Below are positions 1-64,000 of a stretch of 64,000 bases of DNA, one piece after another. Origin of the DNA: a virus (Duplodnaviria; Heunggongvirae; Uroviricota; Caudoviricetes); IMG/VR virus record IMGVR_UViG_3300034082_003579. One strand, given 5' to 3'. Both the position numbers and the translations under genes were made by a program. How positions within the stretch are numbered: the first letter of the stretch is position 1; every line of letters begins with the position of its first letter. The notes under the pieces are model-generated. The model did not search any database, had not been told where the DNA came from, and saw nothing but the letters and a program-made list of their open reading frames with translations.

Positions 1-222
1 TGATTGAATGTGTTGGATGATTTCTTGTGCTTGACTGAGATCTTCTAAGGGTGCCGAATCAAAATATTCAAACATGATCATCTGCAGCATGACATGTGCT
101 ATAGGCCGTACAGTAGAATCCAGTGTAGCGAACCACTCTGCAATTTCCTCTGTTGATTCTAAATTCCAAATTGTTTCACAAAGTTCTCGTTGTAGCGGGG
201 TAAGTCCAGTTAAAGAGATCAT
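1..222 (-). CDS. hypothetical protein, truncated by window edge
   Basis: Not in ORF track. ATG at 222 overlaps the upstream TGA (ATGA); open for 74 codons to position 1 (MISLTGLTPLQRELCETIWNLES...). Confidence 0.7.
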   Translation of the reverse strand, partial: MISLTGLTPLQRELCETIWNLESTEEIAEWFATLDSTVRPIAHVMLQMIMFEYFDSAPLEDLSQAQEIIQHIQS

Positions 223-374
223 GCGTTTTCCTTTTGTTGTCTGCGATATTCGCGTTTGAGCCAGTATTTAAATCGTTGAAAATATTCTACCCGAGAAAAT
301 TGAGCCTCAAGAAACTGCTCGCGTTCTTCACAATTGGCTTGCCATAGCCGTTCTACCCATGCTCGAAATTGCAT
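219..374 (-). CDS. small hypothetical protein
   Basis: ORF track 219..458; start more likely ATG 374 (MQFRAWVERLW), preceded by GGTGA and downstream of a sigma70 promoter. Confidence 0.6.
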   Translation of the reverse strand: MQFRAWVERLWQANCEEREQFLEAQFSRVEYFQRFKYWLKREYRRQQKENA

Positions 375-423
375 TGTCTTCACCGTGTGTATATTGTGGA
401 TGATGTACTGCATGCATAACTGT

Positions 424-452
424 ATTATATTAGAAACTGTGTTTGCGGTCAA
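424..452 (-). promoter_or_regulatory. sigma70-type promoter
   Basis: TTGACC-17 nt-TATAAT. Confidence 0.65.
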
Positions 453-500
453 TAACAAATAGTATGGTTTTTACAACAAAAAAGACTTTTATATATCGTT

Positions 501-863
501 TTATCGAACTACAGAACCGTTGAGCCATGCTGTGAGATCACCGTACATGGTGGCCATCATGGCTTCACGACTGCTGAAAAATATAATTTGTTTACCACGC
601 TTATCCAAGTAGAATGGAAATGCAATTTTGCGATCCATGTCCAAAAGAACACGTTTGGTTATGGCCTTGAGTTCAATTGGCAGTTTCCAATGTTCTAATT
701 CCAAGGTGTTTGATAACACACGAAACCCTTCGTTGGTAAGTCTGAATCCGCCGGAGTCTCTGATATTGACATACCAGTCAAACAAGGCCTGCTCTAGTGT
801 GGGAGATTCGCTGTTGGGCCAGTTGCGTCGTAGGTGTTCTGTGAGGTCACGCTTGCTTATCAT
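501..863 (-). CDS. hypothetical phage protein
   Basis: 120-aa ORF coupled to upstream gene. Confidence 0.75.
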   Translation of the reverse strand: MISKRDLTEHLRRNWPNSESPTLEQALFDWYVNIRDSGGFRLTNEGFRVLSNTLELEHWKLPIELKAITKRVLLDMDRKIAFPFYLDKRGKQIIFFSSREAMMATMYGDLTAWLNGSVVR

Positions 864-1149
864 TTGGAAACACCTGTTGCCCTTGCGTCAACAACACCAC
901 TGAAAATTTGTCAGTTTTAAATTGCACGTTCAATTTTTTAGCCAAGTTAACAGCATGTCCTTGATTGCTAAAGGATACCTTTTTATACTTAGGACCAGGA
1001 TACTGAACCAATAGATTGGATGTCTTGAGATTGATCGGCTTGCCATCAAAAAACACCGCCCAGATGCCTTGTGCTGCCAGCACCTGCTCGGTCTTGTATG
1101 TGTTGCGATCGGTAATCTCTACCAGTACGTTGGGTTTTGGACGACTCAT
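847..1149 (-). CDS. hypothetical phage protein (late promoter)
   Basis: 100-aa ORF, AGGAG SD 8 nt upstream. Confidence 0.8.
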   Translation of the reverse strand: MSRPKPNVLVEITDRNTYKTEQVLAAQGIWAVFFDGKPINLKTSNLLVQYPGPKYKKVSFSNQGHAVNLAKKLNVQFKTDKFSVVLLTQGQQVFPNDKQA

Positions 1150-1159
1150 TCATTAAACT

Positions 1160-1185
1160 CCTACATTTATTTATGATAATGTAGG
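1160..1185 (-). promoter_or_regulatory. late promoter inside RBS-sequestering hairpin
   Basis: CCTACATT-atcATAAATA-AATGTAGG: 8-bp stem, TAAATA in loop, 3' arm contains AGG of the SD. Confidence 0.7.
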
Positions 1186-1189
1186 TGCT

Positions 1190-1390
1190 TTAAAACGAGC
1201 CCCCGTCAAGTTCTAATTTCACTGGCTTGGTTTCGTCTGGCTGTTCATGCAATACATGAAGAGCCAACAGCAGTTTAGTAATGTCAGCATGTAGGTCTTT
1301 GGCATCACTTAGACTCATAGTGAGGTCTCGCTGAGCTCGAGCATCTGCTGCTTTGACTCGATCGATAAATCTATTGATATGCAAGCTCAT
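1190..1390 (-). CDS. hypothetical protein
   Basis: 66-aa ORF, TAATG-coupled. Confidence 0.7.
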   Translation of the reverse strand: MSLHINRFIDRVKAADARAQRDLTMSLSDAKDLHADITKLLLALHVLHEQPDETKPVKLELDGGSF

Positions 1391-1605
1391 TAGTCATTCC
1401 CGCAAATGTTTCGAGCCGTTGCAACATGTTTAAATTCCATGTGTGGAGCAATGTCATTGTCAAAAATCTGTGCCATGGTGTTCCAGAGATATGTGCGTTC
1501 CTCTTGAGTCATACCAGATGACAAGCCGCCAACTTCAGATTTTATTATACCGTAGTCGTGTCTGTAAGTGAAACACATGTTGGTGATGATATTTTCTCTG
1601 TTCAT
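1390..1605 (-). CDS. hypothetical protein
   Basis: 71-aa ORF filling the operon gap. Confidence 0.65.
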   Translation of the reverse strand: MNRENIITNMCFTYRHDYGIIKSEVGGLSSGMTQEERTYLWNTMAQIFDNDIAPHMEFKHVATARNICGND

Positions 1606-1607
1606 GA

Positions 1608-1973
1608 TTATTTTTCCAGGAAAGGTTCGAGATTCGGCGGAGTCCAGCCAACTGGCTTGAGTACTTTGCCATCTTCACGTTTGCGCACTTTGCCTGTTTC
1701 ACTGTCAATTTTGGCAAAGTTTGTTCGCATTACTTCTTTCCATGCACCTTCGGCATCTGCACCCATGGAATGAATAGCACCGATAGTGACAACCAAAATG
1801 TCAATCAAGGCATCCAGCTGTTCCAACATGTCGCCGTCATTTTCTGCAGCAATCAGTTCTTTGTATTCTTCCTCAATGAGATTTTTATACATCTCAAACT
1901 GCCGTTTATCAAACCTTTCAACTGATTGGTCGCAGGCTCGCATGAACTTTTCTTGGTCTCTAAACGGATTCAT
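1608..1973 (-). CDS. MazG-like / all-alpha NTP pyrophosphohydrolase
   Basis: LIEEEYKEL...LDALIDILVV metal-binding ExxE...D pattern, WKEVMRTNFAK and GKVLKP; start set at ATG 1973. Confidence 0.8.
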   Translation of the reverse strand: MNPFRDQEKFMRACDQSVERFDKRQFEMYKNLIEEEYKELIAAENDGDMLEQLDALIDILVVTIGAIHSMGADAEGAWKEVMRTNFAKIDSETGKVRKREDGKVLKPVGWTPPNLEPFLEK

Positions 1974-2406
1974 TGGCTTGATCCTCTGTGTGATATGGAC
2001 CGCGATAAGCATAGCGTTGCAAGGTAATCAATTTGGGACAGAATACAGTTTCCCATTCTCTCCCTTGTTTGATTTGATACCATCCGGCTGCATACCAGCT
2101 TTTAGATCTTAACTCGCGTGTCCACAGCGGTACTTGATGCTTGACATCATATATGGCATTAAATGCCCGACTACTAGTGCTGTATCCGTGTACTGAGTTG
2201 GATGAAACAGTTGGTTTTTTCTTTGATACTGTTTCAAAATCAATAGATACGTTTTGTTTAATTGTGTTTATGCTTTTAAAACTCTGCACTTGATTGTTGA
2301 TTTTTACTGAAAACCCACCTGGTCCTGCTTCGATGTTGCCAATTTTTTGATTGCCCTGTTTGAGAATCCAATACTGATTAGGTACTACTGTTTTCGCTAC
2401 GATCAT
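1960..2406 (-). CDS. hypothetical phage protein
   Basis: 148-aa ORF overlapping both neighbours. Confidence 0.75.
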   Translation of the reverse strand: MIVAKTVVPNQYWILKQGNQKIGNIEAGPGGFSVKINNQVQSFKSINTIKQNVSIDFETVSKKKPTVSSNSVHGYSTSSRAFNAIYDVKHQVPLWTRELRSKSWYAAGWYQIKQGREWETVFCPKLITLQRYAYRGPYHTEDQANESV

Positions 2407-3400
2407 CTAGCACTCCTTGATATGTTTTATTCAACCAGCGAGCATACTGCTCAGCCGATTCACTGGCCTTGACAAGCTCATATTTGCCACAAAATTTCAT
2501 AAATCTAATTCCCACTTGTCCAATGTCCTTGTGACTGATCTGAGAACAAATGCTTTCGTCTACTTGCTGTTTGATTTCTACTGGCTGTGCATTTAAATCA
2601 ATCAACAAGCGATTGCGTTCGTAGTCGTCTAGTACACGATGTTCTACTCCGTTGTGGTCAACCCAGCGTTGAAGCATGAGGTTATTCCACGCATATCCTT
2701 GTTTTTTTCGATCTTCAAATGCTTCAGTTAATCCTACTTTGTTTTTGGTGCCCTTGACACGCACACCCGGATATGCACTAAACACATTGTCACTGGTATC
2801 GCCTCGCATGCATTTTTCAAACAATAGCCATTCTGGATCGGGTATGACTTTGGGTAGTTTGGTTTTTTTATCTACTACAGGTCGGCCTTTGGCATCAAAT
2901 ATTCCACGTACAGTCAGTAATTCATCTGTTATACCGTTGTATTGATCAACATTTTCAGCCAGCAGTTGAACAAAGTCAGTATCGCTTGAAATAATTACAT
3001 GATGATCTTGTGGGTGTAGTGCAATCCAACGTGCAACAATATCGTCGGCCTCGGCATTTTCGTTTCTGATTACTGAACAGTTGGTACCGTCAGCCAGGTA
3101 TTTAGTCAAGTTGTCAAACGTCTCCCAAAACAGCTTGTCCTCGTCCTGTTCCCGGGGACTCTGCGCTGCTCGTGCATCTGCCCGGTTGCGCTTGTACGGA
3201 GCATAGATATCTTTGCGCCAACTACGCCCTTCTAGTGCAAAAACCACATGATCTGCTCCGAATTTTGTGACTACCTTGTTTACAGCACTGAGCGTGATGT
3301 GTAAAGCATAACCTACTTTCTCCCACTCGTCGCTGGCACGAAAAGCCACATGTCGGGCTCGGAAAAACATGTTGGCGGTGTCAATTAAAAGATATTTCAT
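2378..3400 (-). CDS. rnh: T4 RNase H-like 5'-3' exonuclease (FEN/Pol I N-terminal family)
   Basis: LLIDTAN, WRKDIYAPYKRNR, EADD, SSDTDFVQL, GDTSDNV motifs. Confidence 0.9.
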   Translation of the reverse strand: MKYLLIDTANMFFRARHVAFRASDEWEKVGYALHITLSAVNKVVTKFGADHVVFALEGRSWRKDIYAPYKRNRADARAAQSPREQDEDKLFWETFDNLTKYLADGTNCSVIRNENAEADDIVARWIALHPQDHHVIISSDTDFVQLLAENVDQYNGITDELLTVRGIFDAKGRPVVDKKTKLPKVIPDPEWLLFEKCMRGDTSDNVFSAYPGVRVKGTKNKVGLTEAFEDRKKQGYAWNNLMLQRWVDHNGVEHRVLDDYERNRLLIDLNAQPVEIKQQVDESICSQISHKDIGQVGIRFMKFCGKYELVKASESAEQYARWLNKTYQGVLDDRSENSST

Positions 3401-4109
3401 GTGATCCTAATAGATTGTTATCGTTAATGTATTTTAACACATGTTGCGCCCAAATGCAATGACTTTTGGCGTCGAAATGATAACTTGCAGGATTTGAGTA
3501 GCTTCCGCCGTTGTTTTTTAACCAATTGTGATAGGAATGATTTCGAGAATACGGTTCGATATAATTTTTACCCCAATCGTGTTTGTTTTGTATGTCACTA
3601 AAAGTGCTATGTCCACTGAAGAACAAATGTTTTATTTTTAGTTCTTTAAGGTATAAATGCATGTTCCAAATTTTATCATGGGCTTCGGGAGTTTTAACAT
3701 CCCAGTCCACATTGATTACATAGTTTTTATAACGTTCTTCCAACGCAGCAGGAACAGTATCTATTCCGCTAGCGTTGACTTGCCAATAACGATCTTGGTA
3801 AAACCATTCTTCTCTTTCCCAAGTAGTCCATTGAAGGATCATAAAAGTGTTCGGAAGTTGATCAAGATTGCTGTTGATCCACGCTTTTGTAGTGCGTATG
3901 ATACGGTCGTTGCTGCCGCCGGAACTGGCTTGACATATCAATTGTGAGTCTGTTGCATTGGCAATGTGCTGACCATAACTCACTGCTAGATTTGCTGGAT
4001 GCGGTTCGTCTCTGCATTGCCATAATTCTCCATCATCGCAGGCCCATGCATGTGGTACAGCGGCTTCGGCCGCTGCCGAATGACTACATCCATTTACGTA
4101 TAATATCAT
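3381..4109 (-). CDS. SGNH/GDSL-like hydrolase
   Basis: LYVNGCSHS block I, GGSNDRI block II, YHF near C-terminus; paralogous style to 44905..45561. Confidence 0.5.
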   Translation of the reverse strand: MILYVNGCSHSAAAEAAVPHAWACDDGELWQCRDEPHPANLAVSYGQHIANATDSQLICQASSGGSNDRIIRTTKAWINSNLDQLPNTFMILQWTTWEREEWFYQDRYWQVNASGIDTVPAALEERYKNYVINVDWDVKTPEAHDKIWNMHLYLKELKIKHLFFSGHSTFSDIQNKHDWGKNYIEPYSRNHSYHNWLKNNGGSYSNPASYHFDAKSHCIWAQHVLKYINDNNLLGSHEISFN

Positions 4110-4579
4110 TTTTTTAGATCTTTTTCAAGCTCGGCCTGCACTACACGTTTGCGAAGGCTACTGCTGCTGAATGAATGATCACGTTTGTTGAAGATCAATT
4201 CGATTCCGCGGGCGTAGCATTCGTGTGCACCTGTAAATTCTTTGTCGGCATATTCTACACCCAAGATTCTGACATCCACTGGCAAGATCAACAGCAAGTC
4301 TACCAAGTCCTGCTCGGTTTGGTATATCACTATTTCGTCTACAAATCTAGTGGCCGACAACTGTATCTGTCGTTCCACTATGCTCTGCACTGGAGGATTC
4401 TTTGTGTCAGGTCGATCAATTGTGGGATCAGTTTGCAAGCCAGCAATCAAGTAATCACAGTGATTTTTAGCTTCGGCCAACATAGCAATGTGTCCAGCAT
4501 GTAGCAAATCAAATGTACTGAAAGTGATACCGATCCTCAGTCCCTGCTGTTTTAGTTCTTTAATTTTGTTGAATATCAT
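4106..4579 (-). CDS. cytidylyltransferase (TagD-like, HIGH family)
   Basis: TFSTFDLLHAGH, GLQTDP, RDHSFSSSSLR. Confidence 0.85.
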   Translation of the reverse strand: MIFNKIKELKQQGLRIGITFSTFDLLHAGHIAMLAEAKNHCDYLIAGLQTDPTIDRPDTKNPPVQSIVERQIQLSATRFVDEIVIYQTEQDLVDLLLILPVDVRILGVEYADKEFTGAHECYARGIELIFNKRDHSFSSSSLRKRVVQAELEKDLKK

Positions 4580-4618
4580 TTTAGTTTTAGGGTTAGAAGT
4601 TTGAACTACAGTTTTTGA

Positions 4619-5029
4619 TCACGATACTTCCGTGCGTCCATTTCCAATGTCTCTGCTGCGTGTGAATCTAGTAGGGTTCATGGCCTGCTCTTGTTCCCAG
4701 GTTTCCATAACAACGTGACGACAAACGTTCTGGAACCATTGATCTACTACATCAGCATCGGTCTTCCCTACATATCCTGCACGGATCAAATTGGCCACAA
4801 ACTTTTCGTTCCAATCCAATTCAAAGGCACCTTGATGGATATTTTCAGGATCTACATCCATGCCGAGAATAGCAACGTAAGGTTCCCCACGTTCAGTAGC
4901 CAAGTCTTTTTCTGACTTTTGTGGCTCCACTTTTTTAGTGCGTTCTTTCTTAGCTGCCTTGACAGCTTCAGCCGGAATTGGCGTTAGTGGTTCCGGCGAT
5001 TTAAAAAAACTTTTTAATTTGTCAAACAT
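4619..5029 (-). CDS. hypothetical phage protein
   Basis: 136-aa ORF with AGGA SD. Confidence 0.75.
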   Translation of the reverse strand: MFDKLKSFFKSPEPLTPIPAEAVKAAKKERTKKVEPQKSEKDLATERGEPYVAILGMDVDPENIHQGAFELDWNEKFVANLIRAGYVGKTDADVVDQWFQNVCRHVVMETWEQEQAMNPTRFTRSRDIGNGRTEVS

Positions 5030-5030
5030 A

Positions 5031-5498
5031 TCATTTGTCCTTTACTTCTATCCATGTGTGGTCACCCAACCACTTGACTGCCACAATGTATTCATACCAT
5101 GCAGGTGGATCTGCCGACCAACCGTCAGGTCCCATGCCGCACAATATGATTTCATTTTGTCTATGATCCTGCACTAACCAATAGACCTGTCCGTGTGCAA
5201 TTTGAAAATCGTATCGGGCAGCATGCACCATGTCAGTCAGGTCAAGCCTGCGTTTGATTTCATCAGCTTGCTTTTGTAGTACTGATACCAACTCCATGAT
5301 GCGATTATATTCTTGCTCGGCATGCATGCGAGCAACATTCAGCATGATGTCTTTTTGTCTAGTAACAGGAACTAGATCAAATGCAGGTGCACCAGCTTCT
5401 GTAGGATAAGGAGTGACATTGCGGTTAAAAAAAGGCACAACTACATTACCAACATTGACATCGAAACTGTTGCGACCTTTTGCGCTGTTGTCACTCAC
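5031..5498 (-). CDS. hypothetical protein, DUF2452-like
   Basis: YPTEAGAPAF motif, coiled-coil middle, DHTW end; GTG start. Confidence 0.55.
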   Translation of the reverse strand: MSDNSAKGRNSFDVNVGNVVVPFFNRNVTPYPTEAGAPAFDLVPVTRQKDIMLNVARMHAEQEYNRIMELVSVLQKQADEIKRRLDLTDMVHAARYDFQIAHGQVYWLVQDHRQNEIILCGMGPDGWSADPPAWYEYIVAVKWLGDHTWIEVKDK

Positions 5499-5501
5499 TG
5501 A

Positions 5502-6386
5502 TCAAGTACCCCAAGCATTACGCCACAAGTCTACCTGCAATCTTGGGCTGTAACGATATCCTCGCTCCATGGACATGTTTGCTACCTGCTGTGTGTTGAC
5601 GTTGTAGACGTCAGCAACACCGCCAATGGGCATCAAGTACACAGGACCCGAGAATCCAGCCTCGCGATAAAGAGCCACTGCACGATCCACATCGTTGAGA
5701 TCTTCTCTAGTGGCAACCACAAACTTCAAGTAAGTCACTCCAATGTCTTGATAGCTTTTAACAATTGCAGGCTTGATGGCATCTGTCCATTTCTCACCGG
5801 AACTGGGCAGCTTGGCTGACACACTGAAAGTTAGATTGTCGCGGTCTCTGCCAAATCGTGTAAACTCTTGAAACAGATATTCGTGAACTTCGGGATACAA
5901 TTCTTGAGTACCGTTGGTTTCAATGGTGACATTGCGTAGCCCGTGGCCTCGACATTTTTCAATCATTTCTGGATACAGTTGTTGATAAGCCAACAAGGGT
6001 TCTCCGCCTGTTATGACCAGGTGTATGTCGTCACTGGTTCTACTCCATGCCCATTGATTGCCAGGAATCATTCCGTGCATCTCGTCAATGATTTCGTCTA
6101 CGTTTTTATGATTGCTGAATTTCTTGAATTCAGGATAGATCGAAGCATACGAATCGCATCCGGTTGATACCAATGGTAGATCCTTAAAGCTTTTGTATTG
6201 ACTGAGATTTTCTATAACCACTGCTACTTCTGGGTTGGCTCCTGCAATCTCTTCGTTGCGATCACGCCCAAACTTCTTGCAGCGAAAGTTACATCCGTAT
6301 GTTCTAAAGAACACGCTGGGCACTCCAGCCCAGCGTCCTTCGCCTTGTAAACTGTAAAAGATTTCTGTGTAGTGTATTTTTTCCAT
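5502..6386 (-). CDS. queE: 7-carboxy-7-deazaguanine synthase (radical SAM)
   Basis: EIFYSLQGEG, RTYGCNFRC...CDS split Cys triad, ITGGEPL, IETNGT, SPRLQVDLW. Confidence 0.9.
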   Translation of the reverse strand: MEKIHYTEIFYSLQGEGRWAGVPSVFFRTYGCNFRCKKFGRDRNEEIAGANPEVAVVIENLSQYKSFKDLPLVSTGCDSYASIYPEFKKFSNHKNVDEIIDEMHGMIPGNQWAWSRTSDDIHLVITGGEPLLAYQQLYPEMIEKCRGHGLRNVTIETNGTQELYPEVHEYLFQEFTRFGRDRDNLTFSVSAKLPSSGEKWTDAIKPAIVKSYQDIGVTYLKFVVATREDLNDVDRAVALYREAGFSGPVYLMPIGGVADVYNVNTQQVANMSMERGYRYSPRLQVDLWRNAWGT

Positions 6387-6422
6387 GGTATATCCGCTGA
6401 GTTATTGATTAATTGTACTGTT

Positions 6423-6429
6423 TATTTAG
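6423..6429 (-). promoter_or_regulatory. T4 late-type promoter for queE
   Basis: CTAAATA in the only intergenic gap upstream of queE. Confidence 0.55.
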
Positions 6430-6436
6430 GTCAGTG

Positions 6437-6970
6437 TCAACCTGCGTGGTGACTTCCATCAGAATTCCGGTGCCACCACCATTCTTCCCAAGGGAAAACA
6501 ATCCATTGCGGATCATCTAGTTTGTTGATGGTTTCAGCAGCGTAAGACGGAACCAATTGGCTTTGACTTGCTTGATTGTCGTATAGAGTGGCTACACGAG
6601 TACTCTTACCCCAAACAAAGTCCCATTGTTCGTCATGTTCAAAGCAGTTGCCTTCCCAATCTCGTTTGATCCAGTTTAATGTGGTTCCCGAATCATTGAT
6701 ATCATCTACAATCAAAATGTTTTTGCCGTTGAACGCATCTTCGGCCATCCAAAAGTTGCTTTCGCATTCGTCGGCAGCACCGTCACGTAGTCTGACTTTC
6801 AGTGTTTCCATAGGACAATCAAGGTACTGACTGATCAAGTTGGCCGGTGTTAAGCCACCTCGTGTGATACCCACTACATAGTCTGGTGTCCATTTGTCCA
6901 AACACATTTGTCGAATTAGTTCCTGCACCTGTTGCTGTACATCGTGCCAGCTTACATATACTTTTTTCAT
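6437..6970 (-). CDS. type I phosphoribosyltransferase (Gpt-like)
   Basis: VVGITRGG, ILIVDDINDSGTT PRPP motif, WIVFPWE. Confidence 0.88.
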   Translation of the reverse strand: MKKVYVSWHDVQQQVQELIRQMCLDKWTPDYVVGITRGGLTPANLISQYLDCPMETLKVRLRDGAADECESNFWMAEDAFNGKNILIVDDINDSGTTLNWIKRDWEGNCFEHDEQWDFVWGKSTRVATLYDNQASQSQLVPSYAAETINKLDDPQWIVFPWEEWWWHRNSDGSHHAG

Positions 6971-7692
6971 TTAGTTGCCTCTCTAATTTCTTTCATAAGA
7001 TTTAATTTAATAGCACTGTTTCTGCTGCCGTGGACGTGAACAATATGCGCTTGGGACATAGCAATTCCATTCCATTCGTCTTGAGCCTGTTGAGATATAA
7101 AAGGCAGTCTTGGAGCCTGGTATGCAATTTCAGGATGTAGGACCTGTTCTAATGTAACCTTTTGTCGCCATAGCATGGCATTTAAAATAAGCTGTTCCGT
7201 ATCATAAGTTGAATGATCCCACTTTGTAGCCAAGGTATTACCCAGCCCCCATAATTTTCGATCCATTACGGCTGGAAAATATCTCACGCCAGCGTTGAAA
7301 AAATTTTCAAAATAACAACCATATGGATTGGGTTGATCGAATGTCCTAGGTTCAGTATAATTGAACATCATGAATTTGTCAAACTTATTGAATATATCTG
7401 TTGGTTTTTGACACACTGTGTCAGGATCGGTGTACAGTATGTTGCAATTTCCTTGATGCCAATATTTAGAAATCATCCAATGGGTATATTCGAATGCCTG
7501 ATTGATATTCTCAAATTCACCTGTGATAAATTTCAATTCCCAGTCGCCTTGCAAATACTGATCAAAACTGGCACAACTGATGTCGTGCATTTGTAGATAG
7601 TTTTCATGCAGATCAACTTCGTAACTACGATCCAGCACTTGCCAGTTTTTGTTTTTTATATGATAAAGACTTTTGATTAGATAATTTTTCAT
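6967..7692 (-). CDS. GT-A fold glycosyltransferase-like protein
   Basis: ILYTDPD DxD, FFNAGV, EQLILN, IVHVHG resemble GT8-like enzymes. Confidence 0.55.
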   Translation of the reverse strand: MKNYLIKSLYHIKNKNWQVLDRSYEVDLHENYLQMHDISCASFDQYLQGDWELKFITGEFENINQAFEYTHWMISKYWHQGNCNILYTDPDTVCQKPTDIFNKFDKFMMFNYTEPRTFDQPNPYGCYFENFFNAGVRYFPAVMDRKLWGLGNTLATKWDHSTYDTEQLILNAMLWRQKVTLEQVLHPEIAYQAPRLPFISQQAQDEWNGIAMSQAHIVHVHGSRNSAIKLNLMKEIREATK

Positions 7693-8405
7693 TGTTTATA
7701 TACAGCTATAGCAGTGTCATTATGATGCTGAACTTGATAGCCAAGTTCAACAAGCCAATCTTGCAACAGTTTGGCTTCGTTGTTCCACCAAGTATTATAA
7801 CTCCATCGTTCATAGATGATGGGAGGAAAATCATGCACACGCAAGGTTTCAACAGCCCCTTTTAAAACCGACAACTCGTACCCTTCTACATCCAATTTGA
7901 TACAACAGATGGGATCATAAAATATCATAGAATCCAATGGTTTTATTTCTATCGTGATTTCTTTACCGTGCCCTACACTAATATCACTGTTTCCCCACAC
8001 AGCAGGATTGAGACTGAAAGCACCAATGTTTGCAGCTTGGTCGTACAGCGGTTCCTGTATTTGCATAACTCCGTACGAATCGCCCAGTGCATGGTTGTAT
8101 GTTTGAATATTAGTAATGTTATTCAGTTGAATATTTTGCAACAATATTTCTTGCATAGCCGGCAGCGGCTCAAATGCTGCAACCGTGTAGTTGGGTAATT
8201 GCTGTGCAACTGGCAAACACACTGTACCCATGTTGGATCCTATATCTAAAATTACGCCAGGTCCTCGTAGTCGTGCCTGTTCGACCACTAGATCAACTAC
8301 GTACCATTCATACTCGCCTTTTGATAACAGGGCTTGACTGATAAAATCTTGTGGATAACGAATAGCCATTTTGCCATGACGAGTTTGAATTATATGCACG
8401 ATCAT
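7689..8405 (-). CDS. FkbM-family methyltransferase
   Basis: ILDIGSNMG, AFEP, IKLDVEGYE. Confidence 0.88.
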   Translation of the reverse strand: MIVHIIQTRHGKMAIRYPQDFISQALLSKGEYEWYVVDLVVEQARLRGPGVILDIGSNMGTVCLPVAQQLPNYTVAAFEPLPAMQEILLQNIQLNNITNIQTYNHALGDSYGVMQIQEPLYDQAANIGAFSLNPAVWGNSDISVGHGKEITIEIKPLDSMIFYDPICCIKLDVEGYELSVLKGAVETLRVHDFPPIIYERWSYNTWWNNEAKLLQDWLVELGYQVQHHNDTAIAVYKQ

Positions 8406-9217
8406 GTTTGGTACTGCTTCAAGTGGCCATTAACATCGGCTGCCATCATTTTATCCCATGGTCCATTGGTTTTATTCTGTATACCTTGCCAGTGTGTTAA
8501 CTCATATCCCTGTTGCTTGAGATATTCTGCCAGTTTAACGGTTTCTTCAACACGAGCCCGACGATGCGTAATGTAATTGAAATCTCTTGGATCATCTGGG
8601 TTGCCTTCGAAAATTTGCCTACGTTTAAATGTGTTGTCGTTGTTTTTTCCACTTAGATCAAAACGTTCGTGTTCAACATTGACATCGATTTTGACCACAA
8701 TGTCTAGTAGCCAGGCAATCTGACTTAGCCAAGCATCAGTCAACTGGTGCTGACTCAAGTGACCAATTATCTCAAACCAGGTTCTTGGTACTATGGGAAA
8801 AATACTGTAAGGATGAAAATTATGCGTATTAAAGGCCTGCAAACAAAATCGTCCGTTGTGGCTGTTGATCACCGTGTCCCAGCCTGCAGTATTCATCACA
8901 GCATCATCGTTCCAAAATACAAACCAACTACCTGTGGCTTTTTTGGCCAATGCATTGATATAGAAATGTAAGTTTTCGTATCCCACTGGTTCAAATTGCA
9001 AACAGGTATACAGTGCATCAGAGGATTTTATTTTAGGTAACACATGTTTGGCAAACCAGGTATAGCTGTCGGCATCGTCGCTGTCGAATGCAAACAACCA
9101 TTCAAGTGCTGCAGGATCATCGGCCGAATCAATTAGACTAGAAACGCTGCGATCTAATTGTTCAGTGCGGCCTCGAGTAGGCAACAGTATACTAATCTTC
9201 GAGATATTGTTGGACAT
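8402..9217 (-). CDS. GT2-like glycosyltransferase
   Basis: ISILLPTRGR N-terminus, FWNDD motif. Confidence 0.65.
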   Translation of the reverse strand: MSNNISKISILLPTRGRTEQLDRSVSSLIDSADDPAALEWLFAFDSDDADSYTWFAKHVLPKIKSSDALYTCLQFEPVGYENLHFYINALAKKATGSWFVFWNDDAVMNTAGWDTVINSHNGRFCLQAFNTHNFHPYSIFPIVPRTWFEIIGHLSQHQLTDAWLSQIAWLLDIVVKIDVNVEHERFDLSGKNNDNTFKRRQIFEGNPDDPRDFNYITHRRARVEETVKLAEYLKQQGYELTHWQGIQNKTNGPWDKMMAADVNGHLKQYQT

Positions 9218-10028
9218 TTTGATGTAAAAAATTTAGCTGTGTTATCAAGCGTTCTAGGTCCGGTAGCGGCACCATGTTGGGACCATCGCTGGGTGCTGAA
9301 TCGGGATCTTCATGTGTTTCGATAAACACTGCCGCTACTGATCCGGTTGCTATTGCCGCCCGGGCCAATGGGGCGGCCATCCGTCGATCGCCGCCTGAGC
9401 TTGAGCCAAATGCTCCAGGCTGTTGGACACTATGTGTAGCGTCATAAACCACGGGATACCCAGTATCAGCCATAATGGGTAAGCTACGCATATCCACAAC
9501 CAAATTATTATATCCATGAGTATATCCTCTTTCACATAACATAATTCTTTCATTACCAGTAGAAGCAATTTTTTCAGCAACATTTTTCATGTCATGCGGT
9601 GCTAAAAATTGTCCTTTCTTTACATTGATCACACACCCAGTCCGACCGGCTGCTATCAACAGATCAGTCTGACGACAAAGAAATGCTGGAATTTGCAACA
9701 CATCGACGCCAGCATCGGCGCACACTTGAGCTTGATAGCTTTCGTGAATGTCGGTCAATACTGGAATACCGTAACGATGCTTGATACCGTTGAGAATTTT
9801 CAAACCCTCATCTATACCGACACCACGGGGTGTGACAGCACTACTTCTATTGGCCTTGTCAAAGCTACTTTTGTAAATAAGAGGAATACCTAATTTGCGA
9901 GTGATATCAAGAATTGATCCTGCCATGTGTTGAGCATGTGTTTCGCTTTCGATTTGGCACGGACCAGCAATGAGAACCAGGGGGCTGTCGCCGCCAATGG
10001 TCATGCGATTGATCTGGATCGTTTTCAT
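9192..10028 (-). CDS. kdsA: KDO 8-phosphate synthase
   Basis: IAGPCQIES, KSSFDKANRSS, LQIPAFLCRQTDL, NVKKGQF, CERG, DATHSVQQPG, ETHEDPDSAPSDG. Confidence 0.95.
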   Translation of the reverse strand: MKTIQINRMTIGGDSPLVLIAGPCQIESETHAQHMAGSILDITRKLGIPLIYKSSFDKANRSSAVTPRGVGIDEGLKILNGIKHRYGIPVLTDIHESYQAQVCADAGVDVLQIPAFLCRQTDLLIAAGRTGCVINVKKGQFLAPHDMKNVAEKIASTGNERIMLCERGYTHGYNNLVVDMRSLPIMADTGYPVVYDATHSVQQPGAFGSSSGGDRRMAAPLARAAIATGSVAAVFIETHEDPDSAPSDGPNMVPLPDLERLITQLNFLHQNVQQYLED

Positions 10029-10031
10029 TGA

Positions 10032-10517
10032 TTAATCCGCAAACTCGTTGTCTTCCCTATGTCCTGACCGTCCAGCCATATTGCTGTCAGTTTCTCGAAC
10101 TTCTACTCGGCAGCACCAAACTCGTTTGGCTTCTTCTGCACCGCAATTGGGCAAATAAATGGTATTGATATATTCATACAAGAAATCTGCTAGTCCTTCG
10201 CATCCAGTACGTTCAACTTCGGTAATCTTGGCCAAGCCCAGCTTTCCTAGGTTCAGCAAGTGTTCACGTTGTGGATCATCCTGTGCCACTAGCAAAGTAT
10301 GGTCAAACCATTCTTCTAGTTTGTCTTTTAGTTCTCTTAATCCACCAAAGTCAGTCACCCAGTTACGAGCATCTAGTGTGTCGGCTTCGAACTCAAAGTG
10401 AAAGCTCATGGCATATCCGTGAATTAAGTTGCAATGACTGTCAGCACGCCATTGACGATAAGCGACAGGACCAATTTGTCTGTAAGTTTTTGTTGAAAAG
10501 AATTTTTTATTTGACAT
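10032..10517 (-). CDS. queD: 6-carboxy-tetrahydropterin synthase
   Basis: HCNLIHGY, DFGGL, FDHTLL, EGLA, VRET; start set at ATG 10517. Confidence 0.9.
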   Translation of the reverse strand: MSNKKFFSTKTYRQIGPVAYRQWRADSHCNLIHGYAMSFHFEFEADTLDARNWVTDFGGLRELKDKLEEWFDHTLLVAQDDPQREHLLNLGKLGLAKITEVERTGCEGLADFLYEYINTIYLPNCGAEEAKRVWCCRVEVRETDSNMAGRSGHREDNEFAD

Positions 10518-10519
10518 GA

Positions 10520-10861
10520 TTAATGATTCCTTGATCCGTCGAATACACAATTGAATACGAGATCGATCTCGTGGGTGTTGATGACACGATGAAACGCACC
10601 GTCAGGAATGATTACTACGTCCCCGGTAGTGACTGCAAATGCATCGGAATCTTCGTCGCCTACAATCATCTGTCCTGTGCCAGCAATGAAGAAATATATT
10701 TCTTCTTGCCCAGCATGTCTATGCCCACGAGTCTGCCGATGAGCATGCAATCGTGTTTGACTCAAGGTCAAGTTTTTTAACTGTTGATTGTCGATGATCT
10801 GATAGGTTTCGTCATCTTTGACAATGTCTCCACCTATGTTGTAGTTTGTCAGATTTGCCAT
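10520..10861 (-). CDS. cupin domain protein
   Basis: HRHAGQEEIYFF...IPDGAFHRVIN metal-binding cupin motifs. Confidence 0.82.
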   Translation of the reverse strand: MANLTNYNIGGDIVKDDETYQIIDNQQLKNLTLSQTRLHAHRQTRGHRHAGQEEIYFFIAGTGQMIVGDEDSDAFAVTTGDVVIIPDGAFHRVINTHEIDLVFNCVFDGSRNH

Positions 10862-10867
10862 TATTGA

Positions 10868-10910
10868 TCTCCTATGATATATTATAGCATAGGCTTGCAG
10901 AATTTGTAAA
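10868..10910 (-). promoter_or_regulatory. sigma70 promoter with -10 inside an SD-overlapping hairpin
   Basis: TTTACA-18-(TGc)TATAAT; CCTATG/CATAGG arms flank the -10, 3' arm overlaps AGGAG. Confidence 0.6.
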
Positions 10911-10954
10911 GCGGGATGAATGCCAGAAAAAGGCCGCTACAGTGCTTTTTAAAA

Positions 10955-12034
10955 TTAAACATTTAACTTTATGAGGTGTTTGCTTAAGAATTCTTTTAAT
11001 CTTTCTAATCGATACTTATGGTCGCAGACATGTTGGTGATTATAATCCAACACAGTTTGTGCTGTTTTGTAAACGTCTACATGATTAGATTTAGATAATT
11101 TTATCACTTGATCAAATGCCATAGACCACCGGGCATTGTGATCGGGTTCTTGGTCATAACTTTCATCAATAATTCCATGAAAGGTTTGATAGCCCATACT
11201 TTGTAAGTGTGCCAGTGATCCTTGTGGACCAAACATTACAAATATTTTTTTTTCAAACAACGGTTTGGCTGTTTTTTCTGAGAGAAAATTTGAAAACCAT
11301 GGATTGGTTTCGGCCACTATAGAATACCAACTGTTTTGATAAATTTTAAAAGGAATACTGTGGCTTACCCCAATGCCGTTGGCCAACCCAGGAAGTCCCC
11401 GCATGCTGTTTTTGCGGGCATCCTCAGTGATTATTGGATCATCATATTCAATTAGATCTGGACTGGTGTAGTTTACACTGCCATGTATGTTGAGAAAAGT
11501 TTGATTCAATAGATCCGCTTCGATTAATTTTTCATATACAAGTATTCTGTGCTCTTTTGCAATTCCCAGCAAAGCGTCAAATATTTTGGGTTTGCTTGTG
11601 GTCTGATCCCAAGACTGATATTTACATACATCAACTATTTTTGAAAAAAAATGTCCCAGATGATCAAACACCAAATCATCTGGGTAATGATCCATTACAA
11701 ATCTCCCGTTGGCAACACAAATCAAATTTTTATTATTAAAGTGCTCAGAAGTCATGTCATAATACGATTCCCATGGACCGATGATCAATTCGCTGGTGTA
11801 GCAAATAAGCAAATTGGCCCAACTGAGATCCTGCGGAGGCTGGTTTCCTCCGCCCCATGACCACCAATCCCTAACAACAACTTTTTTTCTATGGTCATTT
11901 TTAATTTGCTGGGGGTCAATATCGCTTACAATCTCTGCATTACCAAACAGTTCAATACCTAATCGATTAGCAAGATTCAATTCATACGTGTGATCTGGAT
12001 CCCAAATCAAAACATTTTTTAAATCAATAGTCAT
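10955..12034 (-). CDS. hypothetical protein, possibly GT-B/exostosin-like
   Basis: 359 aa; YSIVAET...FLSEKTAKP resembles the ENS...TEK segment of the GT10-like gene at 60.7 kb. Confidence 0.45.
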   Translation of the reverse strand: MTIDLKNVLIWDPDHTYELNLANRLGIELFGNAEIVSDIDPQQIKNDHRKKVVVRDWWSWGGGNQPPQDLSWANLLICYTSELIIGPWESYYDMTSEHFNNKNLICVANGRFVMDHYPDDLVFDHLGHFFSKIVDVCKYQSWDQTTSKPKIFDALLGIAKEHRILVYEKLIEADLLNQTFLNIHGSVNYTSPDLIEYDDPIITEDARKNSMRGLPGLANGIGVSHSIPFKIYQNSWYSIVAETNPWFSNFLSEKTAKPLFEKKIFVMFGPQGSLAHLQSMGYQTFHGIIDESYDQEPDHNARWSMAFDQVIKLSKSNHVDVYKTAQTVLDYNHQHVCDHKYRLERLKEFLSKHLIKLNV

Positions 12035-12051
12035 TATTTTTTGTAGTTATC

Positions 12052-12843
12052 TTAACGTGGAGCAAACTCTTGTTGTAGTTTGATATTGTCAAAAAACTCT
12101 TTCTTGGTGCCAGGATCGGACAAGAATGCCCCGCGAAGCACTGTGGTCTGTGTCAAACTTGAGTGTGCCATAATACCGCGATTCTCACAGCAGCCGTGTG
12201 TGGCTTGAATATACACACCCACATTCTCACTGTCTGTAGCCCGCATTATTTCTCTTGCAATGTCGTTGCAAAGTTCTTCCTGCAAAGTACCACGGCGGCT
12301 GCACCACTGAGCAATCCTAGTATACTTAGATAGCCCGATAAGTTTATTTGCGGCAATGATTCCAATGTAGGCAACACCGCTAACAGGCTGATGATGGTGA
12401 CTGCACATACTGCGCAACTCACTGCGCACAACCAACATACCTTCATATCTATCCTTTGAATCATTCGGAAACGCTGTTGCGTCTGGTGCCGGTTCATATC
12501 GCCCAGACATAATTTCGTACACATACATCTTGGCCAATCTGCGTGCTGTACCGCGACTGTTAGGATCTGTGACTGTGTCAATTACCAAACTTTGTAACAC
12601 GTCTTCAAATTTGACTGTGAGTTCGTCTACTAGTTGAGTTTTTTCCTCTTCTGTGATGTGTGCTGAAATGTTGTCACCGGCCCAATATCTGACCTTGCCT
12701 GCTTCTAAACGTTGCCGAATTACTTGTGATAAATGTTTTTCTTTATAGTTTTTATCGTCGTCACCTTGTTGTTGTGCGCCTGCAAGTGAGTTTCTTATTT
12801 CTTGGTCTCTTTTTAAGAGTTCTGGTGGTGTTGGATTGCCCAT
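12052..12843 (-). CDS. folE: GTP cyclohydrolase I
   Basis: TARRLAKMY, SMCSHHHQP, GLSKYTR, LQEEL, HGCCENRG. Confidence 0.95.
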   Translation of the reverse strand: MGNPTPPELLKRDQEIRNSLAGAQQQGDDDKNYKEKHLSQVIRQRLEAGKVRYWAGDNISAHITEEEKTQLVDELTVKFEDVLQSLVIDTVTDPNSRGTARRLAKMYVYEIMSGRYEPAPDATAFPNDSKDRYEGMLVVRSELRSMCSHHHQPVSGVAYIGIIAANKLIGLSKYTRIAQWCSRRGTLQEELCNDIAREIMRATDSENVGVYIQATHGCCENRGIMAHSSLTQTTVLRGAFLSDPGTKKEFFDNIKLQQEFAPR

Positions 12844-12892
12844 TTATTTCTCCGAGTTATTTGTTGTGGTCGAGGATGACCAATCATAATGT

Positions 12893-12921
12893 AGTATACA
12901 GTTTATTTAGATCTAAGTCAA
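12893..12921 (-). promoter_or_regulatory. nested sigma70 and late promoters for folE
   Basis: TTGACT-17-TATACT with CTAAATA (12904-12910) in the spacer. Confidence 0.65.
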
Positions 12922-12938
12922 TCAATTATTATTTTTTT

Positions 12939-13715
12939 TTAATAACGTGTTATCCAATATTCGTGCAATACTTTTAATTTTTCGTAGTCTACAGTAGATC
13001 CAATGGAATTTGCAATTTCTTTTAGAAAAAAATAAATTTTTTGAAAATCTAACAAATCATGCATTACTATATCAGGATTTGATATAGTAAAATTAACCCT
13101 TGTGTCATTTTCGACTACCCAATCTATCCATTCTTCTTTAGAAGAAAATGGACCATGCTTCCATTTATTTTTAAAAAACGCTGCGTTCTGATATTTTTGC
13201 TCTGGCATAGGTTTATCCATCATAGTATGGCCCATTTTTGTCACTTCGTCCCAGATATAAATCTTTTTGAGCAATCTTTTTTTGAAGCCCGGGTCATTGA
13301 TGTTTGCATCTAATTTAATAATTTTTGATTGTTTCCACCAATCTGGAACTACTTTTTTGTTTAAAAAATCCAAAATTATCTTGTCAGATTCCCATATCTC
13401 TTTAAAATATTGGCTACTTTGAATTTGGCACAAATCATCAAATTCCGATAATGATAATTCTTCTCCTCTTGGCATAGTTCTACTAAAAAATGTCAAATCC
13501 CAACAAGTAATAGGTTCAGATGCCAACCAGAGTTCTTTATTGTCTGGATTCCAGAGATTTTTTATATAATTTTCCCAAGATAAATTTTGAAATTCAACAT
13601 CGGGATTCCAGTGTGCAATTTTCTCAATGGTTGTTAATGCTAAACACAAAAACTTTCCGCCTGTTCCAGGTCGATAATTAACAATCATCCATTTGTTGGG
13701 ATTAAGATAAGTCAT
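12939..13715 (-). CDS. hypothetical protein (AT-rich island)
   Basis: 258 aa; N-terminal PGTGGKFL loop, possibly sulfotransferase/P-loop-like. Confidence 0.5.
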   Translation of the reverse strand: MTYLNPNKWMIVNYRPGTGGKFLCLALTTIEKIAHWNPDVEFQNLSWENYIKNLWNPDNKELWLASEPITCWDLTFFSRTMPRGEELSLSEFDDLCQIQSSQYFKEIWESDKIILDFLNKKVVPDWWKQSKIIKLDANINDPGFKKRLLKKIYIWDEVTKMGHTMMDKPMPEQKYQNAAFFKNKWKHGPFSSKEEWIDWVVENDTRVNFTISNPDIVMHDLLDFQKIYFFLKEIANSIGSTVDYEKLKVLHEYWITRY

Positions 13716-14343
13716 TGACTATTTTCATTGTTGAGCAATCGGGATACTTTAAAAACATACTATCAGTCTGAGAAATCAATGATTGGGAACTTAATAGATT
13801 CATTCCAACAATGCATTCTTCAGGCCTTAAATAATAGTGAAATCCAGGTTCAAAAATTTCTTGATCTATCCAATTTTTATATTTAAAAATATCTCTACCG
13901 TCGTATCTCATTCTATTAGCACGCTCAGCCAATATTGGATCATCAGTTAATATTGCACCGCCCTTGCCTATTGATAATGGTTTTTCTCTATTAAAACTTA
14001 TGCATTGCACTTGATTTTTTTCATACATATTTTTTTTAAAATATCTTGCACAATCCCAGATGTGAGTGCTTGTAAAATTATATTTTTTGTCTGCAAACCA
14101 ATTAACTTCATTGAATTGATAGTTAATATTTAATTTATGCATTAACATTACAACACTAAGATATGTTCTACATGGAAAACTTGTTTTTTTTGGAAGATTA
14201 ATTCGTAGAGCTATTTCAATAGCATGGGTGCAGGAATCAGTTACGATAGCATATGGAGCACCGGTATATTGTTGCAACATGCATTCGAATTCTTTTACCG
14301 CATCAAATGGATTACTATATTGATCTAGAGATTTAATTTGCAT
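13702..14343 (-). CDS. short DegT/DnrJ/EryC1/StrS PLP aminotransferase
   Basis: FECMLQQYTGAPYAIVTDSCTHA, SFNREKPLSIGKGGAILTDD (PLP lysine). Confidence 0.8.
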   Translation of the reverse strand: MQIKSLDQYSNPFDAVKEFECMLQQYTGAPYAIVTDSCTHAIEIALRINLPKKTSFPCRTYLSVVMLMHKLNINYQFNEVNWFADKKYNFTSTHIWDCARYFKKNMYEKNQVQCISFNREKPLSIGKGGAILTDDPILAERANRMRYDGRDIFKYKNWIDQEIFEPGFHYYLRPEECIVGMNLLSSQSLISQTDSMFLKYPDCSTMKIVNDLS

Positions 14344-14849
14344 TATAAATGCCCTGTTATTTGAACAGTGTAACGAGGCTGAACACCAAAATTACCAGCG
14401 AAATGCGGAACATCATGATTCCAATGTACATAATCTCCGGCTTTCCACGGCATCAATGGTTTACCGTCAATTTCGAAATAATGTCCGCTGCACCAATTTT
14501 CGAGAAAAACCACTGCGCGACAAACATCTATAGATTCCACTCCGAATCGTTTTGTGTATGATGTATAACTGTCTGAGTGCATTGGTAAAGCATCACACGT
14601 ATTCATTTTGTAAAAAGCAATACTGACATTTTTCCAAGGGAACAACATAAAAAATTTGTTTGCCAACTCCGGCATCGGATTAGGCATACTGTACAATTCT
14701 CCGTTAAGATTTAAATGATGATAACCTTCGTTAATCCACCGAACTAAATCATGTGTATTTTTTAACGGATAGTATTGATAATTGAGATTCTTAAAACTTA
14801 AATCCCACCATGGGTCTATGTGTCCAGTTTCCCATTTATTCGCTGACAT
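14343..14849 (-). CDS. 2OG-Fe(II)/cupin-type oxygenase
   Basis: LPMHSD HxD, WNHDVPH, RYTVQITG; start set at ATG 14849. Confidence 0.7.
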   Translation of the reverse strand: MSANKWETGHIDPWWDLSFKNLNYQYYPLKNTHDLVRWINEGYHHLNLNGELYSMPNPMPELANKFFMLFPWKNVSIAFYKMNTCDALPMHSDSYTSYTKRFGVESIDVCRAVVFLENWCSGHYFEIDGKPLMPWKAGDYVHWNHDVPHFAGNFGVQPRYTVQITGHL

Positions 14850-15201
14850 GATTTTTTTTGATTTCACGCACTGTGTCCTTGTTTAAAATATCGGCAATTT
14901 TGTTTTTAGTTTTAATTCGAATATTGTTCCAATTTCTGATTTCTATTGCACGTCTTCCGATTTCTTCTAAACTTATCATATTTTCATGCCCACTCTTTAA
15001 TTCGCTTTCTAACATCCATATTTTTTCGTGAATTGACATTAGCTCTTGAATTTCGTTTTTTATCCGTTCGACGGAAATATTATCAATTTGTTTTTTATAA
15101 AACTCAAGTTCATCTTTGTTTAATCCATTGGTTTTTTTAAATTTAATACAAGCAATGCTGTACCTGTCAATGAGTTCAATGATCGGAAATATAATGTTCA
15201 T
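14836..15201 (-). CDS. hypothetical helical protein
   Basis: 121-aa ORF coupled to both neighbours. Confidence 0.7.
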   Translation of the reverse strand: MNIIFPIIELIDRYSIACIKFKKTNGLNKDELEFYKKQIDNISVERIKNEIQELMSIHEKIWMLESELKSGHENMISLEEIGRRAIEIRNWNNIRIKTKNKIADILNKDTVREIKKNHVSE

Positions 15202-16226
15202 ACGTATAAATTTTCTATTTTCTCAGGGTCGTTGATAATATCTTGTATGGTGTTATTGGTTGCATTTGGTCTACACGGCGAGCATAATCCCACATTGGTA
15301 TGGTTGTATATGTCATGATGTCGCTGTGACATCCACAAATCTCTAAAATCATTCTCGTCCCATCTACCTAGGCTAAAGTTAGGGTTACCTTTGTTGTCAC
15401 AACAGACATAAATGTATCCGTCGGCACAAAACACAGGAAAATGATACATCTGATGACAACGTTTATATTTTCTAGGTTGTGTTTTATTTTCATTGATCCA
15501 ATATCGAATACCTGTTCTTTTTGACGCTTGTTCAATCCACAGTTTAAGTTGTTCGGTGATAGTGTGTGCTATATTATTATAGATAACTGGTCTGAAATAT
15601 AACTTTCTGCCATTGATCGATTTTACATAATCAAATAAATTGTCAATAGCTTCTTGATTATCGTTGTAAGGATTAATCAGACATTTAAAATCGACATTAA
15701 CTCCAATTTTAATCAGTTCTTTGGCATTTTCGGTTACTCTAGGAAAAAGACTTTTTGCTGTTAGGCTTCGGCGTATTTTTTCGTATAGATCCTCGGTTCC
15801 GGCATCAACGTCGATTCCGATCCAGGCTATTTTTTTTAATTTTTCAATTGGAACACTGTCAAGTAATCGATCGAGTTTGGATCCATTGGTGGTAATTGAC
15901 GTTAAAAATCCCAAGTCTATGGTATGCTCGATAACATGCTCGTATCCATTCAATACTGTGGGTTCTCCCCCACCGGGATAGGTAATAGTATGAGTAGTTC
16001 CAAAGCTATTAGGAGAATGTGATCTCCAAGTTGATAGTTTATCCAATAATCCAATATATTCTTTATAATTTTTTTGTACTGGTGCCATCTTTCGATGAAC
16101 CGCGGAATTGCAATAGTAACAATCTTGATTGCAAATATTAGTCAAGTCGATATCTACCTGCGCTGGCAGTAGAATTTTATGGTCTTGATTTTGCATCCAA
16201 TGTACTAACTCGGCCTCTCGATACAT
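15198..16226 (-). CDS. radical SAM protein with SPASM/twitch domain
   Basis: CNQDCYYC, GGGEPT, C-terminal C...DGYIYVCC...CSPC. Confidence 0.88.
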   Translation of the reverse strand: MYREAELVHWMQNQDHKILLPAQVDIDLTNICNQDCYYCNSAVHRKMAPVQKNYKEYIGLLDKLSTWRSHSPNSFGTTHTITYPGGGEPTVLNGYEHVIEHTIDLGFLTSITTNGSKLDRLLDSVPIEKLKKIAWIGIDVDAGTEDLYEKIRRSLTAKSLFPRVTENAKELIKIGVNVDFKCLINPYNDNQEAIDNLFDYVKSINGRKLYFRPVIYNNIAHTITEQLKLWIEQASKRTGIRYWINENKTQPRKYKRCHQMYHFPVFCADGYIYVCCDNKGNPNFSLGRWDENDFRDLWMSQRHHDIYNHTNVGLCSPCRPNATNNTIQDIINDPEKIENLYV

Positions 16227-16271
16227 AAGCTTTAATCTTTGAGTGAATAATTGCGTGGTAATATTTTTGTT

Positions 16272-16278
16272 TATTTAG
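16272..16278 (-). promoter_or_regulatory. late-type promoter for the AT-rich island
   Basis: CTAAATA in the 94-nt gap after galE. Confidence 0.5.
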
Positions 16279-16320
16279 TAATCTACGTAGTAAAGTTTCT
16301 TGCCAGAACCGGATGCATAA

Positions 16321-17268
16321 TCATCGATTATACCAAGTCCAGGCATGCTGAACTATATCTTGTAATGCAAAAGCAGGTTGCCAACCGGTGGCATTTGACC
16401 ATCTAGCAGGTGATGCTGTCAACTGTGCTGGATCACCTGTACGTCGAGGACCTGTGCTGACAGCAACCTTGCGACCGATAACAGACCTGGCCATGTCAAT
16501 AATTTCCATGTTGCTGTGTCCTTGATCTGTTCCTAGATTAAAGATACCTGTTACATCTTGCTGTACTGCTAGAACATGTGCTTGGGCCAAATCTTCTACG
16601 TGAACATAATCACGTATGCAAGTGCCGTCGGCAGTGTCGAAGTCAGTTCCATTCAGTACAAACTCTTGATTGTCTCTCGCACTTTCTAGTACTCTGGCAA
16701 TGATGTGTGTGGCTCCAGGTGCTTGTCCGTGTCGAGCCTGGGGGTCAGCTCCACAGGCATTGAAATATCTAAATGCAGTGTACTTGAGATTGTAAGCACG
16801 GTGATAGGCCTGTAGCATAAATTCCACCATCAGCTTGCTTTCGCCGTAGGGACTGATGGGCATGGGAGGATCTTCTTCACTGCATGGTAACATGATAGGT
16901 TCACCATAGACCGCAGCACTGCTACTGAATATCAATTTGATATCGGTTAACTTGTTAGCTACTAGATAATCCAGCATGCATTTGGTTTTGACAAAATTAT
17001 TTTCATAATATGTGCTGGGATCCAATATGCTGGGACCAACTAAACTGGTCCCAGCACAATGAACAATAGCAACAGGTTGCGCACGAGCTATCAAGTGCAA
17101 ACAATTGGTTTCAGAAAAGTCCGAAACTAAAAAATCATCCACTACCGATTGAATAGCAGTGCCGGGCGTGTGTTGATCCACACCAATGACCTGATATCCA
17201 GCCGCTGACAATGCCAGCACAGTTTGTCCGCCGATATAGCCGGCTGCTCCAGTTACAATTACATTCAT
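16321..17268 (-). CDS. galE: UDP-glucose 4-epimerase
   Basis: TGAAGYIG, SSSAAVYG, YGESK, RYFNACGA, RDYVHVEDLA. Confidence 0.93.
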   Translation of the reverse strand: MNVIVTGAAGYIGGQTVLALSAAGYQVIGVDQHTPGTAIQSVVDDFLVSDFSETNCLHLIARAQPVAIVHCAGTSLVGPSILDPSTYYENNFVKTKCMLDYLVANKLTDIKLIFSSSAAVYGEPIMLPCSEEDPPMPISPYGESKLMVEFMLQAYHRAYNLKYTAFRYFNACGADPQARHGQAPGATHIIARVLESARDNQEFVLNGTDFDTADGTCIRDYVHVEDLAQAHVLAVQQDVTGIFNLGTDQGHSNMEIIDMARSVIGRKVAVSTGPRRTGDPAQLTASPARWSNATGWQPAFALQDIVQHAWTWYNR

Positions 17269-18470
17269 TCTTCTATCTTCCGTACATGATATTTAGGTTG
17301 ACTCACATGATCTCTGTAGCGATTTCCAGCACGATTCCATTGCTCACCGTTGCCTTCCAATATGTCCACAATGCGATCAACAGTGCTGTTGGTCCAATCA
17401 CTGATGAGACCCATGTTGTGATGTGGTTCACGCAAGAGATTCTGCATCTTGTGATAAGCATCGTCAATAGACCAAGGTACGTACAATCGGTTGGGATCAT
17501 CGGCAAAGGTTTCAGGGAAACTGCGATAAGCAGGATACAACACATTGCAACCCACTGTGTCTGCTTCACTCACTGTGTTGCTAACCCAGTCTTGCAAGGC
17601 ACAGTTAAACAACACACGAGTATCGTTGAGCAAGGCATAGTAATCATTCTTGCTTAGATTTTCATAAATTGCAAGACGTCCTTGTTGTTGCATTTGTCTT
17701 GCACGAGCAACATATTCCGGATTGTTACTACGCAACGGACCTCCAGACATGATAGCAAACTCGCATGGTTCAGTGGTTAACTGAGCATACATGTCAATGA
17801 GATCCATGAAGAATCCCGGCTGTTTCTCCTGATCAAATCTGGCAGCAAATGCCACACGTCTGGGTCTTTCTGCAAAAGGTTTGACGTTTGCCAAACCACC
17901 GATGCGTTCTAACACTTCGTCTTTGCCGAATGCTAGTCCTGAGATGTTGTAGATAGGAGCTGTCCACCCAGCAATACGCATGTGAGCAACCATTTCTTCA
18001 TTGGTGGCCAATACGTGAACATTGGGAACCTGATTTACCATGCGTTCATAAGTTGACATCCAGCCGGCCATGCCCCAGACATGCACAAAGTCGTCGGGAT
18101 CAATTGCCTGTGCCAAACAACGAACATAGATTTGTGGTTGAAGATTCGTTGGAACCTGATCCATGATATAGGGCAAGCTCTCAATACCAGGCGAAAACAT
18201 GTCCTCAAAATACACAACGTCATCGCTAGTAACTTCGCCATTTCGCATCATCTTGACAAGATTCATCATCTGACTCATGGCAAAGTAACTGCGTCCGTGT
18301 GCGTCTAACACTTGTCCTACTGAGATGGCACCTGAATTGTCAAGTGTTTCACCAGGAACATACACTACATCAAGTCCTCGACGTTCAAACACACGCCGAT
18401 TCCATTCAGTCAGTTGCAGAGTGTATCTTGATTCGTACGACTCTAGTGCCATGTAAAATAATTTACGCAT
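17265..18470 (-). CDS. GT-B fold glycosyltransferase
   Basis: AARFDQEKQP, QDWVSNTVSEA acceptor/donor motifs; start set at ATG 18470 (MRKLFYM). Confidence 0.7.
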   Translation of the reverse strand: MRKLFYMALESYESRYTLQLTEWNRRVFERRGLDVVYVPGETLDNSGAISVGQVLDAHGRSYFAMSQMMNLVKMMRNGEVTSDDVVYFEDMFSPGIESLPYIMDQVPTNLQPQIYVRCLAQAIDPDDFVHVWGMAGWMSTYERMVNQVPNVHVLATNEEMVAHMRIAGWTAPIYNISGLAFGKDEVLERIGGLANVKPFAERPRRVAFAARFDQEKQPGFFMDLIDMYAQLTTEPCEFAIMSGGPLRSNNPEYVARARQMQQQGRLAIYENLSKNDYYALLNDTRVLFNCALQDWVSNTVSEADTVGCNVLYPAYRSFPETFADDPNRLYVPWSIDDAYHKMQNLLREPHHNMGLISDWTNSTVDRIVDILEGNGEQWNRAGNRYRDHVSQPKYHVRKIEE

Positions 18471-18472
18471 GA

Positions 18473-18685
18473 TTAACGCACCCGTGGTGCATCTTGCATC
18501 CACATGTCTTTGACATGCTTGCCCTGCACACGTTTGTTGAATTGTTGGTAAGCATAGCTTTTCCAATTGTATAGATCTGCTTCGTTAAATTTATATCCAT
18601 AGTCGCGACAAAATTCAAGAAACTGTTCGAGGTCGTCGAAAATTTGTGTTACTTTAGGATTAGATTTGATTGATGGCTTGGCCAT
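18473..18685 (-). CDS. small hypothetical protein
   Basis: 70 aa, AAGGA SD. Confidence 0.75.
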   Translation of the reverse strand: MAKPSIKSNPKVTQIFDDLEQFLEFCRDYGYKFNEADLYNWKSYAYQQFNKRVQGKHVKDMWMQDAPRVR

Positions 18686-18694
18686 TGTGTTTCC

Positions 18695-19159
18695 TTAGAT
18701 TACTATGTGTTGATAAGGGCGGTGAGTGTTATATTTAATCAAGCAGCCGTTCTCACCATCTTCGGCTACTTCTATCCAGACACTACGTCCAGGATATCTT
18801 GCGGCAATCTGTACGTACAGATCGTCGGCAATCATTTCGCATGATTTATAATCTAAACTTAAAACGGTATTCGTATTATGGTTATTGGGGGAACGGTAAA
18901 GGTTTTCCAACCAGCGTTTGAATTGGATAAACTCAATGTCCCGATCGTTGTGCCAGACGTCAATCCACACCCTGAAGTGAAAGATGTGACGATGAGGATA
19001 GCCAAGAAACGATACATCATATTCATCTCCAGTGGCCAATGCAGGATCTGTCAAGGCCGCAGGATATTTATGGATACCTTCTTTTTGGAAGGTTACCCAT
19101 ATTTGTCTCTGTGCTGCTTCTTTAATGCGTTCTATTTGTTCGCGTTCTGCTTGAATCAT
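18695..19159 (-). CDS. dpdL: QueD-like T-fold protein, DpdL (CDG decarboxylase) candidate
   Basis: LGYPHRHIF fits LxxxHRHxF; DRDIEFI, SCEMIA and VAEDGENG follow the T-fold layout. Confidence 0.7.
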   Translation of the reverse strand: MIQAEREQIERIKEAAQRQIWVTFQKEGIHKYPAALTDPALATGDEYDVSFLGYPHRHIFHFRVWIDVWHNDRDIEFIQFKRWLENLYRSPNNHNTNTVLSLDYKSCEMIADDLYVQIAARYPGRSVWIEVAEDGENGCLIKYNTHRPYQHIVI

Positions 19160-19163
19160 TTTT

Positions 19164-19730
19164 TTACTCGAAAAATTTGTTATAGGTCGATTTTGAAGTA
19201 TTTTCTAATTTTTTCATGGCATTGTTGCTGATTCTAAATTCATATGACCTTGATCCTTTTACTGTTTGTTCCAGATAACCCCATGCAGTCCCGTATATAT
19301 AGGGATCATCATTGCCGTTTATTAATTTTTTTCTTGCAGCTTCGTATGCTTCTTCAATTAAATCTTGAATATACTTAGGTGAAAAATCATATACTTCTCC
19401 TGATATAATCAGTTGATCTTTTGTTTTAACTCGATACTGTTGTTGCATTTTTTCAAACACAATAGATTGGCAATAAGGAGTAACCTTGATATACTCCGGC
19501 GACATTTTACACACACCCTGTGCTGAAGTTGCGTCGACATCACGTGATTTCACTTCTAACGGATTATATCCAGGATGTTTAATATCAGCCCCGGCTGCAG
19601 TAGAATCGATAGGTATACCTTGGTCTATCAGTATTTGTTCTATAGCTCTTCCTGCATGCCCAAATTCTTTGTTGGGTACCGACATACCGACTATATTTAC
19701 ATTTAGTCCGGTTATTTTTATCTGTGACAT
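19164..19730 (-). CDS. PD-(D/E)xK endonuclease, MutH/Sau3AI-like
   Basis: GHAGRAIE...ADIKHPGYNPLEVKS catalytic pattern; start set at ATG 19730 (TAATG coupling); AT-richer than flanks. Confidence 0.6.
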   Translation of the reverse strand: MSQIKITGLNVNIVGMSVPNKEFGHAGRAIEQILIDQGIPIDSTAAGADIKHPGYNPLEVKSRDVDATSAQGVCKMSPEYIKVTPYCQSIVFEKMQQQYRVKTKDQLIISGEVYDFSPKYIQDLIEEAYEAARKKLINGNDDPYIYGTAWGYLEQTVKGSRSYEFRISNNAMKKLENTSKSTYNKFFE

Positions 19731-20095
19731 TAGCTGGGTCTCCGTAAAAATTCCCAAGACACAATTCGAGCAATAGCAGCAGCTTTGTCATCAGTTTCGT
19801 CAGGAATGATATGATGTTTGGTGATGCTGCGATCGTTTTTACTATCGTATGTTTGTACTTCTACAATCATACCACCTTCGGCTGCTGCCACTTTGAAACG
19901 GATAGGACGCTCTAAGTCAATGCTGTCGCTGGTGCTGCAAATAACAGAGTCTCTTTCCATTGGTGGTTCAATGTAGTTATTTTTGATCTTCTTGTCCAAG
20001 TAATCCTGTTCGGCTTTGAGTTCAGGGTATACAACACCTGCACGATGCCAGCACCAACGTGCTTTACGATAAAACCATCGATCAAAAAATTTCAT
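19730..20095 (-). CDS. hypothetical protein
   Basis: Start ATG 20095 by ATGA coupling (MKFFDRWFYRK). Confidence 0.7.
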   Translation of the reverse strand: MKFFDRWFYRKARWCWHRAGVVYPELKAEQDYLDKKIKNNYIEPPMERDSVICSTSDSIDLERPIRFKVAAAEGGMIVEVQTYDSKNDRSITKHHIIPDETDDKAAAIARIVSWEFLRRPS

Positions 20096-20613
20096 TTGAT
20101 TACTTTGTCCTTTGTGTATTGAGACCACGGTGTGAACACCGCACGATTTTGTAATGCATGTAAGCTGTGACACCACACTCCGGGATTGGTTGCTGCAAAG
20201 TCTCGATCATCCAGTTTGATAGTGGCGCTGTATCCCAACTGACTCATGTAAGGTAACTTGACACTTATCATGGGAATAAAGTTATGATATTCTGTTAGCC
20301 CCGATTCGCACAGCCCTTCAACACTGGTGCTGTCGATATCAAGTGTACACAGTAAACCAGTTTTCAACAATGGTTTAATCATGTCTTCCCATAATGTCCA
20401 AGTATGGAAATCATTTACAGGAGGATTAGGAAAACTCATGTTGGCACCAAAGTAGATGTGATTGGTTTCGTAAGTTGAACATGCCAGCGCATGTTTGATG
20501 TCTTCTACTGATTGCACACCTACTACAAACAGAGTATCCATATCATACGCCGGAGTGTGTTCAACTTCCTTGCCAAAGAAAAATCTTACGTTGTCGTGCC
20601 CTTCTCGTTTCAT
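20092..20613 (-). CDS. hypothetical protein coupled to dpdA
   Basis: 173 aa, ATGA overlap with the TGT-like gene. Confidence 0.8.
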   Translation of the reverse strand: MKREGHDNVRFFFGKEVEHTPAYDMDTLFVVGVQSVEDIKHALACSTYETNHIYFGANMSFPNPPVNDFHTWTLWEDMIKPLLKTGLLCTLDIDSTSVEGLCESGLTEYHNFIPMISVKLPYMSQLGYSATIKLDDRDFAATNPGVWCHSLHALQNRAVFTPWSQYTKDKVIK

Positions 20614-22307
20614 ATGCTTTGTTCCAGTTTGTCTAGTTTGCCAATGTCAAGGTCATCAACTGCGATATCCTCTTCTCTGGTATCATATAGTGTTTTGTAT
20701 TGACTTTGTGCGTTGACTGCACGTTTTCCGGTGGCACCGCGTGTTCCTACAACCCGTTCCCATACTTTAGCATGATCTACAATAATTTGCAAGCTCTTTT
20801 GGCGGTCGCGGGCAGAGAAAATACGATCAATGACCTTGTCTATGTCATAGTCAGGGTTATACGGATGTACCATCATGTCTGGGCATACACCCGAATCAAA
20901 CATACGATTGGCACGCTGTACAGCTTCGATGTGTGTCCAGACATTATGACTCATAAGCAAGGCATAGCTGAAACTATCCCACGACGTTTTACCTTCCTTG
21001 CCAATCTTATTCAAGTCGCCTGGCTTGTAATAACACACATCCGAAATCTTCATACGGCTCGTAATAGGTGAATCTTCAAAATTAGGATGTATTGCTTCGT
21101 CATCCTTGGGATTTCTTTTATCTTGCCTGACAGCATCACCAAATGATCTTGAGTCTACAGCATACTTCTTATCGTCCACCGTAGGACTCATGTTATAACT
21201 CCACTTCTTGCGATTTTCAGTAGTGATGTTGTGATACAGTTGTCCATTAGCAGTTGCCAGGAATGGACTAGCACAATCAAAGCTGATAGTAAAGGTTGGA
21301 TTATGATACTTCCTCACACTACGCTGAATGGCAGTGAGCAGCACTGCCCATTCCAGTTTTGATGTACCCAAGAAGTGCATCCAGTCGTGTATGCCGGATT
21401 CCAGCAACCCGTCATGTATTAAATGTACCAGTCGTTTGAGAACCAGTTGTACATCACACATGTTCTGCCCTCCCATGCCCCATCCGTTAAAGTGGCGCCC
21501 AGGATACTTAACTGGATCACAGTAGTCTTTCATGTCATTGTACCAATCGTCGGCTTCGTCGTGGGTGCCTCCTTGCAAGACATTTAGAATCTTAGTGTCA
21601 CCGTAGCGATTGTTAATCCAGTACTCGTTGTTATACTTGGTTGCATTTACAGCATCAATGTAGCTGGCAATACCAGATGCAGCAGATGCTTTGGGATCGC
21701 GAAACGTCCAAGTTGGAATATCCAATGTCATGCCGTACGTGGCAATACCCATTTGCCATTTAAGTACAACTTCACGCATTTTTTGTGCAGCATTCAATTT
21801 ATTTTGATACTCTTTAATAAGATCAACTTTTATAGTCTTAGGGTTACCATGTTTGTCTAATTTAGGTTTGCCTGCCTTATCAAGTACCGGTCGGATTTCA
21901 GTTTTACGAGTAATGCAATCTGTCATCTTAGCAGATACTTCTGCACTAGTAGGGTCGCGCCACTCGCCTTCCCACACACCCTTGGCAATCTGGAACCCAC
22001 CTGAGTCAGCCAACATGATAGTGTCGGCTTCTCTGTTGCGAACCATATCCTCTTTGGCCACAAACTTGGACAAGTCCAAGTCGGCATGACCTGCTGAATA
22101 CAAACTGTACTTGTAAGGAAACAGACCTTTTTGCGAATTTAACCAGTTGAGTTGTTCCATGTCAGGAATACCTGCTGGCATACGTGCGGCGTCGATGTAA
22201 TTTTCAGTACGTTGACGACCCACATAGTTGGCATAGAAACTGCTGATGGCTGGAAGAAATACAGCGTAGTCATTCTGATTTGCTGTAAAATTGTGTTGTT
22301 CGATCAT
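20610..22307 (-). CDS. dpdA: TGT-fold guanine transglycosylase (DpdA-like, DNA modification)
   Basis: LADSGGFQ, TLDIP, NVLQGG, GWGMGG, HFLG, SFDCASP and MSHN map onto the TGT catalytic motifs; lies with folE/queD/queE. Confidence 0.8.
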   Translation of the reverse strand: MIEQHNFTANQNDYAVFLPAISSFYANYVGRQRTENYIDAARMPAGIPDMEQLNWLNSQKGLFPYKYSLYSAGHADLDLSKFVAKEDMVRNREADTIMLADSGGFQIAKGVWEGEWRDPTSAEVSAKMTDCITRKTEIRPVLDKAGKPKLDKHGNPKTIKVDLIKEYQNKLNAAQKMREVVLKWQMGIATYGMTLDIPTWTFRDPKASAASGIASYIDAVNATKYNNEYWINNRYGDTKILNVLQGGTHDEADDWYNDMKDYCDPVKYPGRHFNGWGMGGQNMCDVQLVLKRLVHLIHDGLLESGIHDWMHFLGTSKLEWAVLLTAIQRSVRKYHNPTFTISFDCASPFLATANGQLYHNITTENRKKWSYNMSPTVDDKKYAVDSRSFGDAVRQDKRNPKDDEAIHPNFEDSPITSRMKISDVCYYKPGDLNKIGKEGKTSWDSFSYALLMSHNVWTHIEAVQRANRMFDSGVCPDMMVHPYNPDYDIDKVIDRIFSARDRQKSLQIIVDHAKVWERVVGTRGATGKRAVNAQSQYKTLYDTREEDIAVDDLDIGKLDKLEQSI

Positions 22308-23035
22308 TTTTGCTGTGCAGGCAAGATGTAATTGTATTCAGCAATGCCGGAGTTTATAGTAATTCTCGCTGCGCCATCATCGCTAATGCGTACTGTCTTA
22401 TCGCCAGTGAGATCCAGTATGCTGATAAATTGTTTGACTGGATATGACCAAGCACGTTTTAGCGAACCTGAGATATCAGACTGAAATACAAACTCACCTG
22501 CGTGTGTTGAATGATCACCAAAGTAAAACTTCAAGTCCGTGCCTTCTGTTTTGACTTTAAAATTAAGTTCTTCTGAGTTGGCTGATGCCTGCATCTTCAA
22601 ACGCATGACGTTGGCTACTTGTGGCTCAAACTCAATATGCCATGTGACTCCCTTGAACTTAGGAGTCTTGAGTTTTTCTTCCACAATTTCTGCAGTCATA
22701 AAGCGATAGTCATTCTTAAAGTCTTTGGCTGCATTTTGAAAATGCAAGCCCACGGGCTGCTGAATACCGCCGCGGTCCTGACGAACTACTGCAATTTGAG
22801 CATTTTCCTTATACTCTCCCAAGTTCAATAGAACCTTGAGTTTAGATAAGTTAGGCATACCAAATACGCCAACAAAATCTGCTACTGGAACTAAAAAATT
22901 GCCGCTGATCACAACCGAACGGTCTTCTGCTGCACCGCTGATTGCGGTTTCGTTAGCATCGCCGGTAATCTTGACAGTGTCGATACAGCCCAGTTCAAAT
23001 GTGTGTTCTACTAAGTCTAACAAGTGGTCTCTCAT
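22304..23035 (-). CDS. DNA polymerase sliding clamp (gp45-like)
   Basis: 243 aa, beta-rich, ends YNYILPA; replisome context; GGAG SD before ATG 23035. Confidence 0.7.
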   Translation of the reverse strand: MRDHLLDLVEHTFELGCIDTVKITGDANETAISGAAEDRSVVISGNFLVPVADFVGVFGMPNLSKLKVLLNLGEYKENAQIAVVRQDRGGIQQPVGLHFQNAAKDFKNDYRFMTAEIVEEKLKTPKFKGVTWHIEFEPQVANVMRLKMQASANSEELNFKVKTEGTDLKFYFGDHSTHAGEFVFQSDISGSLKRAWSYPVKQFISILDLTGDKTVRISDDGAARITINSGIAEYNYILPAQQK

Positions 23036-23055
23036 GTGTTCTCCAATATGATGAT

Positions 23056-23113
23056 TATTTAGATCGTAATTCAATAATGTATTAATTTTACGTGATTAAT
23101 TGACAATAGTCAA
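23056..23113 (-). promoter_or_regulatory. tandem sigma70 and late promoters for the clamp-dpdA operon
   Basis: TTGACT-17-TAAAAT (23113-23085) followed by CTAAATA (23062-23056). Confidence 0.65.
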
Positions 23114-23125
23114 TGCCAGTTTAAC

Positions 23126-24067
23126 CTATATGCGAGAAAATACCTGTGCCAAGGCTTGACCGCCACGCAATGATGTTAGTTCGCCAGGACGTTTAAATTC
23201 TAACCAAGTGCTGGCAGCATCGATGTGAAAACTTTGAATCAATTCAAATCCCAGCAGTTGGCAGTGTTCTACAATTGCCTGTTTAGGTGTATAGCATTTA
23301 AAACCTGATTCTGCCAGTTTAACAGCACCAGCTCGGTTGCAGTCATTGATAGTCAGGGCAATGACACCGCCTGGTTTGAGTTTGTGAAACAACTCGCGTA
23401 GATATGCATTTACTATTTCCAACGGTTTAAAGTTAAAAAAGTTATAGATCAAACAAAATGCAAACTGTCCAGACGGTAATTGTGTTAGGATGGGATCGTG
23501 CGCACTTTCTGTCACTGCATAGGTTCGCAATCGCCGTTGGTATTGATCATTAAATCTCAGCAATGCAGGATCCAATAACTCTTGATCTGTGTCAACAAGA
23601 TACAACGGATCACATCCCACTAAGAAATTAATCCAATCTTCTCGTCCGGGCCGAATGATCATGCCAGCGTGGTGCCAATCGCCATATCGTTGTAGTCTAG
23701 CAATGATTAATTCTTTTACTGTAGCAGTCAACGACTGTCGACGATCTAGGATATATTCATTGCTGTCATACTGCATCATTTGCCGATATAACTCGGTACT
23801 ATTTTCGTAGTAGACTGACTCGTGCTGCTGAATCAGCAGCTCAATTTGACTTTTAATTTGGTCAGCAGTCTGATCAAAATTGTCTAATTTTTTTAAAATG
23901 TCTTGGTAGTTGGCTTCCAGTTGTTCAGTTAAATGTGTAAATTGTATTTCATTTGATTGAACAGTGTACAACACCGGTGCCAGCTTGTCGTGAGCCAATG
24001 GCACAGTATCAAGGGGAATCATATCCTCTAGAAGACTTTTATAAGAAATTAACGAACTCAGTTTCAT
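23126..24067 (-). CDS. coiled-coil plus class I SAM methyltransferase-like protein
   Basis: GMIIRPG, LYLVD, FAFCLIYNFF, LKPGGVIAL. Confidence 0.6.
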   Translation of the reverse strand: MKLSSLISYKSLLEDMIPLDTVPLAHDKLAPVLYTVQSNEIQFTHLTEQLEANYQDILKKLDNFDQTADQIKSQIELLIQQHESVYYENSTELYRQMMQYDSNEYILDRRQSLTATVKELIIARLQRYGDWHHAGMIIRPGREDWINFLVGCDPLYLVDTDQELLDPALLRFNDQYQRRLRTYAVTESAHDPILTQLPSGQFAFCLIYNFFNFKPLEIVNAYLRELFHKLKPGGVIALTINDCNRAGAVKLAESGFKCYTPKQAIVEHCQLLGFELIQSFHIDAASTWLEFKRPGELTSLRGGQALAQVFSRI

Positions 24068-26733
24068 TAAAACTCAAACAATGATTGAAATGTGTTATCT
24101 GTGTTGGTTGCGCCAGCCAAATCCCAGTCCAGTACTCCCAACAAATTATCGACCTTGCCATCAACTACAGTAGATTCCATTTCGGCATCGTCAAATGGCA
24201 GTTCACAAAACCACCTGGGTAAATGTTGCTCGTCGGTGGGATAAGCAATACTAGTCCAACCTAAAGGATTGCTACGTAATTTGCAAACAATAACTTTCAT
24301 ACCATCCACCACTTGTAAAGAATAATTATCGCTGTTCATTCTGCGCAGATTATTCCAGTTGATAGCAGCGCGAACATGTCCTGGCATGTTGGTCTTGCCT
24401 TCTTTGATTTCTTTGTTGCCGTACATGGTCAAGTTGTTGACACGCTTTGGGCTGCCTTTTTCCCAAGCTGGTCGTTCCTTGAATTGATATTTGAACTCAC
24501 GTATTTTTTCAATAATAGGTTCTTTCTCCGATCCATTGAGAACATCGTTAAGAATGTCGCTAAGAAATTCTTGGATAATCTTAGGAGTATCTGACCGCTT
24601 GAGATCTAGGCCCATGGCTTTGACCTTGCCAGGCTTGCCGCCTACGTCATACCGCTTGCCGTCCTTGTCGTAGAACAACACAGCATATCGTTTCTTGGTG
24701 ATAAACAGACCCTTGATAGCAACAATTTCTCGACCACCTTGAATGATAGAACCCATGTCTCTGGGACAATGAAAAGCCTGTTCCATAAAGCCTGGGAAAC
24801 TGAGATTGACCTGTTCTGCAATGCTGTCATACAAGGCCACTGCAACATCCTTGTTCCATTCCATACGCCCTTGCGCAATTTCTTCTCGAAGTACAGGATA
24901 AGCAGAAAAGTAGCAAGAGTCTGTGTCACCGTATATAATGGCATTGCCCACATGATCGTACCGGCCTGTTATACACTCGTTGACATAGGCATCCATGTGC
25001 CGGGCAATGGTTCTACCTACCAAGGTTGTTGATTGTCCAATGCGTTTGTCAAAGAATCTACAACCTGGATTTAGAATAGCACCATACAAGCTATTCAAGT
25101 TGATTTTCTTGACCAACTGACGCTTGTCCCAGTATTCTTCTTGTTCATGATTGCCTTCGTCTTTTACTCGTGTCAATGTGGCCTGCATTTCTTTACGTTC
25201 GGCATACCATCGAGCCAACAAGCCGGGAATGATACCTTCTTTGTCATAGGTAAAGATAGTGCCGTTGGCACTGAGCACCCATGGTTTGTTGCTGTCAAAA
25301 ATCACATGCCAAAATTCTGCAGCTGACATGACATTGGTGGTACCATCTTCCCAGTCCACTGTCAATTCAAATCCGCGATTCTGTTCCATGACCGCTGTGT
25401 ATTCCAAAGTACCAAACAGTCCTTCCCATGCTGCAGCAAAACTCATGTTCCGGCCGATACGATCATTTATGTATTGGTCTGTGGCAATGGGTCTCAGTTG
25501 TCCCACAATAGTTTCCGGACCCATATTTAGGGCACGAATTGCTGACGGATACAAACTGTTGATGTCGATTGATCCAATATAGTCGTGCAAACCTTTTTTA
25601 GGATAAGCAACATAAGCGCCGGCTGCCTGCGTGTCCTGATTGTCACCGTACTGCTTGCGATTTGGGACCACCATGCCATGTGCATGTGCTTCGTTGATAA
25701 TGGCCTGTTCGGTCACAGCCACAGCACCAGTTGTGGTCGGCAACAGCACAGTATTTTCATGCGCAATTGAATTTGCCAAATCTAGAAACTTTAATTTTTT
25801 ATCAATCTTGTTGACAAGCACCACGTCTTGTCTGTTGTATTCAATGAAAGTTCGAAAATTTAGATTGTACAGCTGATCCAGTGTACCTTCGAACGCTGTT
25901 TTGCTACCCAGATCTTCGTATTCACCAATGGCATCCAAGCTGTAGCTGTGTCGTTCTTCATAGGTGTATTTGCGATACAACTGCATATAGTCCATGTGGA
26001 CTCGACCCACAAGATCAAATGTAAGACTTTCTTTTCCGAAGCGTTCAAATGTACGTGCCTTGGGCATTTGCCCCCACAGGCAAAATCTGCGTGTATCGTC
26101 CTTGCTCAGTATGCGAGTGACTCGATTCACTGTGTAAGGAATATCATAACCTTCGCTGTTCCATCCCGACAATACGTCTGCATCGTCAATTAGATGCAAG
26201 AATGAATCCAACAAGTCTGCTTCACGTTCAAACATAAATGTGTTGTCAAAGTCAGCAGCAATTTCTCTAGCAGTTTCCATGCTCATGCTCTTGGGAGGAA
26301 TAGCCAAGGTAACCAACTGGTCCAGCCAATCCAAGTAGACTGTGATGGCTGTGATGGGATTGAACGCTTCCTCAGTGCTGCTAAAGCCGCGCACTGGATC
26401 AAAGTCTGTTTCAATGTCAAAGAAAGCTGTGTGTAATTTTGGAGCATCTGCGCCTAGATAGTTTTCAGCCAAGCATCGAAATACAGGATTGATATCACTT
26501 TCATAGACAGTTTTACCCGAATGCATGCGCAGCTCTTTGCGAAACTCCTTGTTGTTTCTGCTGCTGAATCTAGCCACTGGTGTACCAAAAATACTGCGAA
26601 ACTTTCCTCTAGGATCGTCGTAGTAAAAAATGTATGTGGCTGGAAATTCTTGATATTTGCGAACGCCATTAATGCGTTCAACTATGTGAATTCGATCTTT
26701 GTCTCGATCAAACAGTGCGTCGACGTATGATAT
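24067..26733 (-). CDS. family B DNA polymerase (gp43-like), ATA start
   Basis: FFDIE (ExoI), WNSEGYD, YNRQD, DINSLYPS, KINLNSLYG, YGDTDS, KKRY. Frame open from ATA 26733 (I-S-Y-V-D-A-L-F) with AGGAG 7 nt upstream. Confidence 0.95.
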   Translation of the reverse strand: MSYVDALFDRDKDRIHIVERINGVRKYQEFPATYIFYYDDPRGKFRSIFGTPVARFSSRNNKEFRKELRMHSGKTVYESDINPVFRCLAENYLGADAPKLHTAFFDIETDFDPVRGFSSTEEAFNPITAITVYLDWLDQLVTLAIPPKSMSMETAREIAADFDNTFMFEREADLLDSFLHLIDDADVLSGWNSEGYDIPYTVNRVTRILSKDDTRRFCLWGQMPKARTFERFGKESLTFDLVGRVHMDYMQLYRKYTYEERHSYSLDAIGEYEDLGSKTAFEGTLDQLYNLNFRTFIEYNRQDVVLVNKIDKKLKFLDLANSIAHENTVLLPTTTGAVAVTEQAIINEAHAHGMVVPNRKQYGDNQDTQAAGAYVAYPKKGLHDYIGSIDINSLYPSAIRALNMGPETIVGQLRPIATDQYINDRIGRNMSFAAAWEGLFGTLEYTAVMEQNRGFELTVDWEDGTTNVMSAAEFWHVIFDSNKPWVLSANGTIFTYDKEGIIPGLLARWYAERKEMQATLTRVKDEGNHEQEEYWDKRQLVKKINLNSLYGAILNPGCRFFDKRIGQSTTLVGRTIARHMDAYVNECITGRYDHVGNAIIYGDTDSCYFSAYPVLREEIAQGRMEWNKDVAVALYDSIAEQVNLSFPGFMEQAFHCPRDMGSIIQGGREIVAIKGLFITKKRYAVLFYDKDGKRYDVGGKPGKVKAMGLDLKRSDTPKIIQEFLSDILNDVLNGSEKEPIIEKIREFKYQFKERPAWEKGSPKRVNNLTMYGNKEIKEGKTNMPGHVRAAINWNNLRRMNSDNYSLQVVDGMKVIVCKLRSNPLGWTSIAYPTDEQHLPRWFCELPFDDAEMESTVVDGKVDNLLGVLDWDLAGATNTDNTFQSLFEF

Positions 26734-26740
26734 GATAATT

Positions 26741-26763
26741 CTCCTAGTGACTTGTGGCTCACT
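26741..26763 (-). promoter_or_regulatory. translational operator hairpin abutting the polymerase SD
   Basis: AGTGA-GCCACAAG-TCACT-AGGAG: 5-bp stem, 8-nt loop. Confidence 0.6.
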
Positions 26764-26797
26764 GTTGCCGTGTACATGCCCGTTAGGCGAGCGAATC

Positions 26798-27097
26798 CTA
26801 CAGCGTGATCAATCTAATCAATGCTGCTATATCGATACTTATTAACAAAATATAATTGCCCAACATTCCGAGACTTTGCCGAGTCCATGCCGCCCAGGCA
26901 AATACAGCACACTGAGCAATGAACATGGGATACAGCAACAAGAACGGTGGATGTGGTAAAGTAAACGCCATGATTGTGGAACAAGCAATGCTAGTGACCC
27001 AGGCTGCCACTTCCAACACAAATCTCGCAGGCCATATTCGATAGTCCTTTTCTGCCCAGTCAATAATGTCGTATACAATGCCGCGAACATCAATCAT
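26798..27097 (-). CDS. small membrane protein
   Basis: About three hydrophobic segments in 99 aa. Confidence 0.75.
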   Translation of the reverse strand: MIDVRGIVYDIIDWAEKDYRIWPARFVLEVAAWVTSIACSTIMAFTLPHPPFLLLYPMFIAQCAVFAWAAWTRQSLGMLGNYILLISIDIAALIRLITL

Positions 27098-27357
27098 TAT
27101 AGAGTTTTACCCACTGTGGTCAGGATAGTTTCCAACAGTTCATGATCCTGCTGCTCACGACCAAATTCGGCCTTGTGTGCCAACTTGATTGCTTTTTTGA
27201 GAATAGCTGGTTTGATTTCCATTTCTTCGGCCACTGCTTTGATAGTGTCGTTTAGGCCGCCGTTGAGTGTTTCAACTTCGTGCATGATCTGCATGCCTTC
27301 GTTGATGATCTGTGTGAGTTTGGCTTTTTGTTCAGTACTGAATGCGCGATCTGACAT
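27097..27357 (-). CDS. dsDNA-binding protein, T4 DsbA/GapR-like
   Basis: 86 aa helical; IKAVAEEMEIKPAILKKAIKLAHK pattern. Confidence 0.6.
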   Translation of the reverse strand: MSDRAFSTEQKAKLTQIINEGMQIMHEVETLNGGLNDTIKAVAEEMEIKPAILKKAIKLAHKAEFGREQQDHELLETILTTVGKTL

Positions 27358-27362
27358 GTATG

Positions 27363-27408
27363 TCTCCTAGTGAAAATACAATTATACACTAGTTATTACA
27401 GAAAGCAA
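27363..27408 (-). promoter_or_regulatory. sigma70 promoter with -10 inside an SD-overlapping hairpin
   Basis: TTGCTT-16-TATAAT; CTAGTG/CACTAG arms, 3' arm runs into AGGAG. Confidence 0.6.
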
Positions 27409-27425
27409 GCCACAAACGAATAAAT

Positions 27426-27516
27426 CCCCCAGTTTATATCCGACGGTAGCGAATCATTAGATAACGGTTGGGGGCACCGGACGCCTTAGGCACAGTGAAC
27501 TGTGACGGTCCTAAGG
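27426..27516. ncRNA. candidate structured RNA/DNA element (two stem-loops)
   Basis: CCCCCAG...TTGGGGG stem; CCTTAGG/CCTAAGG stem enclosing CACAG-TGAA-CTGTG; GC-rich and non-coding. Confidence 0.4.
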
Positions 27517-27521
27517 GTATG

Positions 27522-27713
27522 CTATTTTCCTGCGGCCTGTAATGCTGCGCCTTTGTTGAAACTGGGACTGCGACTATTGGGCACTGTTCCCTTGCGTTTA
27601 CTCCAAGCATAACCTGCACGATGCCCAGAACAATCTTTAGTGCATTGGCTTCCTAAGAAATCAAGCTCGTTAACTTTTTTCCTATGTTTTCTAACAAATT
27701 CTGTTGCTCTCAT
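27522..27713 (-). CDS. small probable head-internal protein
   Basis: MRATEFV N-terminus, VNE site, CTKDCSGH motif. Confidence 0.7.
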   Translation of the reverse strand: MRATEFVRKHRKKVNELDFLGSQCTKDCSGHRAGYAWSKRKGTVPNSRSPSFNKGAALQAAGK

Positions 27714-27937
27714 CTTGCGCCTTTAAACCATAGCTGAAACCAAGCTTCGGTTCCCGGCTTGATATTTTGTTGGCGTTGTATTGCACCGCGGTTGGTGCTG
27801 TCAATGTTGGGCAGACTCATACGTTCAGCTTCACGTGCTGCTAAATTGTTGTATATGGGATCATCTGGAGGCATTATACAATCAGGAGCCGGAGAATGAT
27901 TTAAATCAACAGTTGAAAAATTTATGCGGTCAATCAT
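27710..27937 (-). CDS. small hypothetical protein
   Basis: 75 aa, ATGA coupling, NIKPGTEAWFQLWF end. Confidence 0.7.
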   Translation of the reverse strand: MIDRINFSTVDLNHSPAPDCIMPPDDPIYNNLAAREAERMSLPNIDSTNRGAIQRQQNIKPGTEAWFQLWFKGAR

Positions 27938-27938
27938 G

Positions 27939-28346
27939 TTAATCCTTTATAGGTCCACCTTCAACCCAAGCGTCGCAAGTGCGCTTGGCCGCACACTTAA
28001 ATTTTAAAAACTTGCAATAGCCCAGTGTACCAGCATCAATGGTACTGGCAGGATCTGATCCAGGTTCGCTGCCAATGCCTTTGGCAATGCACGACAGCAT
28101 GTCGTCGGTTTCGTCAAATGCAGCACAGTTACCGCACAAGGCTGACTTGGCATCGTCGGGGTTGTCCATGTTCCATTCTTCGGCCTTTGCAGCCCAAAAT
28201 TCTTCATTAGGTGCATTGGGATCTAAGGGACCGTAGCCATATTCATCTATGGCCTTTTGACGATTCTCAAGATTCAGCTTGATGCTTTGTGTGGCTGGAG
28301 GACATCCTTTCTCAATTGCTTCGAACAAATTTAATAGGTCTCTCAT
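27939..28346 (-). CDS. Cys-rich probable head-internal protein
   Basis: MRDLLNLFE N-terminus; CGNC...YC...C...TCDAW. Confidence 0.75.
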   Translation of the reverse strand: MRDLLNLFEAIEKGCPPATQSIKLNLENRQKAIDEYGYGPLDPNAPNEEFWAAKAEEWNMDNPDDAKSALCGNCAAFDETDDMLSCIAKGIGSEPGSDPASTIDAGTLGYCKFLKFKCAAKRTCDAWVEGGPIKD

Positions 28347-28348
28347 AA

Positions 28349-28420
28349 TTACACCGGTGAGTAAGGGTTACGCTTCCAGTCGCTATCTTGAGGATGTTCA
28401 GGATACACTGGATAGTCCAT
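28349..28420 (-). CDS. 23-aa micro-ORF MDYPVYPEHPQDSDWKRNPYSPV
   Basis: Not in ORF track. TAATG-coupled to the upstream stop; ends 2 nt before the next ATG. Confidence 0.55.
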   Translation of the reverse strand: MDYPVYPEHPQDSDWKRNPYSPV

Positions 28421-28647
28421 TATCTACAGACCCTGACATTGCGATTCACACGATATTGTGGATCCCAACGCTGCACCCAATAACAACGAGGTGGAGGTGG
28501 CGGAGGTGGTCGATAATACACAGGAGGAGGAATGTACACTGGGCGAGGTTGTACATAAACTGGCTGTGGTTGTATATAATAGGGATCTGTTACTACACAA
28601 CCTGTTAGGGCTGTGGCTGCTGCCAAAATGAGTATGATTCGTTTCAT
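28420..28647 (-). CDS. Pro-rich lipoprotein
   Basis: Signal peptide with lipobox LTG-C, QPxPVY repeats, poly-Pro; AAGGA SD. Confidence 0.75.
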   Translation of the reverse strand: MKRIILILAAATALTGCVVTDPYYIQPQPVYVQPRPVYIPPPVYYRPPPPPPPRCYWVQRWDPQYRVNRNVRVCR

Positions 28648-28668
28648 CAGTTTATCCTTAGATTTCCC

Positions 28669-28697
28669 AGTGTAGCATCAATTTAGGTTGTGGTCAA
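28669..28697 (-). promoter_or_regulatory. sigma70-type promoter for the lipoprotein
   Basis: TTGACC-17-TACACT. Confidence 0.6.
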
Positions 28698-28703
28698 GTT
28701 GCA

Positions 28704-30317
28704 TTATGCCTCATTTACATAGTCAGCATTTTTAGTTTTTGCACGACGGTGTGCGCAATACATTTCGCAGGCCATTACAGCTTCATCTAAGTTCTTAAAT
28801 TTACTAGCTGCGGGTTTATTCTTGATTGAGATACGGAATCCATCATCTTCGTTTCCGTGAATTGAGATTTCGTGCCCGTCGTCTGTGGTCACAGTTTTAA
28901 CTGGTGGACCCATTTGATCACCAGCAGGTTTGGCTGCTAACTTGTTAATAAGGTCGGGATCTTTACGAATCTCCTGGCCGATATCGCTCAAGTAATCGCC
29001 TAACCGGGCTTTTAGTTTAGTAATGATATCTTCTTTGGTTATAGATTCAACAGCAACCACAGGTTTACCTTGCGGTTTTGATCCACGGCCGGTACGACTT
29101 GCTCTTGCACCATCACCGCCACCACCGATGTGTTTGCTACCAAGACTTAGGCCTGGATTGCGTGGGCCGCGATTGGGTTTGACCTGTGTAATTTTTCCGC
29201 CACGTGCTAGGAAATCCGCTACGTCATCTTCTTTGACTGGTTTCTGGCCACGTGCAGCAATACGCTTGCCCAAGGCTGCTAACTGTTCTTTTGACCACTT
29301 CTCGCCTTTATGGCGTTCGGCCATCTTGGCCAGTGCAGCTTGTACAGCAGCGGTATCCATTTCATTACGCTCGGCTTCTGCTACACTTTCGTTAGGCACA
29401 CAGTTATTAACACGAACTCCGCCTTTGACTTTGGTTTTTGGAGTACCGATGTGTTTGCCTTTCCAGCACTTGGGATCTAGACGTTGTTTAACTGCTTCGG
29501 CTTCGTCCACTGATCGGGGTTTCTTACCTGCTTTCTTCATGGCAATAGCAATGGCGGCCTGCTGTGCTGAACTACTGGCTTCTGCAACACCTTGCTCTCT
29601 GATTTTTAATTTGCTGGTCAGTTCTGAAGAACTGCCACCAAACATACTACCAAAAGCATCACGGGATTGTTGTTTAGTATCCGCTTTTTGTTGTTTTGCT
29701 ACTGCTTTTTTACCAGTGATGCCTTTGAGCATCTTGTCAAATTTGGGGTCACCAGTTGCTTCCGCCACACCTTGCTCGGCAATACCATCATCTCTAGTAG
29801 CACCTTCTCCATCAGCGTCAAATGCTACCATTTCTATTTGGGGCCATACACGTGCCGGTGCGTACATAACGCCTGACGTTTCATCATGATCAATTACATC
29901 ACCAAACCGCTTCATTACAGCCGTGTACGCTGCTTCTGTGTTGACAGAAAAACCAACTGTGTCAGTATCGTCGACTCCGGCACGGCCTTCGTCATAATGA
30001 CGTGGTTGTGATTCGGCTTCGGCATATCCATCGTCCCATTGCTGGGCTTCTTTACTACCTGCTGGATAAGGATTTGATTCATTATGGCGAAAACCAGCAC
30101 GCCATCCTTTTTCCCAAGGATCGTTGCGGTCGGGCCCTATACTTTTCTTACCTGGCTCTGCACTTTCGTCAGCACCAACCATGTAACCTGCAAACGGATG
30201 CTTGGGATCAGTCTTGGCACCCAGCACGCTGATGTGCCGGGCCTTGGCCTGCGCTGGCAATTGAGGCACTGAACGTTGCTGTGCGTTTAAGCCTTCAACT
30301 AAGTTCTTTATTCTCAT
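28704..30317 (-). CDS. modular head-internal polyprotein
   Basis: Start ATG 30317 (MRIKNLVE); at least 10 (L/I/V)xE sites including two EQGVAEA linkers. Confidence 0.7.
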   Translation of the reverse strand: MRIKNLVEGLNAQQRSVPQLPAQAKARHISVLGAKTDPKHPFAGYMVGADESAEPGKKSIGPDRNDPWEKGWRAGFRHNESNPYPAGSKEAQQWDDGYAEAESQPRHYDEGRAGVDDTDTVGFSVNTEAAYTAVMKRFGDVIDHDETSGVMYAPARVWPQIEMVAFDADGEGATRDDGIAEQGVAEATGDPKFDKMLKGITGKKAVAKQQKADTKQQSRDAFGSMFGGSSSELTSKLKIREQGVAEASSSAQQAAIAIAMKKAGKKPRSVDEAEAVKQRLDPKCWKGKHIGTPKTKVKGGVRVNNCVPNESVAEAERNEMDTAAVQAALAKMAERHKGEKWSKEQLAALGKRIAARGQKPVKEDDVADFLARGGKITQVKPNRGPRNPGLSLGSKHIGGGGDGARASRTGRGSKPQGKPVVAVESITKEDIITKLKARLGDYLSDIGQEIRKDPDLINKLAAKPAGDQMGPPVKTVTTDDGHEISIHGNEDDGFRISIKNKPAASKFKNLDEAVMACEMYCAHRRAKTKNADYVNEA

Positions 30318-30757
30318 GCTCTGTTGTCCTTTAAGAAGGCTTTTAACATCCATTGATGTTTGCCATGTGCATCCAAGCGTTCGGCAACAAAGTTGGCAAT
30401 GCCCTGTTGATTTTCTTGTTCAGCAGAACCGAAACATTGATTCAGCAAATCCAACATGGTTTGATTGTCAGCCAATAACTCTTCGATCATGAGTCGAGCA
30501 CGTGGCACTTTGATCTGTCCCGGAATCAAGCTCAGGTTACCAAAGCGTTCAAAACTACCCGGAGCGTATTCGTCTAAGGTACGGATGTATTCGGCTGTGC
30601 GATCAATGGCGTTATCGTTGATTTCTGCGTAGAAGTCGCCAAAGAACTCGTGCAGTTGTGCAAAGTCTGGGCCCTCTACGTTCCAATGAAAGAACTGTGC
30701 TTTCACTGCCATGGCATATTCTGTTGCCAATAAAGTTTTTAAATCATCTGCGAGCAT
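30314..30757 (-). CDS. dps: Dps/ferritin-like protein
   Basis: FHWNVEGPDFAQLHEFF, DRTAEYIR, HGKHQWML. Confidence 0.9.
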   Translation of the reverse strand: MLADDLKTLLATEYAMAVKAQFFHWNVEGPDFAQLHEFFGDFYAEINDNAIDRTAEYIRTLDEYAPGSFERFGNLSLIPGQIKVPRARLMIEELLADNQTMLDLLNQCFGSAEQENQQGIANFVAERLDAHGKHQWMLKAFLKDNRA

Positions 30758-30914
30758 TTTGTTTGTTCCGTATTAAACTGTTTTTATATTTACCAGGTTT
30801 GCGGGTTTGTGTGCGAGTAATTACTGCCCCCATTGGCTGTGCTATTGCAGCAACACTGCCGCTGCTAGTAGCACCAGCAGATGCGTTTTCTTTTATAAAT
30901 TCACGTGCTCGCAT
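30744..30914 (-). CDS. 56-aa probable head-internal protein
   Basis: Not in ORF track. MRAREFIKE-NASAGATSSG...; fills the gap between neighbours. Confidence 0.7.
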   Translation of the reverse strand: MRAREFIKENASAGATSSGSVAAIAQPMGAVITRTQTRKPGKYKNSLIRNKQNARR

Positions 30915-31197
30915 GTGTTATCTCCAGCGTTTCGTCGTCAATCCAACTACCCGGCCCAGTTTCAATTTTGCGATTTCTCACTTTGAATTTGGTCTTGACA
31001 GGCCCAGCAGATTTGACTCGTATTTTATATTGCCCTGGTGGCGCTTGAATCTGCAGCATTTCTACCAGAAACACGTCGTGCCAAATATAGGTACGCTCTG
31101 TAAATAATTCGTCGTTGACAAATACTCGATAGATCGGAGGAGTTCCTTCCCAGTCGCAGAATATATCAAATGTTACCTTTACAAATTCGGTGTGCAT
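30901..31197 (-). CDS. hypothetical protein (late)
   Basis: 98 aa; CTAAATA 4 nt upstream of ATG. Confidence 0.75.
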   Translation of the reverse strand: MHTEFVKVTFDIFCDWEGTPPIYRVFVNDELFTERTYIWHDVFLVEMLQIQAPPGQYKIRVKSAGPVKTKFKVRNRKIETGPGSWIDDETLEITHAST

Positions 31198-31272
31198 TTG
31201 ATATTTAGCAAAAATGTATCTATATATTTGTACCTGATCACACTTATATAAGTATTCAGCAAAGGATACATT

Positions 31273-32148
31273 ATGGCTGAACGCATACTTATAGATCGAC
31301 TAGAATTTTATATTACAAATGTCTGTAACTTGACTTGCAGCGGGTGCAATCGTTACAATAATTATAAATTTTCTGGTCATTGGCGCTGGGCAGATGCTGA
31401 ACCTATACTGACACAGTGGGCAGAAAAGATTGAAATAAGACATCCGGTAATACTGGGAGGTGAACCCTTGTTGAATCCTGACATTGTAGATTGGATTACT
31501 GGCCTTAGACGCTTGTGGCCCCGTCTCAGTGGAGTACAGGTTCAAAGCAACGGTACTAGATTGGATCTAGTACCTGGGCTGTACGATGCAATAAATCATG
31601 ACAACTGGATTGGGATTAGTCTACACTCTGTAGAACACAAAGAAACGTTGTTTACTCGTATACGCAATTTTTTAAAACATCCAATAGCAGAAACAGAAAA
31701 TCCCAACCATCCTGTCGGTAGCCGATATCAATTTATTGATGCCGATCAAAAATATATTCATGTTTGGGTCAACAATATTTTTTCTCAAAGCAACATTATT
31801 GAACAGGCCAACGGACGTTTTGGATTGTACAATAGCAATCCAGAAATAGCACATGAAGTCTGTGCTTATCGCAAATTTAAAAACTATCACATGATTCGGG
31901 GGCGTATATACAAGTGTGGACCTGTAGCACTGATGCCAGAATTCGACGACCAGTATCAGTTCGATTTATCAGATGAAGATCGCGTAATCATGAGAGGCTA
32001 TCAAGGTTTAGGAGTAGACGAGTTTGATCAGCGTGGTCAAGAGTTTATGGACAACATTGATTCTGTGGTCCCACAATGTAAATTTTGTCCCGAAAGTTAT
32101 GATTACAAACCCATTGTTTTTACCAATCTAAAACCTAACAAGATTTAG
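31273..32148 (+). CDS. radical SAM protein
   Basis: CNLTCSGC, LGGEPLL, QSNG, YKCG...CKFC; AAGGA SD. Confidence 0.85.
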   Translation: MAERILIDRLEFYITNVCNLTCSGCNRYNNYKFSGHWRWADAEPILTQWAEKIEIRHPVILGGEPLLNPDIVDWITGLRRLWPRLSGVQVQSNGTRLDLVPGLYDAINHDNWIGISLHSVEHKETLFTRIRNFLKHPIAETENPNHPVGSRYQFIDADQKYIHVWVNNIFSQSNIIEQANGRFGLYNSNPEIAHEVCAYRKFKNYHMIRGRIYKCGPVALMPEFDDQYQFDLSDEDRVIMRGYQGLGVDEFDQRGQEFMDNIDSVVPQCKFCPESYDYKPIVFTNLKPNKI

Positions 32149-32174
32149 GTATTTGTTGATAGCCTAACAATTGT

Positions 32175-32384
32175 TTATCGTAGTTTGATTTCTCGAGGTT
32201 GCCCCATCAGTATGCCGGGTACATTGTATTGTACTTGCACTATCTTGCGAGCCATTTGTGGATTTAAAGCCATTACAGTGGTAAAGGTATTGGTCATGCC
32301 GCCGCCGAGGATTGGAATCTTAATACGTATCTCATAAGTCTTGAGCTTGGATTTCTTGGGTTGGGCAATTTCTATTAGTCGCAT
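32175..32384 (-). CDS. small basic probable head-internal protein
   Basis: MRLIE N-terminus; GTAAATA 5 nt upstream. Confidence 0.7.
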   Translation of the reverse strand: MRLIEIAQPKKSKLKTYEIRIKIPILGGGMTNTFTTVMALNPQMARKIVQVQYNVPGILMGQPREIKLR

Positions 32385-32388
32385 GGTG

Positions 32389-32946
32389 TTATTTACCAGA
32401 CTTCATGTTGGCACACCAATGGTACATCTTTGCACGTTCTCCGGATGCTGCTTTGGCTCGTTTGCGTAGACTAGTAACTGATCCGTTGCAGCTGGCACCG
32501 GCACGTTTGACACGCCCAGGACGGCTTTTACCTTTAACTTTGCCATCTGCAAAGTTTTCATTCAACGAAGTGTTTAAGAACTGTTCGCCTGCGCCTGTGA
32601 CATACCAATAACCATCATCATCTACAATGTAGCCATTGCTGCTTAAACTGTCTAACACGTTATCGTAAGCAGTAGTTCGCGATTCATCTTCTTGAAAATC
32701 CATTCCTAATTGTGCTGCTGTATAAATGGCATGCAGCACTAGAATTTTACCTAGTCCTTGACTACGAAATTCTGGGTCAATCTCTGCAATGCTACGGCCG
32801 GTGGCAGCATTGTATTGATACACTCCAACTGGTTCCCCATTCACTGTCATTTCTGTAGCAAAATTATTGCGACTTTTTTTAACTCGAAAGGCAATCTTTT
32901 TATTGCCATCTGCAAAGTTTTCGATTATGAATTCGCTAGCTCTCAT
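32389..32946 (-). CDS. head-internal protein with GNAT-like domain
   Basis: MRASEFIIE; IDPEFRSQGLGKIL acetyl-CoA motif A; basic C-terminal module with two Cys. Confidence 0.7.
   Translation of the reverse strand: MRASEFIIENFADGNKKIAFRVKKSRNNFATEMTVNGEPVGVYQYNAATGRSIAEIDPEFRSQGLGKILVLHAIYTAAQLGMDFQEDESRTTAYDNVLDSLSSNGYIVDDDGYWYVTGAGEQFLNTSLNENFADGKVKGKSRPGRVKRAGASCNGSVTSLRKRAKAASGERAKMYHWCANMKSGK
32540..32922. repeat. 20-nt perfect direct repeat pair (32540-32559, 32903-32922)
   Basis: ttgccatctgcaaagttttc twice, encoding ENFADG and flanking the GNAT domain. Confidence 0.9.
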
Positions 32947-32949
32947 GTG

Positions 32950-35900
32950 TTATCTCATTACCGGATATACTTCCAGGTTCCCATCAAATCCGGTACGTTG
33001 GGCCCACTCACGTGCTACTCGGTTGGCATCACTTTGACTGTTACCAACACCGCTGAATCTATAAACTTCTCGGTTCAGTCCATCCACTACTTTCCATTCA
33101 CCGGAGAACTCACCACCAGTCTGTTGTGCTGCCGGAAAATTCTGAGGTTCTGTCTGGATCGGTGGAAAGTTCTGTGCTATGTCAAGTGGCACTTCAGGGA
33201 TAGAATTGGACCGTGGCTCAGTAAATGCTGGACGAGGTTCGCCTATTGTGGCCCTAATAGGTGCAGCATTTAGTATCTCGGGTGGTACACCCGATATATG
33301 ATCCAACCACACAGTACGACGCTCTATACCCTGAGCAGTGGTCCATTCACGTGCTGCTTCTATCGCTGCCCTGTTGTTTGGAGCCGAAAATCTGTGCAAC
33401 ACTGCTCCTCTGCCTTCGGCGCCTTCTCTTTGTCGCAACACATAGTTGCCACGAGGATCATCTGCCACTGGAGCATTGAGTTGATCTGTCTGTGGAGTCT
33501 GTGTAGGAGGTGCAGTAGGTGCTGTGGCTAAAATCTCTGCTGGTACATTTTCGACGTGAGCCAGATGCACGGATGATTTCTCAATCCCACGTGCCTCTAT
33601 CCATTGTTTTGCTTGTTCTATGGCAGCACTGGTACCAGTGGCACTAAATCTATGTAGTACAGAACCTTGGGGTTTTCCTTCAGAATCTTTACTACGTATC
33701 ACATAATTGCCGTCGGGATCGTAATCTGTTGAAACTTTTCCGCTGGCTTTTTGTCGTGCCACGTCACGACTGTACTGTATCTTTTTAATAAAGCCTTTGA
33801 GTTCTGACTTGGGCAACTCACCTGCTACAAAACGACTGAATACGGCAATGGCATCATTGTCAAGGCCGGGCACAACTTCTGTACGTTTTGTACCGGTCCG
33901 AGGATCCGTAATCTCTTGTGTTTTGACATCAGTCAGCATCTTGTACAGCTTCTTGGCATATTCTGGCTTGTCAGCTGCAGGATTCATAGCAATGTCCATG
34001 GCACGAGCATAACGCATCAAGGTATTTTGGATTTTATCCATGTCTTCGAAATAGTTGCTGCCGCCAGCTGATCGGAATTCGATGTATTTGCTCTTGGGAT
34101 TGATACTGGTGTATTTGCCAAAGCCTGAAGGACTGGCTAAAGCACGTGAAGCAAACTGATCTAAATGCTTGCGCATGGCAGACATAACAGTCTCGGCATC
34201 AACCTTGCCTTTCTTGTCACGAATCTTGCTGATGGCACTCTTGGCGTAAGTGTTGGCTTCACGTCCAAACTGCTTCAACACATACTCGTCGCCCAAGAAC
34301 AAGGCCAGTTTTGTGTAATCCAGCATGTTTCCTTCGTGCTCGGGCATGCTGACACTCATGTGGAAACCAGTAGAGCTATTGGCATAAGCACCATTTTCTT
34401 CAGCCCACTCAAAAAACTTGGGCAGGATTTCCAGAGTTTTTGCTAGTGGCATAGGTGGACTCACAATCTCCACTGGCATGTTGGCATCATCGTCGGCATC
34501 TAAGCTGCCGTCGGGTTCAAAAATCCAAGTACTTGTGTCACGAGTAGCACCGTGATAACCTGTGCTGACAGTGGTTGTAACATCTAACTTATCTGCCAAG
34601 TCATCAGCTAACCGTTGTGCTGCGTCTTCGTTGAATCCACCTTCGGAGCTGCCACCCGTCATGGTCATGTGTGGCCATGTGACGTCAAAGTTGTAGGCTA
34701 TATCACTCATGCTGCGCCAACCTCGATCACGCAACCAGTCGCTTTCGGACCGGTCCCAGTTTTCTCTAAATTCGTCCAAGGCACTTTCAAAGTCGCTGTT
34801 CTGTTCTGCTATGGCCATCTCTACACGTTCATCCAGCTGTCGTTCGACTTCTTGTTCGGCACCCACATATTCTTCTACCAAGTCAGCATCAGCGGCAGTA
34901 CCAGTGCCTTTAACCCGTCGTTCCATGGCTGCCAGTATCTCTTTCACACGGTCTTCTCTGTATTCATCATCTAACGCACGTTCAATAAGGTCTTCTTCGT
35001 CCCAGTCATTGTCTTGAATCCATTCACGTACAGCAACAGGTGCATCAAACTCATCATACAGGGTCTGGTCATACCATTCCATATAGTCTTGCTCTAATGC
35101 CGCTTTTGTTTGGCGTGTCATGCCCTCAGCAAAATCGCCTGAGTCAAAAAAGTCTTCAATGTTCTCAAGGCTGTAGGCACGGGGATCATAGCTGTAGTCA
35201 GCTTCCCATTCGCCTTCTTCTTCGTCGCCGCCGATGCCAGTAAACACTAACTCAGCTTCAAAGCCGGCTTTCATGCCTGCAGCGGCTTCACTGTTGGCAA
35301 AGGACCGCAGGGCACTGGGACTCATGGCCACTTCTTCCAGCTCTTGTTCTTGTTCACTGACCAAAGGAAATCCTAAACCTTCTTTGACTAATTGTAACTT
35401 GCGTGTGAGTTCTTCAACAAGGCCATTGGTCCGGGCAGTAGGTGGTGTACCGGCAGCAGTAGTCTTCCAACCCAGCTTGGCAGCTTGACGTTTGGGTTCA
35501 CCAGGTTTGATATCAACTGTGACAGCCATGCTGTAGCGTGGATCGCGAGCTTCTTTATCGTTGACAGGAATATAACCCGAAGCTTCTGCTACAACCTGTT
35601 GGCCATAATGTTCTCCGCGTATGGCTCGGTCAACATAATCATCACTGACCGGTTGTTCTAAATCTACCTGAACTCCCAATTGTTTTGCCAATTTTAATAT
35701 TTGAGATCGTGTTGAACGATCTTTGTATATTGCAGCCAAACTGCACTGACCTTCGCTGTATTCACTTTGATCTTGCAACAATGGTATTACACCTGGAATC
35801 TGTTGTAGTCCAAGATGCATTTGTTTTTGTAACTCAGGATCTGTAGCGTCAGGAAATTCAGGGTTGGCACATACAAATTCTATTTCTTTGTAGTCACTTT

Positions 35901-37353
35901 TGCCCGAGCCCTCTGCCAAGGCTTTCTTGTCAAACATGCCAGGATTCTGTTCACCATAACTACGCATCAACACACCAGCTTTAGCATTGGCTTCATTTTC
36001 CCATTCACTGCCAGTGTCGCCAGCATGATACGGCATGGGTTCAATTTCGTCTTGACGGCGATGCACTAACTCATGTGCTAGTGTACGCATGATATCCATG
36101 GGATGACGATTGGCCACAGATAATACTAATGTTTTAATCTCAGGGATATAACGCCCAAATGTAGCATTACGCTTTGACCATTCTGGATCTCGCTTTAATT
36201 GAATCTTAGGAGGATTCTCTATGCCTAATTTCTCACTGCAAAATGCAGCAAACTTTTCTAACTGTGCTTGTATATTGTCAGCACCTTCGTTTACTTTAAA
36301 TTCTGTTTCGCGATCCAGTTTCTTGCCAGCTGGGTCAATATCGTGTGTCTTTAGTCCTAGTCTTTCTAACTTCTTGATATACTTGTGTTCTAAAGGTTCG
36401 CTGCCAAAATTTATGATAGTCTGTGGTGCGCCTTGACCGTACATCTTGGGATTAGCATGATCCAGGTCACTGATGTCTTGACCCAGCTTGTACCAGTCGT
36501 ATGTGTCCGACACATCGACTAGCACAGTGCCTGCTGGCATTGTCGGCTTGGACTCAGGACCAGGCGGCTCTTCATTGGGATGCCAGTCTTCCATAGGATT
36601 AAGGTCTTTGAAACCAAACTTGAATGGTTTCTTTTCCTGGGTTTCGTCTACACTGAGTTCTCGATCTTTGGCAGCTAATCGTGCTGCCCGCAATTGATCT
36701 AGGGTGCCATTGCTGCGCAGTATTTTAAAGGCCAAATTCTCAGGCCCAAACTCACCTGTTTGATCTAGACCAGCCTGTCTGAATTCGCGTACTTTTTTAC
36801 TGAGTGTTTCTAGATGTCGGGTATCGCCGGATTTGATAGCAGCTTCGATACGTTGGCCTAGGTCTTCGTATTTGCTCTTTACTGAAATGTCGTCTACTTC
36901 AGGTTTACGTCTCTTGGGTACACTAATCCATTCGTTGTTGAGAACCGAATAAATGCCTTGACTCTTTGGATCTTCGTTGGCGTTTTGTACATAAAGCTCT
37001 ACATCATATCCGCCAATTTTGAAATTGTGTTGATCATTGTACTGATATTTTTTGGCATCAAACAGTTCGCGATAAACTTCGCTGGCATCTGCCCGGGGCA
37101 AGTCTGCCACTAGATGTAAATCAATGTCGCTGTGATCTGTGTAGGTGTAAGCTGCGTTACTGCCACTAATAGTGATGTCTTTGACTTCTAAGTCTAGACC
37201 CAGAAACTCTTTGAAGTCTTCGGCAATGGCCAATAGTTTTTGGCGAACCTCGGGCAGGAGGTGCTCGTCTGATCCCCAAATACGTGGGTTAAGAGAGTTG
37301 TGAAATTTAATAGCATCGCTAAGGCGATAATCTTGTAGCTCTTTGATGTCCAT
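32950..37353 (-). CDS. 1467-aa polyprotein: pol-beta NTase, zincin, amidoligase, 3 C-terminal repeats
   Basis: SGSN...SDIDLH; TLAHELVH...ENEANA; GFEAEL...EPDGSL...EIVSP...STGFH...YIEFR; domains separated by VDE/VNE/LAE/VAE/LEE sites. Confidence 0.8.
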   Translation of the reverse strand: MDIKELQDYRLSDAIKFHNSLNPRIWGSDEHLLPEVRQKLLAIAEDFKEFLGLDLEVKDITISGSNAAYTYTDHSDIDLHLVADLPRADASEVYRELFDAKKYQYNDQHNFKIGGYDVELYVQNANEDPKSQGIYSVLNNEWISVPKRRKPEVDDISVKSKYEDLGQRIEAAIKSGDTRHLETLSKKVREFRQAGLDQTGEFGPENLAFKILRSNGTLDQLRAARLAAKDRELSVDETQEKKPFKFGFKDLNPMEDWHPNEEPPGPESKPTMPAGTVLVDVSDTYDWYKLGQDISDLDHANPKMYGQGAPQTIINFGSEPLEHKYIKKLERLGLKTHDIDPAGKKLDRETEFKVNEGADNIQAQLEKFAAFCSEKLGIENPPKIQLKRDPEWSKRNATFGRYIPEIKTLVLSVANRHPMDIMRTLAHELVHRRQDEIEPMPYHAGDTGSEWENEANAKAGVLMRSYGEQNPGMFDKKALAEGSGKSDYKEIEFVCANPEFPDATDPELQKQMHLGLQQIPGVIPLLQDQSEYSEGQCSLAAIYKDRSTRSQILKLAKQLGVQVDLEQPVSDDYVDRAIRGEHYGQQVVAEASGYIPVNDKEARDPRYSMAVTVDIKPGEPKRQAAKLGWKTTAAGTPPTARTNGLVEELTRKLQLVKEGLGFPLVSEQEQELEEVAMSPSALRSFANSEAAAGMKAGFEAELVFTGIGGDEEEGEWEADYSYDPRAYSLENIEDFFDSGDFAEGMTRQTKAALEQDYMEWYDQTLYDEFDAPVAVREWIQDNDWDEEDLIERALDDEYREDRVKEILAAMERRVKGTGTAADADLVEEYVGAEQEVERQLDERVEMAIAEQNSDFESALDEFRENWDRSESDWLRDRGWRSMSDIAYNFDVTWPHMTMTGGSSEGGFNEDAAQRLADDLADKLDVTTTVSTGYHGATRDTSTWIFEPDGSLDADDDANMPVEIVSPPMPLAKTLEILPKFFEWAEENGAYANSSTGFHMSVSMPEHEGNMLDYTKLALFLGDEYVLKQFGREANTYAKSAISKIRDKKGKVDAETVMSAMRKHLDQFASRALASPSGFGKYTSINPKSKYIEFRSAGGSNYFEDMDKIQNTLMRYARAMDIAMNPAADKPEYAKKLYKMLTDVKTQEITDPRTGTKRTEVVPGLDNDAIAVFSRFVAGELPKSELKGFIKKIQYSRDVARQKASGKVSTDYDPDGNYVIRSKDSEGKPQGSVLHRFSATGTSAAIEQAKQWIEARGIEKSSVHLAHVENVPAEILATAPTAPPTQTPQTDQLNAPVADDPRGNYVLRQREGAEGRGAVLHRFSAPNNRAAIEAAREWTTAQGIERRTVWLDHISGVPPEILNAAPIRATIGEPRPAFTEPRSNSIPEVPLDIAQNFPPIQTEPQNFPAAQQTGGEFSGEWKVVDGLNREVYRFSGVGNSQSDANRVAREWAQRTGFDGNLEVYPVMR

Positions 37354-37934
37354 TATGTATTTATTCGAAAAGGTTTTGCAGTGGTAGATGGACCACGTCG
37401 CGAGTTAAGTTCAACCAAATTCCAATCCCAGTGCTGCCAATGTACAAACTGTGTCCCTATACACTTGTCACTGGGTTTGACTTCTGTTGCTTGAATACCT
37501 GCAATCAGCGCAGCAGCCTGTTGAGGATTTAGCGCATAGGCATGTGCACCTTTGCTCCAAGTTCCTGTGGTGCCTGTTTTAGTACCGCGATCTTGGTGAA
37601 ATTTTTGTATACCTAGTGATAAATCTAACTGGGGCATAGGGCCTCTTACAACAGCATCAGTTTCCAATACAACAATGGGTTCATTTAACTCTATACATCT
37701 GTGCCATAATCGCCAATGGCTAAAAAAACAGCCTTGGGCTCCAGGACGTTGATATATTTTGGTATTGGGATTAAGATAAAGCCCTGCACGTTTATAGTCC
37801 GGGGCTGTTACAGCAGTGCCTAATGTGGCTGGGAATGGCTCTGCTGACCATCCCCATTTTTGACAACTGGAGATGCAGTCTTGTAATAATTTTTTACTGT
37901 GATCAGTATCTAAAGTTATTATATAAGACCGCAT
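37353..37934 (-). CDS. GT25-family glycosyltransferase
   Basis: YIITL, GCFFSHWRLW, IVVLETDA. Confidence 0.75.
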   Translation of the reverse strand: MRSYIITLDTDHSKKLLQDCISSCQKWGWSAEPFPATLGTAVTAPDYKRAGLYLNPNTKIYQRPGAQGCFFSHWRLWHRCIELNEPIVVLETDAVVRGPMPQLDLSLGIQKFHQDRGTKTGTTGTWSKGAHAYALNPQQAAALIAGIQATEVKPSDKCIGTQFVHWQHWDWNLVELNSRRGPSTTAKPFRINT

Positions 37935-37942
37935 CAATTGGC

Positions 37943-38758
37943 TTATTGCGCAGGGCTGTCTTCGTTAGATGCCAACACAACCGGCTCAGGCATCACAGCT
38001 GGTTCTGCAGCTGGTATTTTGTCTACCACTGGTTTAGCTTGCTGCAAGGCTTCGAACAGTTTTTCTTGTGCTGCAAAATCAAACACATAAGATCCCACGT
38101 GTCGTAACAATACTCTGGTATCTACCCAAATTTTGCCACCAAGATCACGCCAATTTTCGCAGAATGTCCAGTCTTCGCTGTAATATCGATTTTCGCGAAC
38201 TGCAGTGTCATAGTAAGTGCGCAAGTGTTGATCTAACTCTTTGGGCAAGCCAATGTCATTGTTAAAAGGCTTAACTGCAGGATGTGCATTGAGTTTTTCA
38301 AACACATGACGTTTGACCAACATGAACCCTGTACCGGTCTTTGAAACTTCTTGTAAATTGTCCGGTCCAGTTTCGGCTCCTTCGAATCCATTTACTACCC
38401 ATTTAATGGGCAGAGTCTTCATGGGATATAGGCCGCCGATCACATCAACATCACGATTTAACAAGGCCAATAAATGCCAAGGTTCCCAGCCAATGTCAGC
38501 ATCAACAAACATCAAGTGAGTTGAATCAGGATTATTGAGGAATTTGGCTACCAGAGTATTTCTGGCTCTGCTAATCAAACTTTCATTTGTCATGGTTTCT
38601 ATAGTCCAATCAATGCCTAGTTGACGGCAAGTGTTGGCCCATTTGATATAGCTCATGAAAGTTTGTTCTGTCAACATGCCAGAGTAGCATGGCATACAAA
38701 TATGAACTCGGGTAGTGCGTAAGTAATCTACATTTACTGTGATTTGCTGGTCAGACAT
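37943..38758 (-). CDS. GT-A glycosyltransferase-like protein
   Basis: ICMPCY, SLISRARN, FVDAD, GTGFMLV, SEDWTFC. Confidence 0.7.
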   Translation of the reverse strand: MSDQQITVNVDYLRTTRVHICMPCYSGMLTEQTFMSYIKWANTCRQLGIDWTIETMTNESLISRARNTLVAKFLNNPDSTHLMFVDADIGWEPWHLLALLNRDVDVIGGLYPMKTLPIKWVVNGFEGAETGPDNLQEVSKTGTGFMLVKRHVFEKLNAHPAVKPFNNDIGLPKELDQHLRTYYDTAVRENRYYSEDWTFCENWRDLGGKIWVDTRVLLRHVGSYVFDFAAQEKLFEALQQAKPVVDKIPAAEPAVMPEPVVLASNEDSPAQ

Positions 38759-38796
38759 AACATCCTCTTAAATTATGTGAGTATTTAATGGAGATG

Positions 38797-39636
38797 TTAG
38801 TAGCTGATAGATTTCTCTTCTATGTAATCAGATTCCAATGATACCGGATCTTTTGCTGTTGCAGGATCAGATCCTGCCAACTGGTTCAATATATCACGAA
38901 TTTCGTTGTTGACCAACGCTTGTGCTTGAGAAAAATCTTTGTGTTTGATGCTGGACACCAGGCTTGACAAGTGTGTGGTCAAGTCTGTCACCAAGGAACG
39001 CTCAGAATCCGTACTGAAAATACTGTCGGGTCCAATTGCTTCCACTGTGGTTTTGATTTCTAATACACTGTCAAAAATTTCAATCAGCTTGTTGGCAGCA
39101 GATGGATTGCCGGCAGCCGCAGGATAAATGGTCTTGATCAAGTTGCTTTTTTGTGACGGTGTCATTTCAGGCCATTTGGCACGAATTTCAGTGGCACTGG
39201 TCATTCCAGGTCCAAACTGTGCCACAGGCAAGTAGGCCATGTATCCGTGCTGACTCATGGGTGCAAGTCCGGTACGTTTGTATGGCTGCAGATAAGCAGG
39301 TTCGCCATTCTTTTTAACGCCGCCGGCTCGTGGCTGTTGATCAGTATCCTTTTCACTGCGAACAAAGATCAGTTGAGTGTCAGCAGGATCGTAAATCTGT
39401 GTGATTTCTTCGGCTTTAAACGGGCTCTTGACTTGAATAAATCTGTTGGCAGGTACACCAGCAGCTTGTGCCAGCATTTTTTTAAGATTAAACGGAAAAG
39501 GTCTAGAAGCAGTATCGGCCGTAGCAGCAACAAAAACATCCGCCGACGGAAATGCTGCTTCAGCAGCATGATACAATGCAGTATGTCCTGCATGCCAGGG
39601 ATGGAATCCGCCGGGCATAATAACCAATTTTTTCAT
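38797..39636 (-). CDS. HIGH-family nucleotidyltransferase-like protein, probably virion-associated
   Basis: PGGFHPWHAGH, SATEIR; TVE/IEE sites in tail; late promoter upstream. Confidence 0.7.
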   Translation of the reverse strand: MKKLVIMPGGFHPWHAGHTALYHAAEAAFPSADVFVAATADTASRPFPFNLKKMLAQAAGVPANRFIQVKSPFKAEEITQIYDPADTQLIFVRSEKDTDQQPRAGGVKKNGEPAYLQPYKRTGLAPMSQHGYMAYLPVAQFGPGMTSATEIRAKWPEMTPSQKSNLIKTIYPAAAGNPSAANKLIEIFDSVLEIKTTVEAIGPDSIFSTDSERSLVTDLTTHLSSLVSSIKHKDFSQAQALVNNEIRDILNQLAGSDPATAKDPVSLESDYIEEKSISY

Positions 39637-39672
39637 TTCGTGAAGCCTGTTTTGATCTTGTATTTATTATTA

Positions 39673-40110
39673 CTACATGTTTTCTAACATCCAAATATAC
39701 AGCGGTGCAGAAAATTCAAATTTCACAATACCGTTGCAACCCATGTTGCCAAAAAATTTGTCAACAACAGGTGCCTGAGATCCGTTAAAATCGTGAGTAT
39801 ATTTACAATTATCAGTAAACAAATGCACCAGTGCAATTTCGTCTAGAGAAAACTCAGAAATCTCAATCGTGCAATCTTCAACAATGTTTCCTTGATCGTC
39901 GATCGCAGTGTGTTCTGGTAGCTTGCCAGACATCTCAATTTCCACAGTGTACTTTTCTTCATCAACAGCTGAAAAGGTATGTTGTACTTTGATTTCGTTT
40001 TGAGACAATATTTGATCAAAAAATACATGACCGTTTAGTCTTGCAGTTAGTCTTAGATCATTTCCGGTGGATTTGGCCGTAAAAGCCAGAGTACTAGTAT
40101 CTTGCGTCAT
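39673..40110 (-). CDS. hypothetical protein
   Basis: 145-aa ORF. Confidence 0.75.
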   Translation of the reverse strand: MTQDTSTLAFTAKSTGNDLRLTARLNGHVFFDQILSQNEIKVQHTFSAVDEEKYTVEIEMSGKLPEHTAIDDQGNIVEDCTIEISEFSLDEIALVHLFTDNCKYTHDFNGSQAPVVDKFFGNMGCNGIVKFEFSAPLYIWMLENM

Positions 40111-40128
40111 GCAATAGCCTCAAATAGA

Positions 40129-40497
40129 TCAGTAACTCAACATGACCTTGGTAATTGTGCCAGTTTCGAAATCCTCAACTCTGGCTCGAATCCAGGTGAA
40201 ATTTCCAGTTATGTTTTGGGAAAAATTTTCTGTTGTGGTTTCAGCGGTTGAATCAAAGTCATAAACTTGAAACCATTCTTCGTCAACAACAGGAGTACTG
40301 GCCAAGGTAGCTTGAATTCGAATACGTCCCTGAAACGCATTCAGAAAAAATGCCACTGTTTGTAACCCACCAAATCCACCATAGTAATTGGCTGCTTGTT
40401 GCTCTACTCCATTCCAGTCTGCACTACTGCCGTCATAATTTCCTGACGGTGTTCCGTAGGTGGTAGTGGGCAGAAGTTGAAGGGTAGTGGTTTTCAT
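40129..40497 (-). CDS. hypothetical, beta-rich probable structural protein
   Basis: 122 aa, ATGA-coupled. Confidence 0.75.
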   Translation of the reverse strand: MKTTTLQLLPTTTYGTPSGNYDGSSADWNGVEQQAANYYGGFGGLQTVAFFLNAFQGRIRIQATLASTPVVDEEWFQVYDFDSTAETTTENFSQNITGNFTWIRARVEDFETGTITKVMLSY

Positions 40498-40661
40498 TGT
40501 GCAGATTCAACTTCGACAACAACACCAGCGCCTGCCAACTCTTCAGCTACTTGAGCTAGAGCCGACACAATATCAGCAGTGGCGATAGTAGCACCCGAGT
40601 CTGATTCTTTAACCAGTTTGCTAAATGTAATTACAACAGATTCTGTGTGTATTTTGGCCAT
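40494..40661 (-). CDS. 55-aa hypothetical protein
   Basis: Not in ORF track. MAKIHTESVVITFSKLVKE...; AAGGA SD; ATGA overlap downstream. Confidence 0.75.
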   Translation of the reverse strand: MAKIHTESVVITFSKLVKESDSGATIATADIVSALAQVAEELAGAGVVVEVESAQ

Positions 40662-40680
40662 GTTAATTCCTTATATACCA

Positions 40681-41391
40681 TCACTTATTTACCTCCACCA
40701 CGGGCATGGTCTTCTGTAAAATACCCGGAGTGATCAAGTTCAGCATCACGACTTCGGACTCGATATTGTGATCAACAAAATAGGATCGGCTCATCACCAT
40801 GGGAGAAAATTTAGTTAAGCGTTTTAACAAAGCCTTACTTACACGCCATTCAGTTTGATTTTGTAAGAATGTCAACAACTGCTGTTTTTCAGTTTGATTT
40901 ATGGATTTTTCTCGAAAATATGTACGGTATTGATGCGGACTATTGCGCAACGATACTGTGTTTTTTGGACGCACAATGCAAGCGTAACGCAAATGCTGGA
41001 CATGCTGAGGAAAATTTGATATCACGGACAATAGCAACACAACGTTGTTTGTGTAGACATACCCGTAACTGCCCGACACCACCAATTTGATTTCCGTCCG
41101 ATGGGTATTCAGCAATTCTGCCAGTTTGTATAGCAACTCCAGTTTTTCATGATCGATTGCGATTTGTTTTTCACGATCGCAATATGGATAAGACCATTGA
41201 TATTTTTGATGATATCGTCGTGTTATTTCTTTGCAATAATCAGCAGGCAACTTGTCAAGACTACGCATGCAGGATATATCTGTCATACGAAGATCAATTC
41301 CGTAATGATACTGATCGTAAAACAACCGATCAGTATCCTTGCGTTTGACTTTAACCTCGGGGTTTAAATCGATCAATGACGATAAATCCAT
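40681..41391 (-). CDS. hypothetical protein
   Basis: ORF track 40681..41415; start set at ATG 41391. Confidence 0.65.
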   Translation of the reverse strand: MDLSSLIDLNPEVKVKRKDTDRLFYDQYHYGIDLRMTDISCMRSLDKLPADYCKEITRRYHQKYQWSYPYCDREKQIAIDHEKLELLYKLAELLNTHRTEIKLVVSGSYGYVYTNNVVLLLSVISNFPQHVQHLRYACIVRPKNTVSLRNSPHQYRTYFREKSINQTEKQQLLTFLQNQTEWRVSKALLKRLTKFSPMVMSRSYFVDHNIESEVVMLNLITPGILQKTMPVVEVNK

Positions 41392-43642
41392 TGTTATCCA
41401 CAGTTGGTAAATCACTAGGTGTAATACCTAATACATCACTGACCAGTTTGAGTTCGCCGTCAACAACATCAACTGATACTATGCAATCATGCAATTGATC
41501 AAACAGGATCTTTTTGCTAAGAGGTACACGAATCAATTGATCAATCTTGCGGCTCAAAGGTCTAGCACCCATTTTGTTATCGTAACCTTGTTCTGCCAGT
41601 AACTCAACAGCAGCTTCGGTCAAATTCAGCTTGATTTTTTTGTCAGACAAGCTTTGTCGCAATTCGTCTACAAACTTGACAACAATTTTCTTGATCGAAA
41701 GAGAATCCAATTTGTTAAACTTACAAATCATATCAATACGATTACGCAGTTCAGGCTTGAAGAAATCTTTCACAGCACGATCTTCGCTGCCGGTGCGTTC
41801 AAGCTCTTGTCCAAATCCGATATTGTTGTTTTCGTTATCTCTAGCACCCAAATTTGATGTCATGATCACAATGGTATTTTTGCAATTTACAGTTTTTCCG
41901 TTGCTGGAAGTAATTCTTGCTTCGTCCAACAACTGCAGCAAAATATTTGTAACATCCGGGTGTGCTTTTTCAATTTCATCAAACAACAAGATACTAAAAG
42001 GATTTTTGCTAATGTCACTGATCAATTTGCCGCCGCCTAGATTGCCATCTTCGAATCCCACATAGCCCGGAGGTGCGCCAATCAAGCTGGAAACAGTATG
42101 CCTTTCTTGATACTCGCTCATGTCGTATTTCAACAACGGCATGTCCAAGTTGGCAGACAACAGTTTAGCAAGTTCAGTCTTTCCAGTGCCAGTTGGTCCC
42201 AAAAATAAGAAGCTGCTCATGGGTCGCTTTTCGTTGCCAATACCAGCAAAGCTGATATACACACGCTCCAACACCTGATCCACCACAGTGTCTTGTCCGT
42301 ATAATTTTTCTTTGATGTTGGATTCTAGATCAACAATGCGTTGATTGCTCTTGGAATTTTCCAAACGATCAATTGGAATCCCGGCAATTCTACTCAGCTG
42401 CTCCATGACATGTGCAGCGGTAACCGAAACAGTGCCGGCGTCCTTTACACGTTCCCGAGCACAGGCAGCATCAATTAGATCGATACTCTTATCAGGATTC
42501 TTTTTGTCTGTCATAAATCTGCCACTGAGATCTACAGCACTCACTATAGCATCTGTTTCGATCAAGACATTGTGAAATTTTTCCAGCCTTGGACTTAATC
42601 CGATCAAGATCTTTTCAGTGGTTTCTGCATCAGGTTCGTCTACTGAAAGTCTATGGAATCTACGCATCAGTGCGCGGTCTTTTTCAAACGATTCGTAGTA
42701 CTCTTCCCAGGTGGTGCTTGCTACCACTTTGAGATTGCCTTTTGTGATTGCTGGCTTCAGCATGTTGGCAAAATCTAAACTGGATTGACCATTTGCGCCT
42801 GCACCCCGCATGGTATGCGCTTCGTCAATAAACAGTACACAGTTCTTTTTGGTTTCGAGAGCTTGCAAAATCTGCTTGATTTTGTCTTCGAATTCTCCGC
42901 GATACTTTGATCCAGCCAACAAACTGCCAATTTCCAAGGTCCATACTTCGTGTCCTTTAAGGAAATCAGGAACTTGGTTCCGAGCAATGCGCTGACTGAG
43001 ACCGTCAATGATGGCAGTCTTGCCCACGCCAGGATCGCCCACCATTAACACATTGGCCTTGAAGCGGCGAGCCAACACCGTGACCATTTCTTCAATTTCC
43101 TTATCACGGCCAATAACTGGTTCTAATCGATCTTCGGCTGCCAACTTGGTCAAATTGGTGCAGTGTTCTTCCAGTACTTCGTTGGCCTGTTCGGTGCTGA
43201 TCTCGTAAGTGTTTTGTCCTTGATTTTGTTCCCAGAAGCGAATAAACTCTGTGCGTGTGACTCCGTGCTTGAGAAAAAAGTACTGAGCGTGACTGTTTGT
43301 TTCGCTCATGATGGCCAGATACAGATCTGCAGTGGTCACTGCTCTGCGTCCTGTAAACAGGACCTGTGTAAGTGCCCGATTGAACACACGTTCAAGAGCA
43401 TTGGTCTTGCGAGGTTGATTGTCAGTTGTTGTTTTCTTTGACGGCAGCGCATCTAGATAGGTCTGCACATCATGTTCAAAGGCAGCAACATCGGTTCCAA
43501 ATTTTTGCAACACTGATCGAAATGGATTGTGCCGAATCAACGATAATACCAGATGTTCTGTTAGCACATATTCATGTCGTTTACTGGCAGCAATTCGAAC
43601 TGCTTGTTCGATAATCTTTTCAATCTCTGGGTTGTTCTGCAT
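41351..43642 (-). CDS. clpA: ClpA-type Hsp100 AAA+ unfoldase
   Basis: [10 protein letters not shown]-domain, [47 protein letters not shown]. Confidence 0.92.
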
Positions 43643-44072
43643 TTTGTTCCTTGTATCGATCCCACATTGTAATACCATTTAAGTGATCTAGCTCGTGTTG
43701 AAAACATCTGCTAGCCAGCCCTATTAATTCTTCTATATGTTCTTTTTGATAAGCATCGTAATAGCGTACAGTTATTACATCTGGACGTTTTATTATACAC
43801 TGTTCGCCTTTAAAACTCAAGCATCCTTCTTGAAATTCCACCTGGTTGTTGCCAAATGCCAACACTTCTGGATTAAAACAGTCCCAATCACGGCCGTTGA
43901 CGTGCATTACAAAACAACGGTCTCGCAACCCAACTTGATTGGCTGCCAGGCCAATTGCGTCTTGTTGTGTCATTAATTCTCGCAGCCGCCGTGCCAGGTT
44001 CAAGTTGTTTGTTGTATTACTGACAACCATGGGTTTCAGTACCAGTTTTAGTGTTCTACGAGTAAGTTGCAT
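43620..44072 (-). CDS. def: peptide deformylase
   Basis: GLAANQVG, EGCLS, QHELDHLNG. Confidence 0.95.
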   Translation of the reverse strand: MQLTRRTLKLVLKPMVVSNTTNNLNLARRLRELMTQQDAIGLAANQVGLRDRCFVMHVNGRDWDCFNPEVLAFGNNQVEFQEGCLSFKGEQCIIKRPDVITVRYYDAYQKEHIEELIGLASRCFQHELDHLNGITMWDRYKEQNAEQPRD

Positions 44073-44081
44073 ATTGAATAT

Positions 44082-44873
44082 TTATTGACCTCGAGACTTG
44101 CGTATGGCATCCTTGATTGAGTTGTCAATGGGAGTAATTAATTTACCTTGTAATTTAACCAACAAATCGCCTGACGGATGTTTAGTAGCTGCACCCGGCA
44201 ATTGTCGAACCGGTAGGCCTCGTCCACGTGCTCGCAGCACTGTGCCAGGTTGAGTTTCGGGTGGTACAGTTATGGCCAGTTCATTGCCTAACACATCTGA
44301 AAATGTAATTTCGCAACCCAATATCAAATCCCATATATCAACCGAACGTTCGGACAACAAGTTGGTGCCTTCCACTCGCCAAACAGCATCGGGTCTAATG
44401 CGATAGTTGACCACTAGATCTTGCCCGCCTGGCGCCAGTCCCGGATATCGTAAACTGTCATTGTCGTTGACTCCAACAGGAATATGTATTTCAACATTGG
44501 TTATGGCAGATCCAACTTGAAGTGCAATAGTTCTAGGTCCTCCAGTCATTACATCAGCCAGTGATATCCAAATAGAAACTCTAGGTGGCGGCCTACGTGC
44601 AGAGCGTAAATCTGCGCCAAACATGTCAAATATAGCATCAAAATCAAAATGTGTGCTGCCTGCGCTGCCAAACCTACCGGCAGCAGGATTGTCATATGCT
44701 TGTTTTTTTGCAACATCCGAAAGCACTGCATAAGCTTCTTGTATTTCTTGAAATTTAGAAATATCTCCGCCGCGATCTGGATGATGTTTCATGGCCAGAC
44801 TGCGATATGCTCGTTTGATATCATCAGCAGAAGCTGTGCGTTCAACGCCTAAGGTGTTATAGTAATCTTTCAC
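44082..44873 (-). CDS. DnaJ-class co-chaperone (CbpA-like, no Zn finger)
   Basis: DYYNTLGV...HPDR J-domain and DnaJ C-terminal domain; GTG start. Confidence 0.9.
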
Positions 44874-44879
44874 AATTTA

Positions 44880-44908
44880 ATTATAGATGATTATCAACTG
44901 TGTGTCAA
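44880..44908 (-). promoter_or_regulatory. consensus sigma70 promoter giving a leaderless dnaJ mRNA
   Basis: TTGACA-17-TATAAT, 6 nt, then GTG. Confidence 0.7.
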
Positions 44909-45561
44909 GGCTGATCTAGTATTTTTTTTGCAACTGGCAATATAATATCAGCTGCTGCAGCATGAGCAGGATCCAATGGATGCCAACCGGCGCTGATGGG
45001 ATAATTGTGTGATCGGCTCCAATCTAAAAAAGTCTGGTTGTCAAACAAGTGCAAGTATGGTTGTACGTATTGTTGCAAGGACACAATTGCATCACTATGG
45101 TGCCAGGTTTGATCCAACATCAACGGGTCCATGTAAGTCATTAAAAAAGGTATGCGTTTTTGATTTAACACATCAATAGCTGTACGTATATGAATCAGTG
45201 TCGACAACTTGTCAACATATTCAGACTGTAATTTTCGATAATAAAATTCAGCTGCGGCAGAATCGTCAACCGGCAAAAGAGTTTGCCAACAATCTTGTTC
45301 TTGATAATCAAATCGATCAATCCAGGTCCAGCTGATGACAAAAAAGTCTTGAACAGCAGATTCGGCTTGGTTTAACACCTGTTCTAAAATTCGCAAGTTT
45401 CCGATACCAGGAAAGGCATGACAATCATAGCGTATTTTTAGTTGACGAGATAGTACAGCGGGCCAGGCCATTCTACTGTAAGGGGCACATCCACCGATTC
45501 GGCCCGAGTCAGGTAAATCACTACCCCAGATGAAGCTACACCCAAAACTTTTGAGAATCAT
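44905..45561 (-). CDS. SGNH-like hydrolase
   Basis: SFGCSF, GIGN, WHPLDPAH. Confidence 0.55.
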   Translation of the reverse strand: MILKSFGCSFIWGSDLPDSGRIGGCAPYSRMAWPAVLSRQLKIRYDCHAFPGIGNLRILEQVLNQAESAVQDFFVISWTWIDRFDYQEQDCWQTLLPVDDSAAAEFYYRKLQSEYVDKLSTLIHIRTAIDVLNQKRIPFLMTYMDPLMLDQTWHHSDAIVSLQQYVQPYLHLFDNQTFLDWSRSHNYPISAGWHPLDPAHAAAADIILPVAKKILDQP

Positions 45562-45587
45562 AATTTTGTAAATTCTATTGTGTAGTA

Positions 45588-46148
45588 TTATATACCGGCT
45601 GCTGCTTGTAACTGACGAATATCTTTTTCTCGTTCGTGAATTGCCACAGTATCTAGTCCGGCAGCAGATCTCATTTCATTTAGGTCTGATTCTTTTTGCT
45701 TGCGATAATCTTTGGGACTGAGCGGAACAGTGCGATCAAATACTTCGGAACTGAAGGGAATATCTTTGCCGTCGTAATGCATGTTCCAATCTGTAGAGTC
45801 GTATTCTGTAAGTGTGGATAAATCATCCACAGCTTCAGCCAAGTTTCGACCGGCTGCACTGCGGCGGCGCAATTCAATATAGACCAAAAATCTTCCGGGT
45901 TTGATTTCGCCTGGACTTACATCTGCATCCAGCACCCAATCATAGCCTTTCTCGAACCAATTCATCAAGTCAGTAGCAGCCGCCTTGCTGCGTACAAAAA
46001 AACTGACAACAATAATGTCATCGTCGTCGCCCATTTTAGACGAAAATTCGTCAATATGCATGGTAGGCTTCATCATGCCTACCAAGTCCTTGTATTCCAG
46101 TCCTTCAAACAGCTGGTTGGATTGACGGTTGAGCGGCTGGTTGTTCAT
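45588..46148 (-). CDS. hypothetical phage protein
   Basis: Start set at ATG 46148; LFE and LNE sites suggest head processing. Confidence 0.7.
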   Translation of the reverse strand: MNNQPLNRQSNQLFEGLEYKDLVGMMKPTMHIDEFSSKMGDDDDIIVVSFFVRSKAAATDLMNWFEKGYDWVLDADVSPGEIKPGRFLVYIELRRRSAAGRNLAEAVDDLSTLTEYDSTDWNMHYDGKDIPFSSEVFDRTVPLSPKDYRKQKESDLNEMRSAAGLDTVAIHEREKDIRQLQAAAGI

Positions 46149-46695
46149 TGGTTTCATCTTTTTTAAATTCCTGTTGATCAAGGTCTTCTTGGTATGCCGA
46201 ATCGAGATCCTCTAGATCAATCAACTGGTCTTCCATTTCTATAGACCCTGTACGTATATCGTTCATGAGTGCTTTGGGTATAACGATTTCCACCAACCAC
46301 ACTTTTTTCTCTACCAATCGAGCTTTGTGTGTGCCTGGAACAAAATCATCAGGTTCTTCGATCTTGATGGGAATTTTAATTGTGGTTTTTTTGTACTTTA
46401 TGGTACAATCAAACGGCAGCAGGCGTCTGGCACCGCGTGGGTCCGGCATAAGCTTTTCAGGCCACATAAAAATACAAGCAACCTTGTATTTTCTGACTTC
46501 GGGGCCGGCAACCAATTCTCCCAATTGCCAGTTTTTAAACGCATATAGATCTAGTTCATCTAGCACACGCTCAAAATCCAACAACGTCAACAGACTACCG
46601 TCTGACAGATAGAGATTTTTAATGTTGTCGGCAACCATCCAGTAATCAGCATGGTCTTTGAATATATCGGAATCGAGTTTTGAATTAAGTGACAT
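46105..46695 (-). CDS. hypothetical phage protein (late)
   Basis: 196 aa behind a perfect TATAAATA. Confidence 0.8.
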   Translation of the reverse strand: MSLNSKLDSDIFKDHADYWMVADNIKNLYLSDGSLLTLLDFERVLDELDLYAFKNWQLGELVAGPEVRKYKVACIFMWPEKLMPDPRGARRLLPFDCTIKYKKTTIKIPIKIEEPDDFVPGTHKARLVEKKVWLVEIVIPKALMNDIRTGSIEMEDQLIDLEDLDSAYQEDLDQQEFKKDETNEQPAAQPSIQPAV

Positions 46696-46700
46696 AATGT

Positions 46701-46708
46701 TATTTATA
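46701..46708 (-). promoter_or_regulatory. T4 late promoter consensus
   Basis: TATAAATA 5 nt before ATG. Confidence 0.75.
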
Positions 46709-46845
46709 ACAAAACTGCACTGTTGTATTTTTGAATTTGATGTAGCGTAGCCTAATACTTATGACCAAATACAATCAATAACACAGCATATTAAACTGAT
46801 TTGGTTCGGCAGTTAAATACTTTCATGTTCAGAGGAGAAACTGAT

Positions 46846-47583
46846 TTGAGCAGAGCACGCGGAGTTAAGGCGCAACGCCGGCAGCATGATACAGTAGTAG
46901 AAAACACCATAGATTTTGACAGAGCAAGACCCCGATCGAGAAATGTAGAAGTTGTTCCCAAAAGTAGGGGACAAGAAACTCTCGTGTTGGCGTTAAATGA
47001 CGAAAGCTTGCATATAACTATAGCAGTAGGTCCTGCCGGTACTGGCAAAACTTACTTGGCCATGCAAGCTGCAATACGTGCATTACGCACAGGTAAAATT
47101 GACAAGATCGTTCTAACTCGACCTGCAGTGGGAGTAGACGATGAAAAGCATGGTTTTCTGCCTGGTGACTTGAATCAGAAAATGGAACCATGGACCCGCC
47201 CTTTATTGGATGTCTTACATGAATACTATTCGCCTAAAGATGTTGCCAAAATGCTGGAGGATCAAATTATTGAAATATCGCCCTTGGCATTCATGCGGGG
47301 TCGTACCTTTAAACAAGCCTGGATCGTGGCCGACGAAATGCAGAACGCCACTCCAAACCAAATGAAAATGCTGTTGACTCGAATTGGTGAGGGCAGTAGA
47401 ATTGTAGTGACCGGTGACGTAGAACAGGCTGATCGTAAAAATCCCGACAATGGCTTGTTAGACATTGCTACCAGATTAGAACAGTCACCCACCGACGGAC
47501 TTAGAGTGTGTCGATTGGGCGCCAAAGATGTTCAAAGACACCCAATCATTACTAGTGTGCTAAAGATCTACGGCAGCGATTAA
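46846..47583 (+). CDS. phoH: PhoH-family ATPase
   Basis: GPAGTGKT, TRPAV, GFLPG, MRGRT, DEMQN, GDVEQ; TTG start 46846 after GGAG. Confidence 0.93.
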   Translation: MSRARGVKAQRRQHDTVVENTIDFDRARPRSRNVEVVPKSRGQETLVLALNDESLHITIAVGPAGTGKTYLAMQAAIRALRTGKIDKIVLTRPAVGVDDEKHGFLPGDLNQKMEPWTRPLLDVLHEYYSPKDVAKMLEDQIIEISPLAFMRGRTFKQAWIVADEMQNATPNQMKMLLTRIGEGSRIVVTGDVEQADRKNPDNGLLDIATRLEQSPTDGLRVCRLGAKDVQRHPIITSVLKIYGSD

Positions 47584-48194
47584 ACAGCAGTAACGATCTC
47601 GTAAATTTCCCGCCAGTTTCGAACTCGGGGAATTTCGGGATCTGTGTAATCCATGTTGTGACCGTGTTCCATTAGTAGGCTTTTCAAACCTAAGTCACGT
47701 CCCACTTGGCAATTTACAATTTTGTCTTCAATCCAGTAGCAACCGGTGCCTCGATAAGGTTCCAGTGCCGCATCTTTGTCAGCACCAGTGTCGAGATAAA
47801 CAAACTTTTCAAATGCTGTTTTTCCAAACAACTTCCGTAGGTTCATTGTGCGCAACTCACAGGCGTTGGGATCTTGGCTTAGACTTGTAATGGCATGAAA
47901 AACATATCCATGTTCTTCGTGCAGGCGTTTGACATAATACATGGCGTCACGCAAAGGCGGTAAGAAACCAATGTGTGCAGATTCGTTGAAAATCTTAATT
48001 AGTCGCTTGCCTTGCTCATTGGAGATATCGTAACGTGCGCCAATATTGTATTTTAACCCGCCGCCTTCTACACGGTTAAATCCATGCTGTTGCATGTAAA
48101 CGTCAAACGCATACTCCCAGTCCAAGATCACGCCATCGCAATCAACTAAGATTAGCTTCTGGTTCAGATTCTGCTGGTTTAAATTTAATTCCAT
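47580..48194 (-). CDS. HAD-family 5'(3')-deoxyribonucleotidase-like phosphatase
   Basis: LVDCDGV, AITS, WIEDK. Confidence 0.8.
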   Translation of the reverse strand: MELNLNQQNLNQKLILVDCDGVILDWEYAFDVYMQQHGFNRVEGGGLKYNIGARYDISNEQGKRLIKIFNESAHIGFLPPLRDAMYYVKRLHEEHGYVFHAITSLSQDPNACELRTMNLRKLFGKTAFEKFVYLDTGADKDAALEPYRGTGCYWIEDKIVNCQVGRDLGLKSLLMEHGHNMDYTDPEIPRVRNWREIYEIVTAV

Positions 48195-48435
48195 TTTCTT
48201 TGGCTAACCTATCAAATGTGGCAGCATAATGCTGATAATAGAATGACACAATTCTGTCCCAATCTTTGGGCACTGTAGTACCATTCATACTACATTGTAG
48301 CACACTCTGAGTACGGAAGTCAAGTATTACTGCAGCAGTCTGGCGATCGCGTGTTCGTAACGATCCTGCTACAGCCACAACTTCATCCATTTGACCGTTG
48401 GGTTTTTGGTAATAGCTAATCAAAAAGTATCTCAT
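48142..48435 (-). CDS. hypothetical protein
   Basis: 97-aa ORF. Confidence 0.7.
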   Translation of the reverse strand: MRYFLISYYQKPNGQMDEVVAVAGSLRTRDRQTAAVILDFRTQSVLQCSMNGTTVPKDWDRIVSFYYQHYAATFDRLAKENGIKFKPAESEPEANLS

Positions 48436-48438
48436 ATC

Positions 48439-49362
48439 TTATCTCAATTGAGCCAGTTCGCAAAGGCAAGCTGACAGGTTAATTTCTTGATCTGCAACCA
48501 GTGGAACATTTACCAATGCATTGCGTATAATGACAATTGCTAGATCTTGCTTTTCTGGTTCCGAACTCCATAATTCTAAATTATCGTACATCCATCGATA
48601 AACAGAATCCATATCTTCGCTAGTGGCTTGACTACAGATGGTCTTTCTTGCGTCTAGAATACGACCTTGCTTGAACAAATCAACAGCATGAAATCTCCAA
48701 TCTTGCGTGGACTGTGCTGAACCGCTTGGTTTGAGCAAAGTTCCGGAAATGCTGTTTTCTTGCAATAGATTCATGCATTTTCTCAAATCTGGATAGGTTG
48801 CTTTAACAAACAAATCTAATGTATCTAGATTAAACTCCACACTCTCGGCAACCAATACTGTGGCTGCTCTTGCAGTGAATTCAATTTGATCAGGTTTATC
48901 AATATGTACATTGGTGCATCGACTGTGTATTGCTGGCAAGATTTTGTTTGGATAGTTGCAGGTCAAAATAAATCTAACTGATTCGCTGTAGTCTTCCATC
49001 AAGGCTCGCAGGGCCGGCTGTACGCTGTTGGGATTCATGTAGTCAGCTTCATCGATCAGCACAACCTTGAATTCACCGAATGGCATGGTCTGACAAAAAT
49101 TGATCAGTTTATCTATCCATTCAATTTTACGTGCTTCCTTTGAACCGTTGGCATCCAAGACATCAAATTCATCCACACCCAACTCGTTGATTAAAACTCG
49201 AGCTAGAGTAGTTTTTCCTGTGCCGGGACTGCCACTCAACAGCAGTTGAGGAATAGATCGGTCTGCAATCCAATGCTCAACCAAGTGCTTTAAATTTTCA
49301 TCAGAGAAGGCATACTCAGACACTGTTTGAGGTCTATACTTGTCTTTCCATAATTGTTTCAT
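48439..49362 (-). CDS. clamp loader ATPase (gp44/RFC small subunit-like)
   Basis: WKDKYRPQT, GSPGTGKT, IDEAD, FILTCN, SRC, PDLRK. Confidence 0.92.
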   Translation of the reverse strand: MKQLWKDKYRPQTVSEYAFSDENLKHLVEHWIADRSIPQLLLSGSPGTGKTTLARVLINELGVDEFDVLDANGSKEARKIEWIDKLINFCQTMPFGEFKVVLIDEADYMNPNSVQPALRALMEDYSESVRFILTCNYPNKILPAIHSRCTNVHIDKPDQIEFTARAATVLVAESVEFNLDTLDLFVKATYPDLRKCMNLLQENSISGTLLKPSGSAQSTQDWRFHAVDLFKQGRILDARKTICSQATSEDMDSVYRWMYDNLELWSSEPEKQDLAIVIIRNALVNVPLVADQEINLSACLCELAQLR

Positions 49363-49529
49363 TGTTTGGTCTTAAAAAGTTGTTTGAAAAAGTTGATGAT
49401 ACCGTCGAGATGTGCAGGAAGGTGCGGACACCTTCCCTGCTGCCAATTGCAAGCAGGATCAATTGCTTGCTTGCAAGTTTGACATTTTACTGGCGCTTGA
49501 TTATGTCTACTAGACGTTGTTGTTCCCAT
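49359..49529 (-). CDS. 56-aa Cys-rich protein
   Basis: Not in ORF track. CQTC...C...GRCPH; ATGA overlap with the clamp loader. Confidence 0.6.
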   Translation of the reverse strand: MGTTTSSRHNQAPVKCQTCKQAIDPACNWQQGRCPHLPAHLDGIINFFKQLFKTKQ

Positions 49530-49714
49530 TTTTCTTCACCTAAAAAAGTTGGTAAATCTTGGTAGACATCATCTATAAAGCATTTTAACTGATATAAATC
49601 ATGTTTGCAACCGGAGGCTGTCCAACCGTCGTTACGACTGTCACATACCGCAGCGGATATTTTGTGAACCTCTCGATACAAAATATCAATGTCCCATCCT
49701 TTTTTAAATCCCAT
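49487..49714 (-). CDS. hypothetical protein
   Basis: 75-aa ORF abutting groES. Confidence 0.7.
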   Translation of the reverse strand: MGFKKGWDIDILYREVHKISAAVCDSRNDGWTASGCKHDLYQLKCFIDDVYQDLPTFLGEEKWEQQRLVDIIKRQ

Positions 49715-50092
49715 TTATCTTGATTGCGGACTGACTTGCACAGCTTCACTCATGGTACCATCGCTGGGCTGCTCATTTGACACCAACAGGATATCTTTTG
49801 GATCAATTTTACGAATGGTTTTGACACCGGTGGCATCTTCAATGTCGTGTCCTCGTGTCCAACGCCCGTGTGCTACACAGATCCATTGCCCGACAGTGAC
49901 ATCCTGCTGTTCTGGACCAGTTGCATATACTTGCCCCCAGCGTGGTCTAATGCCTGCAGTGGTGCCGTTATCATTCAACAGTACAATACCACTGGCTAAC
50001 TGGCGTCCGGTAAATTCCATGTCAGTGACCAATACCGAATCCTTGAGTGCTCGTAATTGATCAACCCGAGTTGCCGAAAATGCTGTTTTCAT
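49715..50092 (-). CDS. GroES-like co-chaperonin
   Basis: SGIVL mobile loop, GQVYATGP, DILLV. Confidence 0.8.
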   Translation of the reverse strand: MKTAFSATRVDQLRALKDSVLVTDMEFTGRQLASGIVLLNDNGTTAGIRPRWGQVYATGPEQQDVTVGQWICVAHGRWTRGHDIEDATGVKTIRKIDPKDILLVSNEQPSDGTMSEAVQVSPQSR

Positions 50093-50101
50093 TTGTGTTC
50101 C

Positions 50102-50503
50102 TTATTGAGATTTGACTTGGCGGGCTCGTGCAATTGCTGCTGCAAGACCGTCTTGAGCTGCTGCCTCCACTGGTGCTGCATTTTGTGCAGCAGGACGATC
50201 AAAATCATTTAATTTTTCAAATGTGTCATCAAAATCTTCGGGAGGTACTGGAATCTCTGCCGACTTAGCAACAGCAGCGCGGCTGCTGTGAACTGTGCCG
50301 CTGTCGGTGTTGGTCACTTGCTTTTTGTATTGACGGCCCACCTGATTGTTTCGCGAATCAATAGGACGGTTGTTACTGTCCAGCAAATCCCCGCGAGCGT
50401 TTACGTTCATGTTGCCAACTGCTCGTACATTTTCGTTTTTGAGTTGTAACGCACCCAGATCAACAATTTTTCCTTGAGCAGTACGATATGTTTTTTGTGT
50501 CAT
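50102..50503 (-). CDS. hypothetical protein
   Basis: 133 aa, AAGGA SD. Confidence 0.75.
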   Translation of the reverse strand: MTQKTYRTAQGKIVDLGALQLKNENVRAVGNMNVNARGDLLDSNNRPIDSRNNQVGRQYKKQVTNTDSGTVHSSRAAVAKSAEIPVPPEDFDDTFEKLNDFDRPAAQNAAPVEAAAQDGLAAAIARARQVKSQ

Positions 50504-50518
50504 AACTATTCCTTTATT

Positions 50519-51040
50519 TTAGCGTAAAAATTCTTTTGGGTCTAATTCATAATACATGCTGTCTATGCGGTGCACTCCCAGCAAGTATAAAACATAACTT
50601 GCCAAACTTGATCCGCGACCCACACCCCAAATTAGACGATTTTGTTGCATAACATCAACTAGATATTTAAGGTAACGTAATAAATCAAAAAGATTTCGCT
50701 CTTGATATAACAACAGTTCTTCACCTGCTCGCTGCAACTGTTCTGGCGTGTCGCAAAGATCCAAAATGTGCTTGGCAATATCCAACTGCTGATATTGGAC
50801 AGGCATGAACCAATTCTGTTGATTTCTATGATCAAACTCGGAAACAGTCAGTTGTTGTTCCGCCAATTTGTCGTATTGTATAAAAGTCGGCACATCTTCT
50901 AGTATTAGCGCAGCAGTTTCTAAATCCACAGGAGGGTCTACCACGACAGGTATTGTGCCAAACTCCTGGCCCTGCATGATCAAATCAAACACATCATCGT
51001 GATCGAGAATTATTTCTCCAAATTTATTTGTCTTTGTCAT
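50519..51040 (-). CDS. stand-alone DNA polymerase III alpha (DnaE) fragment
   Basis: WGVGRGSSLASYVLYLLGVHRID...EFLR matches DnaE GPGRGS...FLN; start set at ATG 51040. Confidence 0.75.
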   Translation of the reverse strand: MTKTNKFGEIILDHDDVFDLIMQGQEFGTIPVVVDPPVDLETAALILEDVPTFIQYDKLAEQQLTVSEFDHRNQQNWFMPVQYQQLDIAKHILDLCDTPEQLQRAGEELLLYQERNLFDLLRYLKYLVDVMQQNRLIWGVGRGSSLASYVLYLLGVHRIDSMYYELDPKEFLR

Positions 51041-51635
51041 TTTTAAACTCAGCAAATACCAAAATATTCTCCTGTGTCTCTATGCCTGTGTCGGTGTTCC
51101 ATTCAAGGCCAACTTCTCTCCATAGTTTCCCTACAGGCAAAATAACCAAGTTATCGGGCTCACCTTCTGCAGATTCTAATGCATGTGTGGGTTCGTGGTT
51201 GTTCCACCAGCCGGCGGTGTTTTCAAAAGGATGATTGTCCTCAGCAGAGTCATGTTCGTAGATGATGTCATCGCCGGCTTCACTGGAAAGCAAGATTGAT
51301 CTAACAAGCATGTTGCCTTCCATTATGGCATTGAATTTGGAAAATAATGCCATGCCAATGACCTGGTCAACTGGTTCTTCGGGTAGTACAGTTACTCCAA
51401 TGCCAGCTGCTTGTAATAGTTCAATTTGATCAGTTTCGCTGTCGCAGATAAAAACTGTATCAGTCAAACACTGTTCAACCAAGTACTTTACTCGATCCAG
51501 CGCAATGTTCTGATTGTTATGATCTGCAGTGATTGTCAGCAGTTTGAGAGTTGTGGTATAATTGTTCATTATCAAGTGACTGTTGAACCAGGCACCAGCA
51601 GTGAATCTTAATGTACAGCCAATTTTTACATTCAT
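51024..51635 (-). CDS. hypothetical protein
   Basis: 203 aa, ATGA-coupled. Confidence 0.75.
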   Translation of the reverse strand: MNVKIGCTLRFTAGAWFNSHLIMNNYTTTLKLLTITADHNNQNIALDRVKYLVEQCLTDTVFICDSETDQIELLQAAGIGVTVLPEEPVDQVIGMALFSKFNAIMEGNMLVRSILLSSEAGDDIIYEHDSAEDNHPFENTAGWWNNHEPTHALESAEGEPDNLVILPVGKLWREVGLEWNTDTGIETQENILVFAEFKNDKDK

Positions 51636-51871
51636 GATATGTTTATTTTGTCAGAGAAGTCGGGATCATTTCTGTTTTTAGAATCGTACATTTCTTTTGT
51701 CTTTTGTTGATAACGATTGGTAAATGTTTCAATTGCCATTCTGATTTGCCCGGCTAAATTTGCATTTCCGGATCGTTGAGCAAATGATAGCTTTTTATTG
51801 AGTTCGCTGATTTTTTCTTGCAATTGATCAATTGTAAGATTGTGAATGTCGTTTATTAAGGGATGTTCCAT
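51632..51871 (-). CDS. small coiled-coil protein
   Basis: 79-aa ORF. Confidence 0.7.
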   Translation of the reverse strand: MEHPLINDIHNLTIDQLQEKISELNKKLSFAQRSGNANLAGQIRMAIETFTNRYQQKTKEMYDSKNRNDPDFSDKINIS

Positions 51872-51878
51872 AAATTAT

Positions 51879-51924
51879 AGGCCTTTGATGTTGTATATTA
51901 ACATCAAAGGCCTGGGGTTGTCAA
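51879..51924 (-). promoter_or_regulatory. 14-bp perfect inverted repeat overlapping a sigma70 promoter
   Basis: aggcctttgatgtt-7 nt-aacatcaaaggcct (51879-51913); TTGACA-18-(TGt)TAATAT with the -10 essentially in the loop. Confidence 0.75.
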
Positions 51925-51933
51925 GCAATTAGA

Positions 51934-52815
51934 TCAAGCAAATGTAGCAGCATTGTTGCCGATACAAAACCATTTTGAATTGATGTACATGAGAGTACAG
52001 GCTTGCCCAACGGCAGTAAATGTAATGGTACCAGTACCAGATGTTTTCCATCCGGCATTGGTAACTGTGATCACCATGTCACCTGTGTCGGCGTACATGG
52101 CAAATACTTTGACCTGACCGGGCGATCCCGCTGCCAATGTTGCTGTTTCGGCTGCAGCGGTTGAAAAGTAACTGGTGGTTTTGGTAAGGCTTGCTGCAGC
52201 AGCATCAGCCAAATCTTCTGCACTTGGCAAATAGATCGGATCAAAGTTTTGATTGAGATCGAATACAGAAATAGTTGCACCACCGGTGCTGGTTTCAAAT
52301 TCGTATTCAAAAACTCCAGTGCGAGTAAATGTCAAAATATTGCTGTTCAAACCTTGAATGTTGCTGGTTCCTACAGAAACAGCCACAGGCAATGTCAGAG
52401 TGTATGACAAGTTGTTGACTGTGACCTGCAATCGACAACGTGCTGCTACGCCAGACGCCGGAAAGTTGGCAAAACTCAAGCTGACTGATCCGCCCAGTGT
52501 TAGTGTAAAATACGGACCGGCTTCGTAATTGAGAATTTGACTGCCAACTACAGATTGAAGAGCAACTTTGGTTTCGCTCATGTCTTGCAACTGAGCATTG
52601 CTCAAGACCGAGCCGCCCATGTCGTTGTTGAGAGTGGTTCCTGTTAGAGCCGATTTTAGCACTGCCTTGTTCTGCAGATCTGTGATTTCTGCTGCAGCAT
52701 AACTAAAATTAGTCTTAGTGTTGGTAAAGTTATCGCGGAATCCTTGGCTGTCGTTGTCTTGACCGGCTACAGGATATGCACCATCGATGTTGTTTGGGTT
52801 AATAGTTGACGCCAT
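51934..52815 (-). CDS. virion structural protein (tail/baseplate region)
   Basis: YPVAGQDNDSQGFRDNF N-terminus; T/A/S-rich beta composition. Confidence 0.65.
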   Translation of the reverse strand: MASTINPNNIDGAYPVAGQDNDSQGFRDNFTNTKTNFSYAAAEITDLQNKAVLKSALTGTTLNNDMGGSVLSNAQLQDMSETKVALQSVVGSQILNYEAGPYFTLTLGGSVSLSFANFPASGVAARCRLQVTVNNLSYTLTLPVAVSVGTSNIQGLNSNILTFTRTGVFEYEFETSTGGATISVFDLNQNFDPIYLPSAEDLADAAAASLTKTTSYFSTAAAETATLAAGSPGQVKVFAMYADTGDMVITVTNAGWKTSGTGTITFTAVGQACTLMYINSKWFCIGNNAATFA

Positions 52816-52818
52816 TTT

Positions 52819-55425
52819 TTATCCTAAAATATTGGTTCTGGGGTATAGAATATATTTATCAAAGTCGTCGGTGAATGCGTAGGTATTTGCCGGCGCGATA
52901 AAATCTGTGCTTCCCCCATCAAAGTATGTGCCCAGTAGATCAGTGGGAGTGATATCAAAAGTGGTAGCTGCAGCCGGGTCTGGGATCCAGCGTCCAGATT
53001 CAACACTGTCGTCGTATGGCTCCCAAGCATAGGTCATTCTGCGATCTATTTCGTAGCGATCAGCTTTGAAATCAATCTTGTTTAGCTGATTGGCAAATTT
53101 CTGTTGTATATTATAGACCACTTGTCCACCCAGGCCAGGCTTGACATAAGCTATTACCCAGGCCGGAGTAAATCCTGGAACACGACCATCGGCTTGCTTG
53201 GATATCATCCATGTGGGCAGCATCGGACTAATTTGTCCCACTGTGTCAACCACCTGATCACGCATGTTAATCAGGCTGTTAGGGTATACAACATCAACTG
53301 AAGTGCTGTCGTCCAGTTCTACTGCATAAGGCAAGGTTATTTCTTTGCTGACACTTTGTCCCTCGGCGTTGACCTGGTCGTCGATAATTCTACTGTACAC
53401 TGCTTCGTATATAACTTCTCCTGCAGCATTTCTCGCCTGGGCATATTCAACTGGGCCAAGAATGAGATTTTTCCAGTAATGATTGATTTCCAATGCTGCC
53501 ACATAGCTTTCTAAACTGGCAGCATTTAGACCAAATGCATGATCGTATACTACACTGCTTGCTACTCCAAAGTTTGGATCATCATTGCGATACACCATGT
53601 CCACTGGAATGATGTCTTGGTTAAGTATCAGCTGATCGATCAATGCACGGTCTGATTCTGACGGCATGGCCTTGATATACAAGCCCTGATAAGGCTCGTT
53701 AAACAAGCGTATTACTTCCAATTCGAAGCGTCGATTTACTGATACTACATTTTTAATGGTGGCAATGTCAATTATTGATCGTGCGGCGGCAGCAGTACCG
53801 CCGCCGCCTGTGATGGTTATTGTGGGAACACCAATATAACCTCTGCCCATTTCGTCGATGGCAATGGCAGTAATAACTCCGCCAATTATGGTGACTGCTC
53901 CTGCAGTGGCTTGCACTGCTCCAACCACTGTAGGTGGTGCTGATATAGTGACAGTGGGAGTTGATGTATATCCGCTACCGCCGGATTGAACAACAATTGC
54001 CGATACTTTATATCCTGGTTGCTCCGAAGCAGGAGCATAGGCATTCACTGTAAATCTAAAAACCATATCAAATGTAGTTTCTTTATTGATTGATCTGGTG
54101 CGTATGTTTTTATCGAAAGTGGTATAACCAGTGTCGACTGCAAAAGTGTTGAAACTGACACGCCCAACTAGGTTTCCAGTTGCAGTTAATCTTAGCCCCT
54201 GTGGTAATTTGCTATTGCTGCCCTGTACCAATCGGTACGACAGATCTCTACCAGCAGCATTGACAGCTTGCACACTTATGGTGCTTATCGCGCCATTGTT
54301 GATTGTGCCTAGATCAGGATCGGTTAACCAAACTACGTCGGTTTCCACTGCACCAATGATGGTTAGAGTAAACAGTTTGGTATCTGAAATAACAGTGACG
54401 TCAGCGGCTTTTCTAACACGCACACCAAATTGATAGGTGTTTTCTGTTGCGCCTTGATCTGGAATGTAGCCATAAAACCAACCGGTATTGATATTGAGCA
54501 CAAGGCCAGGCGGCAAACTAGATGACCCCACTGCAACAGAAACATATTCAATTGGATCACCGTCGAAGTCAATCCCTTCGAACTTGAATGCGTAAAAATT
54601 GTCAGATCTTACTTGTCCAAGATCTCCTGACTCTGTCAGTAATACAGGTGTTCTTGTTGGTGTTACATCAGCTGTAACAAATGTATTGTCCGCTGTGATA
54701 TTGGTATTGTCAGCCGACAATTCATTGACACTGTAAACATAGATTTCAAAAATTCTAACGTTGGAATTTTTACCGTCGGTGATTTCCACTGCAAATTGAT
54801 AGTTCTTGCTCAATGCCCGTGTTGAGAAATCAAATTCGTACTGATCAAACTCAGTGATGTCGTAACCGGCTGTTGCTGTACCCGGAGGTCCTGTCAGCGG
54901 TGCAATAGCACCTGATATCAATCCAGTAACTGGATTCAATACCAGCCCAGGTGGTAATGCACCCGACAGCACAGACAATCTTAGATTATCATCGACGTCG
55001 GCATCAGTAAACAAAAGTTGTATACTGGCTTCGGTACCGTCGTAGAAAGTACCGATATTTCCTGCAGGGGTTATAAACTCCGGAACATCTTGGCCAGTGA
55101 TGGTGAGTGTAAATGTTCTGTCATTCAATCGATCTACTAAAATTACACCATTGACTACCTTGGTAGTATAGGCACGTATGGCAAATTTGCTGACAACGTC
55201 TTGGTTGACTTCAGTGGGTACTCCCTGCACATTGATTATGTTTCTGGGTACACCTTCAATTATGCCGCTATTGGTAATTTGCACGCCGTTGGGTAATTCT
55301 CCGGCTATGACCTGATAAAAAACATCCTCAATGCCGGCTGTGGCTGTTACTTCGATGCTGTAAAAAACACCTTCTGGAATGGTTCCTAAACTGCCAGCAG
55401 GAGTAATCCACTGTGGTTGTGCCAT
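52819..55425 (-). CDS. baseplate wedge-like protein with Ig-like repeats
   Basis: Repeated GxLPxGLxL...GxIxG Ig motifs, SGGSGYTSTP repeat, DRY...TTFD C-terminus. Confidence 0.7.
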   Translation of the reverse strand: MAQPQWITPAGSLGTIPEGVFYSIEVTATAGIEDVFYQVIAGELPNGVQITNSGIIEGVPRNIINVQGVPTEVNQDVVSKFAIRAYTTKVVNGVILVDRLNDRTFTLTITGQDVPEFITPAGNIGTFYDGTEASIQLLFTDADVDDNLRLSVLSGALPPGLVLNPVTGLISGAIAPLTGPPGTATAGYDITEFDQYEFDFSTRALSKNYQFAVEITDGKNSNVRIFEIYVYSVNELSADNTNITADNTFVTADVTPTRTPVLLTESGDLGQVRSDNFYAFKFEGIDFDGDPIEYVSVAVGSSSLPPGLVLNINTGWFYGYIPDQGATENTYQFGVRVRKAADVTVISDTKLFTLTIIGAVETDVVWLTDPDLGTINNGAISTISVQAVNAAGRDLSYRLVQGSNSKLPQGLRLTATGNLVGRVSFNTFAVDTGYTTFDKNIRTRSINKETTFDMVFRFTVNAYAPASEQPGYKVSAIVVQSGGSGYTSTPTVTISAPPTVVGAVQATAGAVTIIGGVITAIAIDEMGRGYIGVPTITITGGGGTAAAARSIIDIATIKNVVSVNRRFELEVIRLFNEPYQGLYIKAMPSESDRALIDQLILNQDIIPVDMVYRNDDPNFGVASSVVYDHAFGLNAASLESYVAALEINHYWKNLILGPVEYAQARNAAGEVIYEAVYSRIIDDQVNAEGQSVSKEITLPYAVELDDSTSVDVVYPNSLINMRDQVVDTVGQISPMLPTWMISKQADGRVPGFTPAWVIAYVKPGLGGQVVYNIQQKFANQLNKIDFKADRYEIDRRMTYAWEPYDDSVESGRWIPDPAAATTFDITPTDLLGTYFDGGSTDFIAPANTYAFTDDFDKYILYPRTNILG

Positions 55426-55426
55426 G

Positions 55427-55687
55427 TTAGAATGATAATCCTAATACTCGTTTCCAGATATCGCTGGACCCGTCATAGTCGCCGTAGCAATAGTAAAAAT
55501 AATTGGTGTCATAGGCATACATTCCAGCGGTGTCACCGACGGTACCTAATGATGTGCTGGGAACAGTTTCTTGAGTGCGGCTGCTCAGCTCAGCAAAGTT
55601 TATGTTGCATTTTTGAAATGCAGTTCGGATTGGATCTCCTAATCCGTCGTTGGGTACTGCCCCTATATTAATTGTTTCAAGTGTCAT
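55427..55687 (-). CDS. small tail/baseplate-type protein
   Basis: INIGAVPNDGLGDPIRTAFQKCNINF is a gp9/gp10-like N-terminal motif. Confidence 0.7.
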   Translation of the reverse strand: MTLETINIGAVPNDGLGDPIRTAFQKCNINFAELSSRTQETVPSTSLGTVGDTAGMYAYDTNYFYYCYGDYDGSSDIWKRVLGLSF

Positions 55688-55867
55688 GAGTTACCTCTCT
55701 CTCTGAATGTATTTATGGAATTGTCTACACTACTCTAATTCCTTTATTTAAAAACCCTACATTTCTTGTCGTTATGGGTAAAAATCACGGGGTTTTGTAC
55801 TGGATTGCAAGTTAATTGTTAAATATTTGTCCGTGAATTAATGATTCACTTTTAAGGAGTCTATAAA

Positions 55868-56098
55868 ATGGACAAAGCGTTTGATATGGTAAGCGGTTTC
55901 TTGGGTCGTGTCTGTGACATTGGTGTCAAGTTGATCGCAGTTGGTGTTGTACTTCAAATTTTATTTGGAGCTGCAGTACCATTCTTAGGCATTGATGTTG
56001 TGGCTGGAGTTATTAAACTGGTTACTGCATTGGGTAGTCAAGGCCTAGTTGGCTTGGTTGCTGTTGCTGTGCTTTATTGGGCATTCAACAAAAAATAA
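55868..56098 (+). CDS. small membrane protein
   Basis: Strong TAAGGAG SD, hydrophobic helices, own late promoter (55820-55825) and terminator. Confidence 0.8.
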   Translation: MDKAFDMVSGFLGRVCDIGVKLIAVGVVLQILFGAAVPFLGIDVVAGVIKLVTALGSQGLVGLVAVAVLYWAFNKK

Positions 56099-56120
56099 TA
56101 GGCTCCGGTCTATATAACTC

Positions 56121-56145
56121 AAAGCTGCCTTCGGGCAGCTTTTTT
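56121..56145 (+). terminator. intrinsic terminator with UUCG loop
   Basis: AAAGCTGCC-TTCG-GGCAGCTTT followed by T tract. Confidence 0.9.
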
Positions 56146-56184
56146 ATTTGTATTCTACGATAGTATCGTGTACAGTTTTATGAT

Positions 56185-56778
56185 TTACCAAATTTTAAGA
56201 TTATATACAGTTTCGTGACGAGGGGTTAGATACCCTTTGATTATTGTGTAATTTAAAAAAGCGTCTGACAAATGCGGATTATTATCGTTATAATAGCAGA
56301 AGTTTTTAACATAGTATTGCACATCAAATTTCTGAGTTAAATCATTGAGATTGAAATTGGATTTATGTATTTCGTATGCATTTCCACCATAATCATCTTG
56401 AGCCATATTGTTAGGCCAACAAACTATTATCCATTTACATTTGTATAAAAAATAATCAAGATAATCCATGGCTTCGGATCTAAATAAATGTTCTAGTACA
56501 TCTCCGAATATTGCCACATCGTATTGAAATTTATATTCGGTTTTAATAAAGTCTTGTATAGAAACTGGAAATACGGTATTGTATATGTTGGATAGATTAA
56601 ATTCTTTTATGTATGATTCAGTTGGTTCGATTGCATCTAATATGCCAGTATATCCAGAGTTTTTAATTAAATTTCCATTTTTTCCAGAACCTACTCCTAC
56701 ATCTAAGATTCTAGAAGGCTTTAATCTACAAATGTGATCTACTAGAAAATTATCAAACGCTATCGATGAATACGGCAT
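56185..56778 (-). CDS. class I SAM methyltransferase (AT-rich)
   Basis: ILDVGVGSG, DVAIFGDVLEH. Confidence 0.8.
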   Translation of the reverse strand: MPYSSIAFDNFLVDHICRLKPSRILDVGVGSGKNGNLIKNSGYTGILDAIEPTESYIKEFNLSNIYNTVFPVSIQDFIKTEYKFQYDVAIFGDVLEHLFRSEAMDYLDYFLYKCKWIIVCWPNNMAQDDYGGNAYEIHKSNFNLNDLTQKFDVQYYVKNFCYYNDNNPHLSDAFLNYTIIKGYLTPRHETVYNLKIW

Positions 56779-56814
56779 ATTTGTCCATTGGTTAAATTGT
56801 ATTTTACAATCATT

Positions 56815-56843
56815 ATATTAACAAACTATTGATCTAACGTCAA
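56815..56843 (-). promoter_or_regulatory. sigma70-type promoter
   Basis: TTGACG-17-TAATAT. Confidence 0.6.
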
Positions 56844-56872
56844 TGATTTTGCATAGGTTTTGTATATATATT

Positions 56873-58906
56873 TCATTTCAGCAGATCGATCCAATGATGT
56901 ATTACATTTGACCAGTCATATTTTTGAGCATGAGTCTGTGTGCTGAGACATTTTTCTCTGTAGGCTTCGGGATTGGCCATGTAAAATTCCAACAGCTTGA
57001 GTGTTTCGTCCATAAATTCTGCTTCTTCCATGGGCACAGTATGTCCACTGTTGCCGCTCTTGGTAATCCATAAGCCCACAGATGTGCTGATCACCAACTT
57101 GCCAGCGGCACTGGCTTCTAGTGCCGGCAGTCCAGCACCTTCTTCTGTACTGGCAATGACTACAGCATCCACTGATGGATAGAATCCTGGCATGGTAGTA
57201 AAACTGTTGTTGTAGGTCTGGGCCACTTTGAACTCCAGGCCAGTCCGTCGGCACAGTTCTTCTACCAACCAACCACGTTTGATACTACAGTGAGCTCTAG
57301 CAAGAAAAGCACCTGCAAAGCCAATGGTTTTGAGTTCCTGTGAAGGCTCGGCCACAAACTGTTGATAGTTGATGCCAATAGGAGTAAGATCTGGCGTTCT
57401 TTGTATGCCCATGGCTGCACTTTGTTCCACTAACCATTCACTGACCACGCTGTACCGGTGCAGGCGTTGTAGTGTTTCTTGTGAGTAGTCTTGTAGGTGT
57501 GTGAGATCCAGGATGGCATGCACCACGGCCACACACTTTTCTGGAGGAATACCATAGGTGTTCAATAGATATCCCAGACCATGCGGAGTGCTCACAAACA
57601 GATCCACGTGAGCACTGAGTTCTTGTAGTTCCTGCACAGTATAAGGCTTGTTCCAAGGCACCACAGTGGCATTGACACCGGCGGCAAACAAGTACTTGAC
57701 CAATTCATAGTGTATGGCGCCAAAGGCCCATTCTGGTTCAATAAAGAACATGATATTCTTTTTGACTGGATGAGCAATCAAGGGATAATCTTTTTTGAGC
57801 CAATCAATGTTTTCTCTTTCAGGATGTGGTTCATACCAACCTTTGCCTTTATAAACGTCCATCACACTCTGGAAATATTCTTCATACATGGGTGCCACCT
57901 GATCTAGGGTAAAATTTTCAGCCCAGGTTCTGCAATCTTGAGGACGTATAAGGTCGATGTTTTCGGCGGCCCACACAAACTGATCAAAGGTTCTACAACG
58001 ATATCCTGTGACTCCGTGTATGTTGTTTTCTGTAAAACTGCCCCAGTCAGTGGTAATAGTGGGTGTGCCACTCATCAACAATTCAATCTGCACACCGCCA
58101 AACGGCTCCACATATTGGCTGGCCACAAATGCAGCCCGGGCATTGCTCATGAGTTCCCGGCGTTTAGCCACATCGGCATAACCTACAAATTCCACGTGCG
58201 GAGGAAAGGTTCTGTTTTCCGGATTCTGTCCGGCAATGACCAATCTGGCACCAATTTTTTCTGTGACTTGAACAGCTATGTCTACACCTTTACCTGCATA
58301 TACTCGACCTAAAAATAAAAAATAATCTTGTTTTTTCTCATTGTATTCAAAATCCTCTGGATCAAAGTAGTTGGGTATCACACAGTCATACCAGTCTTGT
58401 TTGCAAGTGCCCACGGCTTCGAGTCCATAGTAGGCATGATATATGGCATAGCTTTCAAAGATCTTCCACCGTGCCCAATGTCCGCCGGCATATCCAATGC
58501 CAGGCTCGACCACAATCATGTCTGAGTGGGCATCGCATACCGGGCGAGTTCCTGCTCCCCAAAAGGGCAGTATGAAGTCATTGGGTTGTTTGCGTAGTCC
58601 AACTTCGTGAATAGCATTCTTAAAGAAAGTTTGATACGCATGATCCGCCATGTCATATGTAAAGAAATTCTTACGCCAATCGTAATTACCGTAGGCTATT
58701 TTAAAGTCTTCGTTTGTAAGCACCGATACATGCTCAGTACATACCAAATCACTATCTTCGTGCCCATAGTGAATAACAGTATGACCTCGTTCGGTCATCA
58801 TCTTGCCAAACTTGACCACTTTTTGCGTGTAAGCACAAGCATTGTATTCTTTACTGCTGACTGTGTGTGGAAGACCCAAGATATGAAAACGAAACTTATT
58901 ACTCAT
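56873..58906 (-). CDS. tandem GT4 (GT-B) glycosyltransferase fusion
   Basis: Two donor motifs: EPFGGVQIE and EGAGLPALE. Confidence 0.8.
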
Positions 58907-58941
58907 CGAATAACCCTTTAAATGTTTATAAAATTAAATTA

Positions 58942-59526
58942 TTACAGATTAAACACCACACTGGTTCTAGGTTCTGTACTTTGATTAGGTGGAACTTCGT
59001 GATACAACCAAGCTGGCCATAACAGCATCAGTCCTGGATAAGGTTTATATTGTGTTTTTTGCAAACTGTACCAATTGGGAGTTTCTTTGAGCATGAACAT
59101 GTAGTCAAAAAAATCCTTAAAAGGTTGATTTGGATAAAATATAATTTCGCTTGACCCAGGAGGTGTCTTTAGATAATATATACCACTAATGGTGCAGCCG
59201 CTGTGCAAATGTTTGGGATGCGAACTGCCGTTGAGAAAACTGTTGGCAAAAAAATAAGGGCGCCACGGCACACGGCCGGCGTCAAATCCCTGCATCTCTA
59301 AGAAATCATAAGCCTTTTGTTTGGCAAAATCAATAAAAGGTGTAAACGCCGGATCATCCACTAGGCTTTTGGTACCATAGGTGGTTTCGCCATTGTAGTA
59401 AAAATTAGAATTGACATTTTTATCTGCCACGTTGAATATTTGATCCAACAAGGTATTCATTGGATCAATCCACTCGGGATGCTCGGACCGACCGATAACA
59501 CTAGGAAACCAAAGATCAAGATGCAT
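58942..59526 (-). CDS. 2OG-Fe(II) oxygenase (TIGR02466-like)
   Basis: HPKHLH, ISGIYY, WPAWLYHEV, RTSVVFN. Confidence 0.8.
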   Translation of the reverse strand: MHLDLWFPSVIGRSEHPEWIDPMNTLLDQIFNVADKNVNSNFYYNGETTYGTKSLVDDPAFTPFIDFAKQKAYDFLEMQGFDAGRVPWRPYFFANSFLNGSSHPKHLHSGCTISGIYYLKTPPGSSEIIFYPNQPFKDFFDYMFMLKETPNWYSLQKTQYKPYPGLMLLWPAWLYHEVPPNQSTEPRTSVVFNL

Positions 59527-59529
59527 GTG

Positions 59530-60051
59530 TTATTTGGTAAAAAATAGTTGAATACTCAGACGAGGAAATTCAGCTGCTAAAGTAATCATACTGGTGCTGT
59601 GCCACACAGGCGGCCGAAACCAGACCATTAAATTGGGATGCGGATAAACCCACCCTTGTCCTAAGTGCTGGTCGTCGTAGATAAAAAATCCGCCCCAATT
59701 CCAGTTCCATGCCTCGTTGATGTAGATAGTGCTGCTGAGTCGGTTGTAGGAATCATCGCTGTCGTGATGCCAATTGATTTGACTACCCGGCAGCCACACA
59801 TGCATGAAACAGACTACATTGTTGAATTCAGCAAATACAGGATCAACTGTTTTGTATCGATTGATAAAATAATCAGCATATTCATCCAATTTCAATACCA
59901 AAACAGGTGCATAGCTGCCAGCTTCCAAGCCCTTGCCCCACCGACCCATGTGATTTATTTCAAATACACCTTGTCCGTGTGCATCCTCAAACTTTTTTCT
60001 AAGTGCCAACAGCATGTTTTGATCTAAAAAATTAGGAACCTGATTAATCAT
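59530..60051 (-). CDS. 2OG-Fe(II) prolyl-hydroxylase-like oxygenase
   Basis: WHHD, WGG, WHST, RLSIQ. Confidence 0.85.
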   Translation of the reverse strand: MINQVPNFLDQNMLLALRKKFEDAHGQGVFEINHMGRWGKGLEAGSYAPVLVLKLDEYADYFINRYKTVDPVFAEFNNVVCFMHVWLPGSQINWHHDSDDSYNRLSSTIYINEAWNWNWGGFFIYDDQHLGQGWVYPHPNLMVWFRPPVWHSTSMITLAAEFPRLSIQLFFTK

Positions 60052-60061
60052 TTGATTTTTC

Positions 60062-60613
60062 TCAATATTGTGTAGTCAAAAAGAACAGTTGAAACAATCG
60101 TCCGTTTTGTAGGTCGGATCCAAAATAGTCAAGACTAGTGTGGAATAAATCGCTGCGGTACATGGCCAACCGGTTGTATCGATTGCCAATACGGTCAATC
60201 AGATCCCACTTGGTCATGTCCTGCGATTCGTAGGATTCCAACTGATGCGACATGGTTGCGCCAGTTGCTTTGTGCCTAAAAAGCCCAGTTCCGCCTGTGT
60301 AAGGAGCGTCTGGTGTAAGATAACAAACCCCGGCCCAGGTGTTATAATGGTCAGTGTGTATCCAACTGCGATCAGCTGCTGTGGCTATTTCAAAACTGCC
60401 GGACAGGGCATCGGCTTGATTCCAATCGGTTACTTCACCTGCCACATTCCATAGTATGCTCTGCACAGCATCTTTGACATCTTGATTCAGGAAACTTTGT
60501 GTTCTTGAACCCGGAAAGTTTCCGCGAACCTTAAACTCCTGCTGCAAGGCAAAAGACCTGACACTGTCAGGATTGCTGTAAAAATCGTCGGTTATAATTG
60601 TGTTGGTTCTCAT
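60062..60613 (-). CDS. 2OG-Fe(II) oxygenase (DUF6445-like)
   Basis: DDFYSNPD, WIHTD, FHTS, RLFQLFF. Confidence 0.8.
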   Translation of the reverse strand: MRTNTIITDDFYSNPDSVRSFALQQEFKVRGNFPGSRTQSFLNQDVKDAVQSILWNVAGEVTDWNQADALSGSFEIATAADRSWIHTDHYNTWAGVCYLTPDAPYTGGTGLFRHKATGATMSHQLESYESQDMTKWDLIDRIGNRYNRLAMYRSDLFHTSLDYFGSDLQNGRLFQLFFLTTQY

Positions 60614-60618
60614 AGTGA

Positions 60619-60626
60619 TATTTATA
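60619..60626 (-). promoter_or_regulatory. T4 late promoter consensus
   Basis: TATAAATA 5 nt before ATG. Confidence 0.75.
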
Positions 60627-60678
60627 TGTGGGTATATTATAGATTTATAAAATTCATAGGATCTATCGCAAACGATCG

Positions 60679-61467
60679 TTAAATTACATCGGACAAGACT
60701 TGCTCAATGCGTTGATACACCGAATACTGCCAATAATGGCTGGCCAGGCGATAATTTTCTTCAACATAAGGCAGCATACGGTTGTAGTCAGCTGGAGTGA
60801 TTGTGGACAGTATATCTGCCAACTGTTCGATAGAATAGAACTGCAGTACACCGCGAACATCAAAGTACTTGCTCAAGTTGGTACAACCAAAATAAATTGG
60901 TACTGTTTTGGTTTTAAAACAATCAAGAATTTTTTCTGTAAACATGTTTGGCAAAATTTGATTTTCACATGCAATATTAAACTTAGCATTGGTAAAAAAG
61001 TCGTTCTTGGATGGTACACGAGGCGGACTACGATGCATGAGAAATTCAAATTCCCCGATGTTTTTGTAATGACTGTAGCGTCGCATGATCATAAATCGCA
61101 TGCGATGAGCATTGGTAAACACCTTGCTACTCATTAGATAGGATATCTGATTGTACTTGTTGATAACAACATCGTCGGCAATCCAGGAGCCCACTGGACA
61201 AAATTCTCGAGCATTGGGTAATTTCAGCAGGCGTTCATCGTAGGTCAGTATCAAATCAAAGTGTTGATAGTTGTCCTGCACCATGCCTGCAAATCTATAA
61301 TACAGCTCAGGAGGCTCGCATTGAACCAAGACATTGAAATCAGCACCGGGATCATATTGAACAGTATCAAAACTCACACTGATTTTTTTTTCAAATCGTT
61401 GTGAGAATTGATATGTGCTATCAACACCATATCCCGGCAGATATCCAATGGTCTTAATACTATTCAT
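60679..61467 (-). CDS. GT10-like (fucosyltransferase-type) glycosyltransferase
   Basis: FNIACEN...FTEKILDCF...VPIYFG; start set at ATG 61467. Confidence 0.75.
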   Translation of the reverse strand: MNSIKTIGYLPGYGVDSTYQFSQRFEKKISVSFDTVQYDPGADFNVLVQCEPPELYYRFAGMVQDNYQHFDLILTYDERLLKLPNAREFCPVGSWIADDVVINKYNQISYLMSSKVFTNAHRMRFMIMRRYSHYKNIGEFEFLMHRSPPRVPSKNDFFTNAKFNIACENQILPNMFTEKILDCFKTKTVPIYFGCTNLSKYFDVRGVLQFYSIEQLADILSTITPADYNRMLPYVEENYRLASHYWQYSVYQRIEQVLSDVI

Positions 61468-62320
61468 CACCCACACGTATGATCTTTTCAAACGAATCGC
61501 TGAACACAATTGCCATGTTGGAAAAATTGCTTTCCCTGCATATCAAAGCTCCGCAACGACTCAATACCATGCAATCTCTAAAAGACTCTTGCCAGAATTT
61601 CTTTTGATAGAACCAATCGTATTCTGGTAAACATTCGTCGATGTGTTTAAAGGACTCGTTTTCAAATCTTGTGAAATTTTCATGCGAGATAACATTCACA
61701 CCAAAGTACTTTTTTAACTTTACAATTGACTCGTGATTGTCTGATGCCACAAACATGTTGGAGTATTGACCACTGTCAAATTCTTTTTTGATAGTATCTA
61801 TGTAATCATCGCAGGTGATTTGTTGATACAAGTCGTGATGCAACATGTTCATGGTGGTGAGTCTCACATGAACACCCAGAGTGTTGGCGCCAATATAATT
61901 TTCTCGAACAAATTCATTCACATGATTGTGTATGTCTTGCTGTATGCGCAATTTGCTGAGCACTCGCTTGTAATCTTGGAATCTAGTGCTTTGTTCTATG
62001 GGATTTTTCTTGCTGTACAAAGTGCCTTGTGGCAGGTATCCGCCGTACTGAAATGATTCGTCGTAGTACTGATCCAATGCATATCCTGTGATATGTAGGT
62101 ACGGATTAAGCACCCCGTACTTTTCCATGTCACGGAGATTGTTGCAACAAATTTCATAAGCCTGACGACAAAAATCATCATTGGGATTGTCGGCTTCGGC
62201 AAATCCTACCACCTGTAAACACACTTTATCGAATTCTATATCAGCCAATGGTATAATACCAAACTGTAATAGTCTACTAAAGATACCGCCGCCTGGAACT
62301 ATAAGATAGTAATTTTTCAT
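61460..62320 (-). CDS. O-fucosyltransferase/NodZ-like glycosyltransferase
   Basis: LGVHVR, FVASD, SNFS motifs. Confidence 0.65.
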   Translation of the reverse strand: MKNYYLIVPGGGIFSRLLQFGIIPLADIEFDKVCLQVVGFAEADNPNDDFCRQAYEICCNNLRDMEKYGVLNPYLHITGYALDQYYDESFQYGGYLPQGTLYSKKNPIEQSTRFQDYKRVLSKLRIQQDIHNHVNEFVRENYIGANTLGVHVRLTTMNMLHHDLYQQITCDDYIDTIKKEFDSGQYSNMFVASDNHESIVKLKKYFGVNVISHENFTRFENESFKHIDECLPEYDWFYQKKFWQESFRDCMVLSRCGALICRESNFSNMAIVFSDSFEKIIRVGDE

Positions 62321-63144
62321 ATGTAAAAAGTATTTGTAGTTGTTAAATAGGTCACTATAATATTTCTATAGTATTGTTTGCTTTCTGCATCCGTGTCAAA
62401 TTTAAATTTAAACACTTGTTGGGCTGTGTCAGCGTAGGGTAAATAATTTGCTGGCATCCAGAAATCAGACGTGTCTTCGGGGCATTTAATAGGATCCAAC
62501 CCAAGCCGTTGTAAAATTTGATTAGCCATATGAAATATCACTGGGTATGTTGGGTGACTTGGATAATTAAAAAGTTTAATTTTTTCAATATTTTTTTCTA
62601 TAAAATCTGATACAGTTATATCTGTAATAGATTCTTTGTCTTTGAGAATCTGCATAGTTGCTTTATGTCGAACTTGATATTTATAATCAATTTGATCACG
62701 ATCATATAAATCTAAAATATCGTCTACGGAAAGACCTTGTTCTACTAACGCATCAATTACTTCATGATTTTTAATAGTTGGAAGATATGTTAAATGAAAA
62801 TCATCACTTAAATCTGTAGTTCCGCCAGTAATCAGTGGCCAAAGACTTAAATTAACCACATAAGGGATACTGATTGCAATTGCATCTGGTTTTAAATAAG
62901 ATAACAAGTGATCTGTAGCATTATGACCATATGAATCATCTAGTGGCTGATATATAAACACATCTGCTTCTTTTAATTCTTGTGCATGATTCTCATATTC
63001 TAAAAACTTTCGACCAGTTCGAATTAATTCATAATTATGAATGTTACAATCTAAACTATAGGATTCTAAAAATTGTTCGGATCGACCTAGTGTTTCGTAT
63101 AGCATCACTCCCTGGCAGGTGGCATAGATTAAAACTTTTTTCAT
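62317..63144 (-). CDS. WcbI-like polysaccharide biosynthesis protein
   Basis: IYATCQ, DVFIYQP, SHPT; AT-rich. Confidence 0.55.
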   Translation of the reverse strand: MKKVLIYATCQGVMLYETLGRSEQFLESYSLDCNIHNYELIRTGRKFLEYENHAQELKEADVFIYQPLDDSYGHNATDHLLSYLKPDAIAISIPYVVNLSLWPLITGGTTDLSDDFHLTYLPTIKNHEVIDALVEQGLSVDDILDLYDRDQIDYKYQVRHKATMQILKDKESITDITVSDFIEKNIEKIKLFNYPSHPTYPVIFHMANQILQRLGLDPIKCPEDTSDFWMPANYLPYADTAQQVFKFKFDTDAESKQYYRNIIVTYLTTTNTFYI

Positions 63145-64000
63145 TATTGTTGTTGCTGCCAGTATTCAATCATTTCATCCAGCATGGTTTCAAACGTGTA
63201 CACGGGTTTCCAGCCTAGCACAGTCTTGATATCAGAACTGTCTCCGCACAGGTATTTTAATTCTTCGGGTCGCATGAACTTTTCATTTTGCACTACGTAA
63301 TCTTCGTAGTTCATGCCCAGGGACGAAAACACATATTTGCACAGCTCTCGCACACTGTGAGTTTCGCCTGTGGCCACTATCCAGTCTCTGGCTTCGGTGT
63401 GATTGATCATCATGTGCATGGCTCGTACATAATCTTTGCTGTGTCCCCAATCGCGATAACTGTCTAAGTTTCCCAACTCCAACTTGTCAAGACGACCTTT
63501 CTTGATATCCACTGCAGACTTGACCACTTTGTTGGTGACAAAGTTGATGCCGCGACGCGGACTTTCATGGTTAAACAAGATACCGTTGACCGCATACAAT
63601 TTGTAAGCATCTCTATAATGTCGTGTGAGATTGAATCCCATGACCTTGCTGACCCCGTAGGGACTGACTGGTGTCATGGCAGTTGTCAATCGCTGGTGCA
63701 GATCAGAATCGATACTGTTGCCAAACATTTCACTTGAGCTGGCCTGATAGAATTTCCCTTCTGGACATTCTTGTTTAAAACATTCCAGCATGCCAAGAAC
63801 ACCCAATGAGTTGGTTTTGATAGTGAAACTGGGCATGTCAAAGCTGATGCGCACATGACTCATAGCTGCCAAATTGTAAATCTCGTCTGGCTTTACTTGA
63901 CGTACCACAGTCATCAAACTGTATTCGTCTGTGAGATCTCCGTAGTGTCTGGTAATCTGATCGTTGATATGATGCAATCGACTGCTTTGATTTTCAGCAG
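63144..64000 (-). CDS. gmd: GDP-mannose 4,6-dehydratase, N-terminus outside window
   Basis: YNLAAMSHV, YQASSSEMFG, SPYGVSK, GILFNHESPRRG, RDWGH. Confidence 0.95.
   Translation of the reverse strand, partial: AENQSSRLHHINDQITRHYGDLTDEYSLMTVVRQVKPDEIYNLAAMSHVRISFDMPSFTIKTNSLGVLGMLECFKQECPEGKFYQASSSEMFGNSIDSDLHQRLTTAMTPVSPYGVSKVMGFNLTRHYRDAYKLYAVNGILFNHESPRRGINFVTNKVVKSAVDIKKGRLDKLELGNLDSYRDWGHSKDYVRAMHMMINHTEARDWIVATGETHSVRELCKYVFSSLGMNYEDYVVQNEKFMRPEELKYLCGDSSDIKTVLGWKPVYTFETMLDEMIEYWQQQQ

Follow-up and report, generated by a model that had tools for sequence, protein, structure and literature searches.

A probable QueC-less 7-deazaguanine DNA-modification system among the replication genes of a giant freshwater phage

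The gene cluster described here probably constitutes a QueC-less 7-deazaguanine DNA-modification system that a giant freshwater phage carries within its replication module. Judged from the sequence, its genes would suffice to swap guanine for 7-deazaguanine in phage DNA, and the final product may be dDG, dCDG or a sugar-bearing derivative. The window, i.e., the entire 64-kb stretch of DNA that was analyzed, originates from an uncultured giant phage from lake water. A preliminary description had proposed this interpretation from the presence of folE, queD, queE, a second T-fold protein and a 565-aa TGT-fold gene. All of these are located on the minus strand at the positions given in Table 1, and the interpretation is supported, with every element that could be checked confirmed. 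Its estimate of some 15 enzymes for sugar, methyl and radical chemistry is roughly right as well: ten have family support, with several unknowns as the remainder.

Table 1. Features of the modification cluster and its surroundings, with positions in the window.
Feature	Position	Strand	Basis
QueE, radical SAM CDG synthase, C-x3-C-x40-C spacing	5502..6386	-	phrog_2076, E 2.7e-50
XGPRT-like phosphoribosyltransferase	6437..6970	-	PF00156, 63 bits; NF006613, E 1e-14, below cut-off
GT-A-like glycosyltransferase	8402..9217	-	phrog_14945, E 6.7e-12; weak PF00535 match
KdsA, Kdo-8-phosphate synthase	9192..10028	-	NF003543 equivalog, 398.7 bits vs cut-off 242
QueD, CPH4 synthase, phage type with CxxxHGY	10032..10550	-	PF01242, 58.9 bits; phrog_2389, E 4e-41
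FolE, GTP cyclohydrolase I	12052..12843	-	PF01227, 129.7 bits vs cut-off 27
Five-gene AT-rich island	12939..16226	-	GC 0.34-0.36 vs 0.40-0.44 in flanks
GalE, UDP-glucose 4-epimerase	16321..17268	-	TIGR01179 equivalog, 304 bits vs cut-off 262
GT4-like (GT-B) glycosyltransferase, constant DpdL neighbour	17265..18470	-	Fold; PglA/WlaC profile match
DpdL, QueD-like T-fold protein, predicted CDG decarboxylase	18695..19159	-	LGYPHRHIF; phrog_17812, E 2e-34
173-aa conserved partner	20092..20613	-	Overlaps end of TGT-like gene
TGT-fold, DpdA-like DNA transglycosylase candidate, 565 aa	20610..22307	-	AlphaFold model, hhalign, family conservation
Probable sliding clamp, 256 aa	22304..23074	-	31% identity to Phosso protein, E 2e-34
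Family B DNA polymerase	24067-26577		Replication-module context

Synthesis of the modified base

FolE, QueD and QueE, assigned by homology, would together convert GTP to 7-carboxy-7-deazaguanine (CDG). FolE is present in 46 of 80 related viral loci, and QueD is 70% identical to the QueD of phage ACP17. Several NCBIfam models for QueE match the protein below their cut-offs; its residues C32, C36 and C77 and the TGGEP motif are invariant across 18 orthologues. The reported lack of queC, queF and gat was confirmed by two empty searches of the 64 kb: tblastn with the corresponding proteins of Vibrio phage 2.275.O retrieved none of them, and the PP-loop motif [SG]GGxD[ST] is absent from all six frames. 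Likewise, queC is absent from the complete genomes of the DpdL phages PA5oct, ACP17, Phosso, BUCT-ZZ01 and X1 and from one relative with a CheckV completeness of 100%, while queC, queF and gat occur in none of the 80 related loci.

The preliminary description linked the LxxxHRHxF signature of the second T-fold protein to DpdL, in agreement with the family definition of Cui et al. 2023 (PMC10516641). This protein clearly belongs to the family, with 52.6% identity to the DpdL of ACP17 and 31.7% to that of phiST, and L52, H56, H58, F60, H30, H70, E76, E108 and E133 as invariant residues. As predicted in literature, DpdL would decarboxylate CDG to free 7-deazaguanine. The DNA of phiST shows full dDG substitution (PMC10516641). 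Counting against the preferred explanation, DpdL and DpdA of phiST and ACP17 produced no dDG in E. coli (PMC10516641).

A TGT-fold enzyme remotely related to DpdA2

The top Foldseek matches of the AlphaFold (AF2) model of the 565-aa protein (pLDDT 93) are all TGTs, and the model aligns to tRNA-guanine transglycosylases with a Z of 18 over ~300 residues. Conserved positions in its family are D101 (in DSGGFQ), D196, Q245/G246, H311 and D344, of which D101 and D344 are invariant and D196 reaches 99%. An hhalign comparison with E. coli Tgt (probability 92%) lines up the DSGGFQ, MTLD, LQGG, HFLG and SFDCASP segments of the family with Tgt motifs; in the profile comparison, D101, D196 and D344 match the catalytic motifs of TGT/DpdA, in which three aspartates are invariant throughout (PMC10164549). 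Model, hhalign and family alignment thus agree on a TGT fold with its catalytic aspartates. What counts against the preferred explanation is the failure at every curated family model, as the protein has no sequence match in Pfam, PHROG, NCBIfam or PDB, and the missing zinc site: neither the CxCxxC motif nor a conserved Cys/His zinc site of TGTs was found in it.

The viral family of this protein is large (856 clusters at 50% identity). Its profile aligns with the experimentally validated DpdA2 of VH7D from the DSGGxQ motif through the SxD motif (hhalign 96%, E 2e-9) and equally with the DpdA of ACP17 (96%), a DpdA2-type protein that is also matched by the family HMM (E 1e-8). The DpdA2 of nt-1 is among the nearest viral folds, while a BLAST link between the 565-aa protein and DpdA2 is not detectable (E 0.08, ~22% identity). 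Similarity to the 259-aa DpdA3 of phiST is marginal (hhalign 85% over 82 columns; BFVD E 0.012). The sequence comparisons indicate that the transglycosylase is a separate, unnamed viral family, remotely related to DpdA2 as its nearest named subfamily. As to the placement among DpdA1-4 that had been suggested, there is no straightforward membership of any of these; the family is nearer to validated DpdA2 than to E. coli Tgt.

Compared to DpdA2 of the Vibrio phages VH7D and nt-1, which were experimentally found to insert preQ0/preQ1 into DNA, the 565-aa protein carries a long insert at residues ~120-173 and is extended at its C terminus. Its gene also occupies a different fixed position, after the clamp, and is paired with DpdL rather than with QueC/QueF. 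The TIM-barrel TGT fold and the three invariant aspartates are shared with the bacterial Dpd system of Salmonella Montevideo (DpdA/DpdB), which is proposed to exchange G by double displacement in duplex DNA (PMC10164549). Differently from that system, no DpdB-like ATPase partner is seen, the substrate would be 7-deazaguanine instead of preQ0, and the setting would be one of phage counter-defence and not a restriction-modification island. From the fold, the conserved residues and the gene context, we infer that the 565-aa enzyme would exchange guanine for 7-deazaguanine post-replicatively in duplex phage DNA, with D344 as presumed nucleophile and D101 as presumed general acid/base; it is the gene context that suggests DNA as the target.

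Position in the replication module

The gene lies directly downstream of the sliding clamp, as described earlier, although the clamp itself is to be called probable: the assignment rests on the annotation of the Phosso protein as a sliding clamp, next to PCNA/gp45-like neighbours in the protein atlas, and the 256-aa protein has no sequence match in Pfam or PDB. In 80/80 loci, the TGT-like gene is the direct neighbour of the clamp gene. The conserved order across these related viral contigs is PolB, clamp, TGT-like gene, 173-aa gene, DpdL, glycosyltransferase and FolE, followed at a distance by PRTase and QueE, and the whole cluster sits between polymerase/clamp and RNase H. DpdL is present in 64 of the 80 loci and the 173-aa gene follows the TGT-like gene in 74. 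The 173-aa protein, with 29 invariant columns in its alignment, has a homologue directly upstream of the DpdA of ACP17 and no match in Pfam, PDB or the protein atlas. In Vibrio phage 2.275.O, the 565-aa family is found beside QueF/QueC/Gat/FolE. Hence, the family keeps company with 7-deazaguanine synthesis genes in this phage, in PA5oct and in the 80 viral contigs.

Sugar genes and further modification

The GT4-like gene, which likely starts at the ATG giving 401 aa, follows DpdL in all 47 loci with enough sequence, in most of them at ~230 bp. Conversely, DpdL is present in 16/16 phage records holding a GT4-like gene, and the two go together in six divergent cultured lineages, even if the identity is only 22-24% in PA5oct, ACP17 and X1. 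The NDP-sugar-binding residues are intact in the protein sequence: R211, K216 and E302 are invariant, and the profile matches PglA/WlaC across the GRxxxxK motif. GalE, whose gene overlaps the GT4-like gene, has a tblastn match in 30/80 loci; in ~14 of these 30 it stands directly after the long-type GT-like gene at 53-61% identity, the other matches reaching only 21-26%. Speculatively, the GT4-like enzyme would most likely add a sugar, with its donor from GalE, onto the base or its precursor, so that the final base may exceed plain dDG. GT-B enzymes that glycosylate already-modified bases include the T4 alpha/beta-glucosyltransferases (hydroxymethylcytosine) and the GT4-type QTMAN (queuosine in tRNA). 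They offer a functional analogy. Plain 7-deazaguanine lacks the hydroxyl that they use; this want of an obvious hydroxyl counts against the sugar step.

Alternatively, the glycosyltransferases and sugar-nucleotide genes may serve surface glycans (host LPS/capsule remodelling, virion glycosylation) or pterin glycosides, being in the cluster merely since the early region tolerates insertions, with plain dDG as the base. Taken as a whole, this is a real possibility, if short of a probable one. The GT4-like model is moderate (pLDDT 67); its fold matches comprise MshA, BshA, LmbT, WaaG and glycogen synthase. The substrates of the GT4 fold neighbours, among them a tetrahydrobiopterin glucosyltransferase, are small molecules or lipids. 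The moderate model and the small-molecule substrates of the nearest solved relatives count against the preferred explanation. KdsA and FkbM have counterparts in 0/80 related loci, and the cupin and the unknowns at 6967, 10955 and 12939 in only 1-2; these and several unknowns are best read as accessory insertions. The block at 12.9-16.2 kb forms an AT-rich island, patchy among relatives, of a radical SAM/SPASM protein, two unknowns of 121 and 174 aa, a truncated DegT-type aminotransferase and a 258-aa unknown (Pfam, NCBIfam). Finally, phiST makes plain dDG (PMC10516641) with the same QueC-less gene logic (FolE, QueD, QueE, DpdL, DpdA3), a homologous LxxxHRHxF DpdL, a CxxxHGY phage-type QueD and the same QueE cysteine spacing.

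Against the surface-glycan explanation stand the fixed position of the GT4-like gene directly after DpdL and their joint occurrence in divergent lineages. Moreover, no GT-like gene was found within 8 kb of DpdL in phiST, the only phage for which plain dDG is proven. The 6 kb on each side of phiST DpdL contain neither a GT4-like gene nor one for the 173-aa partner or the PRTase; the extra sugar-nucleotide genes are found in the window. The earlier suggestion of further modification is supported foremost for the GT4-like gene and then for GalE/DegT, but not for KdsA, FkbM, the cupin and the three unknowns. KdsA is an insertion specific to the window, placed between the genes of QueD and the GT-A-like enzyme; the latter gene usually adjoins QueD in relatives (following it in 10 loci). 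Further genes with family support encode the FkbM methyltransferase, the cupin and an RfaE-domain-II-like nucleotidyltransferase.

Salvage, target and the PA5oct module

In post-replicative exchange, the XGPRT-like PRTase would probably salvage the released guanine to GMP. Its place beside QueE in the window, PA5oct, BUCT-ZZ01 and 21 viral loci, the embedding of the cluster between replication genes and the ADG nucleoside in the cytoplasm of CP220-infected cells (Cui et al., PMC10516641) would also suit a monomer-level route, in which the PRTase makes a 7-deazaguanine (or CDG) nucleotide that, once reduced and phosphorylated, the phage polymerase would incorporate, the TGT-like protein having a minor or different role. 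This route is improbable, as the TGT-like protein retains its three catalytic aspartates and occurs in 80/80 loci, all characterized phage 7-deazaguanine systems are post-replicative (PMC10516641) and guanine salvage accounts for the PRTase equally well. That the enzyme modifies host or phage tRNA like canonical TGTs, to which its closest solved folds all belong, is very improbable given a window without a tRNA gene, the location between clamp and DpdL/FolE in 80 loci, the closeness to DpdA2, the non-conserved zinc subdomain motif and the G-modified virion DNA of PA5oct (PMC12191111).

This Pseudomonas jumbo phage (Wroclawvirus) carries the same TGT-like family (34% identity to the window protein) in its gp316-gp322 module, ordered TGT-like, GT-like, DpdL, PRTase, QueE and RNase H. 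It differs in its short GT-like type and in lacking the GalE/KdsA/DegT/radical SAM block. The 2025 preprint reporting its G-modified DNA does not name the base and mentions only QueE and a PTPS, not the transglycosylase or DpdL (PMC12191111). PA5oct DNA withstands restriction enzymes with G in their sites, and a nuclease that senses G modification targets it (PMC12191111).

Composition of the gene set

The preliminary description had read this region as a 7-deazaguanine DNA-modification cluster devoid of QueC, and the pathway genes, DpdL, the TGT (tRNA-guanine transglycosylase) fold of the 565-aa protein, a conserved synteny and the absence of queC all bear this reading out. Gene content supports the system as a putative variant of the known DpdL-type pathway. 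What would set it apart is an unnamed DpdA-like family with a fixed place in the giant-phage replication module and a constant GT4-like glycosyltransferase partner, along with a conserved 173-aa partner and a salvage-type phosphoribosyltransferase (PRTase). All genes between approximately 2.4 and 26.6 kb of the window lie on the minus strand.

Features of the window, in order of position
Feature	Position	Strand	Basis
QueE	5502-6386	-	phrog_2076, E 2.7e-50
XGPRT-like PRTase	6437-6970	-	
GT-A-like glycosyltransferase	8402-9217	-	
QueD	10032-10550	-	PF01242 above cut-off; phrog_2389, E 4e-41
FolE	12052-12843	-	PF01227, 129.7 bits
GT4-like glycosyltransferase, 401 aa	17265-18470	-	GT-B fold
DpdL	18695-19159	-	LGYPHRHIF, LxxxHRHxF-type motif
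197-aa ORF	19164-19757	-	
173-aa protein	20092-20613	-	follows the TGT-like gene (74 of the 80 loci)
TGT-like protein, 565 aa	20610-22307	-	
Family B DNA polymerase	24067-26577	-	

FolE, QueD and QueE, which had been named from the sequence alone, are recovered by family profiles. Several NCBIfam QueE equivalogs also match QueE, all below cut-off. A set of 18 orthologues, phiST and PA5oct QueE among them, shows no variation at C32, C36, C77 or in the TGGEP motif. The spacing of these cysteines (C32-x3-C36-x40-C77), equally invariant in this set, is unusual. QueD carries CxxxHGY in the window, ACP17, phiST and BUCT-ZZ01, as opposed to the canonical CxxxHGH of the literature, so that the second zinc histidine of the signature is a tyrosine in all four (sequences compared: window 10032-10550, L005:3805-4281, L004:3343-3972 and L006:4884-5351).

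As described earlier, QueC, QueF and Gat are absent from the 64 kb: tblastn gives no match to the corresponding phage proteins, and none of the reading frames contains a PP-loop motif. The search for queC was extended beyond the window to relatives, with the same outcome. No QueC scores above the Pfam cut-off in the genomes of PA5oct, ACP17, Phosso, BUCT-ZZ01 and X1, nor in a 236-kb relative that CheckV rates as 100% complete. Weak PP-loop matches in complete relatives were rejected as QueC; they are NadE-like or other ORFs, for which the window has no counterpart. Two related giant-phage contigs, L088 (G005:24641-27829) and L090, encode such a NadE-like PP-loop ORF (255-269 aa), which in L088 shares one 3.2-kb stretch with QueE. 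In these two relatives it might amidate 7-carboxy-7-deazaguanine (CDG).

A second T-fold protein had been singled out for its LGYPHRHIF motif and assigned to DpdL, a predicted CDG decarboxylase. DpdL is indeed defined by the replacement of CxxxHGH in QueD by LxxxHRHxF and has been proposed to decarboxylate CDG (Cui et al. 2023, PMC10516641), an activity that is a prediction only; heterologous tests in that paper failed. Apart from the motif, the assignment is backed by homology to the DpdL of ACP17 (52.6% identity) and phiST (31.7%) and by the invariance of L52, H56, H58, F60, H30, H70, E76, E108 and E133 among 24 sequences, phiST and ACP17 included. Both in the window and in its relatives, DpdL occurs alongside FolE, QueD, QueE and a DpdA-like gene, without QueC. 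In Vibrio phage Bakedbeans, the DpdL domain is located within a 394-aa open frame (L097:7179-8360; annotated as gp176, 383 aa) and may be fused to an N-terminal domain.

A TGT-fold family outside the domain databases

The 565-aa protein contains the DSGGFQ motif, but has no match in Pfam, PHROGs, NCBIfam or the PDB by phmmer or hmmsearch, and its relationships become visible only by fold and profile-profile methods. Its family comprises more than 7500 metagenome homologues, or 856 clusters at 50% identity, and a contig scan of cellular genomes yielded no real relative. An AlphaFold (AF2) model built on 92 diverse family members is of high quality (pLDDT 93, pTM 0.91). With this model, every Foldseek match is a tRNA-guanine transglycosylase (probability 1.0), and VIA aligns around 300 residues, across model residues 8-481, to bacterial, archaeal and human TGTs (Z 17.5-18.5, rmsd ~4.5 A). 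By hhalign, the family is related to E. coli Tgt (92%, E 6e-7), with DSGGFQ, MTLD, LQGG, HFLG and SFDCASP placed on the catalytic motifs of Tgt. Among the 92 family members, D101 (DSGGFQ), D196 (MTLD) and D344 (SFDC) are conserved in 100%, 99% and 100%, respectively. TGT and DpdA share three invariant active-site aspartates (D95, D130 and D256 in DpdA), which serve as general acid/base, in base recognition and as nucleophile (PMC10164549). By alignment, D101, D196 and D344 are the counterparts of these residues.

The Pfam TGT profile PF01702 does not match the 565-aa protein and hits only two of 92 relatives, at E 0.04. This test has little power, since PF01702 also misses the accepted DpdA of phiST and ACP17. 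tRNA TGTs carry a zinc site (CxCxxC...H), the cysteine triad of which is not conserved in the family; the equivalent region keeps only C425 (57%) and H454 (88%). The protein encoded upstream of the 565-aa gene is 31% identical to a Phosso protein annotated as clamp, and its neighbours in the protein atlas are PCNA/gp45-like, which makes it a probable sliding clamp. The earlier claim of a TGT-fold enzyme next to the clamp is hence confirmed by the fold and the catalytic aspartates, with the identity of the clamp itself being probable.

The context of the replication module, the linkage to que and dpdL genes and the G-modification of PA5oct suggest that the family probably exchanges guanine in DNA. 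With its 856 clusters outside Pfam, PHROGs and NCBIfam, the family probably serves many giant phages as DNA transglycosylase. Modification of DNA with 7-deazaguanines is a major means of counter-defence in phages, and genome surveys would undercount it because this family escapes all three databases. Avoidance of 4-mer palindromes as a sign of protected DNA was uninformative in the window (every O/E 0.81-1.28).

Placement among the DpdA subfamilies

The preliminary description left the placement of the 565-aa protein among DpdA1-4 to be determined by profile comparison. The closest named subfamily is probably DpdA2: hhalign relates the family to the validated DpdA2 of VH7D (96%, E 2e-9), to ACP17 (96%) and to X1 (95%), and the family HMM detects the ACP17 DpdA at E 1e-8. 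The latter protein is itself of the DpdA2 type, matching the DpdA2 of nt-1 and VH7D at ~1e-38. Among named entries in BFVD, the DpdA2 of nt-1 (E 1.7e-9) and a phage protein labelled 'tRNA guanine transglycosylase' come closest, both at ~1e-9. DpdA3 of phiST (CGPG_00065/gp042) is more distant (hhalign 85% across 82 columns; BFVD E 0.012) and is not found by BLASTP. Nonetheless, BLASTP against DpdA2 reaches only E 0.08, with a marginal match to the ACP17 DpdA, while DpdA2 members find each other at ~1e-38. The family is therefore best read as separate from the named DpdA subfamilies, with DpdA2 as the presumed nearest relative, instead of as a member of any of them. Our literature search, which covered the main text of Cui et al., returned no name for it.

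Gene order in related phages

In two cultured jumbo phages, PA5oct and Vibrio phage 2.275.O, the TGT-like gene follows the polymerase and clamp genes. In PA5oct it is followed by the GT-like gene, DpdL, PRTase, QueE and RNase H, whereas in Vibrio phage 2.275.O it precedes QueF, YhhQ, QueC, Gat and FolE. Phosso keeps PolB, clamp, DpdL, glycosyltransferase, FolE and QueE together, with its TGT-like gene adjoining primase and helicase genes at ~170 kb from this region. The TGT-like family is thus tied to no single 7-deazaguanine pathway, but accompanies the one that the phage encodes. Across 80 related IMG/VR loci with a clamp and a TGT-like gene, the common order is PolB-clamp-TGT-like-173-aa protein-(small ORFs)-DpdL-GT-like-(GalE, DegT, others)-FolE-QueD-GT-A-like ... 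PRTase-QueE-RNase H. DpdL is found in 64 of these loci, which amounts to nearly all those of sufficient extent, and QueC, QueF and Gat in none of the 80. The window also encodes a 197-aa ORF between TGT-like gene and DpdL, which has homologues in eight of the loci; a reading as MutH-like nuclease was set aside, as it lacked sequence support from Pfam, PHROG and PDB (a weak test).

A homologue of the 173-aa protein is also encoded directly upstream of the ACP17 DpdA, whereas PA5oct yielded none. Searches of Pfam (with 51 members), PDB profiles and the protein atlas gave no match for this protein. The PRTase adjoins QueE in PA5oct, BUCT-ZZ01 and 21 loci; the stretch of ACP17 that was inspected contains no PRTase gene. 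Its simplest role would be the salvage of the released guanine; alternatively, it may make the deazaguanine nucleotide. Both proteins are partners that were left out of earlier reconstitution attempts.

PA5oct is studied for its therapeutic potential, and the locus provides a concrete candidate gene set for its modified G. A nuclease sensing modified G is reported to act against this phage, and the candidate modification genes put forward were QueE and a PTPS only (preprint, PMC12191111).

A glycosyltransferase coupled to DpdL

The GT4-like protein resembles MshA, BshA, LmbT, WaaG and glycogen synthase by Foldseek (E 1e-10; model pLDDT 67), and its profile matches PglA over the GRLxxxK donor-binding stretch. 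Pfam models of the GT1 clan match below cut-off only. R211, K216 and E302 are invariant in both the long type, as in the window, and the short type, as in PA5oct. In the phage collection, the gene occurs in 16 records, all of which are among the 28 with DpdL, and the two genes are at most ~2 kb apart. Holders are PA5oct-like phages, ACP17, X1/BUDD and cyanophage BUCT-ZZ01 (64% identical), with Phosso and BCSR5 detected in addition by profile search; a 516-kb contig encodes a protein 98% identical to that of the window. In the viral loci with enough sequence, the gene adjoins DpdL in 47 out of 47 cases, 21 of which were missed by tblastn and recovered by a profile of long and short types, none of them with an E value above 1e-96.

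To our knowledge, plain dDG (the 7-deazaguanine deoxynucleoside) has so far been proven only in phiST-like Cellulophaga phages. In phiST, where it reaches 302,000 per million nucleotides (PMC10516641), there is no GT-like gene within 6 kb on either side of DpdL. RHph_I1_18 and Bakedbeans likewise have none within 8 kb of DpdL. It is above all the coupling of the GT-like gene to DpdL, as opposed to its absence near the phiST DpdL, that raises the suspicion of a final base beyond dDG. A tentative reading, possible rather than probable, is that the many phages combining DpdL and GT4 (among them this phage, PA5oct, ACP17, X1, BUCT-ZZ01, Phosso and BCSR5) carry a sugar-bearing 7-deazaguanine in their DNA, made by the unnamed DpdA-like family and the GT4-like enzyme. 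In this phage, GalE, a second glycosyltransferase and amino-sugar/radical enzymes would elaborate it further. If true, the DNA would contain a glycosylated purine, which could explain why ACP17 DpdL and DpdA alone gave no product in E. coli. No glycosylated deazaguanine turned up in the literature search. The coupling predicts an undescribed base in phages that are already in culture.

Accessory genes and source phage

The many sugar, methyl and radical enzymes interleaved with the pathway had made further modification seem plausible, and this holds for part of them. Besides the GT4-like gene, a GalE match occurs in 30 of the 80 loci (in ~14 of them immediately behind the long GT-like type and at 53-61% identity), DegT in 18 and a GT-A-like gene adjoining QueD in 10, and another branch of the clade has a nucleotidyltransferase and an SDR enzyme between polymerase and clamp. 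Sugar-nucleotide enzymes are thus recurrent in the module. KdsA and FkbM, however, have no counterpart in any of the 80 loci, and the cupin and ORFs 6967, 10955 and 12939 have one in only one or two. Together with the block at 12.9-16.2 kb, these genes look like lineage-specific insertions and are not assigned to the DNA chemistry.

The nearest relatives of the DNA polymerase are those of Phosso (Sinorhizobium; 50%), Atu_ph07 (Agrobacterium; 48%) and Vibrio phage 2.275.O (45%), all of them giant phages. Lake-water metagenomes from 2020 and 2024 contain the stretch 17265-22307 near-identically in at least 24 runs (Logan contigs). On both grounds, the source is an uncultured giant phage of freshwater and, given its recurrence in both years, one that persists there. 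The GC content drops to 0.34-0.36 at 12001-16000, compared to 0.40-0.44 in the flanks, which suggests that the AT-rich block of radical SAM, DegT and unknown genes was inserted recently.

Follow-up and report, generated by a model that had tools for sequence, protein, structure and literature searches.

An optional gene for a predicted MutH/Sau3AI-fold nuclease inside the dpdA-like to dpdL operon of a lake-water giant phage

We analyzed a 64,000-nucleotide stretch of a Caudoviricetes genome (IMG/VR record IMGVR_UViG_3300034082_003579; hereafter, the window), focusing on a minus-strand gene at 19164..19730. Its 188-aa product, P0001, is a predicted PD-(D/E)xK endonuclease of the MutH/Sau3AI fold. 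The motif GHAGRAIE occupies residues 24–31, and the catalytic pattern reads D49-x9-E59-V-K61-S; both had been picked out in an earlier, sequence-only reading of this DNA. An alignment of 29 nuclease homologues shows no variation at D49, E59, K61, or K94 and at least 90% conservation at E31, and we take these five as the catalytic residues. The ORF table also lists a TTG start at 19757, which would give a longer form of the protein. However, we place the start at the ATG at 19730 because all 28 aligned homologues (28/28) begin at that methionine.

The gene sits in a run of minus-strand genes. Upstream are a DpdA-like transglycosylase of 565 aa (20610..22307), a 173-aa core gene of the cluster that follows the dpdA-like gene in nearly all relatives (w173, 20092..20613), and an optional 121-aa ORF (w124, 19730..20095). 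The next gene downstream is dpdL (154 aa, 18695..19159), beyond which, still on the minus strand, lie genes for a glycosyltransferase-like protein (17265..18470), FolE (12052..12843), and QueD/PTPS (10032..10550). The nuclease gene is tightly packed between its neighbors. On one side, the stop codon of w124 overlaps the nuclease ATG in a TAATG (19728..19732, minus strand), a translational coupling that the sequence-only reading had also noted; on the other, the nuclease stop codon, four A residues, and the dpdL start form a TAA-AAAA-ATG junction (19157..19166, minus strand). That reading had also called the gene AT-richer than its flanks and without an adjacent DNA methyltransferase. Both descriptions were borne out: GC content is 35.6% in the nuclease gene, whereas the five flanking genes range from 42 to 44% and the whole window stands at 42.3%, and none of the nine surrounding ORFs matched a DNA methyltransferase model in Pfam or NCBIfam.

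Based on these genes, the window is predicted to encode a DpdL-type pathway consisting of the DpdA-like enzyme, DpdL, FolE, and QueD. The deazaguanine pathway starts with FolE (GTP cyclohydrolase I). DpdL, which was defined by Cui et al. as a QueD paralogue in which LxxxHRHxF replaces CxxxHGH, is the proposed 7-carboxy-7-deazaguanine decarboxylase (PMC10516641). The window protein is such a paralogue, with the signature LGYPHRHIF, and has homologues in the phages phiST (CGPG_00067, E 1e-15) and ACP17 (gp125, E 3e-44). In phiST, the DpdL pathway swaps all dG for 7-deazaguanine (dDG), and the resulting DNA withstands restriction enzymes whose recognition sites include G (PMC10516641). DpdA-type modification is post-replicative (PMC10516641).

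The DpdA-like protein combines a tRNA-guanine transglycosylase (TGT) fold with a DSGGFQ motif. Its structural model returned 171 Foldseek matches at E<=1e-3, and the 50 listed were all tRNA-guanine transglycosylases. By sequence, the protein had no match in Pfam (including the TGT model PF01702), NCBIfam, or the PDB, and its nearest named relative is PA5oct EST35_0316, at 34% identity. The invariant stretches of the family (LADSGGFQ, LNVLQGG, and HFLGTS) aligned weakly, at motif level, with the TGT-like ACP17 gp123 and with phiST DpdA3 in hhalign. The family had no convincing relationship to phiST DpdA3 (hhalign probability 1%). The enzyme appears to match none of the described DpdA subfamilies compared here. 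The dpdA and dpdL labels first given to the two neighbors are sound, with the caveat that neither the Pfam TGT model nor DpdA3 is matched. Of the remaining genes, w173 is homologous to gp122 of Acidovorax phage ACP17 and returned nothing in an ESM Atlas feature search, and the glycosyltransferase-like protein accompanies the dpdA-like and dpdL genes in PA5oct and ACP17.

An AlphaFold2 model of P0001, built from the family alignment, reached a pLDDT of 91.5 and a pTM of 0.86. It superimposed on MutH (2aoq) with a Z score of 14.6 over 170 of 188 residues (rmsd 3.0), on the catalytic domain of Sau3AI (4pxg) with Z 11.2, on the Sau3AI-C effector domain (7xm0) with Z 9.5, and on BcnI (2odh) with Z 7.6; other type II enzymes also matched. 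Foldseek likewise found MutH (E 2e-4). These comparisons confirm the MutH/Sau3AI-like nuclease fold that had been proposed for the gene. In the ESM Atlas, the nearest clusters were three phage-only “hypothetical protein” clusters (TM 0.80–0.85), followed by bacterial PF02976 clusters annotated MutH/Sau3AI or MvaI/BcnI (TM 0.70–0.73), one of which is fused to a C5-methyltransferase. In the model, the protein is one compact domain of 188 aa without an added DNA-binding module. We conclude that P0001 is a complete member of the MutH/Sau3AI structural superfamily and probably an active one.

The catalytic residues could be placed on those of MutH. Aligned by hhalign to the Escherichia coli enzyme, E31, D49, E59, K61, and K94 correspond to E56, D70, E77, K79, and K116, respectively. 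Because the hhalign probability was low (4.6%), this mapping rests on the fold match and the register of the motifs. In MutL-activated MutH, the lysine K116 holds the water in position for its attack (bioRxiv 10.64898/2026.04.21.719898). In the same mapping, MutH His112 is not conserved, as I90 stands at its position in P0001.

With MutH as the best structural match and a counterpart of its water-positioning lysine in K94, P0001 could be a strand-discrimination or repair nickase. Because DpdA acts after replication, new phage DNA would be hemi-modified, with deazaG in the template and G in the daughter strand. The unmodified daughter strand would then be nicked for mismatch or excision repair, much as MutH nicks hemi-methylated GATC. 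An EndoIII-like HhH-GPD glycosylase encoded directly after the nuclease in one locus (L093) also fits such a role. Still, we consider this role improbable. Five carrier phage records of 44–67% completeness yielded no MutS-family gene (MutS_V), and only one of them (1/5) has a Dam-type methylase. Moreover, MutH is latent without MutL (bioRxiv 10.64898/2026.04.21.719898), the His112 position is not kept, P0001 has no sequence-level membership in Pfam MutH, and the gene is missing from >90% of relatives sharing the modification system. We give similarly little credence to the more specific idea that P0001 reads 7-deazaguanine status as MutH reads adenine methylation, in which case it would nick the G strand of deazaG/G duplexes and spare fully modified DNA.

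By contrast with the structural result, sequence searches were uninformative. P0001 found no match in Pfam, PHROGs, or NCBIfam, and a tblastn search against 50,697 phage records was empty. None of 29 family members (0/29) matched PF02976, the Pfam MutH model, at E<=5, and the family profile retrieved no MutH or Sau3AI chain from the PDB sequences at E<=10. Thus, only comparison of the predicted fold, and not sequence search, put a name on P0001. The family counts 44 clusters at 90% identity and 214 at 50% identity (E<=1e-3), and its members are nearly all 180–200 aa long. No relative turned up when 185,579 prokaryote genomes, one per species, were searched by a pattern scan, which reaches close relatives only. 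The cultured phages phiST, PA5oct, and ACP17 have no MutH-like gene. In the collections covered here, then, the nuclease forms a sequence family of its own, unannotated and so far found in phages alone.

To place the gene in its wider context, we scanned IMG/VR and recovered 64 loci with a nuclease homologue. Of 63 informative viral loci, 55 place the gene in the dpdA-like to dpdL interval, and dpdL is the immediately next gene in 45, so the synteny suggested by the window extends to related phages. Within the dpd clade, every nuclease (55/55) occupies this one slot, in genomes of ~350 kb. The position persists in loci L065–L069, where identity to the window nuclease has fallen to 34–36% (PolB, 63–78%). 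In another locus (L154), the nuclease adjoins dpdL with no DpdA-like gene within 6 kb. The nuclease gene is therefore linked to modification genes, as in a restriction-modification pair.

This linkage does not extend to every homologue. Nearby dpd, TGT, or FolE genes are missing at eight IMG/VR nuclease loci and at the more distant L155 and L156. A search for TGT and FolE across the records of these non-dpd homologues was also negative, although the IMG/VR records are fragments only 5–27% complete. We count these homologues against a role keyed to the modification. At one locus (L060), five tandem Eco57I/N6_Mtase paralogues immediately precede the homologue, and a Vsr/REase-like protein is encoded after it. 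Judging by gene content, this may be a second modification context, and we count it for such a role. Among related genomes of the non-dpd phage group, the immediate neighbors of the nuclease vary, as might be expected of a mobile gene.

Within the dpd clade, the nuclease is rare. Similarity sampling with the DpdA-like protein indicated at least 578 loci in IMG/VR, of which the best 80 were fetched; among the 59 newly fetched dpd loci that cover the slot, only two (2/59) have the nuclease. The nearest relatives of the window (L071–L073) are without it, even though their DpdA and DpdL proteins are 75–81% and 83–95% identical to those of the window, respectively. A MAFFT alignment with these relatives delimited an exact insertion of 571 bp (19166..19736, minus strand), a block that all three of them are missing. 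In the relatives, the upstream ORF is joined to dpdL at the same point, by a TAATG or a GTG junction, and the L072 junction is the same CAGCTAATG with which the window begins its nuclease gene.

On a DpdA tree of 131 loci, nuclease presence needs 16 changes, and well-supported branches require at least 13 of these (quick method), and the window and L001 are nested among the nuclease-less L071–L074. Comparison of nuclease and DpdA trees, again with quick methods, showed agreement among the large clades and several supported conflicts (L027, L025/26, L093 with L035, L052 with L041, and L068/69). The flanks of the nuclease also differ among loci. We found four junction types: w173 and dpdL, which is commonest; w124 and dpdL, as in the window; w173 and w124 (L001, L035, and L052, where w124 lies downstream of the nuclease); and dpdA and w173 (L068/69). 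Most nuclease-bearing loci are missing w124 altogether.

Both states of the slot occur in nature. In one lake metagenome (X1), the carrier form was recovered as an exact contig over 19132–19884 that spans both nuclease junctions, together with a non-carrier form of higher depth in which dpdL is joined to w173 (19108->20092). The stretch turned up in 21 or more lake-water runs (X1–X21) from 2020 and 2024. Metatranscriptome contigs (X22–X24) match the w124/w173 part only, at 90–99% likeness, and have no bearing on expression of the nuclease. Together, these results establish that the nuclease is an optional cassette inside the dpdA-like to dpdL operon of a lake-water giant phage. The sequence-only reading had set against itself a sporadic distribution unlinked to dpd genes. 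The distribution is indeed sporadic (2/59 loci, 13 or more gains or losses), but it is not unlinked, given the 55 of 63 loci in the dpd slot.

Such a pattern is what a selfish nuclease might leave, and a free-standing homing or marker-exclusion endonuclease is the main rival explanation, though one we regard as somewhat unlikely. Here, the enzyme would cut a site in or near the dpdA-dpdL interval of nuclease-less relatives, and during co-infection, repair from the carrier genome would copy the cassette into the slot. The operon position would then reflect the location of the target and not a tie to the modification. Patchiness among close relatives fits this explanation, as do the precise, ORF-sized insertion of lower GC, the four junctions within one slot, the coexistence of both variants in X1, the changing neighbors in the second phage group, and the partial incongruence of the trees (L027, L025/26, L093/L035, and L052/L041). 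Other homing endonucleases also occur nearby in these phages, with NUMOD3 and HNH_3 in L001 and a Hef-like homing endonuclease that splits the PA5oct polymerase. Sporadic presence, an AT-rich insertion, and partial tree conflict thus keep alive the selfish alternative that the sequence-only reading had named.

Several results weigh against homing, however. P0001 is a single compact domain whose nearest structural relatives read sites of 4–5 bp, although oligomeric recognition is conceivable. To our knowledge, it also lies outside all of the usual phage homing-endonuclease families. Every full-length copy of the nuclease (66/66) is open, with none decayed, and pairwise dN/dS was 0.06–0.23, a range shared by the core genes dpdL and w173 when the same genome pairs are compared. 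The gene is therefore kept under purifying selection. Furthermore, the first 180 nt of dpdL hold no diverged “immunity” patch and are 88–98% identical to those of nuclease-less relatives.

The slot itself offers a further explanation for the patchiness. It is hypervariable, at ~500–3,500 bp, with dozens of unrelated optional genes. Its cargo elsewhere includes radical-SAM/SPASM, tryptophan-halogenase-like, oxidoreductase, Bax1-I, PsiE, redoxin, and EndoIII-like genes and is not mainly nucleases. Because the slot also houses many sporadic non-nuclease genes, patchiness is a property of the slot, which counts against homing. The same variability would suit an accessory DNA-processing nuclease unrelated to the modification, for which the dpdA-dpdL interval is merely a tolerated insertion hotspot; it might, for example, make nicks for recombination-dependent replication or help DpdA reach DNA. 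The unrelated contexts in which the wider nuclease family is found are also compatible with this. Yet all 55 dpd-clade loci use the one slot although genomes of ~350 kb must have other permissive sites, and dpdL stays the neighbor of the nuclease even in the rearranged L154. We consider the accessory role improbable.

The best reading of the evidence, which we hold only tentatively, is that P0001 is a short-site nuclease or nickase acting on G-containing DNA, to which the 7-deazaguanine DNA of the phage would be immune, as the sequence-only reading had suggested. The catalytic set, the purifying selection, and the linkage to the operon all speak for this reading. The enzyme would be a Mg2+-dependent DNA endonuclease of the MutH/Sau3AI/BcnI type. 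This fold class recognizes short (4–5 bp) sites through the major groove. The absence of an extra DNA-binding module from the single domain fits a short site, and a short site would require self-protection. Its targets for nicking or cutting would be host DNA or the DNA of co-infecting phages, with ordinary G. The DpdA-like enzyme is expected to exchange G in the genome of its own phage for 7-deazaguanine, so phage DNA would probably be no substrate. Because phiST dDG DNA resists restriction enzymes with G-containing sites, self-immunity of the window phage is plausible. Lastly, with its gene downstream of dpdA-like in a coupled unit, the nuclease would not be made without the protective enzyme.

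In the window, GATC occurs 384 times (O/E 1.14), and none of the palindromic 4-mers shows strong avoidance. This would fit a restriction-like enzyme against which deazaguanine shields the carrier. A k-mer comparison of 35 carrier with 58 non-carrier loci found no motif depleted in carriers alone, with GATC at an O/E of 1.15 in both groups. Carriers and non-carriers did differ at CGCG, GGCC, and GTGCAC, probably through lineage or host effects.

Some observations count against a modification-keyed nuclease. Since DpdA acts post-replicatively, freshly copied phage DNA would for a while be hemi-modified or unmodified. P0001 would have to leave such DNA intact, yet it is what a MutH-type enzyme should nick. 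The rarity of the gene, its repeated gains or losses, and the partial tree conflict also fit a selfish element. The sequence-only reading had cast dpdA as the “M” of a phage-borne R-M-like pair. As a description of a dedicated pair, this was overstated: the dpd genes are core in hundreds of nuclease-less relatives.

A full-text literature search found no paper connecting MutH-type nucleases with phage deazaguanine systems, and Cui et al. mention no MutH-type nuclease (PMC10516641). While the fold and chemistry are known, the sequence family, its confinement to phages in the collections covered, and its niche in a 7-deazaguanine operon appear to be undescribed. To date, the 7-deazaguanine systems of phages have been regarded purely as passive protection from host restriction. 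If a modification-keyed role is true, a nuclease in the dpdA-dpdL operon adds an offensive or competitive arm, with base substitution as the self-mark. If P0001 instead reads deazaguanine as MutH reads methylation, this would be a Dam-independent strand-discrimination or self/non-self system keyed to base exchange, and P0001 would be the first known case of a nuclease whose mark is a base installed by a transglycosylase. If it homes, it would be a MutH-type homing endonuclease obliged to work in genomes with replaced guanines. Whichever reading holds, a sizeable phage MutH-fold family gains a fold, catalytic residues, and a genomic niche, and its site specificity could serve as a modification-sensitive reagent. 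Because PCR products with 7-deaza-dGTP are easily made, the modification-keyed question is within direct experimental reach.

Among known systems, P0001 is most like MutH of E. coli and Haemophilus (2aoq and 2azo), with which it shares a fold over nearly its full length, the catalytic residues, and a small single domain. Unlike MutH, to which it is ~14% identical, P0001 is forty residues shorter, does not conserve His112, falls outside PF02976, and is phage-encoded inside a base-modification operon, with no MutS in the five carrier records. The fold is also that of Sau3AI, BcnI, and MvaI. Sau3AI and the monomeric BcnI/MvaI are short-site restriction enzymes blocked by base modification. However, Sau3AI has a second MutH-like effector domain that P0001 does not, and these enzymes adjoin cognate methyltransferases in bacteria, whereas P0001 adjoins a guanine transglycosylase module in a phage.

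The bacterial Dpd system has large helicase/nuclease proteins as its restriction part, in contrast to the MutH-like enzyme here, and in the phages the modification genes are core while the nuclease is optional. In the bacterial system (dpdA-K), 7-deazaguanine is the self-mark of a restriction-modification system. The two are alike in linking a deazaguanine-inserting TGT homologue to DNA-degrading functions, which for the bacterial system are named in PMC10516641. The T4 denA/denB genes and chlorovirus restriction-modification follow the same logic as our preferred reading and provide precedents for it. T4 (EndoII and EndoIV) and chloroviruses (R.CviAI/M.CviAI) encode dispensable nucleases that break down unmodified host DNA but to which the modified DNA of the virus is immune. 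Still, the T4 nucleases have different folds, chloroviruses use methylation as the mark, and T4 modifies before replication, whereas DpdA does so after.

The T-even Seg and Mob homing endonucleases resemble the cassette in being ORF-sized insertions between conserved genes, patchy in distribution and co-oriented with the flanking genes. They spread by co-infection, belong to the GIY-YIG or HNH type, and have extended DNA-binding tails and long targets, unlike the compact PD-(D/E)xK domain of P0001. As for the operon, the PA5oct and ACP17 clusters have DpdA-like, glycosyltransferase-like, and DpdL genes in common with the window, and the MutH-like gene is missing there. The pathway also has a counterpart in the DpdL-type system of Cellulophaga phage phiST, to which the DpdL, FolE, QueD, and TGT-fold enzyme of the window correspond.

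Variants of one phage lineage with and without the nuclease gene were found together in a single lake-water metagenome (run X1, window 18600-20700), and this stretch of the window was detected in lake-water runs of both 2020 and 2024, at least 21 in all. The interval between the DpdA-like and DpdL genes is a hotspot in which optional genes cluster (loci L010, L047, L065, L093, L096, L098, and L121). Radical SAM/SPASM genes were located inside this interval in 11 loci, and its other contents include a tryptophan-halogenase-like flavoenzyme, GFO/ADH oxidoreductases, Bax1-I, PsiE, and a redoxin. EndoIII-like HhH-GPD glycosylases also occur there, and in L093 the gene for one immediately follows the MutH-like gene.

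The MutH-like nuclease also has homologues and fold matches in other settings. In the jumbo-phage fragment L060, positions 4275-12556 form a dense island of DNA-modification and nuclease genes, with five tandem Eco57I/N6-adenine methylase paralogues followed by a MutH-like homologue and then a DUF7487/Vsr-like nuclease. Among BFVD entries, A0A7D5JWA5 and A0A8F8X6W8 share the fold of the MutH-like nuclease (TM 0.61-0.62). The first is an uncharacterised protein of 196 aa from Synechococcus phage S-CAM7, a T4-like cyanophage, and the second a viral protein of 503 aa; these two matches suggest that such nucleases may be more widespread in aquatic myoviruses.

In the window's phage clade the ApaLI-type site GTGCAC was strongly depleted: its observed/expected ratio was 0.10 in the 35 loci that carry the nuclease and 0.39 in the 58 that do not. 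This depletion could indicate that the presumed guanine modification leaves some host enzymes unblocked, or that avoidance of the site may be older than the modification.

Within the deazaguanine cluster itself, the window DpdA-like protein contains a Lys- and Pro-rich insert of about 55 residues (residues about 118-175 of 565 aa; window about 21780-21960, minus strand), which seems to be missing from the 505-510-aa forms that many relatives have. The 173-aa protein (window 20092-20613, minus strand) is a core part of the cluster without annotation, and almost all relatives have its gene following the one for the DpdA-like protein; its homologue gp122 of Acidovorax phage ACP17 (33% identity) is encoded just upstream of the TGT-like gene of that phage. 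It is also conceivable that the deazaguanine bears a sugar decoration in the window phage. A glycosyltransferase-like gene (window 17265-18470, minus strand; L004 10617-11678; L006 5996-7024) is followed in the window by epimerase, aminotransferase, KdsA-like, and FkbM-methyltransferase genes, and in Pseudomonas phage PA5oct and in ACP17 its homologue sits between DpdA-like and DpdL.

Follow-up and report, generated by a model that had tools for sequence, protein, structure and literature searches.

The family-B DNA polymerase of the phage studied here appears to be translated from a weak AUA start codon behind a conserved RNA element, and we propose that this element is a polymerase-specific translational operator. 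We put the probability of this explanation as a whole at about one half. The element was found in the window, by which we mean the whole 64-kb stretch of viral DNA that was analyzed, and about a hundred related phages share it in conserved form. It has the marks of a new structured cis-regulatory RNA: its base pairs show compensatory changes, it occupies a fixed place at one gene, it is not a dispersed repeat and it has no match in Rfam. The coordinates of the features are collected in Table 1.

Table 1. Features of the polymerase gene and its leader in the window.
Feature	Position	Strand	Details
Family-B DNA polymerase gene, 888 codons plus stop	24067..26733	(-)	Read from ATA 26733; T4/RB69 gp43 homologue
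Probable ATA initiation codon	26731..26733	(-)	Third of three in-frame AUH codons: ATT 26739, ATC 26736, ATA 26733
Shine-Dalgarno (SD) sequence AGGAG	26741..26745	(-)	7 nt before ATA
Whole conserved leader element, 57 model positions	26742..26799	(-)	cmsearch 52.5 bits, E 3.5e-17
Hairpin 2: stem AGUGA (26763-26759)/UCACU (26750-26746), 8-nt loop GCCACAAG (26758-26751)	26746..26763	(-)	Directly abuts SD
Spacer GGC, predicted to pair with loop GCC (26758-26756) in an H-type pseudoknot	26767..26769	(-)	Covariation in relatives
Hairpin 1: GCUCG (26792-26788)/CGGGC (26782-26778), loop CCUAA, one U.G pair	26778..26792	(-)	RNAalifold and covariance-model alignment
Upstream 99-codon ORF, hydrophobic, weak YwiC-like match below cut-off	26798..27097	(-)	

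The identity of the enzyme was established from protein comparisons. The translated gene matched the Pfam families DNA_pol_B (8.6e-36) and DNA_pol_B_exo1 (6.1e-17), and its best PDB match was RB69 gp43 (E 2.8e-63), which aligned over almost the full length. A blastn comparison of the region with cultured phage genomes gave no match, and relatives were found at the protein level only. The source is an uncultured giant phage from lake water. The default ORF call for the polymerase starts at GTG 26577 and ends at the stop at 24067. The frame is open for a further 52 codons, from this GTG to ATA 26733-26731, which is followed by TCA TAC GTC GAC; the in-frame stop above it is TGA 26811-26809, and the stretch between that stop and 26577 holds no in-frame ATG, GTG or TTG. 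The polymerase has 77 open codons ahead of its first canonical start, the sole case above 38 among the 65 long ORFs of the window. The initial annotation had placed the start at this ATA, 7 nt after AGGAG, and its coordinates, the open frame and the spacing all hold when the sequence is read again.

We then compared this start with those of 159 related loci drawn from IMG/VR and metagenomes; in the codon alignment, ATA 26733 takes the place of the ATG or TTG with which their M/L-S-Y-V/I-D begins. The polymerase of the cultured phage Phosso begins M-S-Y-V-D, and its ATG also aligns with the ATA of the window, so that the M-S-Y-V-D N-termini predicted for homologues were found both in Phosso and in the environmental loci. 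At the start position, the 159 loci carry ATG (123), TTG (25), GTG (4), ATA (3), ATC (2) or ATT (1), with one locus shifted by one codon. Independent contigs that cover the codon in four lake metagenome runs, with records dated 2020 and 2024, all show the same ATA, which bears out the base that the initial annotation had proposed to verify and indicates that it is no sequencing error; this check used contigs only, so that rare variants would be missed. RNA runs contained only a small part of the sequence words searched for. The same codon occurs in three separately assembled relatives (L139, L154 and L170). On a tree of the clade, AUH (ATA, ATC or ATT) at exactly this codon requires at least five independent origins, and in one clade ATA has been retained in three separately assembled members that are about 0.1-0.2 substitutions per site apart. 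In addition, residues 2-52 of the polymerase are conserved as far as T4 gp43, with R20 and G23 invariant, and a start at GTG 26577 would therefore remove conserved structure.

An alternative is that the ATA is not a working start: this population may carry a crippled gene, or ribosomes may initiate at the neighboring ATC or ATT or else at GTG 26577. AUA, AUC and AUU initiate in E. coli at only 1-2% of the AUG level (bioRxiv 10.1101/063800), and ATC 26736 sits 4 nt past GGAG, which is the commonest spacing in relatives with ATG. However, the allele was detected in at least 22 lake runs and was unchanged in the four examined, the entire frame of this essential gene is intact, and AUH both recurs at this codon and persists in a diverged clade. 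GTG 26577 lacks support from homologues and would cost the 52 conserved residues, while initiation at ATC or ATT would shift the protein by one or two residues only and leave the conclusion unaltered. We therefore regard this alternative as very improbable. Given the aligned homologous N-termini, the lack of a canonical alternative, a SD sequence at working distance and independent data that confirm the base, the real start of the polymerase is very likely AUA (or the AUH triplet).

Next, we examined the leader for evidence of a conserved RNA structure. The 79-nt leader of the window folded alone is no more stable than its shuffles (z = -0.14), and its minimum free energy fold differs from the conserved one. 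The alignments of related leaders gave a clear signal. In two sets of 42 and 48 distinct leaders, 85% and 83% of cells pair, compared with 22-37% when the partners are slid; the covariation scores are 0.49 and 0.48, compared with 0.04-0.11 in the controls, and none of 500 shuffles reached the observed values. Changes on both sides were seen in 10 of the 12 base pairs. The three inner pairs of hairpin 2 are intact in all 42 distinct leaders of the first set, with 13-20 double changes each, and its loop has the consensus GCCAYAAR, in which C2, A6 and A7 are invariant while the stem covaries freely. Hairpin 1 shows compensatory changes (CG/UA/GC) in four pairs. All three pairs of the pseudoknot can form in 91 of 93 leaders, and its alignment columns 37-38 pair with 49-50 in 93% of cases; moreover, a loop with GCU is accompanied by spacer AGY (11/11) and a loop with ACC by spacer GGU (2/2). 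Thus, the covarying stems that had been predicted for homologues are borne out by the alignment. The initial annotation had also proposed a mini-hairpin further 5', and this hairpin exists, but in another register: the family supports GCUCG/CGGGC with loop CCUAA, not GCCU/GGGC with a triloop. A conserved CAUG that follows hairpin 1 raised the possibility of an upstream ORF, which was rejected since the closest relatives show CAAG or CAGG at this place. Judged from these sequence comparisons, it is highly probable that the leader is a selected RNA structure.

It could be asked whether the inverted repeats act as DNA and not in the mRNA; they might form a single-stranded hairpin at an origin, for instance, or be bound by a DNA-binding protein. 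The wobble counts in the stems (10 G.U compared with 7 A.C) do not by themselves fix the strand. However, the stems vary while the loops are fixed, which is the opposite of what a double-stranded protein operator shows, and both the pseudoknot and the fixed register to the SD sequence and start codon make sense only in sense-strand RNA. The element also stays with the polymerase translational unit when an extra ORF is inserted. This reading seems to us the most improbable of those considered, and we continue with the element as an RNA.

The distribution of the element was then analyzed. In 88 of 138 non-redundant loci, it lies directly in the polymerase leader next to the ribosome-binding site, and in 96 of the 138 it heads the polymerase translational unit. 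At the loci with a distal element, an extra ORF lies between the element and the polymerase, and in the four examined it is coupled to the polymerase through ATGA, so that the distal element still heads that unit. The insertion at locus L037 is a reverse-strand ORF; a group I intron was rejected here for want of an Rfam match. The window holds a single strong copy, the next best match scoring 12.7 bits; this second match lies inside the polymerase gene (26099-26125), comprises hairpin 1 only and was taken as chance. Contigs of three relatives (74-136 kb) likewise have one strong copy each, always at the polymerase, and a complete 374-kb relative whose polymerase is without the leader has no copy of the element anywhere. 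The specificity of the hairpin for the polymerase leader is therefore upheld by one strong copy per contig. In the window, the element begins at the second letter of the TAG stop that closes the upstream 99-codon ORF, so that the leader is intercistronic in this phage; in three relatives (L077, L081 and L126) the same ORF runs directly into the polymerase start without the leader. The element is absent from the cultured relatives Phosso, Atu_ph07, PA5oct and Vibrio phage 2.275.O. The GGAG beside the 3' arm of hairpin 2 is retained in nearly all motif-bearing leaders, and any 4-nt SD match is found in only 15-26 of the 68 long minus-strand ORFs of the window. Taken with its structure, this placement suggests that the leader is probably a cis-acting element of translational control.

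If so, this raises the question of what reads the leader. A search of positions 26500-27000 against Rfam 15 gave no match, riboswitch or other, at E values up to 10, and no description of the element was found in the full-text literature, an absence that is not proof. The reader might be a factor other than the polymerase: a different protein of the phage or its host, or else a small molecule that acts on a compact pseudoknot riboswitch and reports, for instance, the nucleotide pool. Invariant unpaired bases (the CA after hairpin 1, the GG of the spacer and C2, A6 and A7 of the loop) beside freely covarying stems are typical of aptamers; such strongly conserved unpaired bases would be expected equally of an aptamer for a small molecule and of a protein-binding site, and a compact H-type pseudoknot beside the SD sequence recalls the architecture of small riboswitches. 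On the other hand, Rfam returned no riboswitch even at this permissive threshold, the single-copy, polymerase-only distribution argues against a RegA-like global repressor, and none of the tests made here supports a candidate ligand. Hence, we consider a reader other than the polymerase rather unlikely.

We also considered the possibility that the structure is not a repressor site, and instead stabilizes the mRNA, provides a ribosome standby site or acts as an enhancer that exposes the SD sequence, which would be most useful at weak starts. Many relatives carry an ATAAGTA/TATAAATA-like box 6-10 nt ahead of the element, which suggests that the element may be at the 5' end of a transcript, where hairpins protect mRNA, and in the subclade of the window the SD sequence lies just outside the stem. 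However, the large CCG-GCCAYAAA-CGG-AG class has two SD bases within the 3' arm, so that the SD sequence is sequestered there and not exposed. The loop and spacer are conserved far beyond the needs of a generic protective hairpin, weak starts do not carry the motif more often than other starts, and the window contains no excess of ATAAGTA (5 occurrences compared with 7.8 expected). On the same counts ATAAGTA was rejected as a general promoter box and is kept as a local observation in relatives. A stabilizing or SD-exposing role therefore appears unlikely.

According to the operator explanation, the polymerase would be a functional gp43-type replicative enzyme translated from AUA 7 nt after a strong SD sequence, and the adjacent in-frame AUC and AUU may add a little initiation. 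The mRNA directly 5' of the SD sequence very probably folds in two conserved parts, a 5-bp hairpin and a small H-type pseudoknot made by hairpin 2 and the pairing of the spacer GGY with the first three bases of its loop. The 3' arm of the pseudoknot abuts the SD sequence, and overlaps it in many relatives. A protein would bind the conserved unpaired bases and lock the structure against the ribosome-binding site, and the most plausible binder would be free polymerase itself, by analogy with T4/RB69 gp43. From the same analogy, we infer that the leader represses translation, and we tentatively suggest, at somewhat less than even odds, that this control is autogenous. The leader probably sets the amount of polymerase made; a weak start together with an operator would hold this output low and self-limiting.

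The T4 and RB69 gp43 proteins repress their own mRNAs through a hairpin operator with key loop bases UAAC, UAAA or CAAC; the loop core is UAAC in T4 and RB69, UAAA in RB49 and CAAC in a SELEX variant (PMC3014915). Like the gene 43 operators of T4, RB69 and RB49, the present element forms part of the 5' leader in the mRNA of a family-B polymerase of the gp43 type, near the ribosome-binding site. It also resembles the T4-type operator in the 5-bp stem and 8-nt loop that it has in the window, in the conserved YAA of the loop (here the loop ends YAAR) and in being single-copy and gene-specific. However, its loop is GCCAYAAR and that of T4 (taken from the T4 genome) is AAUAACUC, and its hairpin abuts or overlaps the SD sequence, whereas the T4 hairpin is 7 nt away. 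The element further adds a pseudoknot and a second conserved hairpin; for the gene 43 operator there is no evidence of a pseudoknot, and some T4-related polymerases have no autoregulation at all (PMC3014915). The covariance model of the element gave no match on the T4 gene 43 leader, and common descent is unlikely because cultured relatives between the clade and T4 lack the element. By these sequence comparisons, the element is no homologue of the T4 gene 43 operator. Thus, of the proposed T4 gp43-like operator hairpin, a real, conserved and SD-adjoining hairpin before a gp43-type enzyme stands, and the likeness to T4 in loop, SD distance and overall architecture does not.

An architectural parallel may be sought in the pseudoknot operators through which the products of T4 gene 32 and E. 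coli rpsO (S15) repress their own translation (PMC3014915). As in these, a small H-type pseudoknot lies 5' of, or overlaps, the ribosome-binding site. However, these operators control other genes and have no sequence similarity to the present element, which carries an extra upstream hairpin; the gene 32 operator also requires a long unstructured A/U-rich tract for cooperative binding, and none was seen here. With regard to the start codon, E. coli infC (IF3) and pcnB use AUU. The polymerase resembles them in having a near-cognate AUH start on a protein wanted in small amounts, but in infC the weak codon itself is the sensor through IF3 discrimination, and nothing here points to that.

Finally, we compared the strength of the start codon with its distance from the SD sequence. 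Of 70 ATG loci, 52 have 4 nt between GGAG and the start, whereas TTG starts lie 5-8 nt and AUH starts 6-7 nt from GGAG, a difference with a Mann-Whitney p of 4e-13 that is not corrected for phylogeny and so ignores shared ancestry. At 7 nt, the ATA of the window has the same spacing as other weak-start relatives; the baseline available from other genes of the window comprises only 12 genes, which is too few. This inverse relation, read from sequence, fits a tuned and limited polymerase output, and it lends indirect support to the earlier idea that the dose of polymerase is limited. Weak starts are no commoner with the motif (19/88) than without it (12/42), which indicates that start weakness and the operator are not obligatorily linked. 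A bolder reading, which we hold to be decidedly unlikely, is that the leader represents a compact pseudoknot sensor of a new class, through which polymerase translation would respond to a cellular signal, whether as a nucleotide-pool riboswitch or as a polymerase operator that evolved independently of that of T4, with start strength and SD spacing repeatedly co-tuned by selection clade-wide in giant freshwater phages.

These results have consequences for the clade, which is a large group of giant freshwater phages. In every member with an AUH start, gene finders would cut 52 conserved residues or miss the start. The recurrent ATA, ATC or ATT on an essential gene is among the clearer natural examples of selected near-cognate initiation, and the inverse relation between start strength and SD spacing provides a natural experiment on the trade-offs among initiation signals. 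The 57-nt element is a compact RNA for binding, structure and reporter studies. DNA polymerases that regulate themselves by way of their mRNAs have so far been known essentially from T4-type phages. The occurrence of a structurally distinct, covariation-backed polymerase element in about a hundred distant relatives suggests that translational control of polymerase dose recurs.

The product of the minus-strand polymerase gene is a family-B DNA polymerase (Pfam DNA_pol_B and its exonuclease domain), for which RB69 gp43 is the best solved relative (E 2.8e-63, aligned over nearly its full length). The nearest cultured relatives found by tblastn are giant phages, with Sinorhizobium phage Phosso at 52% identity and further relatives in Vibrio phage 2.275.O, Agrobacterium phage Atu_ph07, Pseudomonas phage PA5oct and the Rak2-like phages; the cultured phage genomes searched gave no nucleotide-level match to this region. 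The window comes from lake-water metagenomes, and most of its sampled words are present in 22 runs. Two cultured records have their own irregularities. The deposited polymerase CDS of Vibrio phage 2.275.O (MG592671.1) begins 129 nt upstream of the homologue-aligned ATG (1498), which opens M-Y-I-D-A-M-F-D-R behind AAGGAG, so that the annotation probably begins too far upstream, and the Atu_ph07 record splits the polymerase into two adjacent CDS.

Above the first canonical start the polymerase frame is open to a TGA, and it contains no ATG, GTG or TTG. The initial annotation had placed the start at an ATA codon within this extension, and its coordinates were correct throughout. The Phosso polymerase, ATG TCA TAC GTA GAC (M-S-Y-V-D), aligns exactly on the ATA TCA TAC GTC GAC of the window, and the starts of the Atu_ph07, Vibrio phage 2.275.O and PA5oct polymerases lie one residue to either side. 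We compared 80 IMG/VR and 79 metagenome loci whose N-termini are 69-93% identical, and x-S-Y-V/I-D begins at the same codon across them; the start is ATG in 123, TTG in 25, GTG in 4, ATA in 3, ATC in 2 and ATT in 1, with one locus one codon off. Residues are conserved from codon 2 through the first 60, two of them being invariant down to T4 gp43, and therefore the 52 residues lost under the GTG start belong to the enzyme. The proposed ATA start is thus borne out by codon-exact alignment, by the Phosso N-terminus and by conservation from codon 2.

A rival reading, which is unlikely, is that the ATA is a non-functional start. AUA, AUC and AUU (AUH codons) reach 1-2% of AUG in E. coli in vivo (bioRxiv 10.1101/063800), and one report describes AUA as able to perform much better in vitro in an optimised context (PMC5499595). 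Differences from the nearest relatives in the first codons are mostly synonymous (TCA/AGT, TAC/TAT, GTC/GTA, GAC/GAT), as is typical of a translated region. The ATA is also covered by separately assembled contigs from four runs (records of 2020 and 2024) with zero differences, a comparison in which rare variants are invisible and the runs possibly represent one sampling campaign; this excludes a one-off assembly error, and the concern that ATA was misread from ATG did not materialise. Among 65 long ORFs of the window, only the polymerase has more than 38 open codons ahead of its first canonical start (77), and therefore odd starts are not general in this phage. The other AUH loci have ATA (L139, L154 and L170, each assembled separately), ATT (L171) or ATC (L130, L161). 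A tree built from the following 597 nt, with the start codon itself excluded, demands at least five independent AUH origins and 21 start-codon changes altogether. The clade (L139 ATA, L167 TTG),(L154 ATA, L170 ATA) retains ATA over ~0.1-0.2 substitutions per site, and the window's clade of eight contains five TTG, two ATG and one ATA. The polymerase, an essential gene, is a well-documented case of AUH initiation in nature.

Coordinates of features in the window and in related polymerase loci (L-numbers; locus-internal coordinates)
Feature	Position	Strand	Remark
Polymerase ORF from first canonical start	GTG 26577 to stop 24067	minus	ORF listing
Polymerase start codon ATA	26733-26731	minus	preceded by AATTATC
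SD	26745-26741	minus	AGGAG
Hairpin 2, AGUGA-GCCACAAG-UCACU	26763-26746	minus	touches SD AGGAG
TAG, stop of 99-codon upstream ORF	26800-26798	minus	followed by ~55 nt leader
TGA bounding the open polymerase frame upstream	26811-26809	minus	
ATAAGTA-like box	26836-26842	minus	~37 nt upstream of leader, within preceding ORF
Promoter-like CTGACC-16-TATAAT	27096-27123	minus	-10 box overlaps ATG (27097) of 99-codon ORF
Second covariance-model match	26099-26125	minus	inside polymerase coding region
Region, run X12 record 2	26630-26721		
Vibrio phage 2.275.O, CDS start	L004:1369-1500		
Atu_ph07, split polymerase	L002:1501-3441		CDS 1501-3198 and 3217 onward
Insertion locus	L037:1107-2010		
~340-codon inserted ORF	L084:967-2004, L009:958-2004, L112:470-1504, L119:488-1504		no Pfam match
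192-codon inserted ORF	L057:1426-2004; also L060, L061		no Pfam match; ATGA-coupled

Taken by itself, the leader of the window shows no folding advantage over shuffles (z = -0.14), and its minimum free energy structure is a different one. The case for a leader structure comes wholly from comparison, where it is strong. RNAalifold analysis of 44 distinct leaders gave two hairpins with compensatory changes in 6 of 7 pairs. When 5-bp stems and a two-pair pseudoknot were specified for the first leader set, 85% of cells paired, as opposed to 23-36% with slid partners, and the covariation score was 0.49 against 0.05-0.11, a value reached by 0 of 500 shuffles. Forty-eight distinct metagenome leaders, aligned with a covariance model, behaved similarly (83% paired versus 22-37%; covariation 0.48 versus 0.04-0.07), so that the covarying stems predicted earlier are found in both sets. 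The SD-abutting hairpin of the initial annotation holds in stem, position and covariation: its three inner pairs form throughout the first set, across at least 16 different stem sequences, and its 8-nt loop, GCCAYAAR, scarcely varies, C2, A6 and A7 being invariant. In CCG-GCCAYAAA-CGG-AG, the most numerous subclass, the 3' arm takes in two bases of the SD. The 5' mini-hairpin also exists, in a register other than the proposed GCCU/GGGC; the family supports GCUCG/CGGGC with the loop CCUAA. The first three bases of the hairpin 2 loop pair with a spacer triplet located 1-4 nt ahead of the 5' arm: loop GCC with spacer GGC or GGU (78 leaders), GCU with AGU or AGC (11 leaders) and ACC with GGU (2 leaders), leaving 2 exceptions. 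On the tree, GCU/AGY turns up at three or more separate positions. The element is therefore made up of hairpin 1, a conserved single-stranded CAUG-type spacer and an H-type pseudoknot ending at the SD. A rival reading, in which the conserved repeats act at the DNA level, is very unlikely.

In the 64-kb window, the covariance model (57 positions) found one strong copy (52.5 bits, E 3.5e-17); the next match (12.7 bits, E 0.011) covers only the hairpin 1 part and is probably due to chance. In three relatives, searched as whole contigs (136, 95 and 74 kb), there is a single strong copy apiece, at the polymerase, and the same search found none in a complete 374-kb relative whose polymerase is leader-less. 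Over 138 non-redundant loci, the element lies directly ahead of the polymerase in 88, with 3 more divergent copies under threshold, and 0.17-1.05 kb upstream in 8; it is absent in ~39. Most distal-element loci contain an extra ORF between leader and polymerase (340 or 192 codons, neither with a Pfam match), which shares an ATGA overlap with the polymerase start in all four loci examined, and thus the element still heads the translational unit of the polymerase. Hairpin 2 looks degraded in L112, L113 and L119. The element appears to be a new RNA motif; Rfam gave no match to it, and literature searches found no description of it. In L037, an intact leader (73 bits) and ATG AGT TAT ATT GAT (M-S-Y-I-D) are followed by a ~830-nt insertion, without an Rfam intron match, in which a 252-codon reverse-strand ORF after codon 5 has Cys-pair motifs together with one resembling FWHG; beyond the insertion, the polymerase continues from a new ATG TAT GTT GAT. 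Judged by these motifs, the ORF looks like an endonuclease, a mobile gene inside the first polymerase codons.

Nine leader-less relatives (L047, L048, L051, L065, L083, L111, L118, L121 and L149) have TTGAC-N17-TAAAAT or TATAAT within 60 nt of the polymerase start, ending 6-8 nt ahead of an ATG that lacks an SD, which suggests leaderless or near-leaderless polymerase mRNAs. A co-occurring relative from the same lake sample (X12 record 2) diverges upstream of codon 4 and reads TATAAT-ATTAAT-ATG AGC TAT ATA; in this version the gene is leader-less and starts with ATG. The promoter-like box of the window may be the promoter of the leader-bearing transcript. An ATAAGTA/TATAAATA-like box lies 6-10 nt ahead of the leader in many relatives (e.g. 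L099, L133, L160, L163, L169), and such boxes are not enriched over the whole window.

Where a GGAG is present, it is separated from the start by 4 nt in 52 of the 70 ATG loci, by 5-8 nt (mean 6.5) in TTG loci and by 6-7 nt in AUH loci, the window having 7 nt (Mann-Whitney p = 4e-13, ignoring shared ancestry). The pairing of strong codons with cramped spacing, and of weak codons with good spacing, looks like selection for moderate-to-low initiation by either route. GGAG-A-ATT-ATY-ATH, with three in-frame AUH codons, is common to the window, the L139 clade and L171. Weak starts make up 19 of 88 loci that have the motif and 12 of 42 that lack it, and so are not commoner where the motif is present; the weak start and the element are therefore separate layers and not one device. 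Of the 68 long minus-strand ORFs, 15 have a 4-nt SD match no more than 17 nt from the start when the first start is taken, and 26 when any candidate start is allowed (background 8%), indicating moderate SD use in this phage, with the polymerase SD among its strongest.

The likeness to the T4 gp43 operator was not sustained as homology. The T4 operator, read from the genome, is AGCCU-AAUAACUC-GGGCU, 7 nt, AAGGA, 6 nt, AUG, and differs in loop, spacing and topology; the covariance model does not detect it, and the motif is missing from cultured relatives lying between this clade and T4. The loop YAAR recalls the UAAC, UAAA and CAAC loops key to gp43 binding, a short resemblance that is possibly coincidence. 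In architecture the element comes nearer to two pseudoknot operators, those of T4 gene 32 and E. coli rpsO. Less probably, the leader is read by another binder or a small-molecule ligand, or serves as a stabiliser or in a standby function. We favour a translational operator of the polymerase mRNA, bound by protein, because freely varying stems, invariant unpaired bases and SD contact or overlap are hallmarks of protein-bound operators, and because the enzyme belongs to the gp43 type, the only polymerase family in which repression of the enzyme's own mRNA is known (PMC3014915). The initial annotation is thus partly supported, its observation being confirmed and its regulatory logic standing as a proposal. 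At the level of sequence, these comparisons demonstrate a selected, polymerase-specific mRNA structure fixed in register with the ribosome-binding site, together with a genuine weak start, and the leader would act on this mRNA as its translational operator.
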